Of a stretch of 64,000 nucleotides of DNA, positions 1 through 64,000 are shown piece by piece. Source of the DNA: Gammaproteobacteria bacterium (lineage in GTDB: Bacteria; Pseudomonadota; Gammaproteobacteria; Arenicellales; Poriferihabitantaceae); NCBI GenBank assembly GCA_030432755.1, contig JAUILZ010000003.1, positions 195,863-259,862 of the forward strand, read 5' to 3'. The notes beneath the pieces are model-generated. The model made no database searches. It was given only the letters and a program-made list of their open reading frames with translations, and was not told the DNA's origin. How positions within the stretch are numbered: the stretch's first letter is position 1; the number at the start of each line of letters is the position of its first letter. Position numbers and translations under genes: made by a program.

Positions 1-398
1 CACATCGGCGGGATCGATCCAGGGTTCGAACCGCTCCGGAATCCACTCGGAAAAATAGGAACGCGGAACGAGTACGCGCGAATCGACGTAAAAAGGATAT
101 CCCGCGAACCAGGCTTCGCCCAGCAGATAAGCCAGGGGCTGGCGATTGTGAATGCGCTGGTCGAGTAACACCGACACGGCTTCCGCCTGTGGCGAGGTGA
201 GCGCCGCATCCCAGGGAATGTCGTTCGAGTCCAGGGGAACATTACAGGCGGCCAGCACCAGCCACGCCGCTTCTTCTCCCGTGTCGAGGGCGCCATGTCC
301 ACAATGAACGCCGGCATCCTCGAGTACAGCCGAAACCTGGTCGATGGCATCGGACAGCGACATACCCGCCACCGGACTGGCATCCGTCACTGCCTGCA
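1..398 (-). CDS. prmB: Ribosomal protein L3 glutamine N5-methyltransferase (PrmB-like); 3' part runs off the window
   Basis: Manual minus-strand translation gives ...SLSDAIDQVSAVLEDAGVHCGHGALDTGEEAAWLVL...QPLAYLLGEAWFAGYPFYVDSRVLVPRSYFSEWI..., which matches the PrmB/HemK-family core. Absent from the ORF track because it is open at the window edge. Start is uncertain (ATG at 398; alternatives 437 and 363). Confidence 0.6.
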
Positions 399-439
399 TA
401 CCCAGGTGTCGGATTGTCGGGAACGGGAATCCGCCCATG

Positions 440-463
440 AAAAAGGCGCCACGCGGGCGCCTT
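440..463 (-). terminator. Rho-independent terminator downstream of rpmE
   Basis: The minus strand reads AGGCGCC-cgcgt-GGCGCCT followed by TTTTT, 24 nt after the rpmE stop. Confidence 0.6.
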
Positions 464-486
464 CTCTCGAGCACATCGTTGCGTGA

Positions 487-690
487 CTACTTGCGGTTGT
501 AACGCGCCTGGAACTTGCCGACCCGGCCGGCGGTGTCGACCACCTTCTGCTTGCCGGTGTAGAAAGGGTGGCAGGAAGAGCAGATCTCGATCTGCAGGTC
601 CCGACCCAGGGTGGAACGGGTCTGGATCGTGTTGCCACAGGCACAGGTCACCGTGATGTCGCTGTATTCAGGGTGGATGCCGGGTTTCAT
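487..690 (-). CDS. rpmE: 50S ribosomal protein L31 (zinc-ribbon C+ form)
   Basis: MKPGIHPEY...CACGN...[13 protein letters not shown]; four Cys are present; strong RBS aaggaga upstream. Confidence 0.95.
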
Positions 691-815
691 CGCTGTCTCC
701 TTGTTCGCGGCCAGTGCCGCGGGGATGGGTTACAAAATCGGGGGCGCGATGATAGTGAAAATCACGCCCGGAATCAAGGACTTTGGCGGGGCGGGGTACG
801 CCCTGGGACAGGTCC

Positions 816-2162
<1,347 letters not shown>

Positions 2163-2532
2163 GAAGGAAGAACGATAAACGAGTGAGAAAGAAATGCGCG
2201 AAACCCTGCGCCGGGCGAGTCTGGGATCGGACCGGTCGCCCCCTGGGGATGTTTATTGTAGCGGCAGCCTGAACGGCCGCCCGGAAGGACGCGGTTCCTG
2301 AATAATAATGCTGTCGCTACAATAAGTCCAGCGTTACGGAGACGTCGAAATACGCCTCCCGGCGAGCCGAAATTCCCGTGGAATAACCACGGAATCCCTC
2401 GCCCAGACTATCTCTGCGTCCTATATCTGCGTCACCACCACGGCGCGGCGTAAAAACCGCGCTAGCCGGCCACAGGAATCCAGCGACTCCGTACCGCCTG
2501 GTCTCGCCAGGCCGGTTCCAGGTCTCGCGGGA

Positions 2533-2874
2533 TCAGCCCGCGACGACCTCTACATTGCTGTCGATAAATGCGGTGAGCTGGGACTTGGAAACGGCGCCGA
2601 CCTTGGTGGCCTCGACGTTGCCGTCCTTGAACAGCATCAGCGTCGGAATCCCGCGAATCCCGTACTTGGGCGGTGTTGCCGGATTCTCATCGATGTTAAG
2701 CTTGGCTATCTTTAGTTTGCCACCATATTCTTCGGCGATCTCGTCCAGTATCGGGGCGATCATCTTGCAGGGCCCGCACCATTCCGCCCAGTAATCGATC
2801 AATACCGGGCCTTCCGCGTTCAACACTTCGTCTGCGAATGAGTCATCGCTGACATGCACGATTTTGCTGGACAT
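2533..2874 (-). CDS. trxA: Thioredoxin 1
   Basis: WAEWCGPCK active site; 113 aa; conserved position between rho and rhlB. Confidence 0.95.
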
Positions 2875-2991
2875 GAGAATGCCTTGGAGGGGAAATTTAT
2901 TCGCCTAAATATGCAGTCAGCGTGCGAGCGAATCAAGTAGTTTGACCATTTCGTTGTCCCGCCGGAAGGCCGGCAACCATCGACACCCAGA

Positions 2992-4614
2992 ATGACCGAA
3001 AAACATCTGACAAATCAGAAATTTAGCGAACTGCCGCTGGACCAGCGCCTGCAACAGGGTCTGGCTGAGGCCGGATTCGAATACTGCACGCCGATCCAGG
3101 CGGAATCACTGCCCCATGCGCTCGCCGGCACCGATGTCGCCGGCCAGGCGAAGACCGGCACAGGCAAGACCATCGCCTTCCTGCTCGCCTGTTGTAACAA
3201 GCTTCTCGGCAACCCCCCCCTGGAAGGTCACAAGCCGGGCGATCCCAGGGCGCTTATCCTCGCGCCCACGCGGGAACTGGCGATCCAGATCCACAAGGAC
3301 GCGCTGCTCCTGAACGCCCACACCGGCCTTTCGATTGGCCTCGTTTACGGCGGCACCGGTTATGACCAGCAGAAGGCCATGCTGGCCGAGGGTAACGACA
3401 TACTCATCGGCACGCCGGGACGGCTGATCGATTTCTTCCGCCAGAACCTTTACACCCTGAAATTCGCCGAGGTCGCCATCCTCGACGAGGCGGACCGGAT
3501 GTTCGATCTCGGCTTCATCAAGGACATCCGCTTCCTCCTCAGGCGCATGCCACCGGCGGAGCAGCGCCTCAACCTGCTCTATACCGCGACGCTGTCGTTC
3601 CGCGTGATGGAACTCGCGTACGAGCACATGAACAATCCCATGGAGATCAAGATCGACACCGACGAGGTGGTGGCGGACAAGGTCGTCGAGACAAGCTACT
3701 ACCCCGGGGACGAGGAGAAGCTGCCGCTCCTGATCAACATGCTGCGCCAGGTCGAGTCCGATCGCGTGCTGGTGTTCGTCAATACGCGCTACGCCGCGGA
3801 AGACGTGGCCGCGGCTCTACGGGCCAACGATATCGAGAGCGGTACGCTGTCCGGCGACGTACCGCAGAACAAGCGCGAGAAACTGCTGGAACAGTTCAAG
3901 GAAGGCAAGAAGCGCGTGCTCGTGGCCACGGACGTCGCCGCCCGCGGCCTGCATATTCCCTCGGTGAGCCACGTGTTCAACTACGACCTGCCCCAGGACG
4001 CCGAGGACTATGTGCATCGCATCGGCCGCACAGCTCGCGCGGGCGCGAGCGGCGAGGCGATCAGCTTCATCTGCGAGAAGTACGCCTATTCGATCATGGA
4101 GATCGAGGAGTACATCGGCCATCCGCTGCCACGCAATCCCATCGACCCCTCATTGCTCGTCCCGGTGAATCCGGCGCCGCCGCGCAAGCGCCGTGATCGC
4201 GACAAGCTCAAGGGAAAGGGAAAAGGCAAGGACAGGGGGCGCCCGGAAGGTCGCGGTCGCGAGGAGCGCCGTGGCAGAAAGCGTCGCGGGGACAAGGACG
4301 GAAACAGGTCCGAAGTCCGGGATACGCCACAGCCTGAAACTGCAAATAGCGAAGCTGCAGAGCGGAAACAGGACGACCCTGTTGTGACGGATTCGACGCC
4401 TGTTCCTTCCCGACCTCAGGAGGACGAACAGACCCCGGTCGTTGACTCAACCTCCGTCGACATTCAGCCCAACGGCGAAGCGCCGCCGATGGCCGCTGCC
4501 GCCGTGACGCCGCAGGAAAGCACGCAACCGGACAGCGAAACTCCGCCGATTGATTTCAAGCTGCCACCCCAGCGTTTCAGCCGCCGGTTTGGAGAGGTGC
4601 CCGCGGTCGGTTGA
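2992..4614 (+). CDS. rhlB: ATP-dependent DEAD-box RNA helicase RhlB with a long basic/acidic C-terminal tail
   Basis: Motifs Q (TPIQ), AQTGTGKT-like 'AKTGTGKT', DEAD and HRIGRTAR. The N-terminus resembles E. coli RhlB, and the gene is divergent from trxA as in E. coli. Confidence 0.85.
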   Translation: MTEKHLTNQKFSELPLDQRLQQGLAEAGFEYCTPIQAESLPHALAGTDVAGQAKTGTGKTIAFLLACCNKLLGNPPLEGHKPGDPRALILAPTRELAIQIHKDALLLNAHTGLSIGLVYGGTGYDQQKAMLAEGNDILIGTPGRLIDFFRQNLYTLKFAEVAILDEADRMFDLGFIKDIRFLLRRMPPAEQRLNLLYTATLSFRVMELAYEHMNNPMEIKIDTDEVVADKVVETSYYPGDEEKLPLLINMLRQVESDRVLVFVNTRYAAEDVAAALRANDIESGTLSGDVPQNKREKLLEQFKEGKKRVLVATDVAARGLHIPSVSHVFNYDLPQDAEDYVHRIGRTARAGASGEAISFICEKYAYSIMEIEEYIGHPLPRNPIDPSLLVPVNPAPPRKRRDRDKLKGKGKGKDRGRPEGRGREERRGRKRRGDKDGNRSEVRDTPQPETANSEAAERKQDDPVVTDSTPVPSRPQEDEQTPVVDSTSVDIQPNGEAPPMAAAAVTPQESTQPDSETPPIDFKLPPQRFSRRFGEVPAVG

Positions 4615-4745
4615 CCGCGCGCGGCCCCTCGGCCGGCGAATCAGCCGCAGTTCTGGCGGGACAGGCAGTCCGGATCAGGCCGGGAGGATTTCAGGCCGGA
4701 GCGATTTCAGGCCAACAAGGCCGACAATCGCAGGGTCACAAAGCG

Positions 4746-5975
4746 TCAGAAACGCTTGCTCGCGGCGAAGTTGACCTCGTTGGAGTCTTCCATGGTGCCG
4801 GGGCCTTCCACATCCTTGCCGACGATTTCTATGCCGATGCGAGTGCTCGGCCACGGGGTCCAGGTGTAACCCAGGTGGATGGTGTCCAGCGTTTCCACGC
4901 CATGCGCCACATCGGCGGAGTCCGAGGCAAAGCGATTGAACGCCAGGTGCACGTTGGAATGTTCGCCCAGGCGATAGTTCAGACTGGGATTGATGCTGAT
5001 GGATTCCGACGGGCTCAGGAATCGCGATGCCTCAGCCGCGGTCTTGCGGTCACCCACGCGGCCAAGGATAAAGCTGTCGATACTGTTGCCGAGGGTCACA
5101 CTGAGGGCGGCGAACAGTTCACCGAAACGCCAGCCCCCGGCCAGGTTGATACCCCAGCCAGTGCCGCCTTCATCCTCGAGGTCCTCACCGGACTCCGTGT
5201 CGAATTCACGCCCGAGCGCTGAAAAGCTGTACTGGCCACGCTGGTCCGCGGTGCTGCCACGCCATGACAGGATCAGGCTCGGAGCGCCATCCACGGAGCC
5301 ATCGTCTCCGGCATTCGCCAGGCCCAAACCGTCCGCCGCGGTGCGCGGACCGAGGAAGCTGTAGTCGCGCTCGAATGCGACGCTGAATTCACCGAGCTGC
5401 CCGGCAGATGCCCAGGAAACCTGCTCGGAGGTGAGACCCTGTGAAGCGATGGACGCGGGCGCGCTGTCACGTTGCAGGAAGTCCTGGAAATTGCTCCAGT
5501 CATGCCCCACCGTGAGGGTCCCGGTGGAACCCTTGAGCGCGGTGGAGAAGCGGCGCACGCTGGTGTCGTCGGCCGCTGGATTCGTGCGCGAATCGAAGTC
5601 GAAACCACGGGTATCCAGGCCAATGCCGCTTGCGCGGCGGGCATTGAATTCCAGCGTGGTGGAAATGTCGAGGCCCCTCGCCGCGCCACTTCCCGCCCGA
5701 ACGGGAGCAAGAGTGGTGACGGAATTGACCTGGTAGCTGCTGGTGAACAGGCGGTCGTCCATCGCCGCGCCAAAGCCCAGATCGTCGATGGTCACCGGCG
5801 ACACTGCACTGGATTCGGCGCCCGACTGCGCAAAACCCGGCGCGGAAAACACGAGCAAGGCTACGCCCAGGGCGCCCGTAACGCTCCGGAAACGCGTTGA
5901 ACCGTGCACCCGAGTGCCGCTCAGCCTGTGTCGAAGGTTCTGCAAGCTATTGAATTTGCGCGATAATAACGTCAT
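4746..5975 (-). CDS. Putative outer-membrane beta-barrel (porin-like) protein
   Basis: Signal peptide ending ...SAPGFA/QS; alternating beta-strand-like pattern; C-terminal ...NFAASKRF with terminal Phe. No specific family recognised. Start is uncertain. Confidence 0.5.
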   Translation of the reverse strand: MTLLSRKFNSLQNLRHRLSGTRVHGSTRFRSVTGALGVALLVFSAPGFAQSGAESSAVSPVTIDDLGFGAAMDDRLFTSSYQVNSVTTLAPVRAGSGAARGLDISTTLEFNARRASGIGLDTRGFDFDSRTNPAADDTSVRRFSTALKGSTGTLTVGHDWSNFQDFLQRDSAPASIASQGLTSEQVSWASAGQLGEFSVAFERDYSFLGPRTAADGLGLANAGDDGSVDGAPSLILSWRGSTADQRGQYSFSALGREFDTESGEDLEDEGGTGWGINLAGGWRFGELFAALSVTLGNSIDSFILGRVGDRKTAAEASRFLSPSESISINPSLNYRLGEHSNVHLAFNRFASDSADVAHGVETLDTIHLGYTWTPWPSTRIGIEIVGKDVEGPGTMEDSNEVNFAASKRF

Positions 5976-6071
5976 CTGCGGAGGCCAACACCCTGTATTG
6001 CTCCTGTGACTTTCCCTGCGCGAAATTATAGGCGCCCGGGGGACGCCCTGTCCACTGGAATTCCTGACAAT

Positions 6072-6779
6072 TTACTGAATTTCCGAGGGTTTTGACTGCT
6101 GTCCGGGGAGTATCGCCACGCGGTTCTCGAACACCATGCCGTGCCCTTCTGCCTTGTTCCGGAGGATACCGATGAGTTCCGGGTAGCGCTCCCCGTCTCG
6201 AAGAACCCCGGCCACGGAAAGGGTCCCCGCCCCCGCCTCGAAGGAGACGTTCTCGAGGGCACGCAGGGTATCGGGCAGCGCCTCCATGAGTGGCAGCCAC
6301 TGCGCTGAAGCGGATTCGGGGTCCAGCGCCAGGGCATCCGCGTCGCCCCCCCCAGCGCCGCCAAACAGGGCAAGCACGGCATCCCGCGATGCTGCATCGG
6401 GAAGGGTTCCTTCCAGTATCCAGAGGCCGTCAGAACTGCGCGCGGCGCGCAGCCAGGGAAGTCCGATCGGGGCCTCGCTGGTCGCGTCCAGCACCACGCG
6501 CACCCCGGGCTCGGCGCCAGCCAGTTGACGCGCCGAGGCTGCCGCCCGGGGTCCCGCCACCGCGCCCGTCAGGGTCACGTCGCGGCCATCGACGCCTACT
6601 GAGAGACGGTGAAAGCCCGCGGATCGCAAGCGTTCGAGCACCCCGGCGCCGAGATCGCGTTCCATTTCCGGCAGCTCGACCAGCAGGGCACAGATCCACA
6701 GCCCCACCAGGCCCAGGAGACCGAACCAGAGCGTCCCCCGCCGCCCGGGAGACCGGTTCGCTTCGCTCCCGGAACTCAT
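6072..6779 (-). CDS. Membrane-anchored BON-like domain protein (hypothetical)
   Basis: The internal ATG at 6779 overlaps the mutM stop (ATGA). There is an N-terminal TM segment (LWFGLLGLVGLWICALLV). A BON-like stretch follows: SVGVDGRDVTLTGAVAGPRAAASARQLAGAEPGVRVV. Confidence 0.5.
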   Translation of the reverse strand: MSSGSEANRSPGRRGTLWFGLLGLVGLWICALLVELPEMERDLGAGVLERLRSAGFHRLSVGVDGRDVTLTGAVAGPRAAASARQLAGAEPGVRVVLDATSEAPIGLPWLRAARSSDGLWILEGTLPDAASRDAVLALFGGAGGGDADALALDPESASAQWLPLMEALPDTLRALENVSFEAGAGTLSVAGVLRDGERYPELIGILRNKAEGHGMVFENRVAILPGQQSKPSEIQ

Positions 6780-7591
6780 CGCTGGCAGCCGGGGCAGTAG
6801 TAGGTCGCGCGCTGTCCACTGACGATCCGCCTGACCGGGCGCTGGCATCGATAACAGGCCTCCCCTTCCCGGTCGTAAACCTTCAGTTTCTGGCTGAAGT
6901 ATCCCGGGTTGCCATCGGCGCGGGTGAAGTCCCTGAGCGTGGTGCCGCCCTGCTCGATGGCCGCTCGCAGGGTCTCCTGGATTTCCTCCGCCAGCGCGCG
7001 ATAGCGGGCGGTGGAGATCCGCGTCCCCTCGCGCTGTGGATGGATGCCCGCGCCATGCAGCGCCTCGGCGGCATAGATGTTTCCCACGCCGACCACGATC
7101 CTCGCGTTCATGATGATGCTCTTGATCGCGGCGCGCCGGCGATGGGCATGCCGCCAGAGCCAGTGACCGTCGAACTCTTCTGACAGGGGCTCCACGCCGA
7201 GCGACTTCAGCAGCGGATGATCCGCGACGTCTCCCGCCTGCCACAGGAGGCAGCCAAACCGGCGCGGGTCGCGAAAACGGAGTACCTTGCCATCCCGGGT
7301 CACGAGATCCACGTGATCGTGCGGGCCGGCCTCGCTACCCTCGTCCAGCACGCGCAACGATCCTGACATGCCGAGATGCAGCAGCATGCCGCCATCGTCC
7401 AGGCGCAGGAGAAGGTACTTGCCGCGCCGCTCCACCGCGAGGATCCGCTTGCCCGCGACGCGCGCCTCGAGACCACGCGGTACCGGCCAGCGCAGGCGCC
7501 GGTCACGCACCACGAGGCGCTCGATATCGACGCCTTCTAACCATGGCGCGACACCGCGCCGCGTGGTCTCGACCTCTGGAAGTTCCGGCAT
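6776..7591 (-). CDS. mutM: Formamidopyrimidine-DNA glycosylase
   Basis: MPELPEVETTRRG N-terminus (catalytic Pro2); C-terminal zinc finger CYRCQ...YYCPGCQ. Confidence 0.95.
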   Translation of the reverse strand: MPELPEVETTRRGVAPWLEGVDIERLVVRDRRLRWPVPRGLEARVAGKRILAVERRGKYLLLRLDDGGMLLHLGMSGSLRVLDEGSEAGPHDHVDLVTRDGKVLRFRDPRRFGCLLWQAGDVADHPLLKSLGVEPLSEEFDGHWLWRHAHRRRAAIKSIIMNARIVVGVGNIYAAEALHGAGIHPQREGTRISTARYRALAEEIQETLRAAIEQGGTTLRDFTRADGNPGYFSQKLKVYDREGEACYRCQRPVRRIVSGQRATYYCPGCQR

Positions 7592-7653
7592 GGAAATCTG
7601 ATGCAAACTCGCTACAATCCCGCCCTCCTAGGATAACCCATACCCTCTACGCG

Positions 7654-8673
7654 ATGTCCTTTACGGTTACCAACCAGCGTAACGGCGAGCAATTCGATAC
7701 CCGGCCCGGGGAATCGATACTCGACGCCGCGCTCAGGGACAATCGCATCTTCCCCTATGGCTGCCGCAGCGGGGTCTGCGGCGCCTGCAAGTGCGAGCTG
7801 GTCAGCGGTTCGGTCGACTATGGCGACTACGAGGACTTCGCTCTCAGCGACGACGAAAAGGCCGCCGGAAAACTGCTGATCTGCCAGGCGACACCGCTCG
7901 AGGACGTGGTCATCGACGCCGACGAGGTAATGACCGGTCAGAACATCCAGATTCGCATGTTGCCCTGCCGTATCGGCAGGATGGAGCGCCTTGCGGACGA
8001 CGTCATGCGTCTCTACCTCACGCTGCCGAAGTCCCAGGAGTTCAACTTCATTCCCGGCCAGTACATCGACCTGCTGATGAAGGACGGTCAGCGGCGCAGT
8101 TTTTCCATCGCCAGCCAGCCGCAACAGGTGCGCGAAGACGGCCTTGAACTGCATATCCGACTGGTGCCCGGCGGGCAGTTCACGCCGCGCGTCTTCGATG
8201 GCATGAAGGAACGCGACCTGCTGCGCCTGGAGGGGCCCTTCGGCACCTATTTCCTCCAGTCCGATGTGGATCGACCCGTCATCATGGTGGCCGGTGGCAC
8301 CGGGTTCGCTCCGGTCAAGGGTCTTATCGAACACGCCATGGACGAAGACCCGAACTACAGCATCCACCTGTTCTGGGGCGCCCGCGACCGCAAGGACCTG
8401 TATCTTGACTCACTGGCGTCGGAGTGGGCCTCGCGCTACCAGAACTTCCGCTACACGCCGGTGCTGTCAGAATCATCGTCGGCGGACTGGACCGGCGCCA
8501 CCGGCTTCGCCCACGAGGCGGTGATCGCGGAATACGACGATTTCAGTGGCCATGACGTCTATGCCAGCGGACCACCGGTGATGGTAAACGCCGTGCGCGA
8601 TCATCTCTCGAAGCGCGGCATGTCCATCGAGAGTTTCCACTTCGATTCCTTCGACTTCGCCCACCAGGACTGA
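7654..8673 (+). CDS. 2Fe-2S ferredoxin / FAD-NAD(P) oxidoreductase fusion (CDP-6-deoxy-delta-3,4-glucoseen reductase-like)
   Basis: CRSGVCGACKC plant-type ferredoxin motif, RSFSIAS flavin motif and GGTGFAP nucleotide-binding motif. The ATG at 7654 avoids overlap with mutM. Confidence 0.8.
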   Translation: MSFTVTNQRNGEQFDTRPGESILDAALRDNRIFPYGCRSGVCGACKCELVSGSVDYGDYEDFALSDDEKAAGKLLICQATPLEDVVIDADEVMTGQNIQIRMLPCRIGRMERLADDVMRLYLTLPKSQEFNFIPGQYIDLLMKDGQRRSFSIASQPQQVREDGLELHIRLVPGGQFTPRVFDGMKERDLLRLEGPFGTYFLQSDVDRPVIMVAGGTGFAPVKGLIEHAMDEDPNYSIHLFWGARDRKDLYLDSLASEWASRYQNFRYTPVLSESSSADWTGATGFAHEAVIAEYDDFSGHDVYASGPPVMVNAVRDHLSKRGMSIESFHFDSFDFAHQD

Positions 8674-8755
8674 GCCGCAACGCGGCCGGCGGTAAATGGT
8701 TTTGTGACATGGTACCGCTTGATCCCGTCACCCCGTCCTGCTGAAATGCAACGCG

Positions 8756-8774
8756 ATGGTCCCGCGCGGACCAT
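8756..8774. other. Perfect inverted repeat ATGGTCC-cgcgc-GGACCAT
   Basis: Read directly; 7-bp arms. Lies between the reductase stop and the tandem array. Confidence 0.6.
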
Positions 8775-8806
8775 CCTGACAACAGCAATACCGGCGCATA
8801 CATCCG

Positions 8807-8881
8807 GACCGGGTCTCGACAGACCGGATCTCGCGTGACCGGGTCTCGACAGACCGGGTCTCGCGTGACCGGGTCTCGTAA
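8807..8881. repeat. Five tandem 15-bp repeats GACCGG(G/A)TCTCGnnn (30-bp double unit x2.5)
   Basis: Copies at 8807, 8822, 8837, 8852 and 8867, each with the palindromic core GACCnGGTC. Intergenic, about 75 nt upstream of the ATG at 8955. Confidence 0.85.
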
Positions 8882-8954
8882 AACCGGGGCTCACCGGTCC
8901 GGACACTCGGCCCGACACTCTGACAGAAAAAACAGGCAGGGAGTACCACGACAG

Positions 8955-10748
8955 ATGGCGTCCAACGCATTCCATGCGCGCAGGTTCGGGGCCGTCCCCT
9001 GGATCCTGATCCTGATGCTTGGCGCGGGCTGTGGTGGCAGCTCCGCGGAGCGCGAAGATGCGAGGGACACAGGGCAGGTCGAGGCGGTGGAAATCGTGGA
9101 CCGTACGCCCGTGACTGATGCCGCCGAGGTAACAGTGAATGCGGCGGAAGAGTCCCTGCCCTCCCGCGGTGTGGTGATCGAAGCTGACAGGGAAGCCGAC
9201 CCGACGGCGCATCCCCCGAGACACGCCGAAGCGCCAGGCCGGATCGAGCAGCGTTCGCCGCGGGAAGTAAACCCGCCTGCCGCGCCAACAAGGGATATCG
9301 GCAGCGTGATCATCGCCGCCCCAAGGGATCCGGGCAGCCGCCTGCGCATGGTGGACTGCTGGTTTGAAATACCGTCGCATGCTCCACCGGTGACCTGCTA
9401 CCGCATGCAGGTGCCGGAATCCCATGCCCGGCCCGGGTCGCGGGAAATCGATTTCCCGGTGTTGCGGCTGTCCGCCGCGGACGACAGCGATAAGACGCCG
9501 GTGCTCCATCTCGGCGGCGGCGGACCCGGCAACCCCCTGGGTCTCGACAGAGACAACATCGGTAACTGGGTCTGGGACTGGTACCGCGAACTGTCCATCG
9601 ACGACAACCGCGATCTCTATCTCATGGATCCTCGTGGCGTGGGTATGGCGCGGCCCGTACTCGTCTGCAGCGAGTACATCCCCGCGTTCCTCGGCTCGCT
9701 CTCGCGCGACCTCAGCGTCAGCGAGGAAGTCGAGTGGAACCGGCGCGTCAACCGCCAGTGCGTGGACCGGTTGCGTCGCGAGGGCGTCGACCTCTCCGCC
9801 TACAACAGCCGCAGTATCGCGAGCGACGTCGCACTACTCAGCCGCGCCCTGGGAATACCACGCTGGAACCTGTACGGCGTGTCCTATGGCAGCCGTTACG
9901 CCCTTACCCTGGCGCGGGAATACCCCGAACTGGTCGAGTCGATGGTGCTCGACGCGGCGGTGTTCCCCAACGTGCGCTACATGGATCATTATGGCCGCAA
10001 CCTGGAAATGGCGTTCCAGCGACTGCTCGGCCACTGCGTCTCCGATACCGCCTGCCGCAACGCGCTGGGGGATCCCGCCACGCGGTTCTGGGATCTCGTC
10101 CGGAAACTGAACACGCATCCGTTGCACACCACCGTCAGCCATCCCGATACCGGTCGTGACGTCACGCTGGTGCTGAACGGTGAACGTTTTCTCGGCGTGG
10201 TCTACAACACCCTGTACGACGCCGCCCAGTTCCGTGACCTGCCGGATATTCTCTCCAGCCTGGAGCGGGGCGAACTTGGCATCTTCGAGCAGAAGGTCGA
10301 GGACTGGATCGCGTTCCAGACCGACGCGGACTACGGCGACGCCAGCGCCGCGGCGCATTTCTGTTACGAGGAATCACCCTTCGTGGACTATGACGGCGCC
10401 ATCGCGGAAGCATCGATGTTGCGGAAGGAGCTGCGCGAAGCCTCGGTTGCGATGCTGCGGTACAACCAGGAGCAATGCCGACGTTGGCCGGTAGCCCCGG
10501 GCGGCGCAGAGGAAGGCAACCCGGTGAACACCCCGATCCCCACGCTGTTCCTGCATGGCGCGCTGGATCCGGTATTACCGGTTGAAAACCTGGAGAACCA
10601 GCTACGTCACTTCGCCAACGCGGACGTCGAGATCTTTGCCGAGGTGTCGCACAGCATCGTCGGCATCCATCCCTGCGGGGAAACCCTGGCGAGCGCGTTC
10701 TATAACTACAAGCTCGGCTTTCGCGAGCACGTCTCCTGCAGACACTGA
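8955..10748 (+). CDS. Secreted/lipoprotein alpha/beta hydrolase (tripeptidyl-aminopeptidase/TAP-like family)
   Basis: Signal peptide with LMLGAGC lipobox-like Cys; GVSYGS nucleophile elbow; C-terminal PTLFLHGALDPVLP...SHS. The start at 8955 was chosen over the repeat-encoded 8835. Confidence 0.75.
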   Translation: MASNAFHARRFGAVPWILILMLGAGCGGSSAEREDARDTGQVEAVEIVDRTPVTDAAEVTVNAAEESLPSRGVVIEADREADPTAHPPRHAEAPGRIEQRSPREVNPPAAPTRDIGSVIIAAPRDPGSRLRMVDCWFEIPSHAPPVTCYRMQVPESHARPGSREIDFPVLRLSAADDSDKTPVLHLGGGGPGNPLGLDRDNIGNWVWDWYRELSIDDNRDLYLMDPRGVGMARPVLVCSEYIPAFLGSLSRDLSVSEEVEWNRRVNRQCVDRLRREGVDLSAYNSRSIASDVALLSRALGIPRWNLYGVSYGSRYALTLAREYPELVESMVLDAAVFPNVRYMDHYGRNLEMAFQRLLGHCVSDTACRNALGDPATRFWDLVRKLNTHPLHTTVSHPDTGRDVTLVLNGERFLGVVYNTLYDAAQFRDLPDILSSLERGELGIFEQKVEDWIAFQTDADYGDASAAAHFCYEESPFVDYDGAIAEASMLRKELREASVAMLRYNQEQCRRWPVAPGGAEEGNPVNTPIPTLFLHGALDPVLPVENLENQLRHFANADVEIFAEVSHSIVGIHPCGETLASAFYNYKLGFREHVSCRH

Positions 10749-10769
10749 TATCCGCTCGGGAGTAACGGC

Positions 10770-11618
10770 TCAGGCGGCCAGCGGCGCCTCGCCCGCCACC
10801 GCGACGCGCAGGAGTTCGCGCCGATGGCCGTCATAGTCGTTGACCGCGTAGTGCATCGTCGAGCGGTTGTCCCACATCGCCACCACGCCGGGCTGCCAGC
10901 GCCAGCGGCAGGTAAATTCCGGCCGCGTGCAGTGCGCGTAAACCGCCTGCAGTACTGCCTCTCCCCGCGCGGCGTCCACCCCGTCGAGGCGCGTGGTATA
11001 GGTGGGATTCACGAACAGCATCTCCTCGCCGGTTTCCGGGTGGCGGCACACCGCCGGGTGGCGTGTCTCCCGGTCCGCCTCCGGGTTGCCACGAGCGATG
11101 TCGATGGAGCCGCGAAAGCGCGTAGATTCCTCGGGCGCATTGGCTGCCCCATAGGGTTTCCCGGTATGCACCGCGATTCGCCCCACGAGCGCATCACGGA
11201 GCGGTTGGGGCAGTTTCCGCCAGGCCAGCCCCATGTCCACCCACAGGGTATCGCCGCCCACCGGTGGCACGTCGACGCTATAGAGGATCGAGGCGGCGGG
11301 CGGCGCCGGCAGGAAGCTGAAATCGGAATGCCATTCACCACCGAACACGCCCATGCCGACTTCGTCCGCCTCCTTGAGCACGCGGATCACCTCGGGATGA
11401 CCTTCCATCGGCCGGATATAGGGCAGTTGCATGAGCGCGCCGAGGCAAGACCCGAGCCTGCACAGCGCGTCCGCATCCAGCGACTGCTCCGGAAAGAACA
11501 GCACCTTGTAGCGCAGCCAGGCGTCGCGGACTGCATCGAATGCCTGTTGGTCGAGCGACATCAGGTCGATGCCCTCCACGGTGGCGCCGATGGAGGGAGT
11601 CAGGGGGACGAGTTTCAT
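10770..11618 (-). CDS. TauD/TfdA-family Fe(II)/2-oxoglutarate dioxygenase
   Basis: WHSDFSF (HxD iron ligands); overall TauD-like layout; 282 aa from the ATG at 11618. Confidence 0.85.
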   Translation of the reverse strand: MKLVPLTPSIGATVEGIDLMSLDQQAFDAVRDAWLRYKVLFFPEQSLDADALCRLGSCLGALMQLPYIRPMEGHPEVIRVLKEADEVGMGVFGGEWHSDFSFLPAPPAASILYSVDVPPVGGDTLWVDMGLAWRKLPQPLRDALVGRIAVHTGKPYGAANAPEESTRFRGSIDIARGNPEADRETRHPAVCRHPETGEEMLFVNPTYTTRLDGVDAARGEAVLQAVYAHCTRPEFTCRWRWQPGVVAMWDNRSTMHYAVNDYDGHRRELLRVAVAGEAPLAA

Positions 11619-11726
11619 GGTGATTGGCGCTGGCGAACGACCCAGCATAACGCCGGCACCAGGGAATGCAAGGTCTGGCCAGGGTGAATCCTGTTATCAT
11701 TCGCCGTTACCCGCGAACCCCTTTCC

Positions 11727-13622
11727 ATGCCCGCGCCACTGCTTTCCCCGGACTGGTTCCGAGAACGCCGATATGCCCTGCTGGTGGGTATCGCGCTGAG
11801 CATCCTGTACCTGTGGCTGGTCGCATTCCGGGGTGAATTCGAGATCCATATCGACAGTCCGGGCAAGGATGCCACGTTCTTCAAGGTGTACTGGGCCGGG
11901 GAAGGACAGGACTACAGCGAATCGCGCAGCCGCCGGGCGCGTATCCGCACCGGTTCTTACCAACTCAAGGTGCCGGTGGGCAATCTCGGCGGTATCGCGC
12001 GCCTGCGTATCGATCCCATCGAATACGCCGGGGAGGTCACGATCCGTTCCGTCGCCCTTGGCCAGACGGGGTTCGAGGAAATCATCCTCGGGCCAGGGGA
12101 ACTGTCCACCCTCGCGCCCCTGGCGCAGATCGAAACTCTCGAAACCACGGGCGAAGGTCTGCGCGTCGTTACCAGTGGCCGCGATGGCAATGTCGAGTGG
12201 CGCGTGAGCCCGCGACGCAGCGACGGGATTCCGTGGATTCATCCCGCCAACGTGCTGTTGATCCTCGGCGCCTGCCTGCTGCTTGCCAGTTCCGCGGCAC
12301 GGCTGGTGAGTGAGAACAACTATGTCGTCGCGGGGCTGATCACCGCAACTGTACTCGCCGCCATCATGGCCACGGTGAGCACCATCTATACCCATCCGGA
12401 CGAACACGTCCACCTGGAAGCGGTGAAGTACTATGGCGATCACTGGCTGCCACCGTCACTGGACTCGCCGGACATAGCCCACACTTTCAGCGACTATGGC
12501 AAGAGCCGTCTCAGTACCTACGAACTTTACTACCCGGTCGCAGGCTATTTCACCCGCCTGCTGGCACCGCTCAAGACCGCCGACCTGATCAATGCGCGGT
12601 CATTCAACGTGCTGCTGCTCGCCGTCCTCCTGCTGATCGCAGCAGCGCGTTCGCGCTTTCGCTATTTCGCCCTGCCGCTCATTATCTCGCCCCAGGTCTG
12701 GTACCTGTACAGCTACCCCAACTCCGATGGCTTCGAGTTGATGCTGAGCGTGATCGCCGCCTGGCAGATCGCGGTTTCCGACAGCGCCCTCAACCGCTTC
12801 CTGGGCGAGGAGCGGCCGCGACGATTCCTGCTGTGCGTGCTGATGTTCGGCGCGCTCGCGGGAGCGTTACTGCTCGGCAAGCAAACCTTCTGGTTCTTCC
12901 TGCTGTTCCTGCTCTTCTATCTCCTGTGGCGCATGCGCCTCGGTTACTACCCGGACGTGCGCCGTGTCTGGTTACGCGTGGCGATGCTCGCTGGCGTGGC
13001 GCTGGTGATGGTCGGCACGCGGGTGGCGCTCGACTACGCCGCCAACGGACCGGACCCGCGGGCAAAATTCCAGGAATACGTAGAGAAAACCGCCAAGCCG
13101 CAATACAAGCCAAGCACCCCGAAAGAAGACAAGCACATCTATCTCAACCTGCGGGATCGTGGCAAGGATCTCGACGTGGTGTTGCAGTTTCTCGACTGGG
13201 GGACCGTCACCTTCGCCACCGCGTTCGGCTCCTACGGTTATACCCAGTACTACGCCAGCGACGATTACTTCGCCGCGGTGCGCTGGCTCGTCTGCCTGCT
13301 GCTGGGAGCCATGGTGGTGTATGCGCTGATCAATGGCCCACCCGAGATGCATGTGCTGATCCTGCTGGCAGCGGCTTGCGCGACACTGCTGGTTTGCGCG
13401 TCGATCTGGAATTCCTGGAACGAGAACTTCCAGGCACAGGGGCGCTACATGGCGCCGATACTGCCGATGATCTCCATTGTCTACTACCATATCAGGCATT
13501 ACGTCGGCCCTCGCCTGATCGCCACCCTGGCGCTGTCCCTGTTTGCGCTTGGCGTCTATTCGTTTATCTTTGTCGGCCTCTCCAGGATCGCCAAGACGTC
13601 ATACTACATGGCCGTGGGCTGA
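11727..13622 (+). CDS. Polytopic membrane protein with an N-terminal extracytoplasmic domain (GT-C/DUF2142-like, tentative)
   Basis: One TM segment, then a beta-rich domain of about 130 aa, then at least 10 TM segments. HPDEHVH acidic motif sits in the first loop after the TM bundle starts. No firm family call is possible by eye. Confidence 0.5.
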   Translation: MPAPLLSPDWFRERRYALLVGIALSILYLWLVAFRGEFEIHIDSPGKDATFFKVYWAGEGQDYSESRSRRARIRTGSYQLKVPVGNLGGIARLRIDPIEYAGEVTIRSVALGQTGFEEIILGPGELSTLAPLAQIETLETTGEGLRVVTSGRDGNVEWRVSPRRSDGIPWIHPANVLLILGACLLLASSAARLVSENNYVVAGLITATVLAAIMATVSTIYTHPDEHVHLEAVKYYGDHWLPPSLDSPDIAHTFSDYGKSRLSTYELYYPVAGYFTRLLAPLKTADLINARSFNVLLLAVLLLIAAARSRFRYFALPLIISPQVWYLYSYPNSDGFELMLSVIAAWQIAVSDSALNRFLGEERPRRFLLCVLMFGALAGALLLGKQTFWFFLLFLLFYLLWRMRLGYYPDVRRVWLRVAMLAGVALVMVGTRVALDYAANGPDPRAKFQEYVEKTAKPQYKPSTPKEDKHIYLNLRDRGKDLDVVLQFLDWGTVTFATAFGSYGYTQYYASDDYFAAVRWLVCLLLGAMVVYALINGPPEMHVLILLAAACATLLVCASIWNSWNENFQAQGRYMAPILPMISIVYYHIRHYVGPRLIATLALSLFALGVYSFIFVGLSRIAKTSYYMAVG

Positions 13623-14240
13623 CGCCGGACCGCCCGCCGGCGCTCCGAAACCGTCCAGCGCGAGCAACTCCCCGATCGAGCGAATACGGTGATCGGTAAA
13701 CTCCGGCCAGGGAAAGCGGCCACTGGAATCGAAATGGACGGTGCGCACACCGGCACGTCGACCCGCCTCGATGTCGTAGCGAAAATCCCCCACCATGACC
13801 GTTGCTTCCGGTTGCGCGCCCCACAGGGAAAGCAAATGATGGATGCCGGCCGGACTTGGCTTCGGCGCGCAGGTCTCGCGCCCGATCACGTGGCGTGACT
13901 GGAACAGGTGTTCGAAGCCACTCGCCCGGAGGGTGGCGGCGGCAATGTCCTCGTCGTTGCGCGTCAGGATACCCAGGGTTGCGCCGCGCGCGGCGAGCGA
14001 TTCGAGCACGGCGAGCGCACCGGGCTGCGGCCGGGCGCTGGCGGCGAGATCCATTTCCACGTCGTGCAGGATTCGTCTCGCCTCGGCCGCATCGGCGTCG
14101 GACATGCGCGCGATCGCCTCCAGGATCGGGGTGTCCGCGGGAATCCCGATCAGCTTGCGGATCGCGTTGAAGTCATGCACGGGCACCGTTAGGGTGCCGT
14201 CCATATCGAATATCCAGTGCTTGCAGTCACTCAATTGCAA
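13599..14240 (-). CDS. HAD-superfamily hydrolase (phosphatase-like)
   Basis: Motif I FDMDGTLT near the N-terminus; VGDFRYDIEAG motif; TTG start. The 3' end overlaps the convergent gene by 24 nt. Confidence 0.8.
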   Translation of the reverse strand: MQLSDCKHWIFDMDGTLTVPVHDFNAIRKLIGIPADTPILEAIARMSDADAAEARRILHDVEMDLAASARPQPGALAVLESLAARGATLGILTRNDEDIAAATLRASGFEHLFQSRHVIGRETCAPKPSPAGIHHLLSLWGAQPEATVMVGDFRYDIEAGRRAGVRTVHFDSSGRFPWPEFTDHRIRSIGELLALDGFGAPAGGPASAHGHVV

Positions 14241-14290
14241 GGGGCGCTACACTCCGGCGTTCATTGGATTTTGTTGGGCTGGGGAACTTG

Positions 14291-14731
14291 ATGGTGCGAT
14301 CACGCAAGTTGCTGCAACTGGCCGTCATCCTCGTGGTGGCGGGCTACGTTGCGTGGACGGAATACGCACCGCGGACGCCTGCAGGGACGGGCGCGGCTGA
14401 TGATAGCGCACTCGTCTCCGCCATCGCCAACCGCGAGAGCGATGTCCAGGTCACCGGTACTGGCGAGGTAATCAAGCTCCTTGGAGACGATACACGCGGA
14501 AGCCGCCACCAGCGCTTTCTCGTCAGGATCGATTCCGGTGACGTGATCCTGGTAGCCCACAACATCGATCTCGCCCCGCGCCTCGACGCGCTGCGCGAGG
14601 GAGACACGATCGCGTTCAATGGCGAATTCGAATGGAACGACAAGGGCGGCGTGGTGCACTGGACGCATCGGGACCCTCGCGGCCATCACGTCGATGGCTG
14701 GCTGCGACACGACGGCAATACCTACTGGTAA
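14291..14731 (+). CDS. DUF3465-family protein with N-terminal membrane anchor
   Basis: ...GSRHQRFLVRI...VAHNIDLAPR...GEFEWNDKGGVVHWTHRDP.. pattern typical of DUF3465. An alternative TTG start lies at 14264. Confidence 0.7.
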   Translation: MVRSRKLLQLAVILVVAGYVAWTEYAPRTPAGTGAADDSALVSAIANRESDVQVTGTGEVIKLLGDDTRGSRHQRFLVRIDSGDVILVAHNIDLAPRLDALREGDTIAFNGEFEWNDKGGVVHWTHRDPRGHHVDGWLRHDGNTYW

Positions 14732-14737
14732 CCCGGA

Positions 14738-17152
14738 TCAAAATACCGCGTCCAGCACCTCGGTGTATTCACCTGCGAAGGTCACCTTGAGACCCTTGCG
14801 GATATGCTCCGGCAATTCCTCGAAATCACCGCGATTGGATTTCGGCAGCACCAGGTTGCGCACCTTCATCCTGCGCGCGGCGATGACCTTCTCCCGGATG
14901 CCGCCCACGGGCAGCACCTTGCCGGTGAGCGAAATCTCGCCGGTCATGGCGAGCGAGGCGCGCACCTTCTTTTTCCGCGCCAGGGAGATCAGTGCGGTGG
15001 TCATGGTGATCCCCGCGCTGGGACCGTCCTTGGGCGTCGCGCCCGCCGGGACGTGCAGGTGGATCATGGCTTTCTTGAAGAAATCCGGGTCCACGCCCAG
15101 CTTCTTCGCATTGCCGACCACGTAGCTGTAGGCGATCTCGGCAGACTCCTTCATCACGTCGCCCAGCTGCCCGGTGAGCCGAAAGCCGCGGGAATCGCCG
15201 TGGCTGCGTGACGCCTCGATATCGAGGGTGGCGCCGCCGAGGGCGGTCCATGCCAGGCCGGTGACCACGCCGATGCCCTGGATACGGTCTTCCTCGCTGA
15301 AGGTGGGTTTGCCGAGGTATTCCTCGATGTCCTTTGCCTTCACGTGGACGGGCGCGGGCTCACCGCGCAGGAGTTTCATCACCGCCTTGCGCGCGATGGT
15401 GCCAAGCAGTTTCTCCAGCCGGCGTACCCCCGCCTCGCGCGCGTACTGCTCGATGATGCGGCGGATCGCGGCGGTGTCGATGCGGAGCTGGCCGCGTTTC
15501 TTCAGTCCCGCGCGCTCGAGTTGTTTCGGCAGCAGGTGGCCGCGCGCGATGGCGACCTTTTCCGCCGCGAGATAGCCCGACAGGCGCATGACCTCCATGC
15601 GGTCGAGCAACGGACCGGGGATGGTGTCGAGCTGGTTCGCGGTACAGATAAACAGCACCTTCGACAGGTCGACGCGCACGTCGAGGTAGTGATCGAGGAA
15701 GTCGCGGTTCTGTTCCGGGTCGAGGACCTCGAGCAGCGCCGACGCGGGGTCGCCGCGATAACTGCTGCCGATCTTGTCGATCTCGTCCAGCATGATCACC
15801 GGGTTATCGGTCTCGCATTCGCGCAGCGCCTGGACGAACTTGCCCGGCATCGCGCCGATATAGGTGCGGCGATGGCCCTTGATCTCCGATTCGTCCTGCA
15901 TGCCACCCAGGCTGAAGCGATAGAACTTGCGTCCCAGGGCGCTCGCCACGGAACGCCCAAGTGAGGTCTTGCCCACGCCGGGCGGTCCGGTGAGGAGGAT
16001 GATGGAACCCGCGATGTCGCCGCGCATCTTGCCGATACCGATGAACTCGAGGATGCGGTCCTTCACCTCGCGCAGACCCTCGTGGTCGCGGTCGAGAATG
16101 CGGGTCGCGTTGTCGAGGTCGAGGGAGTCCTCGCTCGATTTTCCCCAGGGCACGCTGGTGAGCCACTCGAGGTAGTTGCGGGTCACGGTGTATTCCGGCG
16201 AGCCACGCTCCAGTACTGACATCTTGTCGAGCTCCTCGTCGATGCGCTTCTTCGCGTGCTCCGGCACGACGCAGCTTTCCAGCCGCTCGCGAAACTCCTC
16301 GATCTCCGCCGCGCGGTCGTCCTTGGAAATGCCGAGCTCCTTCTGGATGAACTTGAGCTGCTCGCGCAGGAACGCCTCGCGCTGGTGGCGCGTCATTTCG
16401 CCTTCCACGTGGGCGCGGATCTCGGTCTGCGCCCTGGCGATCTCGAGTTCCTTCTGCAGCAACACCAGCGTCTTTTCGAGCCGGGTCTGGAGGTCCAGGG
16501 TCTCCAGCACCTCCTGCAGTTCCTCCGCCGCCGCGGTGGTGAGGCTCGCACCGAAATCCGCCAGGCGCGCCGGCTCTCCCGGGCCGAAGTGATTGAGGAA
16601 CAGTTTCAGTTCCTCGCCGTACATCGGGTTGAGCGGCAACAGTTCCTTGATGATATTGACGATGGCGGTGGTGTACGCCTTGATCTCCACCGATTCGCCG
16701 GGAGCATGCTCCGAGTAGTACGTGACGTAGGCGGTAAACGGATGGCGCCGCGTCGCCCAGGCATTGATGCGGAAGCGCTGCATGCCCGCGAGAATGACGT
16801 GCAGCTGGTTGTCGTGCTGCTCGATCTGGTGGATGCGGCACACGGTGCCCACCGCGCGGAAGTCACGCACGCTGACCTTGTCCGGCGGTACGCCGCCGGT
16901 GTAGACAACACCCACCACCGGGTTGCCCGTGTTGGCGATGCGTTTCAGCGCCTCCCCCCACTTCTTCGCCTCCATCACCAGGGGCAGGACCTGGCCGGGG
17001 AAAAATGGTTTCTTTTCAAGGGGTAGCAGGAGAATCTGCCCCGGCAGCACATCTTCCGGGCGAGCGAGATCGGTGACGATTTCCCCCCGTGTGTGCGCGC
17101 CTTCGTCGCGCCCCGCGGACTGCTCCGCGGAGTATTCGGATTTTTCTGACAT
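14738..17152 (-). CDS. lon: Lon-family ATP-dependent protease
   Basis: LON N-domain, Walker A GPPGVGKTS, and protease motif PKDGPSAGITM with catalytic Ser. ATG at 17152 (MSEKSEY). Confidence 0.9.
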   Translation of the reverse strand: MSEKSEYSAEQSAGRDEGAHTRGEIVTDLARPEDVLPGQILLLPLEKKPFFPGQVLPLVMEAKKWGEALKRIANTGNPVVGVVYTGGVPPDKVSVRDFRAVGTVCRIHQIEQHDNQLHVILAGMQRFRINAWATRRHPFTAYVTYYSEHAPGESVEIKAYTTAIVNIIKELLPLNPMYGEELKLFLNHFGPGEPARLADFGASLTTAAAEELQEVLETLDLQTRLEKTLVLLQKELEIARAQTEIRAHVEGEMTRHQREAFLREQLKFIQKELGISKDDRAAEIEEFRERLESCVVPEHAKKRIDEELDKMSVLERGSPEYTVTRNYLEWLTSVPWGKSSEDSLDLDNATRILDRDHEGLREVKDRILEFIGIGKMRGDIAGSIILLTGPPGVGKTSLGRSVASALGRKFYRFSLGGMQDESEIKGHRRTYIGAMPGKFVQALRECETDNPVIMLDEIDKIGSSYRGDPASALLEVLDPEQNRDFLDHYLDVRVDLSKVLFICTANQLDTIPGPLLDRMEVMRLSGYLAAEKVAIARGHLLPKQLERAGLKKRGQLRIDTAAIRRIIEQYAREAGVRRLEKLLGTIARKAVMKLLRGEPAPVHVKAKDIEEYLGKPTFSEEDRIQGIGVVTGLAWTALGGATLDIEASRSHGDSRGFRLTGQLGDVMKESAEIAYSYVVGNAKKLGVDPDFFKKAMIHLHVPAGATPKDGPSAGITMTTALISLARKKKVRASLAMTGEISLTGKVLPVGGIREKVIAARRMKVRNLVLPKSNRGDFEELPEHIRKGLKVTFAGEYTEVLDAVF

Positions 17153-17259
17153 GCACGCAAATATGGCGAACCCTGTCCGATTTACAAGGCTCCACCGGAA
17201 ACCGGTCGAATCCATTACCATCGTTACCCCGATATTCCTGGATACCCGACGCACCCGCG

Positions 17260-18591
17260 ATGGCGCGTAACTTCAAGATCATCAGCCTGCTACTTGGGCT
17301 GCGCACCAGTTTCTGGTTCCTGCCGGTCATCATGGTGGCGCTGTCCTTCGTCCTCGCCGCGCTGACGGTCTACCTGGACGAAAACTACCCGTTGCCGGCC
17401 GGCGCGTTCGGCGCATGGTACGACGGTATCGGCGCGGCGGGCGCGCGGACACTGTTCTCCACCATCGCCGGCTCCACCATCACCGTGACCGGGGTGATCT
17501 TCTCCATCGCCATGGTGGTACTCACCATGGCGTCGAGCCAGTTCGGCCCGCGGCTGATCCCGACCTTCATGCGCACCGGCAGCATCCAGTTCGGCTTCGG
17601 CATGTTCCTCGCGACGTTCATCTACGCGCTGCTGATGCTTGCCCTGGCGCCGGCGGATGCCCAGGGGGTGATCACGTCGCACTGGAGCGTCGTCGCGGGG
17701 CTGCTTCTCGGCATCCTCTCGTTCCTCTTTCTCATCTTCCTGGTCCACGAGATCGCGACCTTCGTCCAGGCGCCCAACGTGGCCGCCCGGGTGGCGAGCG
17801 ACATTCGCGACACCTTCGAACGCGTGTTTCCCGTGGAGCAGGCGCCCGTTGAGGAAGACTGGTTGTCCTCCTGGCAGGGTAACTACCAGGCCACGGAACT
17901 CCACTCGACCGGTGGCGGATACCTGCGCACGATCGATCATGCAGGCATCGCGAACTGCGCCGCGAAGATGAATGTGCGGGTCCACGTAAAGGTACGCCCA
18001 GGCCATCACGTGATACCAGGCGGACCGATCGCCACCGTATTCCATTCGGACAACCCGGAAGATGCCGTGATGCAGGGCCTGCTTGACTGCCTCGGTATCG
18101 GCACCGATCGCACCCTGGCCCAGGATACCGAGTACGCGGTGGACCAGATGAACGAGATCGCCCTGCGCGCGTTGTCTCCCGGCATCAACGATCCGTTCAC
18201 CGCGATCAATTGCATCGACAAACTCGGCGATGCCCTGGCCTTCCTCGCGCGCAGGCACCCGCCCGGCCCCGTTGTCCGCGACGCCGAGGGAGAACCCCGG
18301 GTGGTGGCCGCCACGGACAGCTATCGCAGTATCGTCGACTCGGCGTTCGACCAGATCCGCCAGAACGGGCGTGACAAGGCCGCTGTCATGATCCGCCTGC
18401 TGGCGGTACTGGCGAGCCTTGGGGAACTGGAGTTACCGAACGAGTTTCTCGATGCGCTGCGTGGCCAGTTTCAGCAGATCGCGGACTGCGAGTCCTGCCG
18501 GTTTGAATTTCCCGGCGACCAGGAGGATTTCGAGCGCCAGCTCGAACGTACCCGCGCGGCGCTTGGGAATCAGACTACGGCGAACGCCTGA
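17260..18591 (+). CDS. DUF2254-family membrane protein
   Basis: N-terminal TM segments (FWFLPVIMVAL..., TVTGVIFSIAMVVLTMASSQFGPRL) followed by a soluble C-terminal domain. ATG at 17260. Confidence 0.75.
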   Translation: MARNFKIISLLLGLRTSFWFLPVIMVALSFVLAALTVYLDENYPLPAGAFGAWYDGIGAAGARTLFSTIAGSTITVTGVIFSIAMVVLTMASSQFGPRLIPTFMRTGSIQFGFGMFLATFIYALLMLALAPADAQGVITSHWSVVAGLLLGILSFLFLIFLVHEIATFVQAPNVAARVASDIRDTFERVFPVEQAPVEEDWLSSWQGNYQATELHSTGGGYLRTIDHAGIANCAAKMNVRVHVKVRPGHHVIPGGPIATVFHSDNPEDAVMQGLLDCLGIGTDRTLAQDTEYAVDQMNEIALRALSPGINDPFTAINCIDKLGDALAFLARRHPPGPVVRDAEGEPRVVAATDSYRSIVDSAFDQIRQNGRDKAAVMIRLLAVLASLGELELPNEFLDALRGQFQQIADCESCRFEFPGDQEDFERQLERTRAALGNQTTANA

Positions 18592-18613
18592 GACGCGCGA
18601 AGCGCCAGCGCCG

Positions 18614-19309
18614 TCAACCGCCCTCGTGTTCGCCGATGCGGCCGTCCTCGATGTTCACCACGCGGCCCATGCGATCGGCGAGCTTGAGATCGTGGGTGAC
18701 GACGATCAGGCTGGTGCCGGAGGCCTCGTTCAGTTCCACCAGCAGTTCGTGGATCGATTCCGCGGTGCGCGAATCCAGGTTGCCCGTGGGTTCGTCGGCC
18801 ATGATGCAGCGCGGATTGCCCACCATGGCGCGTGCAAGGGCGGCGCGCTGGCGTTCGCCGCCGGACAATTCCGCCGGCTTGTGATTCAGCCTCGGGCCGA
18901 GGCCCACGCGTTCGAGGATGTCAGCGGCCTGCTGCATGGCGACTTCCGGCGGTTCGCGACGGATGAGTAGCGGCATCGCCACGTTTTCCTGGGCGGAGAA
19001 CTCCGCCAGCAGGTGGTGGAACTGGTAGACGAAGCCAAGCATCCGGTTACGCAGGTCACCGCGGGCCTTCTGTGACAGCCGGTTCACGTCCTGGCCATCG
19101 ACAAGGACATTCCCGGTACTCGGCTCGGCGAGGCCGCCGAGAATATGCAGCAGCGTGGTCTTGCCCGAGCCCGAGGCGCCGACGATGGAAACCAGTTCTC
19201 CCTGGGCGACCTCGAAGTCGATGTCGTGGAGCACGTCCACGCTGATCGGACCCTCGTCGAAGGTCTTGCTGACGCCGCGGGCGACGACGATGGGTTGTGG
19301 CTCGTCCAT
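18614..19309 (-). CDS. lolD: Lipoprotein-releasing ABC transporter ATP-binding protein LolD
   Basis: Walker [18 protein letters not shown] signature and Walker B. Lies directly after the permease gene. Confidence 0.9.
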
Positions 19310-19311
19310 GG

Positions 19312-20555
19312 TCAGTCGTAGCGCAGGGCGTCGGCGGGCTGCACGCGGGAGGCGCGCCAGGCGGGATAGAGCGTGGCGAGGAAACTGAGCGCGAGGGAGA
19401 TCACCACCACCCAGGTCACGTCGGGCCAGCGCAGTTCCGCCGGGAAGTCGGTGATGACGTAGACGCTGACCGGAAACAGCTCGGTGTTGAACAGGCGCTC
19501 GATGGCGGGAATGATGGTCTGCACGTTGAGCGCGGTGAGCACGCCAAGCAGCGCCCCCACCACGGTGCCGACGAAGCCGATGACGGTGCCCTGCACCATG
19601 AACACCTTCATCACGCTGCCGGGACTCATGCCCAGCGTACGCAGTATCGCCACGTCGGGCTGCTTGTCGGTGACTATCATCACCAGGGTGGAGACGATGT
19701 TGAACGCCGCCACCGCGATGATCAGCGTGAGCACGATAAACACCACCCGCTTCTCGATCTCGAGCGCGCGGAAGAAGTTCGCATGCTCGCGCGTCCAGTC
19801 GCGGATGTAGTAGCGCTGCTCCAGGTCCTGGTCGATCTGCCGGCCGACCATTGGCGCGCGATCGACATCATGCAGGCGCAGGCGCACGCCGCTGACCTCG
19901 CCGTCCATGTCGAGCAGGCGCGCCGCGTCGTCGATATGTACCAGCGCGATCCCGCTGTCGTACTCGTGCATGTCGATCCTGAACAACCCTACCACGGTGA
20001 ACCGCTTCATCCGCGGCAACAGGCCGGCGGGGGTCACCTTGCCCTTGGGAGCCACCACCGTGACCTTGTCGCCGAGGCGCACACCGAGGATGCGCGCCAG
20101 GGTATCGCCAAGGATGATGCCGAAGTCACCGGGGCGGAGCGCCGCGGCATTGCCTTCGACGACGTGGTCCAGCACCTCGGAGACGTCCTTCTCTTTCTCC
20201 GGCAGGATGCCGCGGATGAGCGCACCGGTCACCTCATTGCCCTTTGTCAGCATCCCCTGGCCGAGGATGAACGGCGACTGCGCCGCGACCTCGGCATTGC
20301 CTTGCACGCGGGCGGATACCTCCTCCCAGTCAGCGAGCTTGCCGTCATCACCGGAGATCGTGACATGGGACACCACGAACAGGATGCGCTCGCGCAAATC
20401 CTTGTGGAAGCCGTTCATGATGGACATCACCGTGATCAGCGCCCACACCCCGAGGATCACGCCGATCATCGAGGTCGCGGAGATGAACGAAATGAAGTGG
20501 TTCCTGCGCTTGGCCCGGGTATATCGGAGGCCGATAAGGAGTTCGAGCGGCCGGA

Positions 20556-20559
<4 letters not shown>
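19312..20559 (-). CDS. Lipoprotein-releasing system permease (LolC/LolE/LolF family)
   Basis: [27 protein letters not shown]... and the C-terminal ...[19 protein letters not shown] match the LolC/E family end to end. Confidence 0.9.
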
Positions 20560-22031
<1,472 letters not shown>

Positions 22032-22044
22032 CGTCTGGAACTCG

Positions 22045-23143
22045 TTACAGGCCCGCCTTGAGACTGGCCTCCATGAATCGGTCGAGATCGCCGTCGAGCA
22101 CCGCCTGGGTGTTGCCGGTCTCGACCCCGGTGCGCAGGTCCTTGATGCGCGACTGGTCGAGCACGTAGGAACGGATCTGGCTGCCCCAGCCAATATCCGC
22201 CTTGGTCTCCTCCTCCGCCTGGGAGGCCTCGCGGCGCTTCTGGATCTCGGCCTCGTACAGGCGCGCGCGCAGCATGTTCATCGCCTCGGCCTTGTTGCGG
22301 TGCTGGGAGCGGTCGTTCTGGCACTGCACCACGATCCCGGAGGGATTGTGGGTGATGCGCACCGCGGAGTCGGTGCGGTTGACGTGCTGCCCGCCCGCGC
22401 CGCTCGCGCGGTAGGTGTCGATTCGCAGGTCCGCGGGATTGATCTCGATTTCGAAGCTGTCGTCGATCTCGGGATAGACGTATACCGAGGCGAACGAGGT
22501 ATGGCGGCGGTTGCCGGAGTCGAACGGGCTCTTGCGCACCAGCCGGTGGACGCCGGTCTCCGTGCGCAGGTAGCCGTATGCGTATTCTCCGCTGAACTTG
22601 ATCGTGGCGCTCTTGATCCCGGCGACCTCGCCCTCGGAACGTTCGATAATTTCGACGTTGTACTCCGAGGCCTCTCCCCAGCGGGTGTACATGCGGAACA
22701 GCATCTCCGCCCAGTCCTGGGCCTCGGTGCCGCCGGAGCCCGCCTGGATGTCGAGGAAGGCATTGGCGCCGTCCGCCTCGCCGCTGAACATACGGCGGAA
22801 CTCGAGCTTCTCCAGCTCGCCGATGACCCGCTCCACCTCGACGCCGATCTCCTTCACGGTGTCGGCGTCATCCTCCGCCTGGGCAAGATCGAGCAGCTCC
22901 CGCGCATCGGCGAGGCCGCTGGTGATGCTGTCGAGGCCTTCCACCACCTCCGCCAGCCGGGTGCGCTCCTGGCCCAGCGCCTGGGCCTCCTCCGGATTAT
23001 CCCAGAGGTTCGGATCCTCCATGCGGAGGTCTACTTCCTCCAGTCTTTCGCGGCGGCCTTCGTAGTCAAAGAAACCCCCTGAGCGCGGCCACGCGCTCGC
23101 TGCCGGAATCGAGTAATTCGATGAGTTCGTTGGGCGTTTCCAT
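22045..23143 (-). CDS. prfB: Peptide chain release factor 2 (requires a programmed +1 frameshift)
   Basis: Frame 0 reads [28 protein letters not shown]. The +1 frame continues [29 protein letters not shown]... and contains the SPF and GGQ motifs ([10 protein letters not shown]). Confidence 0.95.
23065..23080 (-). promoter_or_regulatory. prfB autoregulatory +1 frameshift site (AGGGGG n3 CTT TGA C)
   Basis: The minus strand reads AGGGGGTTTCTTTGAC: an SD-like AGGGGG lies 3 nt before the CUU UGA C slippery/stop context. Confidence 0.9.
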
Positions 23144-23303
23144 GGGGCTGCGGGGGGAAATCTGGAGAGCGCGCAGGATACCGGAATCCGCCCTCGAATG
23201 ACAGGGAGAAAGCGGCGTTATCCGTTGATTTTGGGCGGAAATTCCTGGGAATCCCGTTGACATCGACAGGGTCAGCGGGTAAATTTCGCTCCCCCATCGA
23301 AAT

Positions 23304-23390
<87 letters not shown>

Positions 23391-23568
23391 CCCCAAACTA
23401 TCCGAAGGGACTAAAAATAAATATAAGGGGCTTTGGGCGCGGAAGCCCATTGGGACTACGGAGGGCCCACGTTCATCATCTTGTCACACTGAAGCGGCAA
23501 CCATCATACCCGCCCTTCAGGTTCTCTTGCTATGTTCGAAAGCGGGCGTACATGCAGTTTTCTAGCCA

Positions 23569-24396
23569 TCAGAAAACGTAAATCACCCCGATACCTATCT
23601 CGCCCTCGTAGTCGTTTCGAGAAACCGGGCTGTCAGCTATGTCGCCACCGTAGTACTCGTACAGTACTTCACCGAACATTTGCCAGTTCTCGTTGAAGTT
23701 GTACCTGTAGTTGTAGTTGATTCCGATCGATCGAAATCCACTGTCAAGATTGGTGGGTGGCAGCATTGACGCGGCGGATTGGGTAGCATTGACGCCAAAG
23801 TCGCTGTTGGCTTTCTCACTGTCGTGAAACACGGCCACCAAAGCAATTTCTGAGCCGGATCCGTCCGTCTGTGTTCCGAATCGATGACCGTATGCGATCA
23901 AGGCAAGATTACCATTCGGGCCAGATACTAAACGGCCATCTATCCAGTTACGCCACGCACCACTGAGGTCACGACGAAATTGCAGCACCACCTCGGCCCC
24001 TTCATCCTGGTCTCCGAGCCCATCCAGATCCCCATCGCTTGAATCGGATTCCTCTCGACCTTCACCAAATCCGAGGGATGCTTCCAACAACCAGGAGTCG
24101 GACACGAGCCCACGCCAACCAATGGCTTCTCCCGCAAAATAGTAAATGTTGTTGCCGCTACGCCACTGCAGAGCTCCCGCGGGATCAACTTCAAAATCGA
24201 AGTTGTCAGAACCTTCATACTCGGATTCATACTCAACACCAAGCCCCAGTCCGATACCCCAGCCATCACCATCTGTAAAATCGTCAAGAGAAGGAAGAGG
24301 TACCAGCACCGATCTGCTCTCGTCCGCCAACAAGTTGCCTGCGAAAGAAAGTGCCAGCAAGGGCAGTATTAGAAAAATTGCTTTTGATAACTTCAT
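23569..24396 (-). CDS. MipA/OmpV-family outer-membrane protein
   Basis: Signal peptide MKLSKAIFLILPLLALSFAGNLLA; C-terminal ...YGGDIADSPVSRNDYEGEIGIGVIYVF (DSP(I/V) motif, terminal Phe). Lies in the AT-richer islet. Confidence 0.8.
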   Translation of the reverse strand: MKLSKAIFLILPLLALSFAGNLLADESRSVLVPLPSLDDFTDGDGWGIGLGLGVEYESEYEGSDNFDFEVDPAGALQWRSGNNIYYFAGEAIGWRGLVSDSWLLEASLGFGEGREESDSSDGDLDGLGDQDEGAEVVLQFRRDLSGAWRNWIDGRLVSGPNGNLALIAYGHRFGTQTDGSGSEIALVAVFHDSEKANSDFGVNATQSAASMLPPTNLDSGFRSIGINYNYRYNFNENWQMFGEVLYEYYGGDIADSPVSRNDYEGEIGIGVIYVF

Positions 24397-24472
24397 TTGG
24401 CTTTCCACCGATATAGAAGGAGTCGGAATCAGTCAGATCGGCTCAGACTACAAGCAGGGTGTTCAAATTTTC

Positions 24473-24745
24473 GTGAAAGTTATTGCCGGTGTCTCGGCGC
24501 CAGACCTGTCTCGATGCCATGGCGTGTCGGAGAACACGATCTACCGCTGGAAGTCAAAGTTTGGGGGGCATGGGGATCAGCGCGGCCAGGCGGTTGGGAG
24601 CTGGCGCAAGTCAGCCCTCATCGATCACCGGGCAGGACACCTCCTGCTGTATATGTAAAAGAGGCTGCCTGATATGATCAGTCGCAACACCACGCCATGC
24701 TCGAGTTTGGGGATCCAGTCAGGTTTACCGGCAATCAAGAGCTGG
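24473..24745 (+). mobile_element. IS3-family insertion-sequence relic (orfA HTH fragment, frameshifted, joined to an orfB C-terminal tail)
   Basis: VSAPDLSRCHGVSENTIYRWKSKFGG then, after a 1-nt shift in a G-run, GMGISAARRL (typical OrfA ...KYGGM..SEA.RL). Downstream, NTTPCSSLGIQSGLPA resembles the OrfB tail YN..RPHSSLG...PA.F. No intact transposase is present. Confidence 0.5.
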
Positions 24746-24938
24746 CATCCGAATCATGGGCCGTCAGTGGGGGTATGGCGTGCGCCCTTCAGTGAACGTT
24801 AAAGCTAAATCAGATATTTATTCTTGGTATTGATTCCACGCCAACCGGAATTCACACAATAATCACAAAATGATGACAAAACTGCCACTTTACTGATCGT
24901 AACCTACGCCCAATTACATGATACCAGGTTGAAACAAA

Positions 24939-25655
24939 TTGCAAAGGCCACTGGAAATCAAATCGTTTCGAATTTTGATTGTCGATGATAATCGCGATAT
25001 CTGCGAAAACATCGGTGATTATTTGGAAGCTAAAGGACACATCGTTGATTTTGCATTCGACGGTATCAGTGCGCTGCATTTACTATTAACCAAAACTTTT
25101 GACGTTGTTGTTCTGGATTTAATGCTGCCGGGAATGGACGGGCTGACAGTATGCCAAAAAATTCGAAATGAAACAGATAAAGAAATTCAGATAATCATGT
25201 TGACAGCGAAGGATACTCTTCCAGAAAAAATTGAAGGATTTGAAGCAGGTGCGGATGATTACCTCGTAAAGCCGTTCGCGTTGCAAGAGTTATATGCGAG
25301 GATTTTAGCTATCACAAAACGAGGACATTCCTCTACTGCACCAATGTTGATTGTTGGAGACTTGACTCTTAACAAGCACACATTGGAAGTGAAACGTGCA
25401 GGGAAAAAACTGATTTTGAATCCAATCTGTTTGAGGATATTGTCTCATCTCATGGACGCTTCACCATCCGTGGTTACGCGGGAAGACCTTGAAGTGCTTC
25501 TCTGGGGCGACAAACGGCCTGATTCCGATGCGCTCCGAACTCATTTATATAAGTTACGTCAAACTATTGACAAACCTTTTAGTCGACCGCTATTACACAC
25601 CGTGCATCGGATTGGCTATAGATTGGCAGATATTGAAGATAGTGTTTCAGAATAG
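24939..25655 (+). CDS. OmpR/PhoB-family response regulator
   Basis: Receiver domain (ILIVDDN..., DVVVLDLMLPGMDG, LTAK) plus a winged-helix C-terminus (LRTHLYKLRQTIDKPF...HTVHRIGYRL). TTG start. Confidence 0.9.
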   Translation: MQRPLEIKSFRILIVDDNRDICENIGDYLEAKGHIVDFAFDGISALHLLLTKTFDVVVLDLMLPGMDGLTVCQKIRNETDKEIQIIMLTAKDTLPEKIEGFEAGADDYLVKPFALQELYARILAITKRGHSSTAPMLIVGDLTLNKHTLEVKRAGKKLILNPICLRILSHLMDASPSVVTREDLEVLLWGDKRPDSDALRTHLYKLRQTIDKPFSRPLLHTVHRIGYRLADIEDSVSE

Positions 25656-26928
25656 CCTGCGACTGAGAGTTATATTCATTGTTGGAAGCTTTGCAGCCGT
25701 CTTAAGTATTTTATGGGGATTTGTAGTATTCGCAGGAGTTCGATTAACGGAAGACTGGGTGCTAACTAATCTTCTACGCAATACGGCTGAGGATATTGCT
25801 GGTAATACCGCATCATTGAACGAAGGAATCCCTCTAGGTATAGAAAAGCGCATACAAAGTTACCAGGCGGGCGACAAATTGCCGTCATACCTTGATGCCT
25901 GGCTGCACGAGAAAAATAGACCGGAGGGCTACTATGAACTGTCGGACCAGGACGTTCACATTGCAATTGTCACACCGGACGATAAATCCACTCCAATAGT
26001 GGTTGTCTTCGATGTGTCGGGCATTGAAGCGGATTCGTCCCACGATAAATATTGGGTGGCCGGATTGCTACTTGTGGCCCTGCTGATTACAGTTTGTACT
26101 ACAGTTTTCGCCGCATCACTTGCCACTAAAGCAATCTCACCGGTAATTAAACTTTCCAATGCAGTGAAGGACATTAATCCGGAAAATCTCCAGGACTATG
26201 ACTGGAGATCGATTGAGGCCGCCAGCTTCACCGATGATGAAGTGGGTCAACTAGCAAGAATAATCGAGAAAACGTTGAAACGCGTAGGAACATTTATTGA
26301 AAGAGAACGTTTTTTTACAAGCGCCGCCAGTCACGAACTACGAACTCCGGTAACAGTAGTAGATGGCGCGCTTGAGTTACTCATGGGGCTTGAGCTTCCA
26401 AATAACATCTCCAGGATTGTTTCCAGAATTGATCGGGCAACAAGCAACATGAAAAACACCATTCAATTGCTTTTGTGCATGTCCAGAGAGGACAGCAACA
26501 AACAATTGTCTGAAATGTTTTCAGTAAATACATTAGTCGAACAGGCTGTAAAAGAGCATCAATCAATTGTAACCAGTAAAAGCCTCTCCATAAACTTTAG
26601 AACAGTTGCTGAGCCAACCCTGATCGGAGATCCGCAAGCATTTTCCATAGTTCTCAACAATATTATTAGAAACGCTATAGAGCATGCTCCTGGTGACTTG
26701 AATTCCATCGAGATTGTTGTTGAGCACAAGATGGTCTTGGTATCAAATCAGATTGACAGCAACTTGCGCTTGTCAGGAAGTCAGCAAGAGAAACCGGAAC
26801 CAACGAAAGATGACAAGGGATATGGACTAGGTTTGAGTATCGTAGAGAAGCTTTGTAAGAACAATCATTGGCTGTTCAGGCTTGAAGTCAACGAAAGTGC
26901 AGCTTTAGCTACTTTGTCCTGGAACTAA
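25633..26928 (+). CDS. Sensor histidine kinase (two TM segments, periplasmic sensor domain, HAMP, HisKA, HATPase_c)
   Basis: H-box FFTSAASHELRTPV, N-box IIRNAIEH and G-box GYGLGLSIVEKL. The start is set at TTG 25633 (or GTG 25642), overlapping the regulator stop. Confidence 0.85.
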   Translation: MKIVFQNSLRLRVIFIVGSFAAVLSILWGFVVFAGVRLTEDWVLTNLLRNTAEDIAGNTASLNEGIPLGIEKRIQSYQAGDKLPSYLDAWLHEKNRPEGYYELSDQDVHIAIVTPDDKSTPIVVVFDVSGIEADSSHDKYWVAGLLLVALLITVCTTVFAASLATKAISPVIKLSNAVKDINPENLQDYDWRSIEAASFTDDEVGQLARIIEKTLKRVGTFIERERFFTSAASHELRTPVTVVDGALELLMGLELPNNISRIVSRIDRATSNMKNTIQLLLCMSREDSNKQLSEMFSVNTLVEQAVKEHQSIVTSKSLSINFRTVAEPTLIGDPQAFSIVLNNIIRNAIEHAPGDLNSIEIVVEHKMVLVSNQIDSNLRLSGSQQEKPEPTKDDKGYGLGLSIVEKLCKNNHWLFRLEVNESAALATLSWN

Positions 26929-27041
26929 TTCTCTAATAATTTCAGTTTTTCACAAAATCTTCACCGAACTATTACAAATCAGTGATAGCACGGTTGTCAT
27001 ACTACGTTCTTCAGTACACCAATCCTAATAGGAGAACAGGT

Positions 27042-28163
27042 ATGAATCTTATCAGTACGAGTCGCCGCAATTTTTTGACTCGCGCGGCGGCGCTTGGCGC
27101 TGGTGCGGGATTGAGCGTACCCGCCATTATTTCCAACGCTTCGGCTTCAGAGCCATCGGCCATCTCGTTGCGAGACCAGGACCTGCCGTTCATAGCCACA
27201 GAAGAGACCTATACCACGGAAGAACTGATTGCGCTGAACGCGATCAACGAGGATCACGTCGAGTACCTCAGGGAAACCGGTCTTGCCGACCTGGGTTCTG
27301 GCCGCATCGGCGCTATGGACGAGGCGGGGATCAACGTTCAGATCCTCTCCGCACACACGCCGGGCGTGCAGAATCTCGCCGGTCAGGAAGGCATCGACTT
27401 TGCGTATCGTCTCAACAGGATGATCGCCGATGGCCCGATGACCACGTATCCAGGGCGGTACCAGGCCTATGCGACCCTGCCGCTGCAGGACCCCGAGGCA
27501 TCGGCGGACGAACTCGAACGCGCTGTCCGCGAAGACGGCTTCGTTGGCGCCATGACCAACGGGTTCGTTGGCAGCAAGTTCCTCGATCACCCGGATTTTG
27601 AGCCCGTACTGGCGCGTGCCGAGGCGCTTGCAGTGCCGATCTACCTGCATCCGGGTTTCCCACCCGATGAGGTCTTCAAGATCTACTACCGCATCACCCG
27701 TCCAGAATATAACCAGGAATACCAGGACTACATCTTCAGTGGCTCAGGATATGGGTGGCACCAGGAAGTCCTTACCCAGTGCCTGCGATTGATCCTGACC
27801 GGAGTGTTCGACAGATTCCCCAGGCTGCAGATGATCATAGGCCACATGGGAGAGGGCCTTCCGTTCTACTACGAGCGTATCGTGGGAGATCTGGGAGAAA
27901 TGACCGAGAATTCACTGAACAAGCCCGTCGGGCAGTACTTCAATGACAATTTCTGGTACACAACCAGCGCATTCTTCCAGGACGAATTGCTTCATCTATT
28001 GCTGAGGTACATCAGCGTGGATCGGGTCATGTTCGGAACCGATTACCCGTTTGCCGACATGAAGCAAGGAACCGACTGGTTCCGGGCAGTGGATCTGCCT
28101 CGCGACGCCAAGGAAAAGATTGCATTCCGCAACGCAGAAAAGCTGTTCGGGGTAAGTGTTTGA
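27042..28163 (+). CDS. Tat-signal amidohydrolase-2 (ACMSD/decarboxylase-like) family protein
   Basis: RBS aggagaa; twin-arginine signal STSRRNFLTRAAALGAGAG...ASA; amidohydrolase_2-like motifs IYLHPG, IGHMGEG and GTDYPF. Confidence 0.8.
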   Translation: MNLISTSRRNFLTRAAALGAGAGLSVPAIISNASASEPSAISLRDQDLPFIATEETYTTEELIALNAINEDHVEYLRETGLADLGSGRIGAMDEAGINVQILSAHTPGVQNLAGQEGIDFAYRLNRMIADGPMTTYPGRYQAYATLPLQDPEASADELERAVREDGFVGAMTNGFVGSKFLDHPDFEPVLARAEALAVPIYLHPGFPPDEVFKIYYRITRPEYNQEYQDYIFSGSGYGWHQEVLTQCLRLILTGVFDRFPRLQMIIGHMGEGLPFYYERIVGDLGEMTENSLNKPVGQYFNDNFWYTTSAFFQDELLHLLLRYISVDRVMFGTDYPFADMKQGTDWFRAVDLPRDAKEKIAFRNAEKLFGVSV

Positions 28164-28214
28164 CGGACCGGCGCCGGACCTTCGTTATCTTTTTAATCGT
28201 ACAGGGTTCAGATT

Positions 28215-29156
28215 ATGACCAAGCAACATATTCTTCTATATTCGCTGGGTAGTGCTTTGATTTGCTTTTCACATTTTGCATTAGCACTGGATAGATCCAC
28301 TGCCCAGGACTTGATATCCAAACAATATCCAGGCGCATTCGTTACGGAAACTGAGCCCTTCATGAAGGGGGGCGTACAAATGTATGAAGTTGAGTTCAAA
28401 TTTGACGGTAAAAGCTATGAAGCGATACTCACCGCCGATGGTGAAGTTCGTAGTGTTGAAGAAGATAATTTTTCCAATGGGAACTTTTTGTATTTAGGGC
28501 TCTACGTCGAATCAAGTCGAAGTCTTTACGAAGGTGTCGGTACAGAAACAGAAGCTTACCCTGGCATATTTGGTCAATACGGTAATTTTTGGTTTTATGA
28601 TACAACAGTAGGATATTCACTTTACGACGACGGCAAATTCAATATCTCGCCAATTGTGGAATTTAATTTTGATGACGGGTATGAAGAAGGCGACAGCACC
28701 ATCTTTACCGGCCTCGAAGATCGGGATGACTCAATCGACACTGGAATACAACTTAGCTACGATTTTGATGCATTTAAAGTCACTGGCTCTATCCTCGCCA
28801 ATATCAGTGACTCGCATGGGGGTCACACTGCTGAAATTGGAATCGACCGCGAGTTTGTAGTTAGTGACACATTCACAATAACACCAGGTTTTTCTGCGAT
28901 CTATCGAAGTGATGATTACAACCAGTATTACTTTGGTGTGAATCCGGAAGATGCGACAACATTCCGACCCGCTTACCAGTCTGACGCGGGGTTCGACTAC
29001 GAAATTGAAGTTGCAGCCAATTGGTTCTTCAGCGAAAAATGGGCACTTAGAACTGAATTGGAGTACGAAATCTACAGCGATGAGGTAACTGACAGTCCGC
29101 TAGTCGATGAAACCGACGGAATTGGCATCACTTTCGGTCTGTTCTACGAATTCTAG
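28215..29156 (+). CDS. PepSY-like domain fused to a MipA/OmpV-family outer-membrane barrel
   Basis: Signal peptide, then STAQDLISKQYPGAFVTETEPFMKGGVQMYEVEFKFDGKSYEAILTADGEVRSVEED (PepSY pattern). A MipA-like body follows, ending ...SDEVTDSPLVDETDGIGITFGLFYEF. Confidence 0.75.
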   Translation: MTKQHILLYSLGSALICFSHFALALDRSTAQDLISKQYPGAFVTETEPFMKGGVQMYEVEFKFDGKSYEAILTADGEVRSVEEDNFSNGNFLYLGLYVESSRSLYEGVGTETEAYPGIFGQYGNFWFYDTTVGYSLYDDGKFNISPIVEFNFDDGYEEGDSTIFTGLEDRDDSIDTGIQLSYDFDAFKVTGSILANISDSHGGHTAEIGIDREFVVSDTFTITPGFSAIYRSDDYNQYYFGVNPEDATTFRPAYQSDAGFDYEIEVAANWFFSEKWALRTELEYEIYSDEVTDSPLVDETDGIGITFGLFYEF

Positions 29157-29207
29157 CCAGGTATTCGAGTGCTACCTGAAGTTTGACAATCGAATTGCGG
29201 GGTACGG

Positions 29208-30668
29208 TCACCCGTAGCGAGGGTATCGTTCCGACAGCGAGTCACCCAGGCCCACGACTTCCTCCACGAGTAACTTAAGGTCGCTACGCCGGGTACGGTG
29301 GTTGTTGATCGCCACCCGCAGGCAGTGAACGCCGCGTACCGTGGTATCCGATAACACCGCGGTGCCCTCTTCCTGAAGGCGCAGCATTATTTCCGTGTTC
29401 ACGGATTTCATCGTTGCGTCATCCATGCCGTCCCTCCGGTAACGGAAGCAGAGGATGTTGATCGTGGCGGGCGCCACTGTTTCCAGACAGCCCTCCCTGG
29501 CCACCAGCTCACCAAGGTACGCCGCCTGGTCGATGTTCTGGTCGATCAGGCGGCCGAATTTCTCCACGCCGTGCTCCTTCAGGGCCATCCAGACCTTGAG
29601 CGCGCGGAAACCACGCGAGGTCTGGAGGCCCATCTCGTGCAGCCAGTTGGCGGAGGCGATACCTCTTGGTGTTTTTTCCAGGTACTCGGGGGTCACCGCG
29701 AACGTTTCTCGATGGGCCCTGGCATCGCGGACCAGGACGCAGCCGACGTCGAACGGGGCGTGGAGCCACTTGTGTGGATCCAGCGCGATGCTATGGGCCC
29801 GTTCGATTCCCGCCACCCGCCAGCGGTTGCGCGGCGCGATGGCGAGCAGCGCGCCGATACAACCATCCACGTGGAGCCACAGTCCCTCTGCCGCGGCGAG
29901 GTCGGCGAGGGCTTCGAGATCGTCGATGGCGCCAGTATTCACCGTGCCCGCGCTGGCGATGATGCAGGCGGGCTGGAAACCGGCAGCGCGATCTTCACGA
30001 ATAGCGTCTGTCAGCTCCTCAATATCCATGCGCAGTTCGCTATCGGCGCTGACCTGGCGCAGCGCGCTGTTGCCGTGTCCCAGCGCCTCCAGCGCCTTGC
30101 GATGGCAGCTATGGACCTGGTTGGATGCGTAGAAGCGCAGTGGCCGCGGAATCGCCGCGACTCCGAGCTCGCGTACGTCCACCCCGGCATGCACGTTGCG
30201 CGCCACCGCCAGGGCGGTGAAGTTGGCCATTGAACCGCCGCTCACGAGGAGGCCGCTGCTGTCCTCCGGCATGCCCGTCATCTGCCGGCACCAGTCGATC
30301 ACCTGCAGCTCCAGGTAAGCCGCCGCGTGGTTGCCGCCGCCGAGATTGGAACCCTGCACCGCGGCGAGGAAGTCCCCCAGCGCACCGGTGTAGTTGCCCG
30401 CGCCCATGTACCAGGCCCAAAAGCGCGGATGGACGTTTCCCATGGGATAGCGCATCACGTTGCGTATGACGGCGTCGTACACCCCATCCGCACCCATTCC
30501 TGATACGGGCAGCGGCTCTGCGAAGAAATCCCTCACGTCATCCGGCATCTCCTGCCAGGCCGGACGTTCATCCACCTCTCGCAGGTAGGCAATAGCGTCG
30601 TCGATGATTCTGTGGGAAAGCTCAGCGAGCGTGGCCCAGTCTTCGGGATCGAGAGTTTCCTCGTCCAT
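29208..30668 (-). CDS. Group II pyridoxal-phosphate-dependent amino-acid decarboxylase
   Basis: HPRFWAWYMG..., SGGSMANFTAL, and LDPHKWLHAPFDVG (PLP-lysine motif DPHKW). Confidence 0.9.
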   Translation of the reverse strand: MDEETLDPEDWATLAELSHRIIDDAIAYLREVDERPAWQEMPDDVRDFFAEPLPVSGMGADGVYDAVIRNVMRYPMGNVHPRFWAWYMGAGNYTGALGDFLAAVQGSNLGGGNHAAAYLELQVIDWCRQMTGMPEDSSGLLVSGGSMANFTALAVARNVHAGVDVRELGVAAIPRPLRFYASNQVHSCHRKALEALGHGNSALRQVSADSELRMDIEELTDAIREDRAAGFQPACIIASAGTVNTGAIDDLEALADLAAAEGLWLHVDGCIGALLAIAPRNRWRVAGIERAHSIALDPHKWLHAPFDVGCVLVRDARAHRETFAVTPEYLEKTPRGIASANWLHEMGLQTSRGFRALKVWMALKEHGVEKFGRLIDQNIDQAAYLGELVAREGCLETVAPATINILCFRYRRDGMDDATMKSVNTEIMLRLQEEGTAVLSDTTVRGVHCLRVAINNHRTRRSDLKLLVEEVVGLGDSLSERYPRYG

Positions 30669-30775
30669 TGCGTTCCGTTACGTGGCAAACAGCGCTGGAA
30701 ATATACGGGATGCCGGTGTTCGGCAGGCGGCGCGACCGTTCTTATGAGGCCCCTGAGGTCCTCGACTGTCAGCAT

Positions 30776-31339
30776 TCAATCGCCGGCGATGTCCACCAGG
30801 AATTCCTTGCAGCTCTTGCTGGCGAGATCGAATTGCCGTCGATTGGTGTGGTTGACATGGCGACCATAGGTATGAACAGACAGCGTCATCCGGTCGGTTT
30901 CGTTGACCACCTTGTGGATACCGCCCGTCTTCATGCAGACGAGATCGCCCGCGGCTGCGACGAAGTCGTCCATCACCTCGAGCTCGGCGTGTCCCGGCCG
31001 GCTGCCGTCGTCCACCCGCCGGTAGCGGGTGTTGTGCTCCTCACCTTCCAGCCCTGCCACCACCGCCCAGGTGCCGTGATCATGGGGCGGGGTACCCCGA
31101 CCCGGGAGCCAGTTCACAACCAGCACCGCAAGGGAGTGATCAGGCTCCTCGTGCAGCAGGTGCACGCCGAATCCCTGCGCCTCGTTGCATTCGTAGTACT
31201 CCGGGCGAACCCAGGTCCGGTCCGCCACCAACCGCTGCGCCAGCGGACCGACGCGGTCGATGATGGCGGATTCATCGGTCACATCCCGGGTGACACGGCG
31301 CAGGTCCGAGACGTAGTCCTGCAATTGGTAGGTCGTCAT
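30776..31339 (-). CDS. Cysteine dioxygenase type I-like cupin (thiol dioxygenase family)
   Basis: 3-His site layout: PPHDHGTWAVV...GGIHKVVN...LSVHTYG. Overall colinear with bacterial CDO / 3-mercaptopropionate dioxygenase proteins. RBS gggagg. Confidence 0.75.
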   Translation of the reverse strand: MTTYQLQDYVSDLRRVTRDVTDESAIIDRVGPLAQRLVADRTWVRPEYYECNEAQGFGVHLLHEEPDHSLAVLVVNWLPGRGTPPHDHGTWAVVAGLEGEEHNTRYRRVDDGSRPGHAELEVMDDFVAAAGDLVCMKTGGIHKVVNETDRMTLSVHTYGRHVNHTNRRQFDLASKSCKEFLVDIAGD

Positions 31340-31477
31340 GTTCCGCCTCCCTGAATTTCCTGGTGTGTCGGCGATAGTAGCAGATGACGAGGGTGCTGCC
31401 GAAGCGGCGCCATCCGTCTCCAGTTCACACCCGTACGTCGTTTCCCTGCGCCGCTCCCGTCACCGGGAGGTTTCGGC

Positions 31478-34400
31478 CTACAGACTGGACAACTTGTCGC
31501 CGTCCAGTTCGCGCGGCTCCTGGTTGTCGATGATCAGGTCCGGCTCAATGTCGATGATCGATTCCTCGTCTACCGGCATGCACTCGTCGTTCTGCTCGTA
31601 GAGGCTCACGCCGTTGCAGTGATCCTCCTCCGGCCGGATCTCGAACCAGGAGGGATCGATGCGGCCCACCACGCTGCCGCCGGCGATATCGCGGTAGGCC
31701 GGGTCGTGGATGATCCCGGGAATGAACAGGTCGGAGGACAGGTCCGGCAGGCCGCGGAAGAACAGGCCGTCGAAGAACTGCGAGATATCGAGGCCACGGG
31801 CGAATCCGCTCGGGAATACCCAGGCATTCGCCGCCCGGTAGTTACCGGTGATGTAGGCCACCAGTTCGGCCTGGTAGATCGACACGTCGCCGCCGATGTT
31901 GAAGCGTACCGGGCCGCCGGGGTTGCCGATCCGGCCGCGGCTCGACCACAGGCTCGCATCCGCCGGAGTGATGATGACGCCCGAGCCGGCGATGTTATCC
32001 CCCGCCAGCAGGCTCACCCGGTCCCTGGCGGACTGGATGGTGGTACCGATGTTGATGGTACGCGCGCCGCCCACCGCGCCGGGACCGAAGCCGCCGTCCA
32101 CCGCCGCGAGGTTGACCTCGCCCTGGCCGTAGATACCGGAGCCGCCGAGGCTGAGCGCGCCATAGGCGTTGAGCGAGATATCCCCGGCCGCGCTGATCCG
32201 TCCCGTGGTGCTGAGATTGCCGAGCGCGGCGATGTCGATCCAGCCGGTGGTGTTGATGTTCCCCAGCGCGAGCGGCGTGGCGTCGACGAAGCGCAGGTTG
32301 TTGACCAGCCCGTTCGGGCTGCCGATGGTGACGTTGCCGTAATACGTGCTGAACTCGCTGTCGAGGTAGATCGAGTTACCGTTGGATACGCGGATGAGCG
32401 AGTTGCCGGCCACGTTCACCGTGCCGGTATCGGTGATATCGCCGTAGGACAGGATCTCCAGCGACTGCACGTTGCTCGCATTGGCGAAATTGGTGCCGCT
32501 ATCTTCCTGGATGATGGCATGCCGGCCGTTGACGGTGAGATCGCCGAAGTTGGTGGAATCCGAGCTGACATCGCCGAGGATGATGTCGTTGCGCGCCTGG
32601 AAGTCACCCAGCATCGGCACGGAAATGCGCGCGCCGGGGATATCCGAGATGCCGCCGGTGATCGCTTCCACGCGCAGGCTGCGGCGGGAAATGGTGTTGC
32701 CGAGGGCGATATCGTTTATATCCACCAGGTGGATGTTGAGACCATCGGAATGCACCGGACCGCGGAAATCGTTGCTGCGGGTATCCAGGGTAATCACGTT
32801 GCTCGCCAGCAGCGTGGTGGTGCCATCTACGGTAGCGGTGCCGACATCGGTGATCGCGCCGGTGATCGCCTCGACGTCGAGATCGCCGCGCGCCGTGGTC
32901 GTGCCTAGAACGATGTCGTTGGCATCCACCAGGGTGATGTTGACGCCGTCGGAATTCACCACCCCGCGGAAGTCATTGCTGCGCGTGTCGAGCACGATAT
33001 CGTGCTCGGCGATGAGGTTGGTCACCAGGTTGACGACCGCATTGCCGACGTCGGTGATGTCGCCCGTGATGGATTTCACGTTGAGCCCGCCGGACGCGCG
33101 GGTGATACCGAGCTCGATGTCGTTCTCGTCCACCAGGGTGATGTCTTCGCCGTTGGCGAAGACCGTGCCCTGGAAGTCGTTGAGCGGGTTGTCGAGCACG
33201 ATGTCGCCGGTGTCGGTGCGGCGGCCGCCGGCGCCCAGGCTGCGCGCGCGCAGCCGGGTTTCGCCAGCCACCAGAGCACCATCGTTGTGGATATAACCGG
33301 GCGCCTCGCCGATCAGCGGTACCGCCACGAGATCCTCCGAGGTGGCCGGGCGGCCGATGTTGTTCGCGGACCAGCCGTCGCTGCCGGTATCCGCGATAAA
33401 GCCGTCGATGGCCCTGACGCTGAGATCGCCGCTGGCCACCGTGGTCTCCAGCAGGATGTCGTTGGCATCCACCAGGGTGATGTTCACCCCGTTGCTGTTG
33501 ACCTCGGCGCGGAAGTCGTTGGTTTCGGTATCGAGCGAGATATCCGTGGCCGCCAGCAGGTAGGTGGGCAGGTTCACCGTGGCGGTGCCGGAATCGGTGA
33601 TCCCGCCGCTGATGGCGTGTACCCGCAGGCCGCCCTGGGCATTGGTGGTGCCGAGATCGATATCGTTGGTGTCGACGAGTGCGATATCCTCGCCGTCGCT
33701 GTTGACCGACCCCATGAAATCGTTGAGGACATTATCAAGCGTGATGTCGCCCTTGTCGGTGTACGCGCCGGCGTCGATGCCGTCCACGGTTTCCGCGAGC
33801 AGGTAGGTCGCGCCCGTCACCAGCGCGCCGGCACCGGTTTCGGTGTCGGTGATATGGCCGTCCTTGCTGGTCACGTCCAGGTCGCCGTCGGCCACCGAGG
33901 TACCAAGGGCGATGTCGTTGGCGTCCACCAGTACGATGTCCTCGCCGTCGCTGTTGACCTCGCCCTGGAAGTCGTTGAGGACGTTGTCGAGGACGATATC
34001 ACCCCTGTCGGTCACCGATGCGGTATCGATGCCGTCCACCGTTTCCGCCAGCAGGTTGGTGGTGCCCGCAACGAGAGCGCCGCTACCGGTCTCGGTGTCG
34101 CTGATATGGCCATCCACCGAGGTGACGTTGAGATCGCCGTCCGCCACGGTGGTGCCGAGGGCGATGTCGTTGGCGTCCGCCAGGGTGATAGTGACACCGT
34201 CGGAATTCACCTCGCCCATGAAGTCGTTGGCGCGGGTATCCAGGATGATGTCGCCGGTGGCCAGCAGGTTGGTGGTGCCGCCGATGGAGGCCGCGCCGAC
34301 ATCCGTGATGGTGCCGTCGAGCGCGGTGACGTTGAAGTCACCGGTGGTGACGGAGTCGCCCAGCAGGATGCTGTTGGCATCCACCAGGGTGGTGTTCACC

Positions 34401-37400
34401 GCGTCCGAGTCCACCCGGCCCTGGTAGTCGTTGACGACATTGTCGAGAACGATGTCGGCCACCGCGCCGAGGTCCGAGTCGCCGGTTACCAGCAGCGATG
34501 CGGCCGGGTCATCGGTGATGCTGCCATCGCTCCTGAGGCGCAGTGTCGCCGCGGTGTTCGCGCCGGCGAGCAGCATGTCATCGTCCTCGCTGATATCCAC
34601 CGTGTCGCCGGTGAAGGTCAGGCTGCCGAAGCGGACGTCGTCCGCGGGCTGGTCGCCGAGGACGATATCATTGCCATTGGAGTCGAACTCCGCGTTGCCC
34701 GTCACCAGGAGGCTGGAGCCTTCCACGTCGGTGATGTTCGCCGCATTCACGTCAAGGTCGAAACCTGCCGTAACGTTGCGCAGGGCGATGTCCCGTGGCG
34801 TGGCAGCGGTGAAGCCAAAGGAATCGAGGTCGACGAAACCATTTGGCGCGATGGCGTCGACGTAGCCCAGAGACCAGAGGTCGGTGTCGATGTTGGCGCC
34901 AGCCTCGAGGATAACGTTGTTGGCGAGGATATTGAGATCCGCGCCGTTGCTGTCGACGATGGAGCCATCCGCGATGAGGGTAACGTTGCCGTTCACCGCG
35001 TCCGGAGGGATTCCGCCGGCCAGTTCCAGGTTCAGGTCGCCATCGATTTCCTCCACCCGGGCGGAGCCACCGGTGGTATCGGCATCGGTGTTCAGCAATG
35101 CGTTCAGGTTTCCGCCCTGCAGGTCGATACGGACAGGGGCGTCGTCCGCGCCGATATTGCCGTCGGCGGTGGCGAGGTCGATCTCCCGCGAACGAACGAC
35201 ATGACTGCCGGAGGGCTGCAGGATGTTGCCTACCACGTCGATATCGGTGAGGCCGCTGCTGTTGAGCAGGTTGCCCGCCAGGGTAACGTCGGTGTCCTGT
35301 GATGCGTCGACGGCGATCAGGCCCTCGGCATTACCAAGTTCCACCACGTCGATGGAGTCGTACTCGTCGGTCTGGACATCGGTATCGCTGTTGATCCGGA
35401 TCTGCGTCTCGGGCGCGGTATCGATGTCGATCAGGCCGAGCTGCAGGTCGAATGCGGAGTCGTTGTTGATCTCGACGTGGGAATAGCCGCCCAGCGCGGA
35501 CAGCGTACCGTCCCCGGTGAGCCAGCCGGACGCGGGCTCCGGACCCTCGATGACGATGGTGCCGGGCCGGTGGACGATGTCCGGGATGATGATCGTATTG
35601 CCCACGGTGACCGGCACGAAACCCGCCCAGTCACCATCGCCGTAGGCCAGGTTGACCGTATTGCCGTCCGGCAGGATGCGGTCGATGTCGACACCGATGT
35701 TGCTGATATCCACGGTAACGTTACCGTCGGCATCGATATCGATGAAGTAGTTCTCGATGCCGGACTGGACATTGCCGGTGATGTTGAGCGCGGCATTGTC
35801 CGCCACCTGGATGTCCACCGAGGACAGGCCGGCGACATCGCCGTTGATTTCGTAGTTGGCGGCGCCGCCGTCGGTGGCGTTGCCGAGGCCGAGACGTAGA
35901 TCGCCCGAGGCGATGACGTCGCCGATATCCACCCCGCCGCTGCTACCCGCGAGCGGTGCCAGGTCGAGGAAGATATTGCCATGGGCAAAGGCGTCCACCA
36001 CCGCGTCGATCACGCCGTCCGGGAAGAGGTTGAGCGTCAGATAGTCGCCCGACGTACCGATGGAACCGTCGTAGGCACGGCCGTCGAAGTCGTGGGTCTC
36101 GATGATCGCCGCGGAGCCGCTGCTGAGGATATCGCCGCCGACACTGGAGACGAATACCGAGCCGGCGTTGCCTTCCACGTTCTCCTCGCTGTCCACGAGG
36201 TCGGTGAAGGTGATATTGCCCGTGCCCTCGCCGAAGATCTGGATGCGGCGATCGCCTTCTGCCTGGGTGATGGTCAGCATATTGAGCGCGCCGGCTCCCG
36301 CACCGTTCGTACCACCGAATACCGTCGCCGGATCCGTCGAGTAGTCGTTCAGGCGATTGAAGAAGTTGACCGCGCCATTGCGATTCGCCGAGTAGTCACC
36401 GATGGCAGGGCCTGCCTGGTTCTCTGCGTTGATCAGGAATTCCGGCAATGCGCTGCCCGGGTCCGCGAGGATGATGCGGCCGATTTCGAGATTGGCGTCG
36501 GTAAGATTGACGATCTTCACATAGGGGAAGATGTTGCTGTATTGCAGCGTCCCCTGGTTGAGCGCGTAACCATTCGGGTTGGAGACCCCGTTCCTTTCTT
36601 CGTGGCTAGCGGTAATACCAACGCCGTCTTCGAAGTCGTAGCTGTAAGCCGGCGCCGGTGAATAGATGCGTACCCTGCCCACCTGGTCCTTGACCAGGTC
36701 GTCTACCACGATATTGCCGGCGGCATCGTAGCTGGCGGTAATCTCTCCCGAGATGGTCTCGATACGACCGTCGGCATGGATCAGCAGCTCCTGGCCCACG
36801 CTGTCCAGCATCACTATGGTGCCGTCGATGCGGTTGTAGGCGTTGGCGCTCGAGGACCAGCCAAAGGTGTTCGGGTCGATCAATCCACTATTGGTGTCAC
36901 TGACCGCGCGCACCTGGGTCGCGCTGCTAATCACCGATTCGAAATTGACGTCGTAGGTATGAATCTCGGCGGTGTCCTCGAAATCCACCAGTGTATCGAG
37001 ATCCGCAACCGTCTTCGCGTTCTGCGTCCCCGTGTCGAACGCCACGCTGCCACCCTTGTGGGTCCTGGACTCGATGCGGCCATCCACGCCGTCGGCAATG
37101 TCATCCAGGCGCGCGATCAGGTCCACCTGGTTGCGCCCGGTGAGACGCGAGCCAGCCTCGACGTTTACACGGGTATCCGAATCGACATCAGAGATGGCGT
37201 CCACGGTAATACCCGAGCCGAAGCCGTTGACATGGGCGTAGGCATCCGAGTAGGCGCGCAACTGCGTGGTGCGGCTGTCGAGCAATACGTCGTCGGCGCT
37301 GACGGCAGCATTCGTGCCGACGTTGACGTCGTTCGTGCTGTTGATATCCACGCGTGAATAAGGCACCACGGATGGGATCGCGAAGGCCCCGGCGGTGCTG

Positions 37401-40400
37401 TCGGCGTCGGAGTCCCCCTGCACCGCGGTGGTGGCGCGAATGGTGACATTGGCAGAGCCGCCATCCTGGCTCTGGGCTACCAGCGTGGTGCCTTCGCCGA
37501 TGCCGGCGTCGACGTCGGTGGTGATATCGGTGGTGGCGCGTGCCCCGTAACCAGCAACGGCGCCGTAGCCCGATCCAGTTCCGGTGGCTTCGCCCCGGGC
37601 GCTGCCGTAGGCATCGAAATTGATATTGCCTCCGCTGACGATACGCGTGTTGTCGCCAGCCGAGGCGTTCACCTGTCCGCCCGCTTCACCGAGAACTGTC
37701 GGGTTGTCGAAGTCCGTGCGCGCGAACTCGACCATGTCGGTCACCGCGACAAGATTACTCGGCGGCGGGCCACCCTCGATCCGCACCAGCGAGATATTCC
37801 CCGGGGTGTTCCAGTTCGCGATATAGGTGATCTCGCCAAAATCACTGTCGAGTTCCGTCGGCGCGTCGTCGACGATGATGTTGATATTCGCACCGTCGAC
37901 TTCGATACCGGCCTCGAACGTCCTGCCGGCCTCCGGACCTTCGAGGACATAGGCGCCGAGTACGGTGCCGTCCTCCACCAGCATCACGTCGTAAACGGTA
38001 CCATCGAAATCAACTGCCGCCACCAGGTACTCCACGGCTGGTGCGCCCAACGGGGAATCCTCTCCCAGGGGATAGATCCTGCCCTCCGGATCGGTATAGG
38101 GCACGTAGTAGCCAGGCCCAATGAAAATTTGCTCGTACCGGTAGAGAGATTCTCCACCCACATCATCAACGTCGACGTAGTAACTACTGCCATCACCGAC
38201 TGCGTACAGGCGGTCGCCTTCGGGGGTAAATTGTGGTACCGGGTAGTTCACCGTGACGACCGGATACTCGATGGTCTGGCCGCCAATAACGGACTCGGTG
38301 CTGACCGAACCGCCCGCGCCGGCGCCGCCCGCCTGGCCGGTCGCGCTGCTGTCAGCAACGGCATGCCGCTGCGCGATCACGTCGACGTTCCCGGTGGCGG
38401 TTATGGAGTTGCGGTCGCCGAACCCTGCCACCACGGTGGGACTGGTGAGCGCCCGGACCCGTGACCCCGACGCGCCGACGAAACCGTTGGCGCTGACATT
38501 GGTGTCCGCGAATACGCCCTTGCCGGCGATGGCATTGCCGTTCTCGTCGACGTTGGCCCGCGCCTTGAGCAGGATATTGCCCGCCTGCAGGGTAACGTCG
38601 TCGCCTGTCTCGGCGTTGAGCAGCAGCGTGCCGGTCGCCTGGATGCGGGAATCCTCGCCGCCGGAATCCGCCACCGCGACAAAGCCGCCATTATTGGCCT
38701 CGGAGTCCACGTCGACCACGTGCCGGCCGGCGGCCAGCAGGGTGATGTCACTGCCTGTCACGACCGTGCTGTCATCATCGATCTTCGCGTCAACGTCCAC
38801 TATCGAGGTACCGCGGGTATTGGACACGCCCACGGCGACGAAGCCGCCATTGTCGACGTCACTGCGCGCACGCACGTCGCTGTCGCCATCCGCGAGCACG
38901 CGCAGGGTGCCACCGTTGGTCACCGTGTTGTTCGTGCCGATCACCGCACGCGCGGTGACATCCGCCTCTGCTACCGCCGCCGCGGTGCTGACCTCGATCA
39001 CGCCGCCGCCGGTGGAGACGGATTCCACGTCCACCTCGCTGTCTGCTTCGGCCTCCACGCGCATGTTCTCCGCGGTGGCGATGGTGTTGTCGGCGCCGGT
39101 TTCCGCCACCACCGTGGTGGTGCCGGTTGCGCTGACGCCGCCGGAGTTGACGGAGATCGCACCGCCGCCCGTGGTCCTGGAATCGGCCCGGTAGGTATTG
39201 TCTCCACGCGCCTCTACAGCGAAGTTGCGCGCCGACAGGACCACGTCGTCACCCAGGGTCGCGCTGGTGCTGAGATCCGAGGTCGCGGATGCGCCACCCA
39301 CGTTGACGCTGACGGCGCCTCCTCCGGCATTGACGACGGCGATTCGCGCCACCTGGGTTGCTTCCGTGCTGACCTCGGCGCGGTCGGTGACCGTAATTTC
39401 AGCGTCGTCTCCGATGGCGGCATTGGCACTGACGCTGGCGACCACGTTCGCACTCGAGGTATTCACGCCGACGATGCCGCCACCTTCCGCGCGCGCGGTG
39501 GGATTGTTGATGTCCTGCCCCGGGTTGGCGTCGTTGTAGGCAAGCGCATTCACCGTCAGTGAACCGGCGTCGAGGTTAATCCCGGCGCCAACCGAGGCAT
39601 CCACGTTCATCGTGGCGTTCACGTTCGCGGCGGACTGGTTGACGCTGACGAGCCCTCCGCCCGGCGACGTGACCTGCGTGTTCGCCACCTGGTGCGCCTC
39701 CGCGAGGACCTCCACTGCGCCGTCGACATCAATGAGGACATCGTCATCCGAGTTGTCGGCGATGATCGCGTCGGTGTCGCTGGTGGCATGGGCCGTGACG
39801 CCGCCGGCATTGATGGAGATCCCGCCGCCACCGGCGCTGCTCATGTCCATCGACGCGGCATTGTCGGAGTCCGCGTCCACCAGCAGGCTGCCCGCCTGTA
39901 CCGCCACGTCTTCACCGATGCGCGCGAGGCTGGTGGCATTGGAGTTCGCGCCGCCGGCACCGGCATTGACGCTGATGGCGCCGCCGCCCGCGGAATTCAC
40001 CACCGTGTTGGCGCGCTGGAAGAGATCACTGCTCACGGTCACCGCGGCATCGGCGATCACTTCGGCGTCGTCGTCCACTTCGGCGGTGACGTTGCCGGTG
40101 GCGATCGCGTTACCGCCCGCGCCGTTACCGCTGATGGCGCCGCCGCCGCTGGATTCCATGTTCACGTTCACGCGGTTGTCGCCATCCGCATCCACCAGCA
40201 GTGAGCCGGCGTCGATACTGGCCTGCTCGCCCACCCGGCCGAGAACGGTCAGGGTCGAGGTGGTTGTGCCGGTGCCTGCATTGATGCTGATGCCGCCGGC
40301 GCCGCTGGTATTGCTGAACAGGTTGACCAGTTGCGTACCGTCAGCGGTGACCTCCACCGGTCCCGTGGCGTTCACGGTGGCGGAATCGTCGATCACGGCA

Positions 40401-43400
40401 TTCACCGTGGCGGTGGCATTGACTTCGCCGCCGCCGCCATTGCCGCTCAGCACGCCGCCACCGGCGGACAGCACGGTCACATCGTCCAGGCTGGAGCCCG
40501 GGTTCGCGCGGTTGATGCCAATGGCATCCACCGCCACGCTGCCGGCGTCCACCTCGGCGCCCTGGCCGATGCGCGCGTTCACCGTGTCGTCGGCGTCGAC
40601 CGTGGCCAGGGCGGCATTGACGCTGACCCCGCCGCCGCCGGCGCTGGAAACGTCCGCCTGCGCGTCCTGGATACCCCTGGCGGTCACCGCCAGCGCATCG
40701 TCGACATTGACGATGGCGTCGTCAGCGATCTCCGAGGTGATCTCCGCCGTAGCGTCCACCAGCACGCCGCCACCGTTGACGCTGACGACGCCACCGCCCC
40801 CGGATATGGAATTGCCGGTCACCGCGTGGTTGGCGTCACCGCTGGCATTGGCACGGTTGGCGGTGACCGCGAGGCTTTCGGCGCCCAGCGTGGCCTGGCC
40901 GAGCCGTGCGTTGACGCGCGAAACCGAAACCGCTTCCACGCCGTTGCCGTTGATGCTGAGTCCGCCGCCGCCGGCCGCGATGGCCTCCGCGTATACGTCC
41001 AGTTCGGAATCCGCGACGATTTCGGCATCCCCCGTCAGGGTCACGATGGCGTCGTCGAGCACTTCGGCATTGATCGTGGAGTCCGCATAGGCGTAACCGC
41101 CCGCGCCCTGGACGCTGCCGATCCCGCCGCCGCCGGACAGGGTCCTGGCGGTCACCTCGCCGATCTCGGTGGCTTCCACCAGCAGGTCGCGGCCGGCGAG
41201 GTCCGCGCCGCCGTCCACCGCGGCATCCACGTTGGTGAGACTGCTCGCATCGGTGATGTTGACGTTCACCGCCACCCCGCCGATGCTGAGGCCGATAGCG
41301 GGGTCGTCGCCCTCGTTGGAAACCACGGCGACCGAGGTGCTGTCTGCGTGGGCGTCCACGGCAATGTCTTCCTCGGCCCGGATCACCGACTCCTCGCCGA
41401 TCAGCGCGTCTACATCCGACTCGACGTAAGACGCGGTGCCACTACCGGTAACGCCCACCAGGCCACCGGTCACCGCGATGGTGTTGGCCTGGACATCCTG
41501 AGTCGAAGTGGCGACCACGCTCACGTTATCGACCCCCCCGGCACCAGCCGGCGGCGCGCCGATGCGGCTGCCGATGCCGGTATGGGCGGAAACGGTGGCG
41601 CGGGAATCCGCCTGGCTGTAGGAACCGCCCACCGCCACGCCGCCGACGGCGATATTGACTATCTGGGAATCGAGATAGTGCTCCTGATCGGCCTCGATCA
41701 ACACGTCATTGGCGGTGTCGATGCGCGCGCCGCTGGCGAGGTAGGCCTCGGTGGTGCTGCTGCGATTCTGCACCGCCACCGCCGCGCCGATGCCGACGAT
41801 GCCCCCGCCACCGGCCGCCGCATAGACACGGGACGGCGCCAGGGCGGGATCATGACCATCGGTGGCGCGAATGGTGACATCGTTACCCGCGTTGATCACG
41901 CTACCGACACCGGAATGGGCGGTGGTGTGATCGGTGACGGAGACGACGCCGACCCCGGCGCCGACGCCCGCGATACCGCCCACGCCGACGCCGCCGGAGA
42001 AGACGAAGGTATCCGTGGTGTTGTCCGCGCTAACGTTGACGTCGCGGCCCGCGTCGATGACGGCATCGCCGCCGATCCAGGCATGGGTGCCCGATTCCGG
42101 CGCCGGCGTGCTGGCCGAAAACTTGCTGGTTACGCCATTGCCCGCGGTGGTGCTGGTGAGGCTGGCATAGGCCTGTCCCGCGAACTGGTCGCGCGCGCTG
42201 GTCGGACTGCCCTCGTTAACGACCAGCAGGTTCTGGCCGCCGTCGCCGTTGACCGGGTTGCCAAGGAAATCCTGGTCGAGGTTGTTGATGTCGTAGTTTT
42301 CCTTCTCTTCCTCGGGGATGTCGTCGCCGTTTTCATCCTTGCCATTGCGCACCATCTGCAGCGCGGTTTCCTGCTCACCGTCGATGGCGCCGCCGATCAC
42401 GACCACGGAGACCGCGCCGCCCACGCCCACCTTGCCGGCGCCGCCGACGCCCACGGTGACCGAAGTGACGTCCTTCGCCGAGTCGGCGAGAACCAGGATG
42501 TCGCGCCCGGCGCTTACGCTGGCGTTATCACCAATCCATGCATTGGTGGAATTGTTGACCACGTTCACGTCCACACCGGCGCCGACCCCGACCACACCGC
42601 CGATCCCGAGCGCCGCGTCGACGCTGAACAATTGCATCGTATCCGTGGCGGCGACAGTGACGTCCTGGTTCGCGCTGGCGTAGCTGTCGTCCTGGTTGAT
42701 GTCCACGTTGTCGCCGATATATGCCTCGGTGGTGTTCTCGACCACCTTGACGCCGATACCGCCCTGGGCGGCCACCGTGCCGGCACCACCGCCGGCGGCG
42801 GCGATATCGAACAGTTGCACGACGTTGTCCGCGCGCACGCCCAGCGCGCCGCTGCTGTTCACCGTGCTGTCGCCGTCGATCCTGGCGCGAACGGTGTTGT
42901 TGGTGGTGACCACGTTGGCCGCGACGCCGACGGCCGCGGTACCGGCGCCGGAGATGCCGCCGCTGAGGAGGTCGACGTTGGTGCGTTCGCGCGCCGCGAC
43001 AGCGACATCGCCGCCGGTATTGACCGTGGTGTCAGTAAGGTAGGCCTCGGTGGTGCTTTCGGAAACCAGCACACCGGCGGACGCGGCAACGCCGACGTTG
43101 CTGCCAACGCCAACCCCGATCATCAGGCTGCCGAATTCGTTGGAAGAATCGGCACGCACGCCCACACTGCCGTTGGCGTCCACCGCGCTTCGGACGATGC
43201 CGGCGCGGGTGACCTTGTCGTTGACATTGACGCTGCCAGTGACCCCGACACCGACACCGCCGGTGCTGCCGGCCAGCGCCCCGCCATAGGTATTGGCCAC
43301 GGTGTGATTGCCGGCATTGACGCGCACCGCTTGCTCCGCGCCGCCTGCCGCCGCGGACTGGTTCACGGCGGAATCGGCGATGACGGCATTCACCTCGCTG

Positions 43401-46400
43401 TTCAGCACGTTCACAGTGACCGCTCCGCCCACCGCCACGGCGCCGGTGGAACCGGCGGCATAGGCGTCGATGGTGTTGATGCTGTCACTGGACACCGCAC
43501 TCACGCCGACGCCACGGATCGCCTCGGCCTGGCGCGCGCCGAGTACCTTGTTGAGTTCGTAGACGTTGGTCGGCGAGGTATCGATCTGGCTGTCATCCAG
43601 GTCGAGTTGTCCCGGGGATTCCATCGCGCCCACGTTGCCCTGGGCCGCCAGCGCGGTGGGAGCACCGCCAAGTGTCGTGCCGCCCAGCGCGCCGGTATTG
43701 ATCAACGCGCTGTCGCCGTTGGCATGGGCCTCGACGACGGAGTCGGTGTCGATGCGCGCGCGGGTCACGTTGTCGAAGATATTCACCGCCACGGCTCCAC
43801 CCACGCCCGCGGAACCGGCGGACGCGGCGAGGCCTACCGCCAGTTCGTCGAGGTCATTGTCGGCGTCGGCCCGCACCAGCAGGTTGTCGTCCGCCGCTAC
43901 CTGCGAATTGCTGATATAGGCGTCGGTCTCGCCGGCAAACTGTGAAATGGCAGCGGAACCGGATGCGGCGATCGCGTTGGAAGCTGCGACGCCGGCCACC
44001 AGGGTCTCGACGAAGTTGTCGGAATCCGCGTCCACGGCCACGCTGCCGCCGGTGGAGGCCACGTCGGCGTTGCTGATGCCGGCACGCGTAACGTTGCCGA
44101 TCTCGTTGTAGGCCGCGGAGATACCCAGCGCGACATTGCCCGCGACGCCGATGGCGCCGGACAGGCTGTGGATGGCGGAATCGTCCGTCGCCGACACGGC
44201 GATTTCATCAGCGGCGCGCACTGTATCCACGTCGCGCCCACCGGAAATTTCCGCACTGGTTTCATTGTTTACCTGGTTGAAGCTGAACGATCCCGCGCCC
44301 CCGTTGCCGCCGCTGGAGGCGCCAACGCCGATGGCGCCCGCCACGGCCCAGATGTCGGAATTGTTTTCTGCTTCCACGGAGAGCGCGCCACCGGCATCGA
44401 CCCGGCTGTCGGTCACCCGTGCGGCGGTCACACTTTCCACCTCGTTGATGGACAGGCCCGCGCCATAGCCTCCCCCGTTGCCTAGCGCCACGGAAATCGC
44501 GCCGCCCACGCCGATGATCTCGGCGTCGGTGGTGGCCTCGACATTGATATCGGACTCCGTCCGGACATCGGAATCCACCACCTGGGCTTCTGTCGCGCCG
44601 GTGATGCGGCTGTTGGCCACTGAGCCGGCGAGACCATTGGCGCCGCCGCTGCCGGTGGCCAGTGTACCGCCGGCGGCAATGCCGACGATGCGATTCGGAG
44701 ACGAGGGGTCACCGGAAGGCGTCAGAAGTCCCGCGGGCGTGCCGCTGCGAGCGATGACGTCCAGCGACTGCGCGTCTACCGAGGCATCCCGCACCTCGGC
44801 GGCGGTACGACCACCGATGTTGTTCTGCACGTAGGCGCCGGCGATGGAATTGTCGTTGCTGCCGGTGCCGATGGCGACTGCACCGGCGATGGCTGTGATG
44901 CTGCTGTCATTGCGTGCCTCGACCCGCGCGTCGCCGACCTCGACCAGTTCGCTACCCGCGTCAATGGCGGCCAGGGTGTCGTCCTCGATATCGCTGATCA
45001 CCACGTCGCCGGACACGCCAAGGCCGAAGTTGCCCTGGGATGAGGATTGTCCGCCCCCACTCTGCCCGCCACCCACGGAAATGCCGGACACCGCCACGGA
45101 CACGGCCAGCGCGTCGATGGTGCTGTTGTTGGTGGCATCGACGTTGACCTGCCCTGCATTGGTGATCTGCGAACCACCGGTAACGAGCGCGCTCGTGTCA
45201 CTGTCCATCTCGTTGACGGCAACCGATACTGACACCGCGTTGCCGGCCACCGCGACGCCACCTGCCAGCGTCTCTATCTGCGCGATATTGGCGGCGTTGA
45301 TATCCACCACGCCAGTGGTGTCGATATCCGTCCCGGTCACCCGCGCGCGGGTGGTGTTGGCAACGCGGTTGTAGGATCCCGCGCCGCCGACGCCGAGATT
45401 GCTGCCGAGCCCCACCGAACCGGCGAGGGAATGGATGCCGGCATCGTTGCGCGCATCGAGCGAAACGGAGGACGCGATCACCGTATTGGTATTGTCCACG
45501 AGCTCGGCTTCCGTGGTATTGCCAATGGTGTTGACGGAAACCGCGCCGGCGATGCTGTTCGGGTTACGCGCCACTGCCGCGGCCACGGCGTGGATATCGC
45601 CGAGGGACCAGGCGCCCAGTGTCAATGCGCCACCGGCAAGGACATCAGATTCGCCCACACGAGCACGCGTGGTCGAATCCACGTCGTTGAGCGCAATGCC
45701 CGCGCCGAGCCCCGCATTGGCGCCGCCAAACGAGAGCGCGCCGCCGATGCCGATGATGTCGAACTCGTCGGTTGCCGTCAGCGTCGTGTCTCCTCCCGCA
45801 ATGGTCGTCGCGCCGTCGATCAGCGCCGCCGTCTCTCCGCCCACGACATTGTGGGATACCGAACCGGCGAGGTTGTTCTGCCCGCCCTTGGCGCCACCCA
45901 CCGCGGCGGAAATGATCTGTCCGCCATGGCGCGCTTCGAGATCGAGCCCGCCGCCCGCCTGCAAGGTGGCGCCGTCCACCGACGCCCGGGTGACGTCATT
46001 GATCTCGCTGCGCGCGTAGGCGCCGGCCGCGCTCTGGCCGGTATTGCCTCCCGCCTGGAAGGCGCCGCCGATGGCGAGGATGTCGCTGTCGTTTTCCGCC
46101 AGCAACGTGGTATTGCCCGGAGTGTTGACGTTGCTGCCGCCACCAATCTCGGCGACAGTGGTTTTATGGACCTCGTTAAGCACCACGTCGCCGGAGATGT
46201 TCAGGCCGAAATTGGTGCCCTGTCCTCCGCTGGCGCCGAGCGGGTTGCCCGCGAAGGAACCGCCGGAAGGCCCGCCGCCGTTATCCGGCGAGCCACTGGC
46301 GATGCTGAAGGACAGCACGTCGATATCGTTGTCGGCATCCGCGTGCAACGACAGGGACTCCGCGTCGACGGACGAGCCATTGCCCACCAGCGCGTGCGCA

Positions 46401-49400
46401 TGACCGCCGATATCATTGATCGCCACGGAAGCGGAGACGTTGTCGCCGCCAGCGAGAACGAGGCCACCCACCAGGGTTTCGATGGTGTGGCTGGCACCAG
46501 CACTTGCGGACACGGCACCATCAACCAGCAATTCCGCGTTATCCAGCAACGCGGTCGCGCCGCCGTCCACCTGGTTGTAGGCGACGGACGCGCCAATGGC
46601 CGAGCTGTCGGTCTTGCTGATCTGTCCCGCGAGGGACTGGATGCTCGCGGTGTCGGTGGCGTTCAGGCTCACGGGTCCGGTGGTGTTGACGGTGGTGCTG
46701 TTACCGGCACCCCGCCGAATGCGTGATTCCACCGTGTTGCCGTTCTCGTTCCATGCCACCGCGCCCGTGAGCATGTTGTCGGAACCGCGGCCGATGGCGC
46801 CGGCGATGGCCTGGATCTCACCGTTGCTGGCGGCGTCGAGGGAGATCGCCCCGGTTTCCACCTGGCTGTCGTCGATGGCGGAGGTCACCTGGTTGTCGAG
46901 CACGTTGATCGCGATACCCGCACCCAGGCCACCACGCACGCCGCGACCGCCCGCGACGCTGGAATTGCTGCCGCTCTGGTTCACCGCGGCGCCGCCAATG
47001 GCGAACACGCCGGAGCCGTCCACCGCATCGAGGTCGACGTTGGCGACTTCGACGTCGGAGCGCTCGATGATCGCGCTGGTCTCGCTGTCGAAGCGGTTAT
47101 GGCTCACCGAACCGGCAATGTTGGAACCACCGCCGGAACTCACCGATGCGGCAATGGAGAAGATGTCTCCCGACCGCGCGGCGCGCAGGTCCAGGTCGTC
47201 CCGGGCCGTGACGGTGGCATGCGCCACGCGCGCCGCGGTGACACCACCGATGTTCGCCTCGGCATAGGCGCCGGCGATCCCGGTGGGGCTGCCGCCGCCA
47301 GGGTTGTTGGCTCCGCTGCTGCGGCTGTTCTGCACCGCGCCGGCGATGACGTCGATGTCGTTGTCGCTCGTGGCGACGAGCGTCACGCCTGCTGCGCTGT
47401 CGACATCGCTGCCTTCGTCGATGCGCGCGGTGGTGGCGTCGTCGATCGTGTTGATGGCAACATCGCCCGAGACACCGATGCCGAAATTGGTGCCCTGTCC
47501 GCCCGCGGGAGAAGTCGGCATGCCGCCGCCATACGCGCCGCCGCCGGAACTGCTGCTACCACCACCGGCCGAAGAGTAGGTGAAGGCCAGCATCTGGATT
47601 TCACCGATGCTGTTGGCGAGAAGCAATGCGTCCCCAGCGGTGGTGAGCAACCGGCTGCCATCGGTAACGTAGGCATCGGTGGCGCTGCTGATCTCGTTGA
47701 TCGCGATGGATGCGGTGATGCCGTCGCTTTCCGCGAGGCCGAGTCCCACCACGAGGGCCTGGATGGCGGCATCGCTTTCGGCGTCGGCTGCGAATGCCGC
47801 CGCGTTGACATCGGCTATGCGAATACCGGCCCCGACCTGGTTGCCGATCTGGTTGTAGGCCAGCGAAGCGCCGATGGCGCTGGATTCCGTTTTCGTCACC
47901 TGGCCGGCGATCGCACCAATGATTGATGTGTCGCTCGCGCCCAGGGTCACGTTGCCGGCGGCGTTCACCGCGTTGGCGGCGATGGCGTCCTGGCGTATCT
48001 CTGCGCGGGTAACGTTGTTGATCTCGTTCCAGGCCACCGCCCCGCTGAGCATGTTGTCCGTGCCGTTGGCGATGGAACCGGCGATGGTCTCGATCTTGCC
48101 GGTGACCACGGCGTCAGCATCCACCGAGCCGGTGGCGATGTCGGAGTTGTCGATCTCCGCCAGTGTTTCATTGCCAATGGCATTGATGGCGATACCCGCG
48201 CCCACGCCGCCGCGCGCTTCGCGACCGCTGGCATAGGGGTTGGGCTGGCTGCCGCCCTGGTTCACCGCGGCGCCGCCGATGGAGAAGATGTTCGCTTCGT
48301 CGCGCGCGTCGAGATCGACGTTCGCGGCCACCACGTCACTTTCGCGAATGCGCGCGATGGTGCTGTTGCCGATCTCGTTGCTGGATACCGCTCCCGCGAG
48401 ATCCAGCGCGCCGCCCGTGGCGACGCTACCGGCGATATTGAAGATCTCACCACTCCGGGTGGCGGCCAGCGCGAGGTCGCCGGCGGCGTTCACCTCGGCG
48501 CTATCCACAACGGCGGAGGCATTGCCATCGATACGCGCGTCGCCGAAGGAGCCTGCGATGCCGGTACCCGACGGGTCGTTGGTCTTCTCGATGGCCCCGG
48601 CGATGGTATCGATGTCGCTGTGATTGTCCGCCGCCAGCGATACATCACCGCCGCTGTTCACCACGCTCTCAGCGTCGATTCGGGCGCTGGTGTCGTCCGC
48701 GATCATGTTGATCGCCACGTCGCCGGAGATGCCGACGCCGAAGTACTGCCCCTGGCCGTTGCGCGCGCCCAGGGAACCCAGGCCGCCCCCACCGACGGTG
48801 CCGCCCATGCCGCCCTGGGGATCGCCGTTGGAGGCGATGGTCGCCGCCAGCATCTGGATGGTGTTGTCCGCGTCGGCGAGCAGGTCCACGTTGCCGCCGG
48901 CGTCGATCACGGAGCCCGCGGTGATATAGGCATCGGTAGCGGTGGTAATGCGGTTGATCGCTACCGAACCGGTGGCACCGTCGCCACTCGAATTGGTGTA
49001 GCCGGCCACCAGGGTCTGGATGTCGGCGGCGTTGGTAGCGTCGATGTCGAGCGCGCCGGTGGTGATCACCGTGGCGTCGCTGATGCCCGCGGCGATGGTG
49101 TTGTCGATCTGGTTGTAGGCCACCGAGACGCCGATGGCGACGTTGGGATTGGCCGGGGCCGAGCCGCCGCTGTTGCTGGCGATGGCGCCCGCCACCGAGC
49201 GGATGCGCGAGGTGTCGTGGGCGTCCAGCGTGACGCCGGCGGCATTCACCGTCCTGGCCGTGCCGTTTCCTCCCTCGATGGTGGCAGTGACATTGTTGCC
49301 GATCTCGTTCCAGGTCAGGGCACCGCCCACGAGGTCCTGGGAGCCGCGCATGATGGACGCGGCAACGGCGTCGATGCTCGCGAGTGAGCCGGTGTCGAGA

Positions 49401-52400
49401 CGCAGTTGTCCGCTCACGTCGACCTGGCTGTTTTCTACCCGGGTCAATGTGTTGTTGCCGATGTCGTTAATCGACAGTCCGGCGCCGACGCCGCCCTCGT
49501 TGTTATACTGGTGACGTCCGACGCGCCGCATCATGCTGCTGTCGCTGGTCGACTGCGCCGCGCCGCCGACGGCGAAGATATCCGAGGTATCCGAGGCGCT
49601 GAGGTCGAGATCCCCGGTAACGTCGACGTCGGCATCGGTGATGCGCGCCTCGGTAAAGAAGAATTCCTGGGGAATGCCGAACGGATCGATGACTATATCC
49701 GCCGGGTCTATGACGATGGGATCGATGACCACGGGGTCGATAACCAGCGGATCGGTGCTCAGGTCGATGCCGCCCACCGGATCGAAGGCAATCAGGTTCT
49801 CGCCGATGGTATTGAGCGCCACGGACCCGACGAGATCGGTATCCGGGGAATTGCTGCCGCCCGCGGCGATGGCGAAGATCTCGCTGGTACGGGTCGCCTC
49901 CAGGTTCACGTTACCGCCCGCGGTGACGCTGGCGCCGGTGATATTCGCCGAGGTGGCGCCGTTGACGATGTTGCGCGTGAACGCGCCCACCAGGCCGGTA
50001 TTGTTGGCGTTCTGCGACGACGTGAAACCGCCGCCCGAGTTGCGCGAACGGGTGACCGACCCCGCGAGGGCGAAGATGCCGCTGTCATTGCTGGCGCCCA
50101 GGTTGACGTTGCCCGGCGTATTCACCGAGGCGGCGCCATTGATGCCGGCGATGGTGTCGTCGGTGACCGAGTTCCAGGACACGTCGGCGGACACGTTGAG
50201 CCCGTTACCCTGGCCGTAGCCACGGTAGCCACTCGGGCTACCGTAGATGCTCGTACCGCCACCCGTGTTGCCGCTCGAGTTGCCCTGCTGCAGGATGCTC
50301 GCGGTATAACTGCGGATATCGCCACTCGATGTCGCTTCGAGCGTCACGTTGTCGGCGTGCACCGATCCCGCGCTCGCGGTTTCATCCTCGAGCACGCCGA
50401 TCACCGCTACCGCACGGCGGTCCATGTCGTTGACCGAGATCGCGCCGGCAATACGGTCGCTGGTGGGTACGGTACTGCCGCCGCCGTAACCGCCGGACGG
50501 ACGTGTGGCGTCCTCGAGGTTGGCCACCGCGATGTTGATATTGCCGCGCAGCAGGCCGTTGATCGGGTCCACCGGATCGCGCACCGTACTGTTGTTCGCG
50601 CTCAGTGAAACGTCGCGGGCCGTCACCGTGGCGCCGTCACGTACCTGGGCCACGCTGTCGCTGTCGACGTCGGTGAGGGAAACCGCTCCCTTGACGCCGT
50701 ACTTTTCCGCCGGTCCGGAGGAGATCGTGAGCGACAGATTGCTGAACTCCGCGTTGCTGTCGACGTTTAGTTCGTCGACGTTGACGAGCGCACCGTTGCC
50801 TACCTTCGCCGCCGCGTTGTTGACAAGGTTGAAGTCGTGGTAGCTGCTGCCCACGCCGGTGGTGTCGCGGCTTTCGCGATCGACGCCGAGGAAGGACTTC
50901 TTCGTCGTGCCCTCGGGCAGCGCGCCAACGTTACCGGTGAGGTTGACCGTTTCCACCAGCGCATTGGCCGTCAGCATCAGGTTCTGGTCCGGCGCGGCGC
51001 TCGCGCTGCCCTGGTTGATGCGCACGTTGTCGCCGACGATGGCATTTGCCACGTTGCCGATGTTGAGGATGTTGGCCGAGCCGGCGATGCCGAGGCGTTC
51101 GTCGGTGCCGTTCTTCAGCCCGTGCGCCTTGGCGGAGGTCGTTACCAGTCCCGCGAGTATGTCACCCTCGTTGACCAGGTCCTCGCGGAACTCCGCGAAT
51201 TCCTCCTTGATCTCGCCGGTCTCGGAGAGCGTGTCAAGCGACAGCTCCAGATTGGTGAGGTCGGTGAGGTCCGGCATCTCCGGCCAGTCGATGCCGGCAT
51301 TGGGGAAGCGCGCGTCCGCCGTCACCGCGATCTGCCCGCCGGCGTCCACCGATGCGCCTTCGCCGATGCCGGCATTGGCGCTGTTGTCGTGGTTGCTGAC
51401 GATCAACGCCACGTTGCGAGTGGCGTCCTGGTCGCGCGAAGTGGTGCTGCCACCGGTATGACGCACAATGCGCGTGTGCGCAAAATGCTGGACGTCCTCG
51501 TCGCGGGTGTTCGCCTCCACGGTCACCGCGCCGTTGCTGGTGACGATGGCGTCCGCAAGGATGTCCGCGTTGGCGACCAGCGAATGATCCGAAAAACCCT
51601 GGGCGCCGGGCACCTGGTGGCGCAGCAGGCGCGCGGTGGCCTCGTCGGTGAGGTCGGGCCCGCCTACCGCTGTGGACACGGCGTCGAGTCCCGTTGGGTC
51701 AACCCGAAGATCGATACCGATGGCCTCTCCGACGAAGAACCGGTTGATCTCCTCGAGCACGTCCTGGGAGGCCTGGCGGCCGCCCACCACCGTGGGATCG
51801 GTCTTGTTGAAGATGTCGTTGGCCTGGCCCCTGAAGCCCGACAGAACGCCGGTTGTGGCGGAACTGCTGGTGGCGTTGGCGGTGACCGTCACGTTGTCCG
51901 CATTGACACTGCCGCCGAGAGCCGCGGTTGTCGTGTTGTCGGCGAATGACAACCCGACGGCCTGGCGCAGCGTACCGTCGACGAAATGATTGGCGGTGGA
52001 GGACAGCAATGTGCTGCGATCCGAAGTCGCTCCCACCCCGAGATCTGCGACGGCGGTCGTGGTGACGCTGCCGTCGATGCTGGCGCGCGACGTTGACTGG
52101 GTCTCCGCCACCGCCAGGGTCGCGTCATAGGTGCGGTCGAGTCCCGTCGGGCGGGTGCGCGCGGTGCGCAGCGCGCCTGTCTTCACCACCGTGGTGTTCC
52201 CGGTATTGCTGCGTACCTCGATCGCCCCGCCAGACTCGAGCACCGCGTCGTTGTTGATGTCCACCGTCGCCACGGTGCGGGTCTCGCCGTAGGCCACGGC
52301 CAGGGCCTCGCCGAATTCCTGCAGGCGCTCGCCCGGGTTGTCCGGATCCTCGATGCTGCCGAAGTACACCGAGGCCTTCGCCTCGGCATCGATGCTGGTA

Positions 52401-55210
52401 TTGCCCTCGGACTGGATGCGTCCGCCGCTGATCGCCACCTCGGCGGTGGAGCGCGCCACCGCGGCGCCGCCCATGATGGTATCGTCGCCAAAGGTGCCGA
52501 GGCGTGGTTCGAGCAGGGAAGTGACGTCAGTGAATTCCTGGCCATCCGCATACAGCGTCTGGTCGTTGTAATCCACCGCGGATTCCGCGCTCGCGCGGAT
52601 CGTCACGTTGTTGCCGCGGATGCTGGTGTCGTCCAGCTGGATACGCGCGCCCACCTCGCTGATCCCGTTGTCCGTCACCGTACGGTTGTCCTCGGTGCTG
52701 AAGCGGGTATCGCTGATGCTGGCGTCGAGGTTGACGTCACCCGAGAGGAACGTGCTGTCCGCATGGGCAAGAAGCTGGCCACCGCTGTTCACGGTGATGT
52801 TCGGCGCGCGCACCACCAGGTTGCCGGAATCTCCGAGCGAGGCGCCCACGACATGGTCCCCGCCGACGCCGACGTTGCGGGTTGAGATCAGCACGTTACT
52901 GTCCACCGTGATGCTGTTGTCAGCGGTGAGCGTGAGGTCGCCGTTGGCAAGCTGATTACCGGAGATGGTGAGATCCACGGGATCGATAAGCACCGAACCC
53001 CGGGTACCCGCGATCGAGGAAACCTCGAACGTGCTTTCGCCCAGGTTCACCAGTTCGGTGGCGCTGATCTCCACCTGGCCGCCGTTACCGCCGGCAATGC
53101 CACCCGCGGCATTGACCGTACCGCGGAACTCGGTGGACTCGTTGGCCCAGACCACGATGGACCCGGCATTCCCGTTGTCGGTGGCATTGCTGCTGAGCGC
53201 GCTGCCCTGGATCGACACCGAGCGCCCGGTCACGCCCTCCGCCGGACCGCTGGTGGAATTGGTGCCGATCAGGATGTTGCCGCCGCCGGTGAGGCCGGAA
53301 CTGTTCACCCGCGCGGCCTCGCTGAGGGCGATCTCCTGGCCGGTGACCTGGACGCCGCCGCCGGTACCCGATTCACTGGAGGTATCCACGTCGGCGCGGA
53401 TGTCCGCGCGCTGGGTGCCGGCGTCGATGCTGACGTTGCCGCCAGAGGTGATGACGTTGGCCGCGATATTGACGCTCTCCGTCGGCGCCGATGGCTCTTC
53501 GCCCGCACCCTCGCCTTCCGGTGGAACCTCCGGTTCCTCGCCGCCGCCTTCCTCGCCTTCCCCGCCCGGCGGCTCGGTCGCCGCGGCCATGAGCATGGTG
53601 GTCAGCATGCCTCCATTGGTGGTGATGGCGCTGTTCACGTTGATCGATCGCCCTGCTTTCAGGTTGACGTCGAGCTTGCCCGAGGTGGAAGTGATCGGTC
53701 GGTTGACGTCGACGTTGCCATGGGCATCCAGCGTCAGGCTGGCATCTGCGCCCCCGGTCTTGTCGATGCGCGCATTGACGGTGATATTGCCGTCCTCGTC
53801 TCCCTCGGCGACGGTCTGGATGGTGACGTTGCCGCCGGCGTTCAGCGTCTCCTCGATATCGTTCGCGCGCGCGCGATTGATATTGATGTTGGTGGGATCG
53901 AGCAGCCATTCGCCGCCATTCCCCGCGGGCGCGCTGACGTCCACCGAGGTGCTGAAGTCGAGGTTGATCTTGCCCGAGGTCTCGACGAATCCACCGTCGC
54001 CAGCAACCGGGCCGCCGCGGGCGCTGATGTTACCGTCCACCGTGGTGGTGTGATCCGACCAGACGATGACCCTGCCGCCGTCGCCACTGCTGGTGGCGTC
54101 CGCGCGCAGATCCGCGCCCGCACCGATGCTGGTGTTGCGTGCATTGGCGAGTTCGCCCTTGCCCTGGTAGTCGCCACCCACCAGGATCTCGCCGCCACCG
54201 GCGGGGCCGGAGGCATCGATCGTCCCGTCAACGTGGACGGTTGAGCCGGTGACCGCCACTGTACCGCCGGTAACGCCGGCCGCATTGCCGGATACATCCA
54301 GCGTGCCGGTATTGACCACGCCGCCGGGACCACTGCCCACCAGGCGGATGTCGCCGCCGCTGGCGTCGATGCGTGTGGCGCTGACCAGGCCGCTGTTGTT
54401 GACGAGGTTGTTGTAGACATTGCGCGTCGCGGAAGCGCTCAGCGACACCGTGCCGCCACGGGCGAGGATCTCGCCGCTGTTACTGACCGCCGCGTCGCCG
54501 CCCCGGTTTGCGTCGATGCCTTCCTCGATACGCACGCCGAGCAGGCGATCGCCGTCGAAGTCGAGAACCGCGGCCTTGCCCGCCGCCAGGTTGACCTGGC
54601 CGAGCTCGGCGAGGATCGTGCCCTCGTTGCTGACCTCGCCACCCACCAGCGAGACGCTGCCGCCGGGAGTTACCTCGATGCGTCCGAGATTGACGACGGC
54701 GCCGCCGCCATTGCCGCCGCCCAGGCGGTAGTTGCCCGTCATGAAATCATCGGGGTCGATGCGCAGGCTGGTGGCCACCAGGCTGCCCACGTTCACCTGG
54801 GCGGTCTTGCCGAAAACGATGCCGTTGGGATTGGCGAGAAAAACGCGGCCATTGGCGTCGATCATGCCGAGGATCTGGCTCGGGTTCTGGTCGAGGATGC
54901 GGTTCAGCGCGACCGCGTCCGCTCCCGGCTGGACGAAGCGCACCAGTTCGCTTGGCGCGACGTTGAACGACTGCCAGTCGGCGACCATGGACCGGCTGCG
55001 CTGGTCGATGATGGTATGGCCGGGTGTCTGCTGGTTGATGGAGCCATTACCGCGAACGATGACACCGCCTTCCGGTCCCGCCATGGCAGGCGAGTACACC
55101 AGCACCGCCATGCAGCACGTGGTAAGCGCGGATCGCAACCTGGCGAGTGGCAGGTATCGTTTTTTCACCGCCTTTACCCCGTCAAGGATCCCGTCAAAAC
55201 GCTTCATCAT
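31478..55210 (-). CDS. Giant two-partner-secretion exoprotein (TpsA; filamentous haemagglutinin/LktA-like beta-helical adhesin), 7,910 aa
   Basis: Single uninterrupted ORF. Signal peptide ...VYSPAMA/GPEGG. TPS secretion domain motifs NRILDQNPSQILG and FLANPNGIVFG. Thousands of residues of G/A/V/D/N/S/T-rich repeats. Lies directly downstream of a ShlB/FhaC-type gene. Confidence 0.9.
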   Translation of the reverse strand: MMKRFDGILDGVKAVKKRYLPLARLRSALTTCCMAVLVYSPAMAGPEGGVIVRGNGSINQQTPGHTIIDQRSRSMVADWQSFNVAPSELVRFVQPGADAVALNRILDQNPSQILGMIDANGRVFLANPNGIVFGKTAQVNVGSLVATSLRIDPDDFMTGNYRLGGGNGGGAVVNLGRIEVTPGGSVSLVGGEVSNEGTILAELGQVNLAAGKAAVLDFDGDRLLGVRIEEGIDANRGGDAAVSNSGEILARGGTVSLSASATRNVYNNLVNNSGLVSATRIDASGGDIRLVGSGPGGVVNTGTLDVSGNAAGVTGGTVAVTGSTVHVDGTIDASGPAGGGEILVGGDYQGKGELANARNTSIGAGADLRADATSSGDGGRVIVWSDHTTTVDGNISARGGPVAGDGGFVETSGKINLDFSTSVDVSAPAGNGGEWLLDPTNININRARANDIEETLNAGGNVTIQTVAEGDEDGNITVNARIDKTGGADASLTLDAHGNVDVNRPITSTSGKLDVNLKAGRSINVNSAITTNGGMLTTMLMAAATEPPGGEGEEGGGEEPEVPPEGEGAGEEPSAPTESVNIAANVITSGGNVSIDAGTQRADIRADVDTSSESGTGGGVQVTGQEIALSEAARVNSSGLTGGGNILIGTNSTSGPAEGVTGRSVSIQGSALSSNATDNGNAGSIVVWANESTEFRGTVNAAGGIAGGNGGQVEISATELVNLGESTFEVSSIAGTRGSVLIDPVDLTISGNQLANGDLTLTADNSITVDSNVLISTRNVGVGGDHVVGASLGDSGNLVVRAPNITVNSGGQLLAHADSTFLSGDVNLDASISDTRFSTEDNRTVTDNGISEVGARIQLDDTSIRGNNVTIRASAESAVDYNDQTLYADGQEFTDVTSLLEPRLGTFGDDTIMGGAAVARSTAEVAISGGRIQSEGNTSIDAEAKASVYFGSIEDPDNPGERLQEFGEALAVAYGETRTVATVDINNDAVLESGGAIEVRSNTGNTTVVKTGALRTARTRPTGLDRTYDATLAVAETQSTSRASIDGSVTTTAVADLGVGATSDRSTLLSSTANHFVDGTLRQAVGLSFADNTTTAALGGSVNADNVTVTANATSSSATTGVLSGFRGQANDIFNKTDPTVVGGRQASQDVLEEINRFFVGEAIGIDLRVDPTGLDAVSTAVGGPDLTDEATARLLRHQVPGAQGFSDHSLVANADILADAIVTSNGAVTVEANTRDEDVQHFAHTRIVRHTGGSTTSRDQDATRNVALIVSNHDNSANAGIGEGASVDAGGQIAVTADARFPNAGIDWPEMPDLTDLTNLELSLDTLSETGEIKEEFAEFREDLVNEGDILAGLVTTSAKAHGLKNGTDERLGIAGSANILNIGNVANAIVGDNVRINQGSASAAPDQNLMLTANALVETVNLTGNVGALPEGTTKKSFLGVDRESRDTTGVGSSYHDFNLVNNAAAKVGNGALVNVDELNVDSNAEFSNLSLTISSGPAEKYGVKGAVSLTDVDSDSVAQVRDGATVTARDVSLSANNSTVRDPVDPINGLLRGNINIAVANLEDATRPSGGYGGGSTVPTSDRIAGAISVNDMDRRAVAVIGVLEDETASAGSVHADNVTLEATSSGDIRSYTASILQQGNSSGNTGGGTSIYGSPSGYRGYGQGNGLNVSADVSWNSVTDDTIAGINGAASVNTPGNVNLGASNDSGIFALAGSVTRSRNSGGGFTSSQNANNTGLVGAFTRNIVNGATSANITGASVTAGGNVNLEATRTSEIFAIAAGGSNSPDTDLVGSVALNTIGENLIAFDPVGGIDLSTDPLVIDPVVIDPIVIDPADIVIDPFGIPQEFFFTEARITDADVDVTGDLDLSASDTSDIFAVGGAAQSTSDSSMMRRVGRHQYNNEGGVGAGLSINDIGNNTLTRVENSQVDVSGQLRLDTGSLASIDAVAASIMRGSQDLVGGALTWNEIGNNVTATIEGGNGTARTVNAAGVTLDAHDTSRIRSVAGAIASNSGGSAPANPNVAIGVSVAYNQIDNTIAAGISDATVITTGALDIDATNAADIQTLVAGYTNSSGDGATGSVAINRITTATDAYITAGSVIDAGGNVDLLADADNTIQMLAATIASNGDPQGGMGGTVGGGGLGSLGARNGQGQYFGVGISGDVAINMIADDTSARIDAESVVNSGGDVSLAADNHSDIDTIAGAIEKTNDPSGTGIAGSFGDARIDGNASAVVDSAEVNAAGDLALAATRSGEIFNIAGSVATGGALDLAGAVSSNEIGNSTIARIRESDVVAANVDLDARDEANIFSIGGAAVNQGGSQPNPYASGREARGGVGAGIAINAIGNETLAEIDNSDIATGSVDADAVVTGKIETIAGSIANGTDNMLSGAVAWNEINNVTRAEIRQDAIAANAVNAAGNVTLGASDTSIIGAIAGQVTKTESSAIGASLAYNQIGNQVGAGIRIADVNAAAFAADAESDAAIQALVVGLGLAESDGITASIAINEISSATDAYVTDGSRLLTTAGDALLLANSIGEIQMLAFTYSSAGGGSSSSGGGAYGGGMPTSPAGGQGTNFGIGVSGDVAINTIDDATTARIDEGSDVDSAAGVTLVATSDNDIDVIAGAVQNSRSSGANNPGGGSPTGIAGAYAEANIGGVTAARVAHATVTARDDLDLRAARSGDIFSIAASVSSGGGSNIAGSVSHNRFDSETSAIIERSDVEVANVDLDAVDGSGVFAIGGAAVNQSGSNSSVAGGRGVRGGLGAGIAINVLDNQVTSAIDDSQVETGAISLDAASNGEIQAIAGAIGRGSDNMLTGAVAWNENGNTVESRIRRGAGNSTTVNTTGPVSLNATDTASIQSLAGQISKTDSSAIGASVAYNQVDGGATALLDNAELLVDGAVSASAGASHTIETLVGGLVLAGGDNVSASVAINDIGGHAHALVGNGSSVDAESLSLHADADNDIDVLSFSIASGSPDNGGGPSGGSFAGNPLGASGGQGTNFGLNISGDVVLNEVHKTTVAEIGGGSNVNTPGNTTLLAENDSDILAIGGAFQAGGNTGQSAAGAYARSEINDVTRASVDGATLQAGGGLDLEARHGGQIISAAVGGAKGGQNNLAGSVSHNVVGGETAALIDGATTIAGGDTTLTATDEFDIIGIGGALSFGGANAGLGAGIALNDVDSTTRARVGESDVLAGGALTLGAWSLGDIHAVAAAVARNPNSIAGAVSVNTIGNTTEAELVDNTNTVIASSVSLDARNDAGIHSLAGSVGLGSNLGVGGAGSYNRVANTTRARVTGTDIDTTGVVDINAANIAQIETLAGGVAVAGNAVSVSVAVNEMDSDTSALVTGGSQITNAGQVNVDATNNSTIDALAVSVAVSGISVGGGQSGGGQSSSQGNFGLGVSGDVVISDIEDDTLAAIDAGSELVEVGDARVEARNDSSITAIAGAVAIGTGSNDNSIAGAYVQNNIGGRTAAEVRDASVDAQSLDVIARSGTPAGLLTPSGDPSSPNRIVGIAAGGTLATGSGGANGLAGSVANSRITGATEAQVVDSDVRTESDINVEATTDAEIIGVGGAISVALGNGGGYGAGLSINEVESVTAARVTDSRVDAGGALSVEAENNSDIWAVAGAIGVGASSGGNGGAGSFSFNQVNNETSAEISGGRDVDTVRAADEIAVSATDDSAIHSLSGAIGVAGNVALGISAAYNEIGNVTRAGISNADVASTGGSVAVDADSDNFVETLVAGVAASNAIAASGSAAISQFAGETDAYISNSQVAADDNLLVRADADNDLDELAVGLAASAGSAGVGGAVAVNIFDNVTRARIDTDSVVEAHANGDSALINTGALGGTTLGGAPTALAAQGNVGAMESPGQLDLDDSQIDTSPTNVYELNKVLGARQAEAIRGVGVSAVSSDSINTIDAYAAGSTGAVAVGGAVTVNVLNSEVNAVIADSAVNQSAAAGGAEQAVRVNAGNHTVANTYGGALAGSTGGVGVGVTGSVNVNDKVTRAGIVRSAVDANGSVGVRADSSNEFGSLMIGVGVGSNVGVAASAGVLVSESTTEAYLTDTTVNTGGDVAVAARERTNVDLLSGGISGAGTAAVGVAANVVTTNNTVRARIDGDSTVNSSGALGVRADNVVQLFDIAAAGGGAGTVAAQGGIGVKVVENTTEAYIGDNVDINQDDSYASANQDVTVAATDTMQLFSVDAALGIGGVVGVGAGVDVNVVNNSTNAWIGDNASVSAGRDILVLADSAKDVTSVTVGVGGAGKVGVGGAVSVVVIGGAIDGEQETALQMVRNGKDENGDDIPEEEKENYDINNLDQDFLGNPVNGDGGQNLLVVNEGSPTSARDQFAGQAYASLTSTTAGNGVTSKFSASTPAPESGTHAWIGGDAVIDAGRDVNVSADNTTDTFVFSGGVGVGGIAGVGAGVGVVSVTDHTTAHSGVGSVINAGNDVTIRATDGHDPALAPSRVYAAAGGGGIVGIGAAVAVQNRSSTTEAYLASGARIDTANDVLIEADQEHYLDSQIVNIAVGGVAVGGSYSQADSRATVSAHTGIGSRIGAPPAGAGGVDNVSVVATSTQDVQANTIAVTGGLVGVTGSGTASYVESDVDALIGEESVIRAEEDIAVDAHADSTSVAVVSNEGDDPAIGLSIGGVAVNVNITDASSLTNVDAAVDGGADLAGRDLLVEATEIGEVTARTLSGGGGIGSVQGAGGYAYADSTINAEVLDDAIVTLTGDAEIVADSELDVYAEAIAAGGGGLSINGNGVEAVSVSRVNARLGQATLGAESLAVTANRANASGDANHAVTGNSISGGGGVVSVNGGGVLVDATAEITSEIADDAIVNVDDALAVTARGIQDAQADVSSAGGGGVSVNAALATVDADDTVNARIGQGAEVDAGSVAVDAIGINRANPGSSLDDVTVLSAGGGVLSGNGGGGEVNATATVNAVIDDSATVNATGPVEVTADGTQLVNLFSNTSGAGGISINAGTGTTTSTLTVLGRVGEQASIDAGSLLVDADGDNRVNVNMESSGGGAISGNGAGGNAIATGNVTAEVDDDAEVIADAAVTVSSDLFQRANTVVNSAGGGAISVNAGAGGANSNATSLARIGEDVAVQAGSLLVDADSDNAASMDMSSAGGGGISINAGGVTAHATSDTDAIIADNSDDDVLIDVDGAVEVLAEAHQVANTQVTSPGGGLVSVNQSAANVNATMNVDASVGAGINLDAGSLTVNALAYNDANPGQDINNPTARAEGGGIVGVNTSSANVVASVSANAAIGDDAEITVTDRAEVSTEATQVARIAVVNAGGGAVSVNVGGASATSDLSTSATLGDDVVLSARNFAVEARGDNTYRADSRTTGGGAISVNSGGVSATGTTTVVAETGADNTIATAENMRVEAEADSEVDVESVSTGGGVIEVSTAAAVAEADVTARAVIGTNNTVTNGGTLRVLADGDSDVRARSDVDNGGFVAVGVSNTRGTSIVDVDAKIDDDSTVVTGSDITLLAAGRHVVDVDSEANNGGFVAVADSGGEDSRIQATGTLLLNAETGDDVTLQAGNILLKARANVDENGNAIAGKGVFADTNVSANGFVGASGSRVRALTSPTVVAGFGDRNSITATGNVDVIAQRHAVADSSATGQAGGAGAGGSVSTESVIGGQTIEYPVVTVNYPVPQFTPEGDRLYAVGDGSSYYVDVDDVGGESLYRYEQIFIGPGYYVPYTDPEGRIYPLGEDSPLGAPAVEYLVAAVDFDGTVYDVMLVEDGTVLGAYVLEGPEAGRTFEAGIEVDGANINIIVDDAPTELDSDFGEITYIANWNTPGNISLVRIEGGPPPSNLVAVTDMVEFARTDFDNPTVLGEAGGQVNASAGDNTRIVSGGNINFDAYGSARGEATGTGSGYGAVAGYGARATTDITTDVDAGIGEGTTLVAQSQDGGSANVTIRATTAVQGDSDADSTAGAFAIPSVVPYSRVDINSTNDVNVGTNAAVSADDVLLDSRTTQLRAYSDAYAHVNGFGSGITVDAISDVDSDTRVNVEAGSRLTGRNQVDLIARLDDIADGVDGRIESRTHKGGSVAFDTGTQNAKTVADLDTLVDFEDTAEIHTYDVNFESVISSATQVRAVSDTNSGLIDPNTFGWSSSANAYNRIDGTIVMLDSVGQELLIHADGRIETISGEITASYDAAGNIVVDDLVKDQVGRVRIYSPAPAYSYDFEDGVGITASHEERNGVSNPNGYALNQGTLQYSNIFPYVKIVNLTDANLEIGRIILADPGSALPEFLINAENQAGPAIGDYSANRNGAVNFFNRLNDYSTDPATVFGGTNGAGAGALNMLTITQAEGDRRIQIFGEGTGNITFTDLVDSEENVEGNAGSVFVSSVGGDILSSGSAAIIETHDFDGRAYDGSIGTSGDYLTLNLFPDGVIDAVVDAFAHGNIFLDLAPLAGSSGGVDIGDVIASGDLRLGLGNATDGGAANYEINGDVAGLSSVDIQVADNAALNITGNVQSGIENYFIDIDADGNVTVDISNIGVDIDRILPDGNTVNLAYGDGDWAGFVPVTVGNTIIIPDIVHRPGTIVIEGPEPASGWLTGDGTLSALGGYSHVEINNDSAFDLQLGLIDIDTAPETQIRINSDTDVQTDEYDSIDVVELGNAEGLIAVDASQDTDVTLAGNLLNSSGLTDIDVVGNILQPSGSHVVRSREIDLATADGNIGADDAPVRIDLQGGNLNALLNTDADTTGGSARVEEIDGDLNLELAGGIPPDAVNGNVTLIADGSIVDSNGADLNILANNVILEAGANIDTDLWSLGYVDAIAPNGFVDLDSFGFTAATPRDIALRNVTAGFDLDVNAANITDVEGSSLLVTGNAEFDSNGNDIVLGDQPADDVRFGSLTFTGDTVDISEDDDMLLAGANTAATLRLRSDGSITDDPAASLLVTGDSDLGAVADIVLDNVVNDYQGRVDSDAVNTTLVDANSILLGDSVTTGDFNVTALDGTITDVGAASIGGTTNLLATGDIILDTRANDFMGEVNSDGVTITLADANDIALGTTVADGDLNVTSVDGHISDTETGSGALVAGTTNLLAETVDGIDTASVTDRGDIVLDNVLNDFQGEVNSDGEDIVLVDANDIALGTSVADGDLDVTSKDGHITDTETGAGALVTGATYLLAETVDGIDAGAYTDKGDITLDNVLNDFMGSVNSDGEDIALVDTNDIDLGTTNAQGGLRVHAISGGITDSGTATVNLPTYLLAATDISLDTETNDFRAEVNSNGVNITLVDANDILLETTVASGDLSVRAIDGFIADTGSDGWSANNIGRPATSEDLVAVPLIGEAPGYIHNDGALVAGETRLRARSLGAGGRRTDTGDIVLDNPLNDFQGTVFANGEDITLVDENDIELGITRASGGLNVKSITGDITDVGNAVVNLVTNLIAEHDIVLDTRSNDFRGVVNSDGVNITLVDANDIVLGTTTARGDLDVEAITGAITDVGTATVDGTTTLLASNVITLDTRSNDFRGPVHSDGLNIHLVDINDIALGNTISRRSLRVEAITGGISDIPGARISVPMLGDFQARNDIILGDVSSDSTNFGDLTVNGRHAIIQEDSGTNFANASNVQSLEILSYGDITDTGTVNVAGNSLIRVSNGNSIYLDSEFSTYYGNVTIGSPNGLVNNLRFVDATPLALGNINTTGWIDIAALGNLSTTGRISAAGDISLNAYGALSLGGSGIYGQGEVNLAAVDGGFGPGAVGGARTINIGTTIQSARDRVSLLAGDNIAGSGVIITPADASLWSSRGRIGNPGGPVRFNIGGDVSIYQAELVAYITGNYRAANAWVFPSGFARGLDISQFFDGLFFRGLPDLSSDLFIPGIIHDPAYRDIAGGSVVGRIDPSWFEIRPEEDHCNGVSLYEQNDECMPVDEESIIDIEPDLIIDNQEPRELDGDKLSSL
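32150..34700 (-). repeat. About 10 coding repeats of 68 aa (DI.LD...NDF.G.V.S.G..I.LVD.NDI.LG.T.A.GDL.V....G.I.D.G...V.G.T.LLA), some with 16- or 45-aa insertions
   Basis: The nucleotide motif gatgtcgttggc(a/g)tccaccag... recurs near 32705, 32912, 33117, 33455, 33662, 33911, 34163 and 34380. Confidence 0.75.
38650..41150 (-). repeat. About 16 coding repeats of about 52-57 aa marked by (S/A)GGGG.(S/V).N
   Basis: gccgccgcc-type Gly runs recur every 155-170 nt from about 41120 down to 38680. Units alternate between ...ARIG..A.VDAGS..VDA... and ...A.V.DDA.V.A...V.V.A.... Confidence 0.7.
43800..50300 (-). repeat. Five diverged coding super-repeats of about 1.2-1.45 kb inside the giant gene
   Basis: The landmark (G)QG.NFG(I/L)G(V/I)SGDV(A/V)(I/L)N recurs near 50195, 48740, 47485, 46208 and 45025. 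Each super-repeat is built from sub-units of about 45-50 aa of the form G.G.S.A.N.I.N.T.A.I. Confidence 0.75.
54310..55078 (-). other. TPS (haemagglutination activity) secretion domain of the giant protein
   Basis: aa ~45-300: VADWQSFNV, VRFVQP, NRIL..NPSQILG, VFLANPNGIVFG, VGSLVATSL. Confidence 0.8.
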
Positions 55211-55270
55211 TCACCTCTCATCAACTCTCTTGCTCTTGTGCTCTTGTCGTGACGCCATCCCTGGCGTGCG

Positions 55271-57067
55271 CTACCTCAATTTTGCATTCAGCGAAATGAA
55301 GAACTGGTTCTCGTCCTCTTCCGCATCGAATCCGGGCGCCGTATCGCCCACCGGCCTGGCCAACGATGCGGCCAGGGTAAATCGCGTACCCAGGTCATAG
55401 CGAAGCCCGATACCGGCGCCGCCGAGATCCACGCTGGCGATATCGCTCGGTAGCGGATCATTCAGGTCGCCGCCACCGTGGTCATAGAACACGGACGCCT
55501 GCAGCCCCCTGTATATGCCGACGGACAGTTCCGCCGAGACGAACCAGCCGCTGTCCATCAGGTAGGACGACAGCGGGTAGGCGCGCACGCTGTTGGGTCC
55601 GCCCAGGGGGAACTGCTCCAGCGACACCAGCAAGTCGTCGGAGTACTGGCCGTCCAGCCGCAATTGCAGTGACAGGCGTTGGTTCAGTCTCTGGAACAGG
55701 GTGGTGTTGAAGTTGAACTTGTCGAAATCACCGCCGGCTTTCTTCCCGTTGCCGCCAAGGCGACTCGATTCGCGCGCGTTTTCGCCGTCCATGGAACCCA
55801 GGAAATCACCGATGCCATGGGACCAGGATGCAGTCAGGGTGCTCACCCCGCCAGCCATTGCCTGGTTCTGGTAGCTGTACACGTTGCCGAGAAACAGCAC
55901 GGTGAGTTCATCCAGCGCGGTACTGACATCGTTCTGGTGCGTCTGCGAGGACTTGCTGCTCAGCCCTGCCAGCAGGGTGCGGTCCTGGTAGCGGCTGCGA
56001 AGATACGGATAACGCGCGTAGAGATCGATGCGATGGGATTCGCCATCCAGCCCGAGGTCAGCCAGGTCTCCGCCGACCTCGAAGGTATTGTTGCTGCCCG
56101 ACAGTCCGAGGTAGACGGGCTTGCCGTTTTTCTTGCGGATGTACGGGATGGAATAATCCACGCCGAAGTAGTCGCTGTTCGACGGGTCGAAGGACATGAG
56201 TCCTGACAGCGTCAGGCGGTCTCCCCTGCCCGTGGGATTCAGGGCGACGAGATCGATTCGCCCGCGCTTGTCGCCGACGTACTCCGAGCCGAAGTTGTCC
56301 AGTGTGAGATAGGCGTCAAACCGGTCCTCCTCTTCCACCTGGTAGAGCAGGTCCGCGGTTCCTTCGCGACTGCCGCGCTGCAACAGGCCGCGCGCCCGTA
56401 TGCCGGGAAGGTCGCGCGCATGAAGCAACGCGGATTCCAGCTCGGACTGCGTCACCGCGTCGTCGACCATGGGCGAGAACAGCCTGACCAGGGTCTCGCT
56501 TCGGTAGCGGTTGTTCCCCTCGACGAGGATCTCCCCCAGGGTGCCCTCGATGACACGGATCTCCGCGCTGCCATCGGCGATGGACTGTTCCGGCAGGAAG
56601 GCCTGGGTGAGAATGAATCCCTGCTCGCGGTAGGCATCCGTGATTCCATTGACGAGCTGATGCAGCTCGTCGATGGACCAGTCTTTCCGGCTCGCCACCG
56701 CCTCGTCGGCCATGGCCTGCAGGCCATCCGCGGTGATCCCGAGGTCCGGGTACTCCGGCGCATCCACCACCTGGATGCTGTCGATGACGACCCGCGGACC
56801 GGCGTCATCCCCGACGCCGGTACTTGGCGCGGACTCGGGCAGCACATTGTCATCCGGCAATTCCCTGGCCCCGGGACGTGGCACGGTGCGTTCCGGCTGC
56901 ACGCCACCGGGCGTGATCGGCGCCGGCAGGTTGACCCCCGGGTTTACCGGCGCGGGCCCCTGCTGGGCAGCCAGAGGATTACAGACGAACAGGACGGCAC
57001 ATCCCAGGGATAGCGCAATACGCCAATACCCGGCATGCCCTCGCGAAAACACGGGAAGGTAATGCAA
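55271..57067 (-). CDS. ShlB/FhaC/HecB-family TPS outer-membrane transporter (TpsB) with POTRA domains
   Basis: Signal peptide ...CNPLAA/QQ; POTRA pattern IRVIEGTLGEILVEGNNRYRSETL; barrel motifs LGGPNSVRAY. Stop lies 60 nt upstream of the TpsA ATG. The start codon (TTG 57067 or GTG 57052) is uncertain. Confidence 0.88.
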   Translation of the reverse strand: MHYLPVFSRGHAGYWRIALSLGCAVLFVCNPLAAQQGPAPVNPGVNLPAPITPGGVQPERTVPRPGARELPDDNVLPESAPSTGVGDDAGPRVVIDSIQVVDAPEYPDLGITADGLQAMADEAVASRKDWSIDELHQLVNGITDAYREQGFILTQAFLPEQSIADGSAEIRVIEGTLGEILVEGNNRYRSETLVRLFSPMVDDAVTQSELESALLHARDLPGIRARGLLQRGSREGTADLLYQVEEEDRFDAYLTLDNFGSEYVGDKRGRIDLVALNPTGRGDRLTLSGLMSFDPSNSDYFGVDYSIPYIRKKNGKPVYLGLSGSNNTFEVGGDLADLGLDGESHRIDLYARYPYLRSRYQDRTLLAGLSSKSSQTHQNDVSTALDELTVLFLGNVYSYQNQAMAGGVSTLTASWSHGIGDFLGSMDGENARESSRLGGNGKKAGGDFDKFNFNTTLFQRLNQRLSLQLRLDGQYSDDLLVSLEQFPLGGPNSVRAYPLSSYLMDSGWFVSAELSVGIYRGLQASVFYDHGGGDLNDPLPSDIASVDLGGAGIGLRYDLGTRFTLAASLARPVGDTAPGFDAEEDENQFFISLNAKLR

Positions 57068-57331
57068 CGGTTTGAAAACCAGAACTCGATGGGCCTGACC
57101 TGGTCTCCGCCCGGCGCCCCCCTGCGCACGTGGCGAGCAAGCCTGCCCGAATTATTATTGCCCGGCGTTACGCCCGTGGCCGCTTCCACCTGGCGGCCTA
57201 TCGCACTACCGGAAACTCTTTCACGCTCCCGGTGAATACACCGGGTCCGGCCTTCAGTATATCCGATTTCCGCCGTTCAAATGAGGCTAAAATGGAACGT
57301 GATCCCGAAGTACTTCCGCTAGAATTGACGA

Positions 57332-57640
57332 ATGGACGGCTGCGCTGCCAACGAACCCTTTGCGCTCCAGGTCACCGACGACAGCATGGCGCCGGAGTTT
57401 CCGAAGGGCTGCATCATCATCAGTGAGCCCAACGGGGCACTCGAAAACGGCTGCTTCGTGGTGGGCGTGCACGAAGAGGAACTGCTCTTCCGCCAGTTGC
57501 TGATCGATGAGTCAGGCTGGCGCCTGCATGCCTTCGGAGATGGCCTCGAAGATATTCCCGTGAGAGGCCCCGCCGACATCCGCGGGCGAGTGATCCAGCG
57601 CGCCGGACGTTCGCGCCGGGAGCGCAAGCATTACGCCTGA
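57332..57640 (+). CDS. Stand-alone S24 (LexA/UmuD-type) peptidase-fold protein without a DNA-binding domain
   Basis: FALQVTDDSMAPEFPKGCIIISEP...GCFVVGVHEEELLFRQL...IRGRVIQR aligns with the LexA/UmuD catalytic core. Ser is conserved; the Lys position reads Arg. The start and frame upstream are uncertain. Confidence 0.6.
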   Translation: MDGCAANEPFALQVTDDSMAPEFPKGCIIISEPNGALENGCFVVGVHEEELLFRQLLIDESGWRLHAFGDGLEDIPVRGPADIRGRVIQRAGRSRRERKHYA

Positions 57641-57687
57641 GGGCGTCGCGCTCCGCCAGGTTTCCGAACGCCTGCGCCGCAAGGGCT

Positions 57688-58212
57688 TCAGGCCGCCGCC
57701 CGCGCCTCCGCCCAGCGACGCTCGTGCTCGATCAACCAGCGTTTCCGCCCTTCCCCGCCGGCATAGCCGCGCAGTGATCCGTCCCGGCCAATAACGCGAT
57801 GGCAGGGAATGACGATGGATACCGGGTTACGCGCATTGCTGCTGGCCGCCGCGCGCACCGCCGCGGGACGGCCGGCGCGCTCAGCCAACGTGGCGTAATC
57901 CAGCGTGGTCCCGGAGGGAATTCGTCGCAGCTCCCGCCAGACGCTGCGCTGGAAGTCGGTACCGCCGGTTTCCACGGGAAGCCCGTCAAAGGGATCGGCC
58001 ACGCCGGCGAAATAATCATCCAGCGCGGCGTGGAACCTGGTGGATTCGCGTGACTCGGTCAGACGGAATCCCGGGTAACGCCGTCCCAGCAGCGTCGCAA
58101 GCCGCTCCGGATTGCCGGCGAAATCGAGGTACACGAGGGTGTCGTCCCGGAGCACCAGGTCCATGTCCCCCAGCGGGGAATCGTAACAATTGCGAATCAG
58201 TGTCTCGGTCAT
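57688..58212 (-). CDS. ogt: Methylated-DNA--protein-cysteine methyltransferase (Ogt/AdaB-type)
   Basis: PCHRV active site and SNARNPVSIVIPCHRVIG. The ATG overlaps the stop of the upstream Ada-like gene (ATGA). Confidence 0.9.
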   Translation of the reverse strand: MTETLIRNCYDSPLGDMDLVLRDDTLVYLDFAGNPERLATLLGRRYPGFRLTESRESTRFHAALDDYFAGVADPFDGLPVETGGTDFQRSVWRELRRIPSGTTLDYATLAERAGRPAAVRAAASSNARNPVSIVIPCHRVIGRDGSLRGYAGGEGRKRWLIEHERRWAEARAAA

Positions 58213-58784
58213 GTGTGCTTTCCCGTCCGGCGGATCTCGCTCGGGCTGCGTCCGTAGGTCATGTGAAAGGTGTGGTTGAACTGGCGCACGCTGGAGAACC
58301 CCGTCGCCAGCGCGATCTCGGCCATGGCGCGGTCGGTGTCCGTGATCAGCCGCTTGGCGGCGAGCAACCGGCGGCTGCGCGCGACCTGCAACGGGCTCGC
58401 GCCCACGTGCTCGGCGAACAGGCGGCGCAGGTGCCGTGAACCTACCCCGAGACGCTCGGCCAGTTGCTCGACATCGCCGTCGTCGAGCGCGCCATCGTCG
58501 ATCAGCCGAAGCGCCCTTGCCACCGTGGTGCGCACGCCGTTCCAGGCCGGGCTGTGGGGCGCCGACTCCGGGCGGCATCGCAGGCAGGGTCGGAAGCCGG
58601 CCTCCAGCGCCGCCGCGGCGGAAGGAAAAAAGGTGCAGTTCTCCGCCTTCGGCGTGACCGCGGGGCAGACCGGACGGCAGAAGATCCCGGTGCTGGTCAC
58701 GCCGGTAAAGAAACGCCCGTCGTATTCCGGGTTACGCGCCCTGACGGCGGCGTAGCAGTCGTCGAATGCCAGTTCCATGAACAC
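58209..58784 (-). CDS. Ada N-terminal-type methylphosphotriester acceptor / AraC-family regulator (AdaA-like)
   Basis: Zn-Cys4 motif FCRPVCPA...CLRC; C-terminal AraC HTH (IALATGFSSVRQFNHTFHMTYGRSPSEIR). Confidence 0.85.
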   Translation of the reverse strand: MFMELAFDDCYAAVRARNPEYDGRFFTGVTSTGIFCRPVCPAVTPKAENCTFFPSAAAALEAGFRPCLRCRPESAPHSPAWNGVRTTVARALRLIDDGALDDGDVEQLAERLGVGSRHLRRLFAEHVGASPLQVARSRRLLAAKRLITDTDRAMAEIALATGFSSVRQFNHTFHMTYGRSPSEIRRTGKHT

Positions 58785-58916
58785 GAGTATAGCGACTCCG
58801 CCGGGGTGTTATGGCAATTTCCGGAAGCGGACGCCGGCGCCCGGAAATCCGGGTTGCCATCAAAAGGAAACGGGAGCACTGCTCCCGTTCCTTTTCCTGC
58901 TTACCGGTTGTCCGAT

Positions 58917-60200
58917 TCAGGGAATCGCGCTCGCCTCCGGCGCGACGTCGGCATACAACGGGAACTTCCTGCAGATCGCGATCACCTTTTCCTTCACCTC
59001 GGCAATGACGGAGTCGTCACCGAGATTGTCGAGCACATCGCATATCCAGCCGGCAATCTGCCCCGCCTCGTCCGCGCCGAAGCCCCGGGAGGTCATCGCC
59101 GGCGTGCCGATGCGAAGGCCGCTGGTGACGAACGGCGAGCGCGGGTCGTTGGGCACCGCGTTCTTGTTCACCGTGATGTTGGCCCGGCCGAGGGCGGCGT
59201 CCGCGTCCTTGCCGGTGATGCCCTTGCTGATCAGGCTGAGCAGGAACAGGTGATTGTCCGTGCCACCGGAGACGATGTCGTAGCCGCGCGACTGGAACAC
59301 CGACACCATGGCGTTGGCATTATCGAGCACCTGCTGCTGGTAGGCCTTGAATTCGGGCTCCATGGCCTCCTTGAACGCCACCGCCTTGGCGGCAATGACA
59401 TGCATCAGCGGACCGCCCTGGGTGCCCGGAAATACCAGCGAGCTCAGCTTCTTCGTGATCTCGTCGTTGGCCTTCGCCAGGATCATGCCACCGCGGGGGC
59501 CGCGCAGGGTCTTGTGGGTGGTGGTGGTGACGACGTCGGCGATCGGCACCGGGTTGGGATAGTGTCCGGTAGCCACGAGACCGGCGACATGGGCCATGTC
59601 GACGAACAGGTAGGCGCCCACGGCGTCCGCGATCTCGCGGAAACGTTGCCAGTCCATGATGCGCGAATAGGCGGAGAAACCTGCAACGATCATCTTCGGC
59701 TTGTGCTCGCGCGCGAGGTGCTCCACCTCGTCGTAATCCACCTCGCCGGTATCGGTGTTGAGCCCGTACTGAACCGCGTTGTATATCTTGCCGGAGAAGT
59801 TGACGCTCGCGCCGTGGGTCAGGTGGCCACCATGGGCGAGGCTCATGCCGAGGATGGTGTCGCCGGGATCCACCAGCGCCATGTACACCGCGGCGTTCGC
59901 CTGGGAACCGGAATGGGGCTGCACGTTGGCGTAGTCCGCGGAAAACAGCTGGCAGGCGCGGTCGATGGCGAGCACCTCCGCCTTGTCGACGAATTCGCAG
60001 CCGCCGTAGTATCGCTTGCCCGGATAGCCCTCGGCGTACTTGTTGGTCAGCTTTGAACCCTGCGCCGCCATCACCCGTGGGCTGGTGAAGTTTTCCGACG
60101 CGATCAGCTCGATATGGTGCTCCTGGCGCTCCGCCTCGCTGTGCATCGCCGCCGCCAGCTCGGGGTCGAAGTCGGCTATGGACCGTTTTTTGTCAAACAT
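58917..60200 (-). CDS. glyA: Serine hydroxymethyltransferase
   Basis: [15 protein letters not shown]...[11 protein letters not shown]...[13 protein letters not shown] (PLP-Lys). Confidence 0.97.
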
Positions 60201-60333
60201 GGATAAAACTCCTGAATATTGCGATAAGAAACTGTTCGCGCCGCCGGGAATTGACGCCAAACAGCCAATTTTAAGCAACCCCGCGGGGCTTGGATAGTAG
60301 GGTTTTGCCTCGTCCTCGAGATAGCCGGGTCCA

Positions 60334-64000
<3,667 letters not shown>

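Follow-up and report, generated by a model that had tools for sequence, protein, structure and literature searches.

What does a two-gene secretion locus export when its cargo gene alone runs to 7,910 codons? The locus that raises this question lies within the window (the whole 64,000-nt stretch of DNA analysed here) in a marine gammaproteobacterial chromosome whose bearer is probably sponge-associated, with the genes in the order tpsB-tpsA, both on the minus strand:

55271..57067, minus strand: tpsB, Omp85-family transporter, 598 aa (ShlB and POTRA_2 profile matches)
55211..55270, minus strand: tpsB-tpsA spacer, 60 nt (sequence read)
31478..55210, minus strand: tpsA, cargo gene of 7,910 codons, ATG start, without internal stop (open reading frame)
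23304..23390, plus strand: tRNA-Leu(CAG) (ARAGORN and Rfam)

The tRNA gene forms one boundary of a ~34-kb lineage-specific region holding the TPS locus (the distance from glyA to this tRNA being 35.5 kb here versus ~3.3 kb in the related MAGs L005 and L006), and the 3' neighbours of tpsA encode a cupin and a PLP decarboxylase. A first-pass annotation had proposed a two-partner secretion locus with one giant cargo gene, and the transporter side of this proposal is well supported. TpsB comprises a signal peptide, a Pro-rich linker, POTRA domains and a 16-strand ShlB-type barrel (ShlB PF03865 8.7e-30; POTRA_2 PF08479 1.2e-13; Omp85 7.6e-06), its translation contains an L6-type VRAY motif at aa 494 and FYDHG (FxDxG) at aa 527, and its best PDB matches are the CdiB structures 6wim (7.7e-14) and 6wil (7.8e-08). 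Its start codon is TTG, with an in-frame GTG 5 codons further downstream. The gap between the genes is exactly 60 nt, as had been read before; it ends in a ribosome-binding site (GAGAGGTGA) that abuts ATGATG, and its minus strand has no terminator-like site.

The cargo gene is uninterrupted, as first described, and encodes a precursor of 788 kDa with a pI of 4.05, four cysteines in total and a net charge of about -700 that is distributed across all modules. A public protein record (P0121, 7,909 aa) is 100% identical to TpsA and begins at the second ATG, which has the better ribosome-binding-site spacing. Since mis-annotation is frequent for giant genes (PMC6336857), tpsA is highly repetitive and its sole long homologue is split by a frameshift, one may ask whether it is an assembly artefact of mis-assembled repeats, or an unexpressed, non-functional relic. 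A run of 7,910 stop-free codons would arise by chance at ~1e-95 (base composition of the window), and the gene combines a GC3 of 0.833 with a codon-usage distance to core genes of 0.064 (equal to glyA and lon), so that it looks like a real and long-resident coding frame. Furthermore, no pair of DNA repeats inside it exceeds 79% identity, which makes repeat collapse or mis-assembly unlikely and, together with the core-like codon usage, argues against an assembly artefact; the ribosome-binding site and the partner gene are intact, and the module order is colinear with that of an independent assembly. We therefore hold an artefact or relic to be the least credible of the readings considered here. 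The independent assembly is that of the long homologue itself (P0122 at locus L001, JGI metagenome contig Ga0645780_07141; about 7,467 aa when reconstructed), which possesses the same 53-aa repeats, GGGxxSVN repeats, central module, DUF5649 repeats and CNGVxL..N.EC pair. At an A5 run its gene has a one-base frameshift, whereas tpsA is intact; its tail carries an extra Cys-rich insertion, it has 5 DUF5649 repeats as compared to 10 in TpsA, and its neighbourhood differs (a TonB-dependent receptor lies downstream).

From the N-terminus, TpsA begins with the following features:

55079..55210, minus strand: Sec signal peptide, aa 1-44, predicted cleavage between AMA and GP (read from translation)
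53759..55129, minus strand: EtpA/HMW1/HxuA-like N-terminal beta-helix, aa 28-484, including the TPS domain at aa 55-294 (profiles, PDB)
50696..54328, minus strand: irregular, weakly repetitive beta-rich region, aa 295-1505, ~1,200 aa (weak internal matches)

The signal peptide (MMKRFDGILDGVKAVKKRYLPLARLRSALTTCCMAVLVYSPAMA, followed by GP) and the TPS domain (Pfam PF05860 E=3.2e-34; TIGR01901 5.4e-24; motifs NPSQILG and NPNGIVFG) bear out what had been proposed for this end of the protein. Against PDB sequences the head matched EtpA (8vba, 1.7e-75), HMW1 (2odl, 4e-42) and HxuA (4i84, 1.6e-24), and nothing in the structural database matched the N-terminal 450 aa better than EtpA of ETEC together with HMW1/HMW2 and HxuA of Haemophilus influenzae, all likewise TpsB-exported. 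The likeness has limits: this group measures 900-1,800 aa versus 7,910 aa, shows no sequence similarity to TpsA beyond about aa 500 and has tails to which a PDB sequence search could not align that of TpsA. The EtpA and HMW1 operons moreover include a glycosyltransferase gene (etpC, hmw1C; PMC8151025), whereas no HMW1C/EtpC-type glycosyltransferase was found within the window. The irregular region matched nothing in Pfam or NCBIfam; shorter relatives, whose alignments span 25-55% of the first 1,500 aa, share no more than its opening stretch (to about aa 500-800).

The head region is succeeded by two long arrays of repeats:

41678..50695, minus strand: ~50 LktA-type repeats of ~53 residues, aa 1506-4511 (NF012206, own repeat HMM)
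38588..41644, minus strand: 18 GGGxxSVN repeats of 52-53 residues each, aa 4523-5541 (DNA period, own HMM)

The first array (consensus VGGAVAVNEIDNTTRARIGDGSTVNAAGDVDVDADSDSDIDAL) scored 162-330 bits per 791-aa tile with NF012206 LktA_tand_53 (cut-off 50), and an HMM built from the 53-aa repeat recovers the copies. The second has a DNA period of 156-159 nt (DNA family D2), and 18 of the 19 matches of its own HMM fall within aa 4523-5541; as its consensus aligns with the 53-aa repeat when circularly permuted (z=4.5), the GGGxxSVN repeats are, by sequence, a subtype of the LktA-type family in permuted register, which brings the total to about 68 copies of ~53 residues. AlphaFold gave each repeat of aa 3005-3404 two ~20-residue strands and one 4-residue strand (pLDDT 89.9 in the best model, 33-41 in the remaining four of five), and this model had no significant match among PDB folds, its weak matches all being beta-solenoids. 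Fusobacterium LktA is ~3,200 aa long, so that TpsA is about 2.4 times longer. In sequence the cargo is more than twice as long as FhaB or LktA, and the earlier estimate of roughly twice the classical length holds in this sense; it does not carry over to the physical fibre given the ~20-residue strands, since the modelled 53-aa repeats may have a rise per residue much smaller than that of the FHA helix.

LktA (NF012204, NF012206) is itself a TPS-type cargo with the same 53-residue tandem repeat family, and TpsA could on this basis be an LktA- or ShlA-like cytolysin or leukotoxin, its repeats forming part of a membrane-damaging exotoxin against host or grazer cells. Support for such a role comes from the strong LktA_tand_53 match and from NF012204, the LktA-family adhesin model, which weakly matched the N-terminus (E=1.7e-4); the long amphipathic ~20-residue strands of the AlphaFold model could in principle enter membranes. 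However, the NF012204 match reached 21.5 bits versus a cut-off of 60, the nearest matches of the head are the adhesins EtpA and HMW1 rather than ShlA or HpmA, TpsA as a whole is extremely acidic as well as hydrophilic, and no lktC-like or other activation partner is present. TpsA also extends beyond LktA in its second repeat subtype, unique central module, DUF5649 repeats and Cys box. LktA-type repeats do not in themselves imply toxicity, and we consider a cytolysin improbable. Such repeats are also borne by Cag_665 of the 'Chlorochromatium aggregatum' epibiont (bioRxiv 10.64898/2026.03.19.712371), which like Cag_663 is a giant beta-rich hemagglutinin-like surface/transfer protein of a symbiotic bacterium; both lack known N-terminal signals and are tied to the type 1 secretion genes sapC and tolC (bioRxiv 10.64898/2026.03.19.712371), whereas TpsA starts with a Sec signal and a TPS domain and is paired with TpsB.

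Beyond the arrays lies a rare central module of ~1,200 aa, made up of two parts:

37703..38332, minus strand: Tyr/Pro-enriched acidic insert, aa 5627-5836 (composition)
34841..37702, minus strand: all-beta unique central module, aa 5837-6790 (AlphaFold)

The insert contains 7.1% Tyr and 7.6% Pro (versus about 1% each in the repeats), is not predicted to be ordered (pLDDT <50 over model residues 27-236) and is kept in the long homologue, which is 45-46% identical to TpsA over the 1,200 aa of the central module. The part at aa 5837-6790 matched nothing in Pfam, NCBIfam or PDB sequences; it was modelled as all-beta (pLDDT mostly 70-95), and Foldseek returned only weak matches, to beta-solenoids. 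Among 1.84e9 representative proteins the central module has only 8 matches; the long homologue is the one real relative among them, and no relative is annotated.

A Tyr/Pro-rich insert between two repeat regions is also a trait of CdiA, whose central non-repeat region contains such a domain (PMC9086364), and CdiA and FhaB of Bordetella likewise join a TPS head and a TpsB partner to a very long repeat shaft. TpsA might accordingly deliver on contact, as CdiA does: stalled with the central module as its distal receptor-binding tip, it would export its C-terminal part into a touching neighbour. The order of TPS domain, first shaft, non-repeat Tyr/Pro-containing centre, second shaft and C-terminal region resembles the CdiA layout (PMC9086364), and CdiB is the best PDB match of TpsB. 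Nevertheless, the FHA repeats Fil_haemagg (PF05594) and Fil_haemagg_2 (PF13332) matched no TpsA tile, the pretoxin motifs VENN, ELYN and NEALV are absent (LPEN and other variants lying outside this search), TpsA has no toxin or pretoxin Pfam domain, no immunity gene lies downstream, and non-toxin relatives share the short acidic box that forms the tail. We judge CdiA-like delivery to be even more doubtful than a cytolysin. The same absence of 20-mer FHA repeats upholds the earlier remark that TpsA is more than an expanded FHA: its shaft is not one, and most of the protein is made up of LktA_tand_53 repeats, DUF5649 repeats and the rare central module.

The C-terminal part of the protein comprises these features:

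32201..34840, minus strand: 10 DUF5649 repeats, period 68 or 84 aa, aa 6791-7670 (PF18886, own HMM)
31481..32200, minus strand: C-terminal region with acidic tail end, aa 7671-7910 (translation)
31559..31666, minus strand: C-terminal box GRIDPSWFEIRPEEDH-C-NGVSLYEQNDE-C-MPVDEES, aa 7849-7884 (conserved)

DUF5649, one of the domains classed as 'stalk' in fibrillar adhesins (PMC8286594), was detected with PF18886 at 3e-26 and 9.9e-50; our own HMM counts the 10 copies, and their DNA repeats (family D1) are spaced by 204/252 nt. With the permuted match between the 53-residue subtypes, the 'at least four unrelated repeat architectures' once proposed reduce to two unrelated families (LktA-type and DUF5649) plus irregular regions. 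The C-terminal region is 44% identical to that of the long homologue, and its last 150 aa matched nothing among PDB sequences at E<=10. C7865 and C7877 (nt 31580-31618; C-x11-C), which lie 34 residues from the C-terminus, are the only cysteines among 7,866 mature residues, the other two (C32, C33) being in the signal peptide, and the long homologue has the same pair in its tail (CNGVxL..N.EC.PV.EE). About 20 shorter TPS/DUF5649 relatives end in 'IDPALF...LPxDQxEE' tails to which the box can be aligned; several of them carry Cys in the same column, and several have no cysteines. These marine gammaproteobacterial proteins (Sedimenticola, Steroidobacter, tubeworm/clam symbiont MAGs) are 41-55% identical to TpsA over their first ~500 aa, share its DUF5649 repeats and 'IDPxxF...LPxDQxEE' box and, at the one locus checked (P0035), its tpsB-tpsA gene order. 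Neither the ~4,000-aa block of 53-aa repeats nor the central module is present in them, and at 1,000-2,600 aa they reach at most one third of the size of TpsA, in a search that returned nothing above about 2,600 aa (TpsA's own record included) and may thus miss larger relatives.

The tail bears directly on whether the fibre is fully secreted, or cleaved off, to serve in a biofilm or host-associated matrix as a cation-binding polyanion, much like released FHA or CdrA. Release is common among TpsAs (PMC5422565), the pI and the charge spread over all modules would suit such a polyanion, and the shorter relatives whose boxes have no cysteines indicate that the box may have a purpose other than anchoring. 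On the other hand, the sole Cys pair of the mature protein is kept in the long homologue, TpsA has no LapG-type TAAG site, and no maturation protease gene is found in the window; we thus regard release as unlikely, if the most serious of the alternatives.

We favour, with moderate confidence, a canonical type Vb operon that exports an all-beta fibre of exceptional size and very high acidity which is surface-tethered and adhesive. We infer that TpsA is secreted: the 7,910-aa precursor would pass the inner membrane via Sec, its EtpA/HMW1-type TPS domain would dock onto the POTRA domains of TpsB, and the chain would exit N-terminus first and fold outside the cell into a fibre of about 68 LktA-type 53-residue repeats, a rare non-repeat centre that includes the Tyr/Pro-rich insert, and a stalk of 10 DUF5649 repeats. 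By analogy with HMW1 and HxuA, which are anchored in the TpsB pore by a disulfide loop of their C-terminal Cys pair (PMC5422565, PMC8151025), C7865 and C7877 may form a small disulfide-bonded periplasmic loop unable to pass this pore, and the fibre would remain attached to the cell. No known adhesive domain was found in TpsA; most likely it would serve to attach the cell to host matrix, other cells or particles, or to bridge with these. The first-pass annotation held that function could not be assigned; it can be narrowed, as toxin delivery is without support and what the sequence points to is an adhesin or fibre anchored at its C-terminus.

At 788 kDa, TpsA lies above the published ranges of TpsA proteins (100-650 kDa; PMC5422565) and of CdiA (180-630 kDa; PMC9086364), 'giant' type-II CdiA of Acinetobacter measuring 3,711-5,733 aa (PMC6336857); it exceeds every cargo reported in the literature consulted. 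To call the locus an undescribed system was nonetheless an overstatement, since the machinery is canonical type Vb, every recognisable module belongs to a catalogued family, and hemagglutinin-type proteins >5,000 aa are a recognised class among bacterial huge proteins (PMC11573180). One possible reading of the frameshift-split homologue is that such genes decay. The export system is ordinary, and the novelty resides in the size of the cargo and in its very rare central part.

The giant cargo gene tpsA extends over positions 31478-55210 of the minus strand as a single stop-free ORF of 7,910 codons that opens with ATG, and its transporter gene tpsB (55271-57067, same strand, 598 aa) is situated 60 nt upstream, the spacer ending in GAGAGGTGA immediately before an ATGATG (P0121, the public record of the product with 7,909 aa and 100% identity to it, begins at the second of these ATGs). 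At the base composition of the window, a stop-free run of such length has a probability of ~1e-95, and the frame looks like a native gene in both GC3 (0.833, as compared to 0.85-0.89 in lysS, lon, lolC and glyA) and synonymous-codon distance to the same core genes (0.064, as low as glyA's own). These values, together with the TPS and ShlB profile matches, confirm the uninterrupted 7,910-codon frame beside a ShlB/POTRA gene that was reported in the first-pass annotation. Since every pair of DNA repeats within tpsA is at most 79% identical, repeat collapse is unlikely, and we find it barely credible that the frame is an assembly artefact or a relic. The plus-strand ORFs lying opposite tpsA (33002-35302, 40331-43945 and others, up to 1,204 aa) were rejected as genes, being shadows of its GC-rich, repetitive and stop-poor sequence. 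The module order of the product was established through Pfam and NCBIfam scans of ten 791-aa tiles, self-comparison and a dedicated HMM for each repeat (amino-acid numbers from the first ATG):

aa 1-44, minus strand: signal peptide (direct reading)
aa 55-294, minus strand: TPS domain (PF05860, matches to PDB sequences), inside a region matching EtpA/HMW1/HxuA (aa 28-484)
aa 295-1505, minus strand: irregular beta-rich sequence without family match
aa 1506-4511, minus strand: ~50 LktA_tand_53 repeats (NCBIfam NF012206)
aa 4523-5541, minus strand: 18 'GGGxxSVN' repeats (DNA period 156-159 nt, own HMM)
aa 5627-5836, minus strand: acidic Tyr/Pro-rich insert (7.1% Y, 7.6% P; left unpredicted by AlphaFold)
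aa 5837-6790, minus strand: unique all-beta module (rarity by phmmer, AlphaFold model)
aa 6791-7670, minus strand: ten DUF5649 repeats (PF18886, own HMM)
aa 7671-7910, minus strand: C-terminal region with an acidic tail at its end (translation)

The head of the product carries a signal peptide (by direct reading only: basic n-region, hydrophobic core ALTTCCMAVLVY and site AMA|G, …AVLVYSPAMA|GP), followed by a TPS domain (PF05860 E=3.2e-34, 119.4 bits, cut-off 33.5; TIGR01901 E=5.4e-24, 83.9 bits, cut-off 29.1), with NPSQILG and NPNGIVFG motifs read in the N-terminal region. Among PDB sequences, aa 28-484 match EtpA (1.7e-75, 257.8 bits), HMW1 (4e-42, 147.2 bits) and HxuA (1.6e-24, 88.9 bits). 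TpsB combines ShlB (PF03865, 8.7e-30, 104.7 bits) and POTRA_2 (PF08479, 1.2e-13, 51.1 bits) domains with VRAY (L6-type) and FYDHG (FxDxG-type) motifs and matches CdiB crystal structures (best 7.7e-14); its search against GTDB genomes returned no close relative. Judged by its signal peptide, TPS domain and adjacent POTRA/ShlB-barrel partner, the locus shows a complete two-partner secretion (type Vb) pair, and its giant cargo is intact. TPS export is described as proceeding through Sec, with the TPS domain bound by POTRA, the chain threaded N-terminus first and folding taking place outside (PMC5422565, PMC8151025); by the same route, the tpsA product would be exported by Sec, recognised at its TPS domain by the POTRA domains of TpsB and passed N-terminus first through the barrel, to fold outside the cell. 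The co-transcribed HMW1C/EtpC-like N-glycosyltransferase of the glycosylated HMW1/EtpA adhesins was absent among the window ORFs scanned (it may be encoded elsewhere in the genome), and, in contrast to the LapG-regulated adhesins of the CdrA type, TAAG (the LapG-type cleavage site) occurs nowhere in the product and neither LapG nor LapD is encoded in the window, where a maturation protease was likewise not found. Promoter and terminator scans were uninformative.

The long shaft behind this head is dominated by the 53-residue tandem repeat of the LktA family (NF012206: 162-330 bits in four tiles, cut-off 50, 44 matched stretches), while the tandem repeats closer to the C-terminus are shared with DUF5649 stalk-repeat proteins (PF18886: 91.9 and 167.2 bits, cut-off 25, best E=9.9e-50; 9 stretches, and 10 copies with our own HMM). 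The consensus of the 53-residue repeat and that of the GGGxxSVN repeat align when one of them is doubled (z=4.5 against shuffles), whereas in linear register hhalign recovered a 15-column match only; DUF5649 scored z ~0.2-0.3 against either. On these alignments, the two 53-residue types are one family in shifted register (a circular permutation) and DUF5649 is unrelated to both, so that the four unrelated repeat architectures initially proposed are reduced to two. Fil_haemagg (PF05594) and Fil_haemagg_2 (PF13332) gave no match in the ten 791-aa tiles (E<=0.01) or in four segments (E<=1), so the product does not bear the shaft of ~20-residue FHA repeats that distinguishes FhaB/CdiA-type proteins. 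The N-terminal model of the LktA family, NF012204 (adhes_FxxPxG), reached 21.5 bits, below the cut-off of 60, and we deem an LktA/ShlA-like cytolysin very unlikely. The resemblance to a CdiA-like delivery device is limited to the order of the modules as a formal layout and to the Tyr/Pro-rich insert (PMC9086364); apart from the missing FHA repeats, the pretoxin motifs VENN, VDNN, ELYN and NEALV are absent from the product (LPEN and other variants were outside this search), Pfam found no toxin domain and, in the last 310 aa, nothing beyond a weak DUF5649 match, and tpsA is followed by cupin and PLP-dependent decarboxylase genes instead of an immunity gene (none in the window), which makes delivery of this kind extremely improbable.

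Structure prediction of a 400-residue block of 53-aa repeats (AlphaFold, with an alignment of paralogous blocks) yielded a single confident model (pLDDT 89.9, pTM 0.84), the other four scoring poorly (33-41), and its reading is tentative. The confident model has two ~20-residue strands and one 4-residue strand per repeat, unlike the short three-strand rungs of FHA-type helices, and would tentatively point to a wide flattened solenoid or a hairpin ribbon. The model of aa 5601-6800 is all-beta except for the Tyr/Pro insert (pLDDT mostly 70-95). Neither the repeat, which makes up half of the product, nor the central module found a Foldseek match in the PDB at E<=0.001; the weak top matches were two-faced solenoids, curli CsgA and SufD for the former, and solenoids only (RsaA, HxuA, Ag43, PL6 lyases) for the latter. 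If one 53-aa repeat equals one rung, we infer a fibre of ~100 nm, and with FHA-like geometry throughout one nearer 190 nm; because the length depends on this geometry, the claim that the fibre is twice as long as classical TpsA proteins is not established in physical terms.

Only two cysteines, C7865 and C7877, occur in the mature product (7,866 residues); they lie 34 residues from its end, within a box ('IDPxxF…L(F/Y)…[C/L/M][LM]PxD[QE]xEE') that is conserved, Cys pair included, in the only long homologue (encoded at the JGI metagenome locus L001) and recurs in looser form in the tails of shorter relatives, several of which have a Cys in the C7877 column. In HMW1 and HxuA, which are among the closest matches to the tpsA head, a disulfide loop at the C-terminus is retained in the periplasm and holds the protein fast in TpsB (PMC5422565); the Cys pair of tpsA lies at the corresponding place, although the last 150 aa could not be aligned with the HMW1 or HxuA tails among PDB sequences. 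Among PDB sequences, no match was returned for the central module, for the C-terminal 1,110 aa or for the last 150 aa. By analogy with these anchored proteins, the Cys pair may form a disulfide loop that tethers the fibre to TpsB. Since the sole Cys pair lies in a conserved C-terminal box, the head is HMW1/HxuA-like and DUF5649 is counted among the stalk domains of fibrillar adhesins (PMC8286594), we favour a cell-attached adhesive or bridging fibre as the probable nature of the product. On the other hand, the net charge is strongly negative in all modules (788 kDa, pI 4.05), and a polyanionic matrix fibre that is released from the cell is unlikely, albeit still worth considering.

In an exhaustive phmmer search with aa 5601-6800 against 1.84 billion representative proteins we obtained 8 matches: P0121 itself (a singleton cluster among them), one long relative (P0122, 45% identity across 1,200 aa) and, for the rest, short or distant fragments. 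At L001, P0122 (3,285 aa) is preceded by a 4,192-aa TPS-domain gene overlapping its start, and a one-base frameshift at about 9481-9510 (at GCAAAAATCC, an A5 run) allows the frames to join cleanly (…ESDAGAKI|SASDVTIASS…), which gives what would be a single homologue of ~7,467 aa; the frameshift could stem from sequencing error, decay or slippage. The module order of this homologue is the same (53-aa repeats, at least 38 in number, followed by 12 of the GGGxxSVN type, the central module and 5 DUF5649 repeats). Two metagenome scans, with the N-terminal part of the L001 protein and with an alignment of the central module, returned no further member of the family. The N-terminal ~500 aa of the tpsA product have, in contrast, thousands of relatives (41-55% identity, 800-2,600 aa long) in MAGs of marine Gammaproteobacteria (among them Sedimenticola, Acidiferrobacterales, Steroidobacter and tubeworm symbionts), many of which combine TPS and DUF5649. 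The word-index search with aa 1-1,500 gave matches of at most 2,616 aa and missed both P0121 (7,909 aa) and P0122, and thus understates giant relatives; the same search with aa 5551-6850 and the last 260 aa gave no match, to which we attach no weight since the tool misses P0121 itself. The longest match (P0035, 2,616 aa; locus L082, 3709-14646) lies in a tpsB-tpsA-SapC arrangement next to a type VI secretion cluster; SapC-family genes also adjoin the giant Cag_663/665 genes (bioRxiv 10.64898/2026.03.19.712371), and none was found in the window.

Seen against these relatives, the tpsA product looks like an enlarged member of an environmental TpsA group: between its head and its DUF5649 stalk it would have gained LktA-type repeats (~4,000 aa) and a rare central module. 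A more specific reading, which we regard as rather improbable, would place it with its L001 relative in a rare family of ~7,500-7,900-aa TpsA proteins that are bipartite in the manner of CdiA, toxin-free, tip-projecting and held in the pore. Here the ~53-residue repeats of the first shaft would adopt a wide beta architecture with long strands, of which no representative has been solved, and would carry the Tyr/Pro-rich unique central module outward as the distal tip that binds; the C-terminus would be kept at the TpsB pore, or inside it, by the DUF5649 region together with the Cys-loop box. Secretion arrest and tethering would then allow a sponge symbiont to adhere to its host or to particles, and would not serve toxin delivery.

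Housekeeping genes of the chromosome border the TPS region, with rho, a DEAD-box helicase, tauD, lon, lolCD, lysS and prfB on one side and ogt, glyA and a gene for a Sel1/SH3/SPOR protein on the other. As glyA shares 86-87% identity with MAGs of sponge associates (Gammaproteobacteria SB0677_bin_2 and Candidatus Poriferihabitaceae, the latter a family name used in a paper on sponge metagenomes, PMC12859430), a sponge-associated gammaproteobacterium is the probable host. In two related MAGs (L005 and L006) the distance from glyA to tRNA-Leu(CAG) is ~3.3 kb, with homologues of the window genes from 23085 to 15255 lying beyond, as compared to 35.5 kb in the window, where the interval holds a low-GC island carrying a two-component system and two MipA genes (GC3 0.39-0.54), the cupin and PLP decarboxylase genes and the TPS operon. 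On this comparison the TPS operon is lineage-specific and, to judge by its core-like codon usage, was not acquired recently; an origin of the TPS genes from a mobile element was rejected, given core-like codon usage unlike that of the adjoining low-GC island.

This island (23400-29200; GC 0.42-0.56, GC3 0.39-0.69 against ~0.85 in the core) starts directly after tRNA-Leu(CAG), encodes two MipA/OmpV-like outer-membrane proteins, a two-component system (OmpR-type response regulator and histidine kinase), a TAT-signal amidohydrolase and a transposase-like HTH fragment (24146-24658), with no integrase seen in it, and looks like a separate acquisition, more recent than the TPS operon. Directly downstream of tpsA (29208-31339, minus strand, no terminator detected in between) lie the cysteine-dioxygenase-like cupin (weak, E=4.5e-4) and the PLP-dependent decarboxylase, which together with the taurine dioxygenase TauD (10770-11648, minus strand) suggest taurine/hypotaurine metabolism, a common trait of sponge symbionts. 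Divergent from tpsB, a 102-aa ORF (57332-57640, plus strand) consists solely of a Peptidase_S24 (LexA/UmuD-type) catalytic domain (5.5e-12); since it is conserved next to ogt (in the MAGs L002 and L008), it delimits the inserted region on the core-genome side. The 867-aa protein at 60334-62937 (minus strand) joins Sel1 repeats, bacterial SH3 domains and a C-terminal SPOR (peptidoglycan-binding) domain, and is partly conserved in L004 and L008. In prfB (22045-23140, minus strand) we observed a programmed +1 frameshift site, CTT TGA C (23065-23071), the main ORF (22045-23022) starting at PCRF profile position 12 and a short ATG-started frame lying upstream.

At 788 kDa and 7,910 codons, the product exceeds the published size ranges of TpsA proteins (100-650 kDa, PMC5422565), of CdiA (180-630 kDa, PMC9086364) and of the 'giant' Acinetobacter CdiAs (3,711-5,733 residues, PMC6336857), and thereby extends the known range of type Vb cargoes. 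To a specialist, size by itself would come as no surprise; proteins of the hemagglutinin type are already recognised as a class of bacterial proteins >5,000 aa (PMC11573180), and LktA-like repeats are present in the giant Cag_665 protein (bioRxiv 10.64898/2026.03.19.712371). What is new is the combination of an EtpA/HMW1-type head, ~68 LktA-type repeats, a rare central module, a DUF5649 stalk and a Cys box. For the dominant repeat, moreover, no structure has been solved. A single 16-strand TpsB barrel would need to thread, and then release or hold, nearly 8,000 residues. Furthermore, the finding draws attention to three aspects of TPS biology that have received little study: how the LktA-type 53-residue repeat folds, the 1,200-residue central module (two occurrences in 1.84 billion representative proteins), and the 'IDPxxF...LPxDQxEE' box, which often has a Cys pair, is common to many environmental TpsAs and may be a general anchoring or release element. 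The prevailing view of the TPS mechanism is unchanged by these observations, and if the source is a sponge symbiont, the tpsA product would be a candidate attachment factor.
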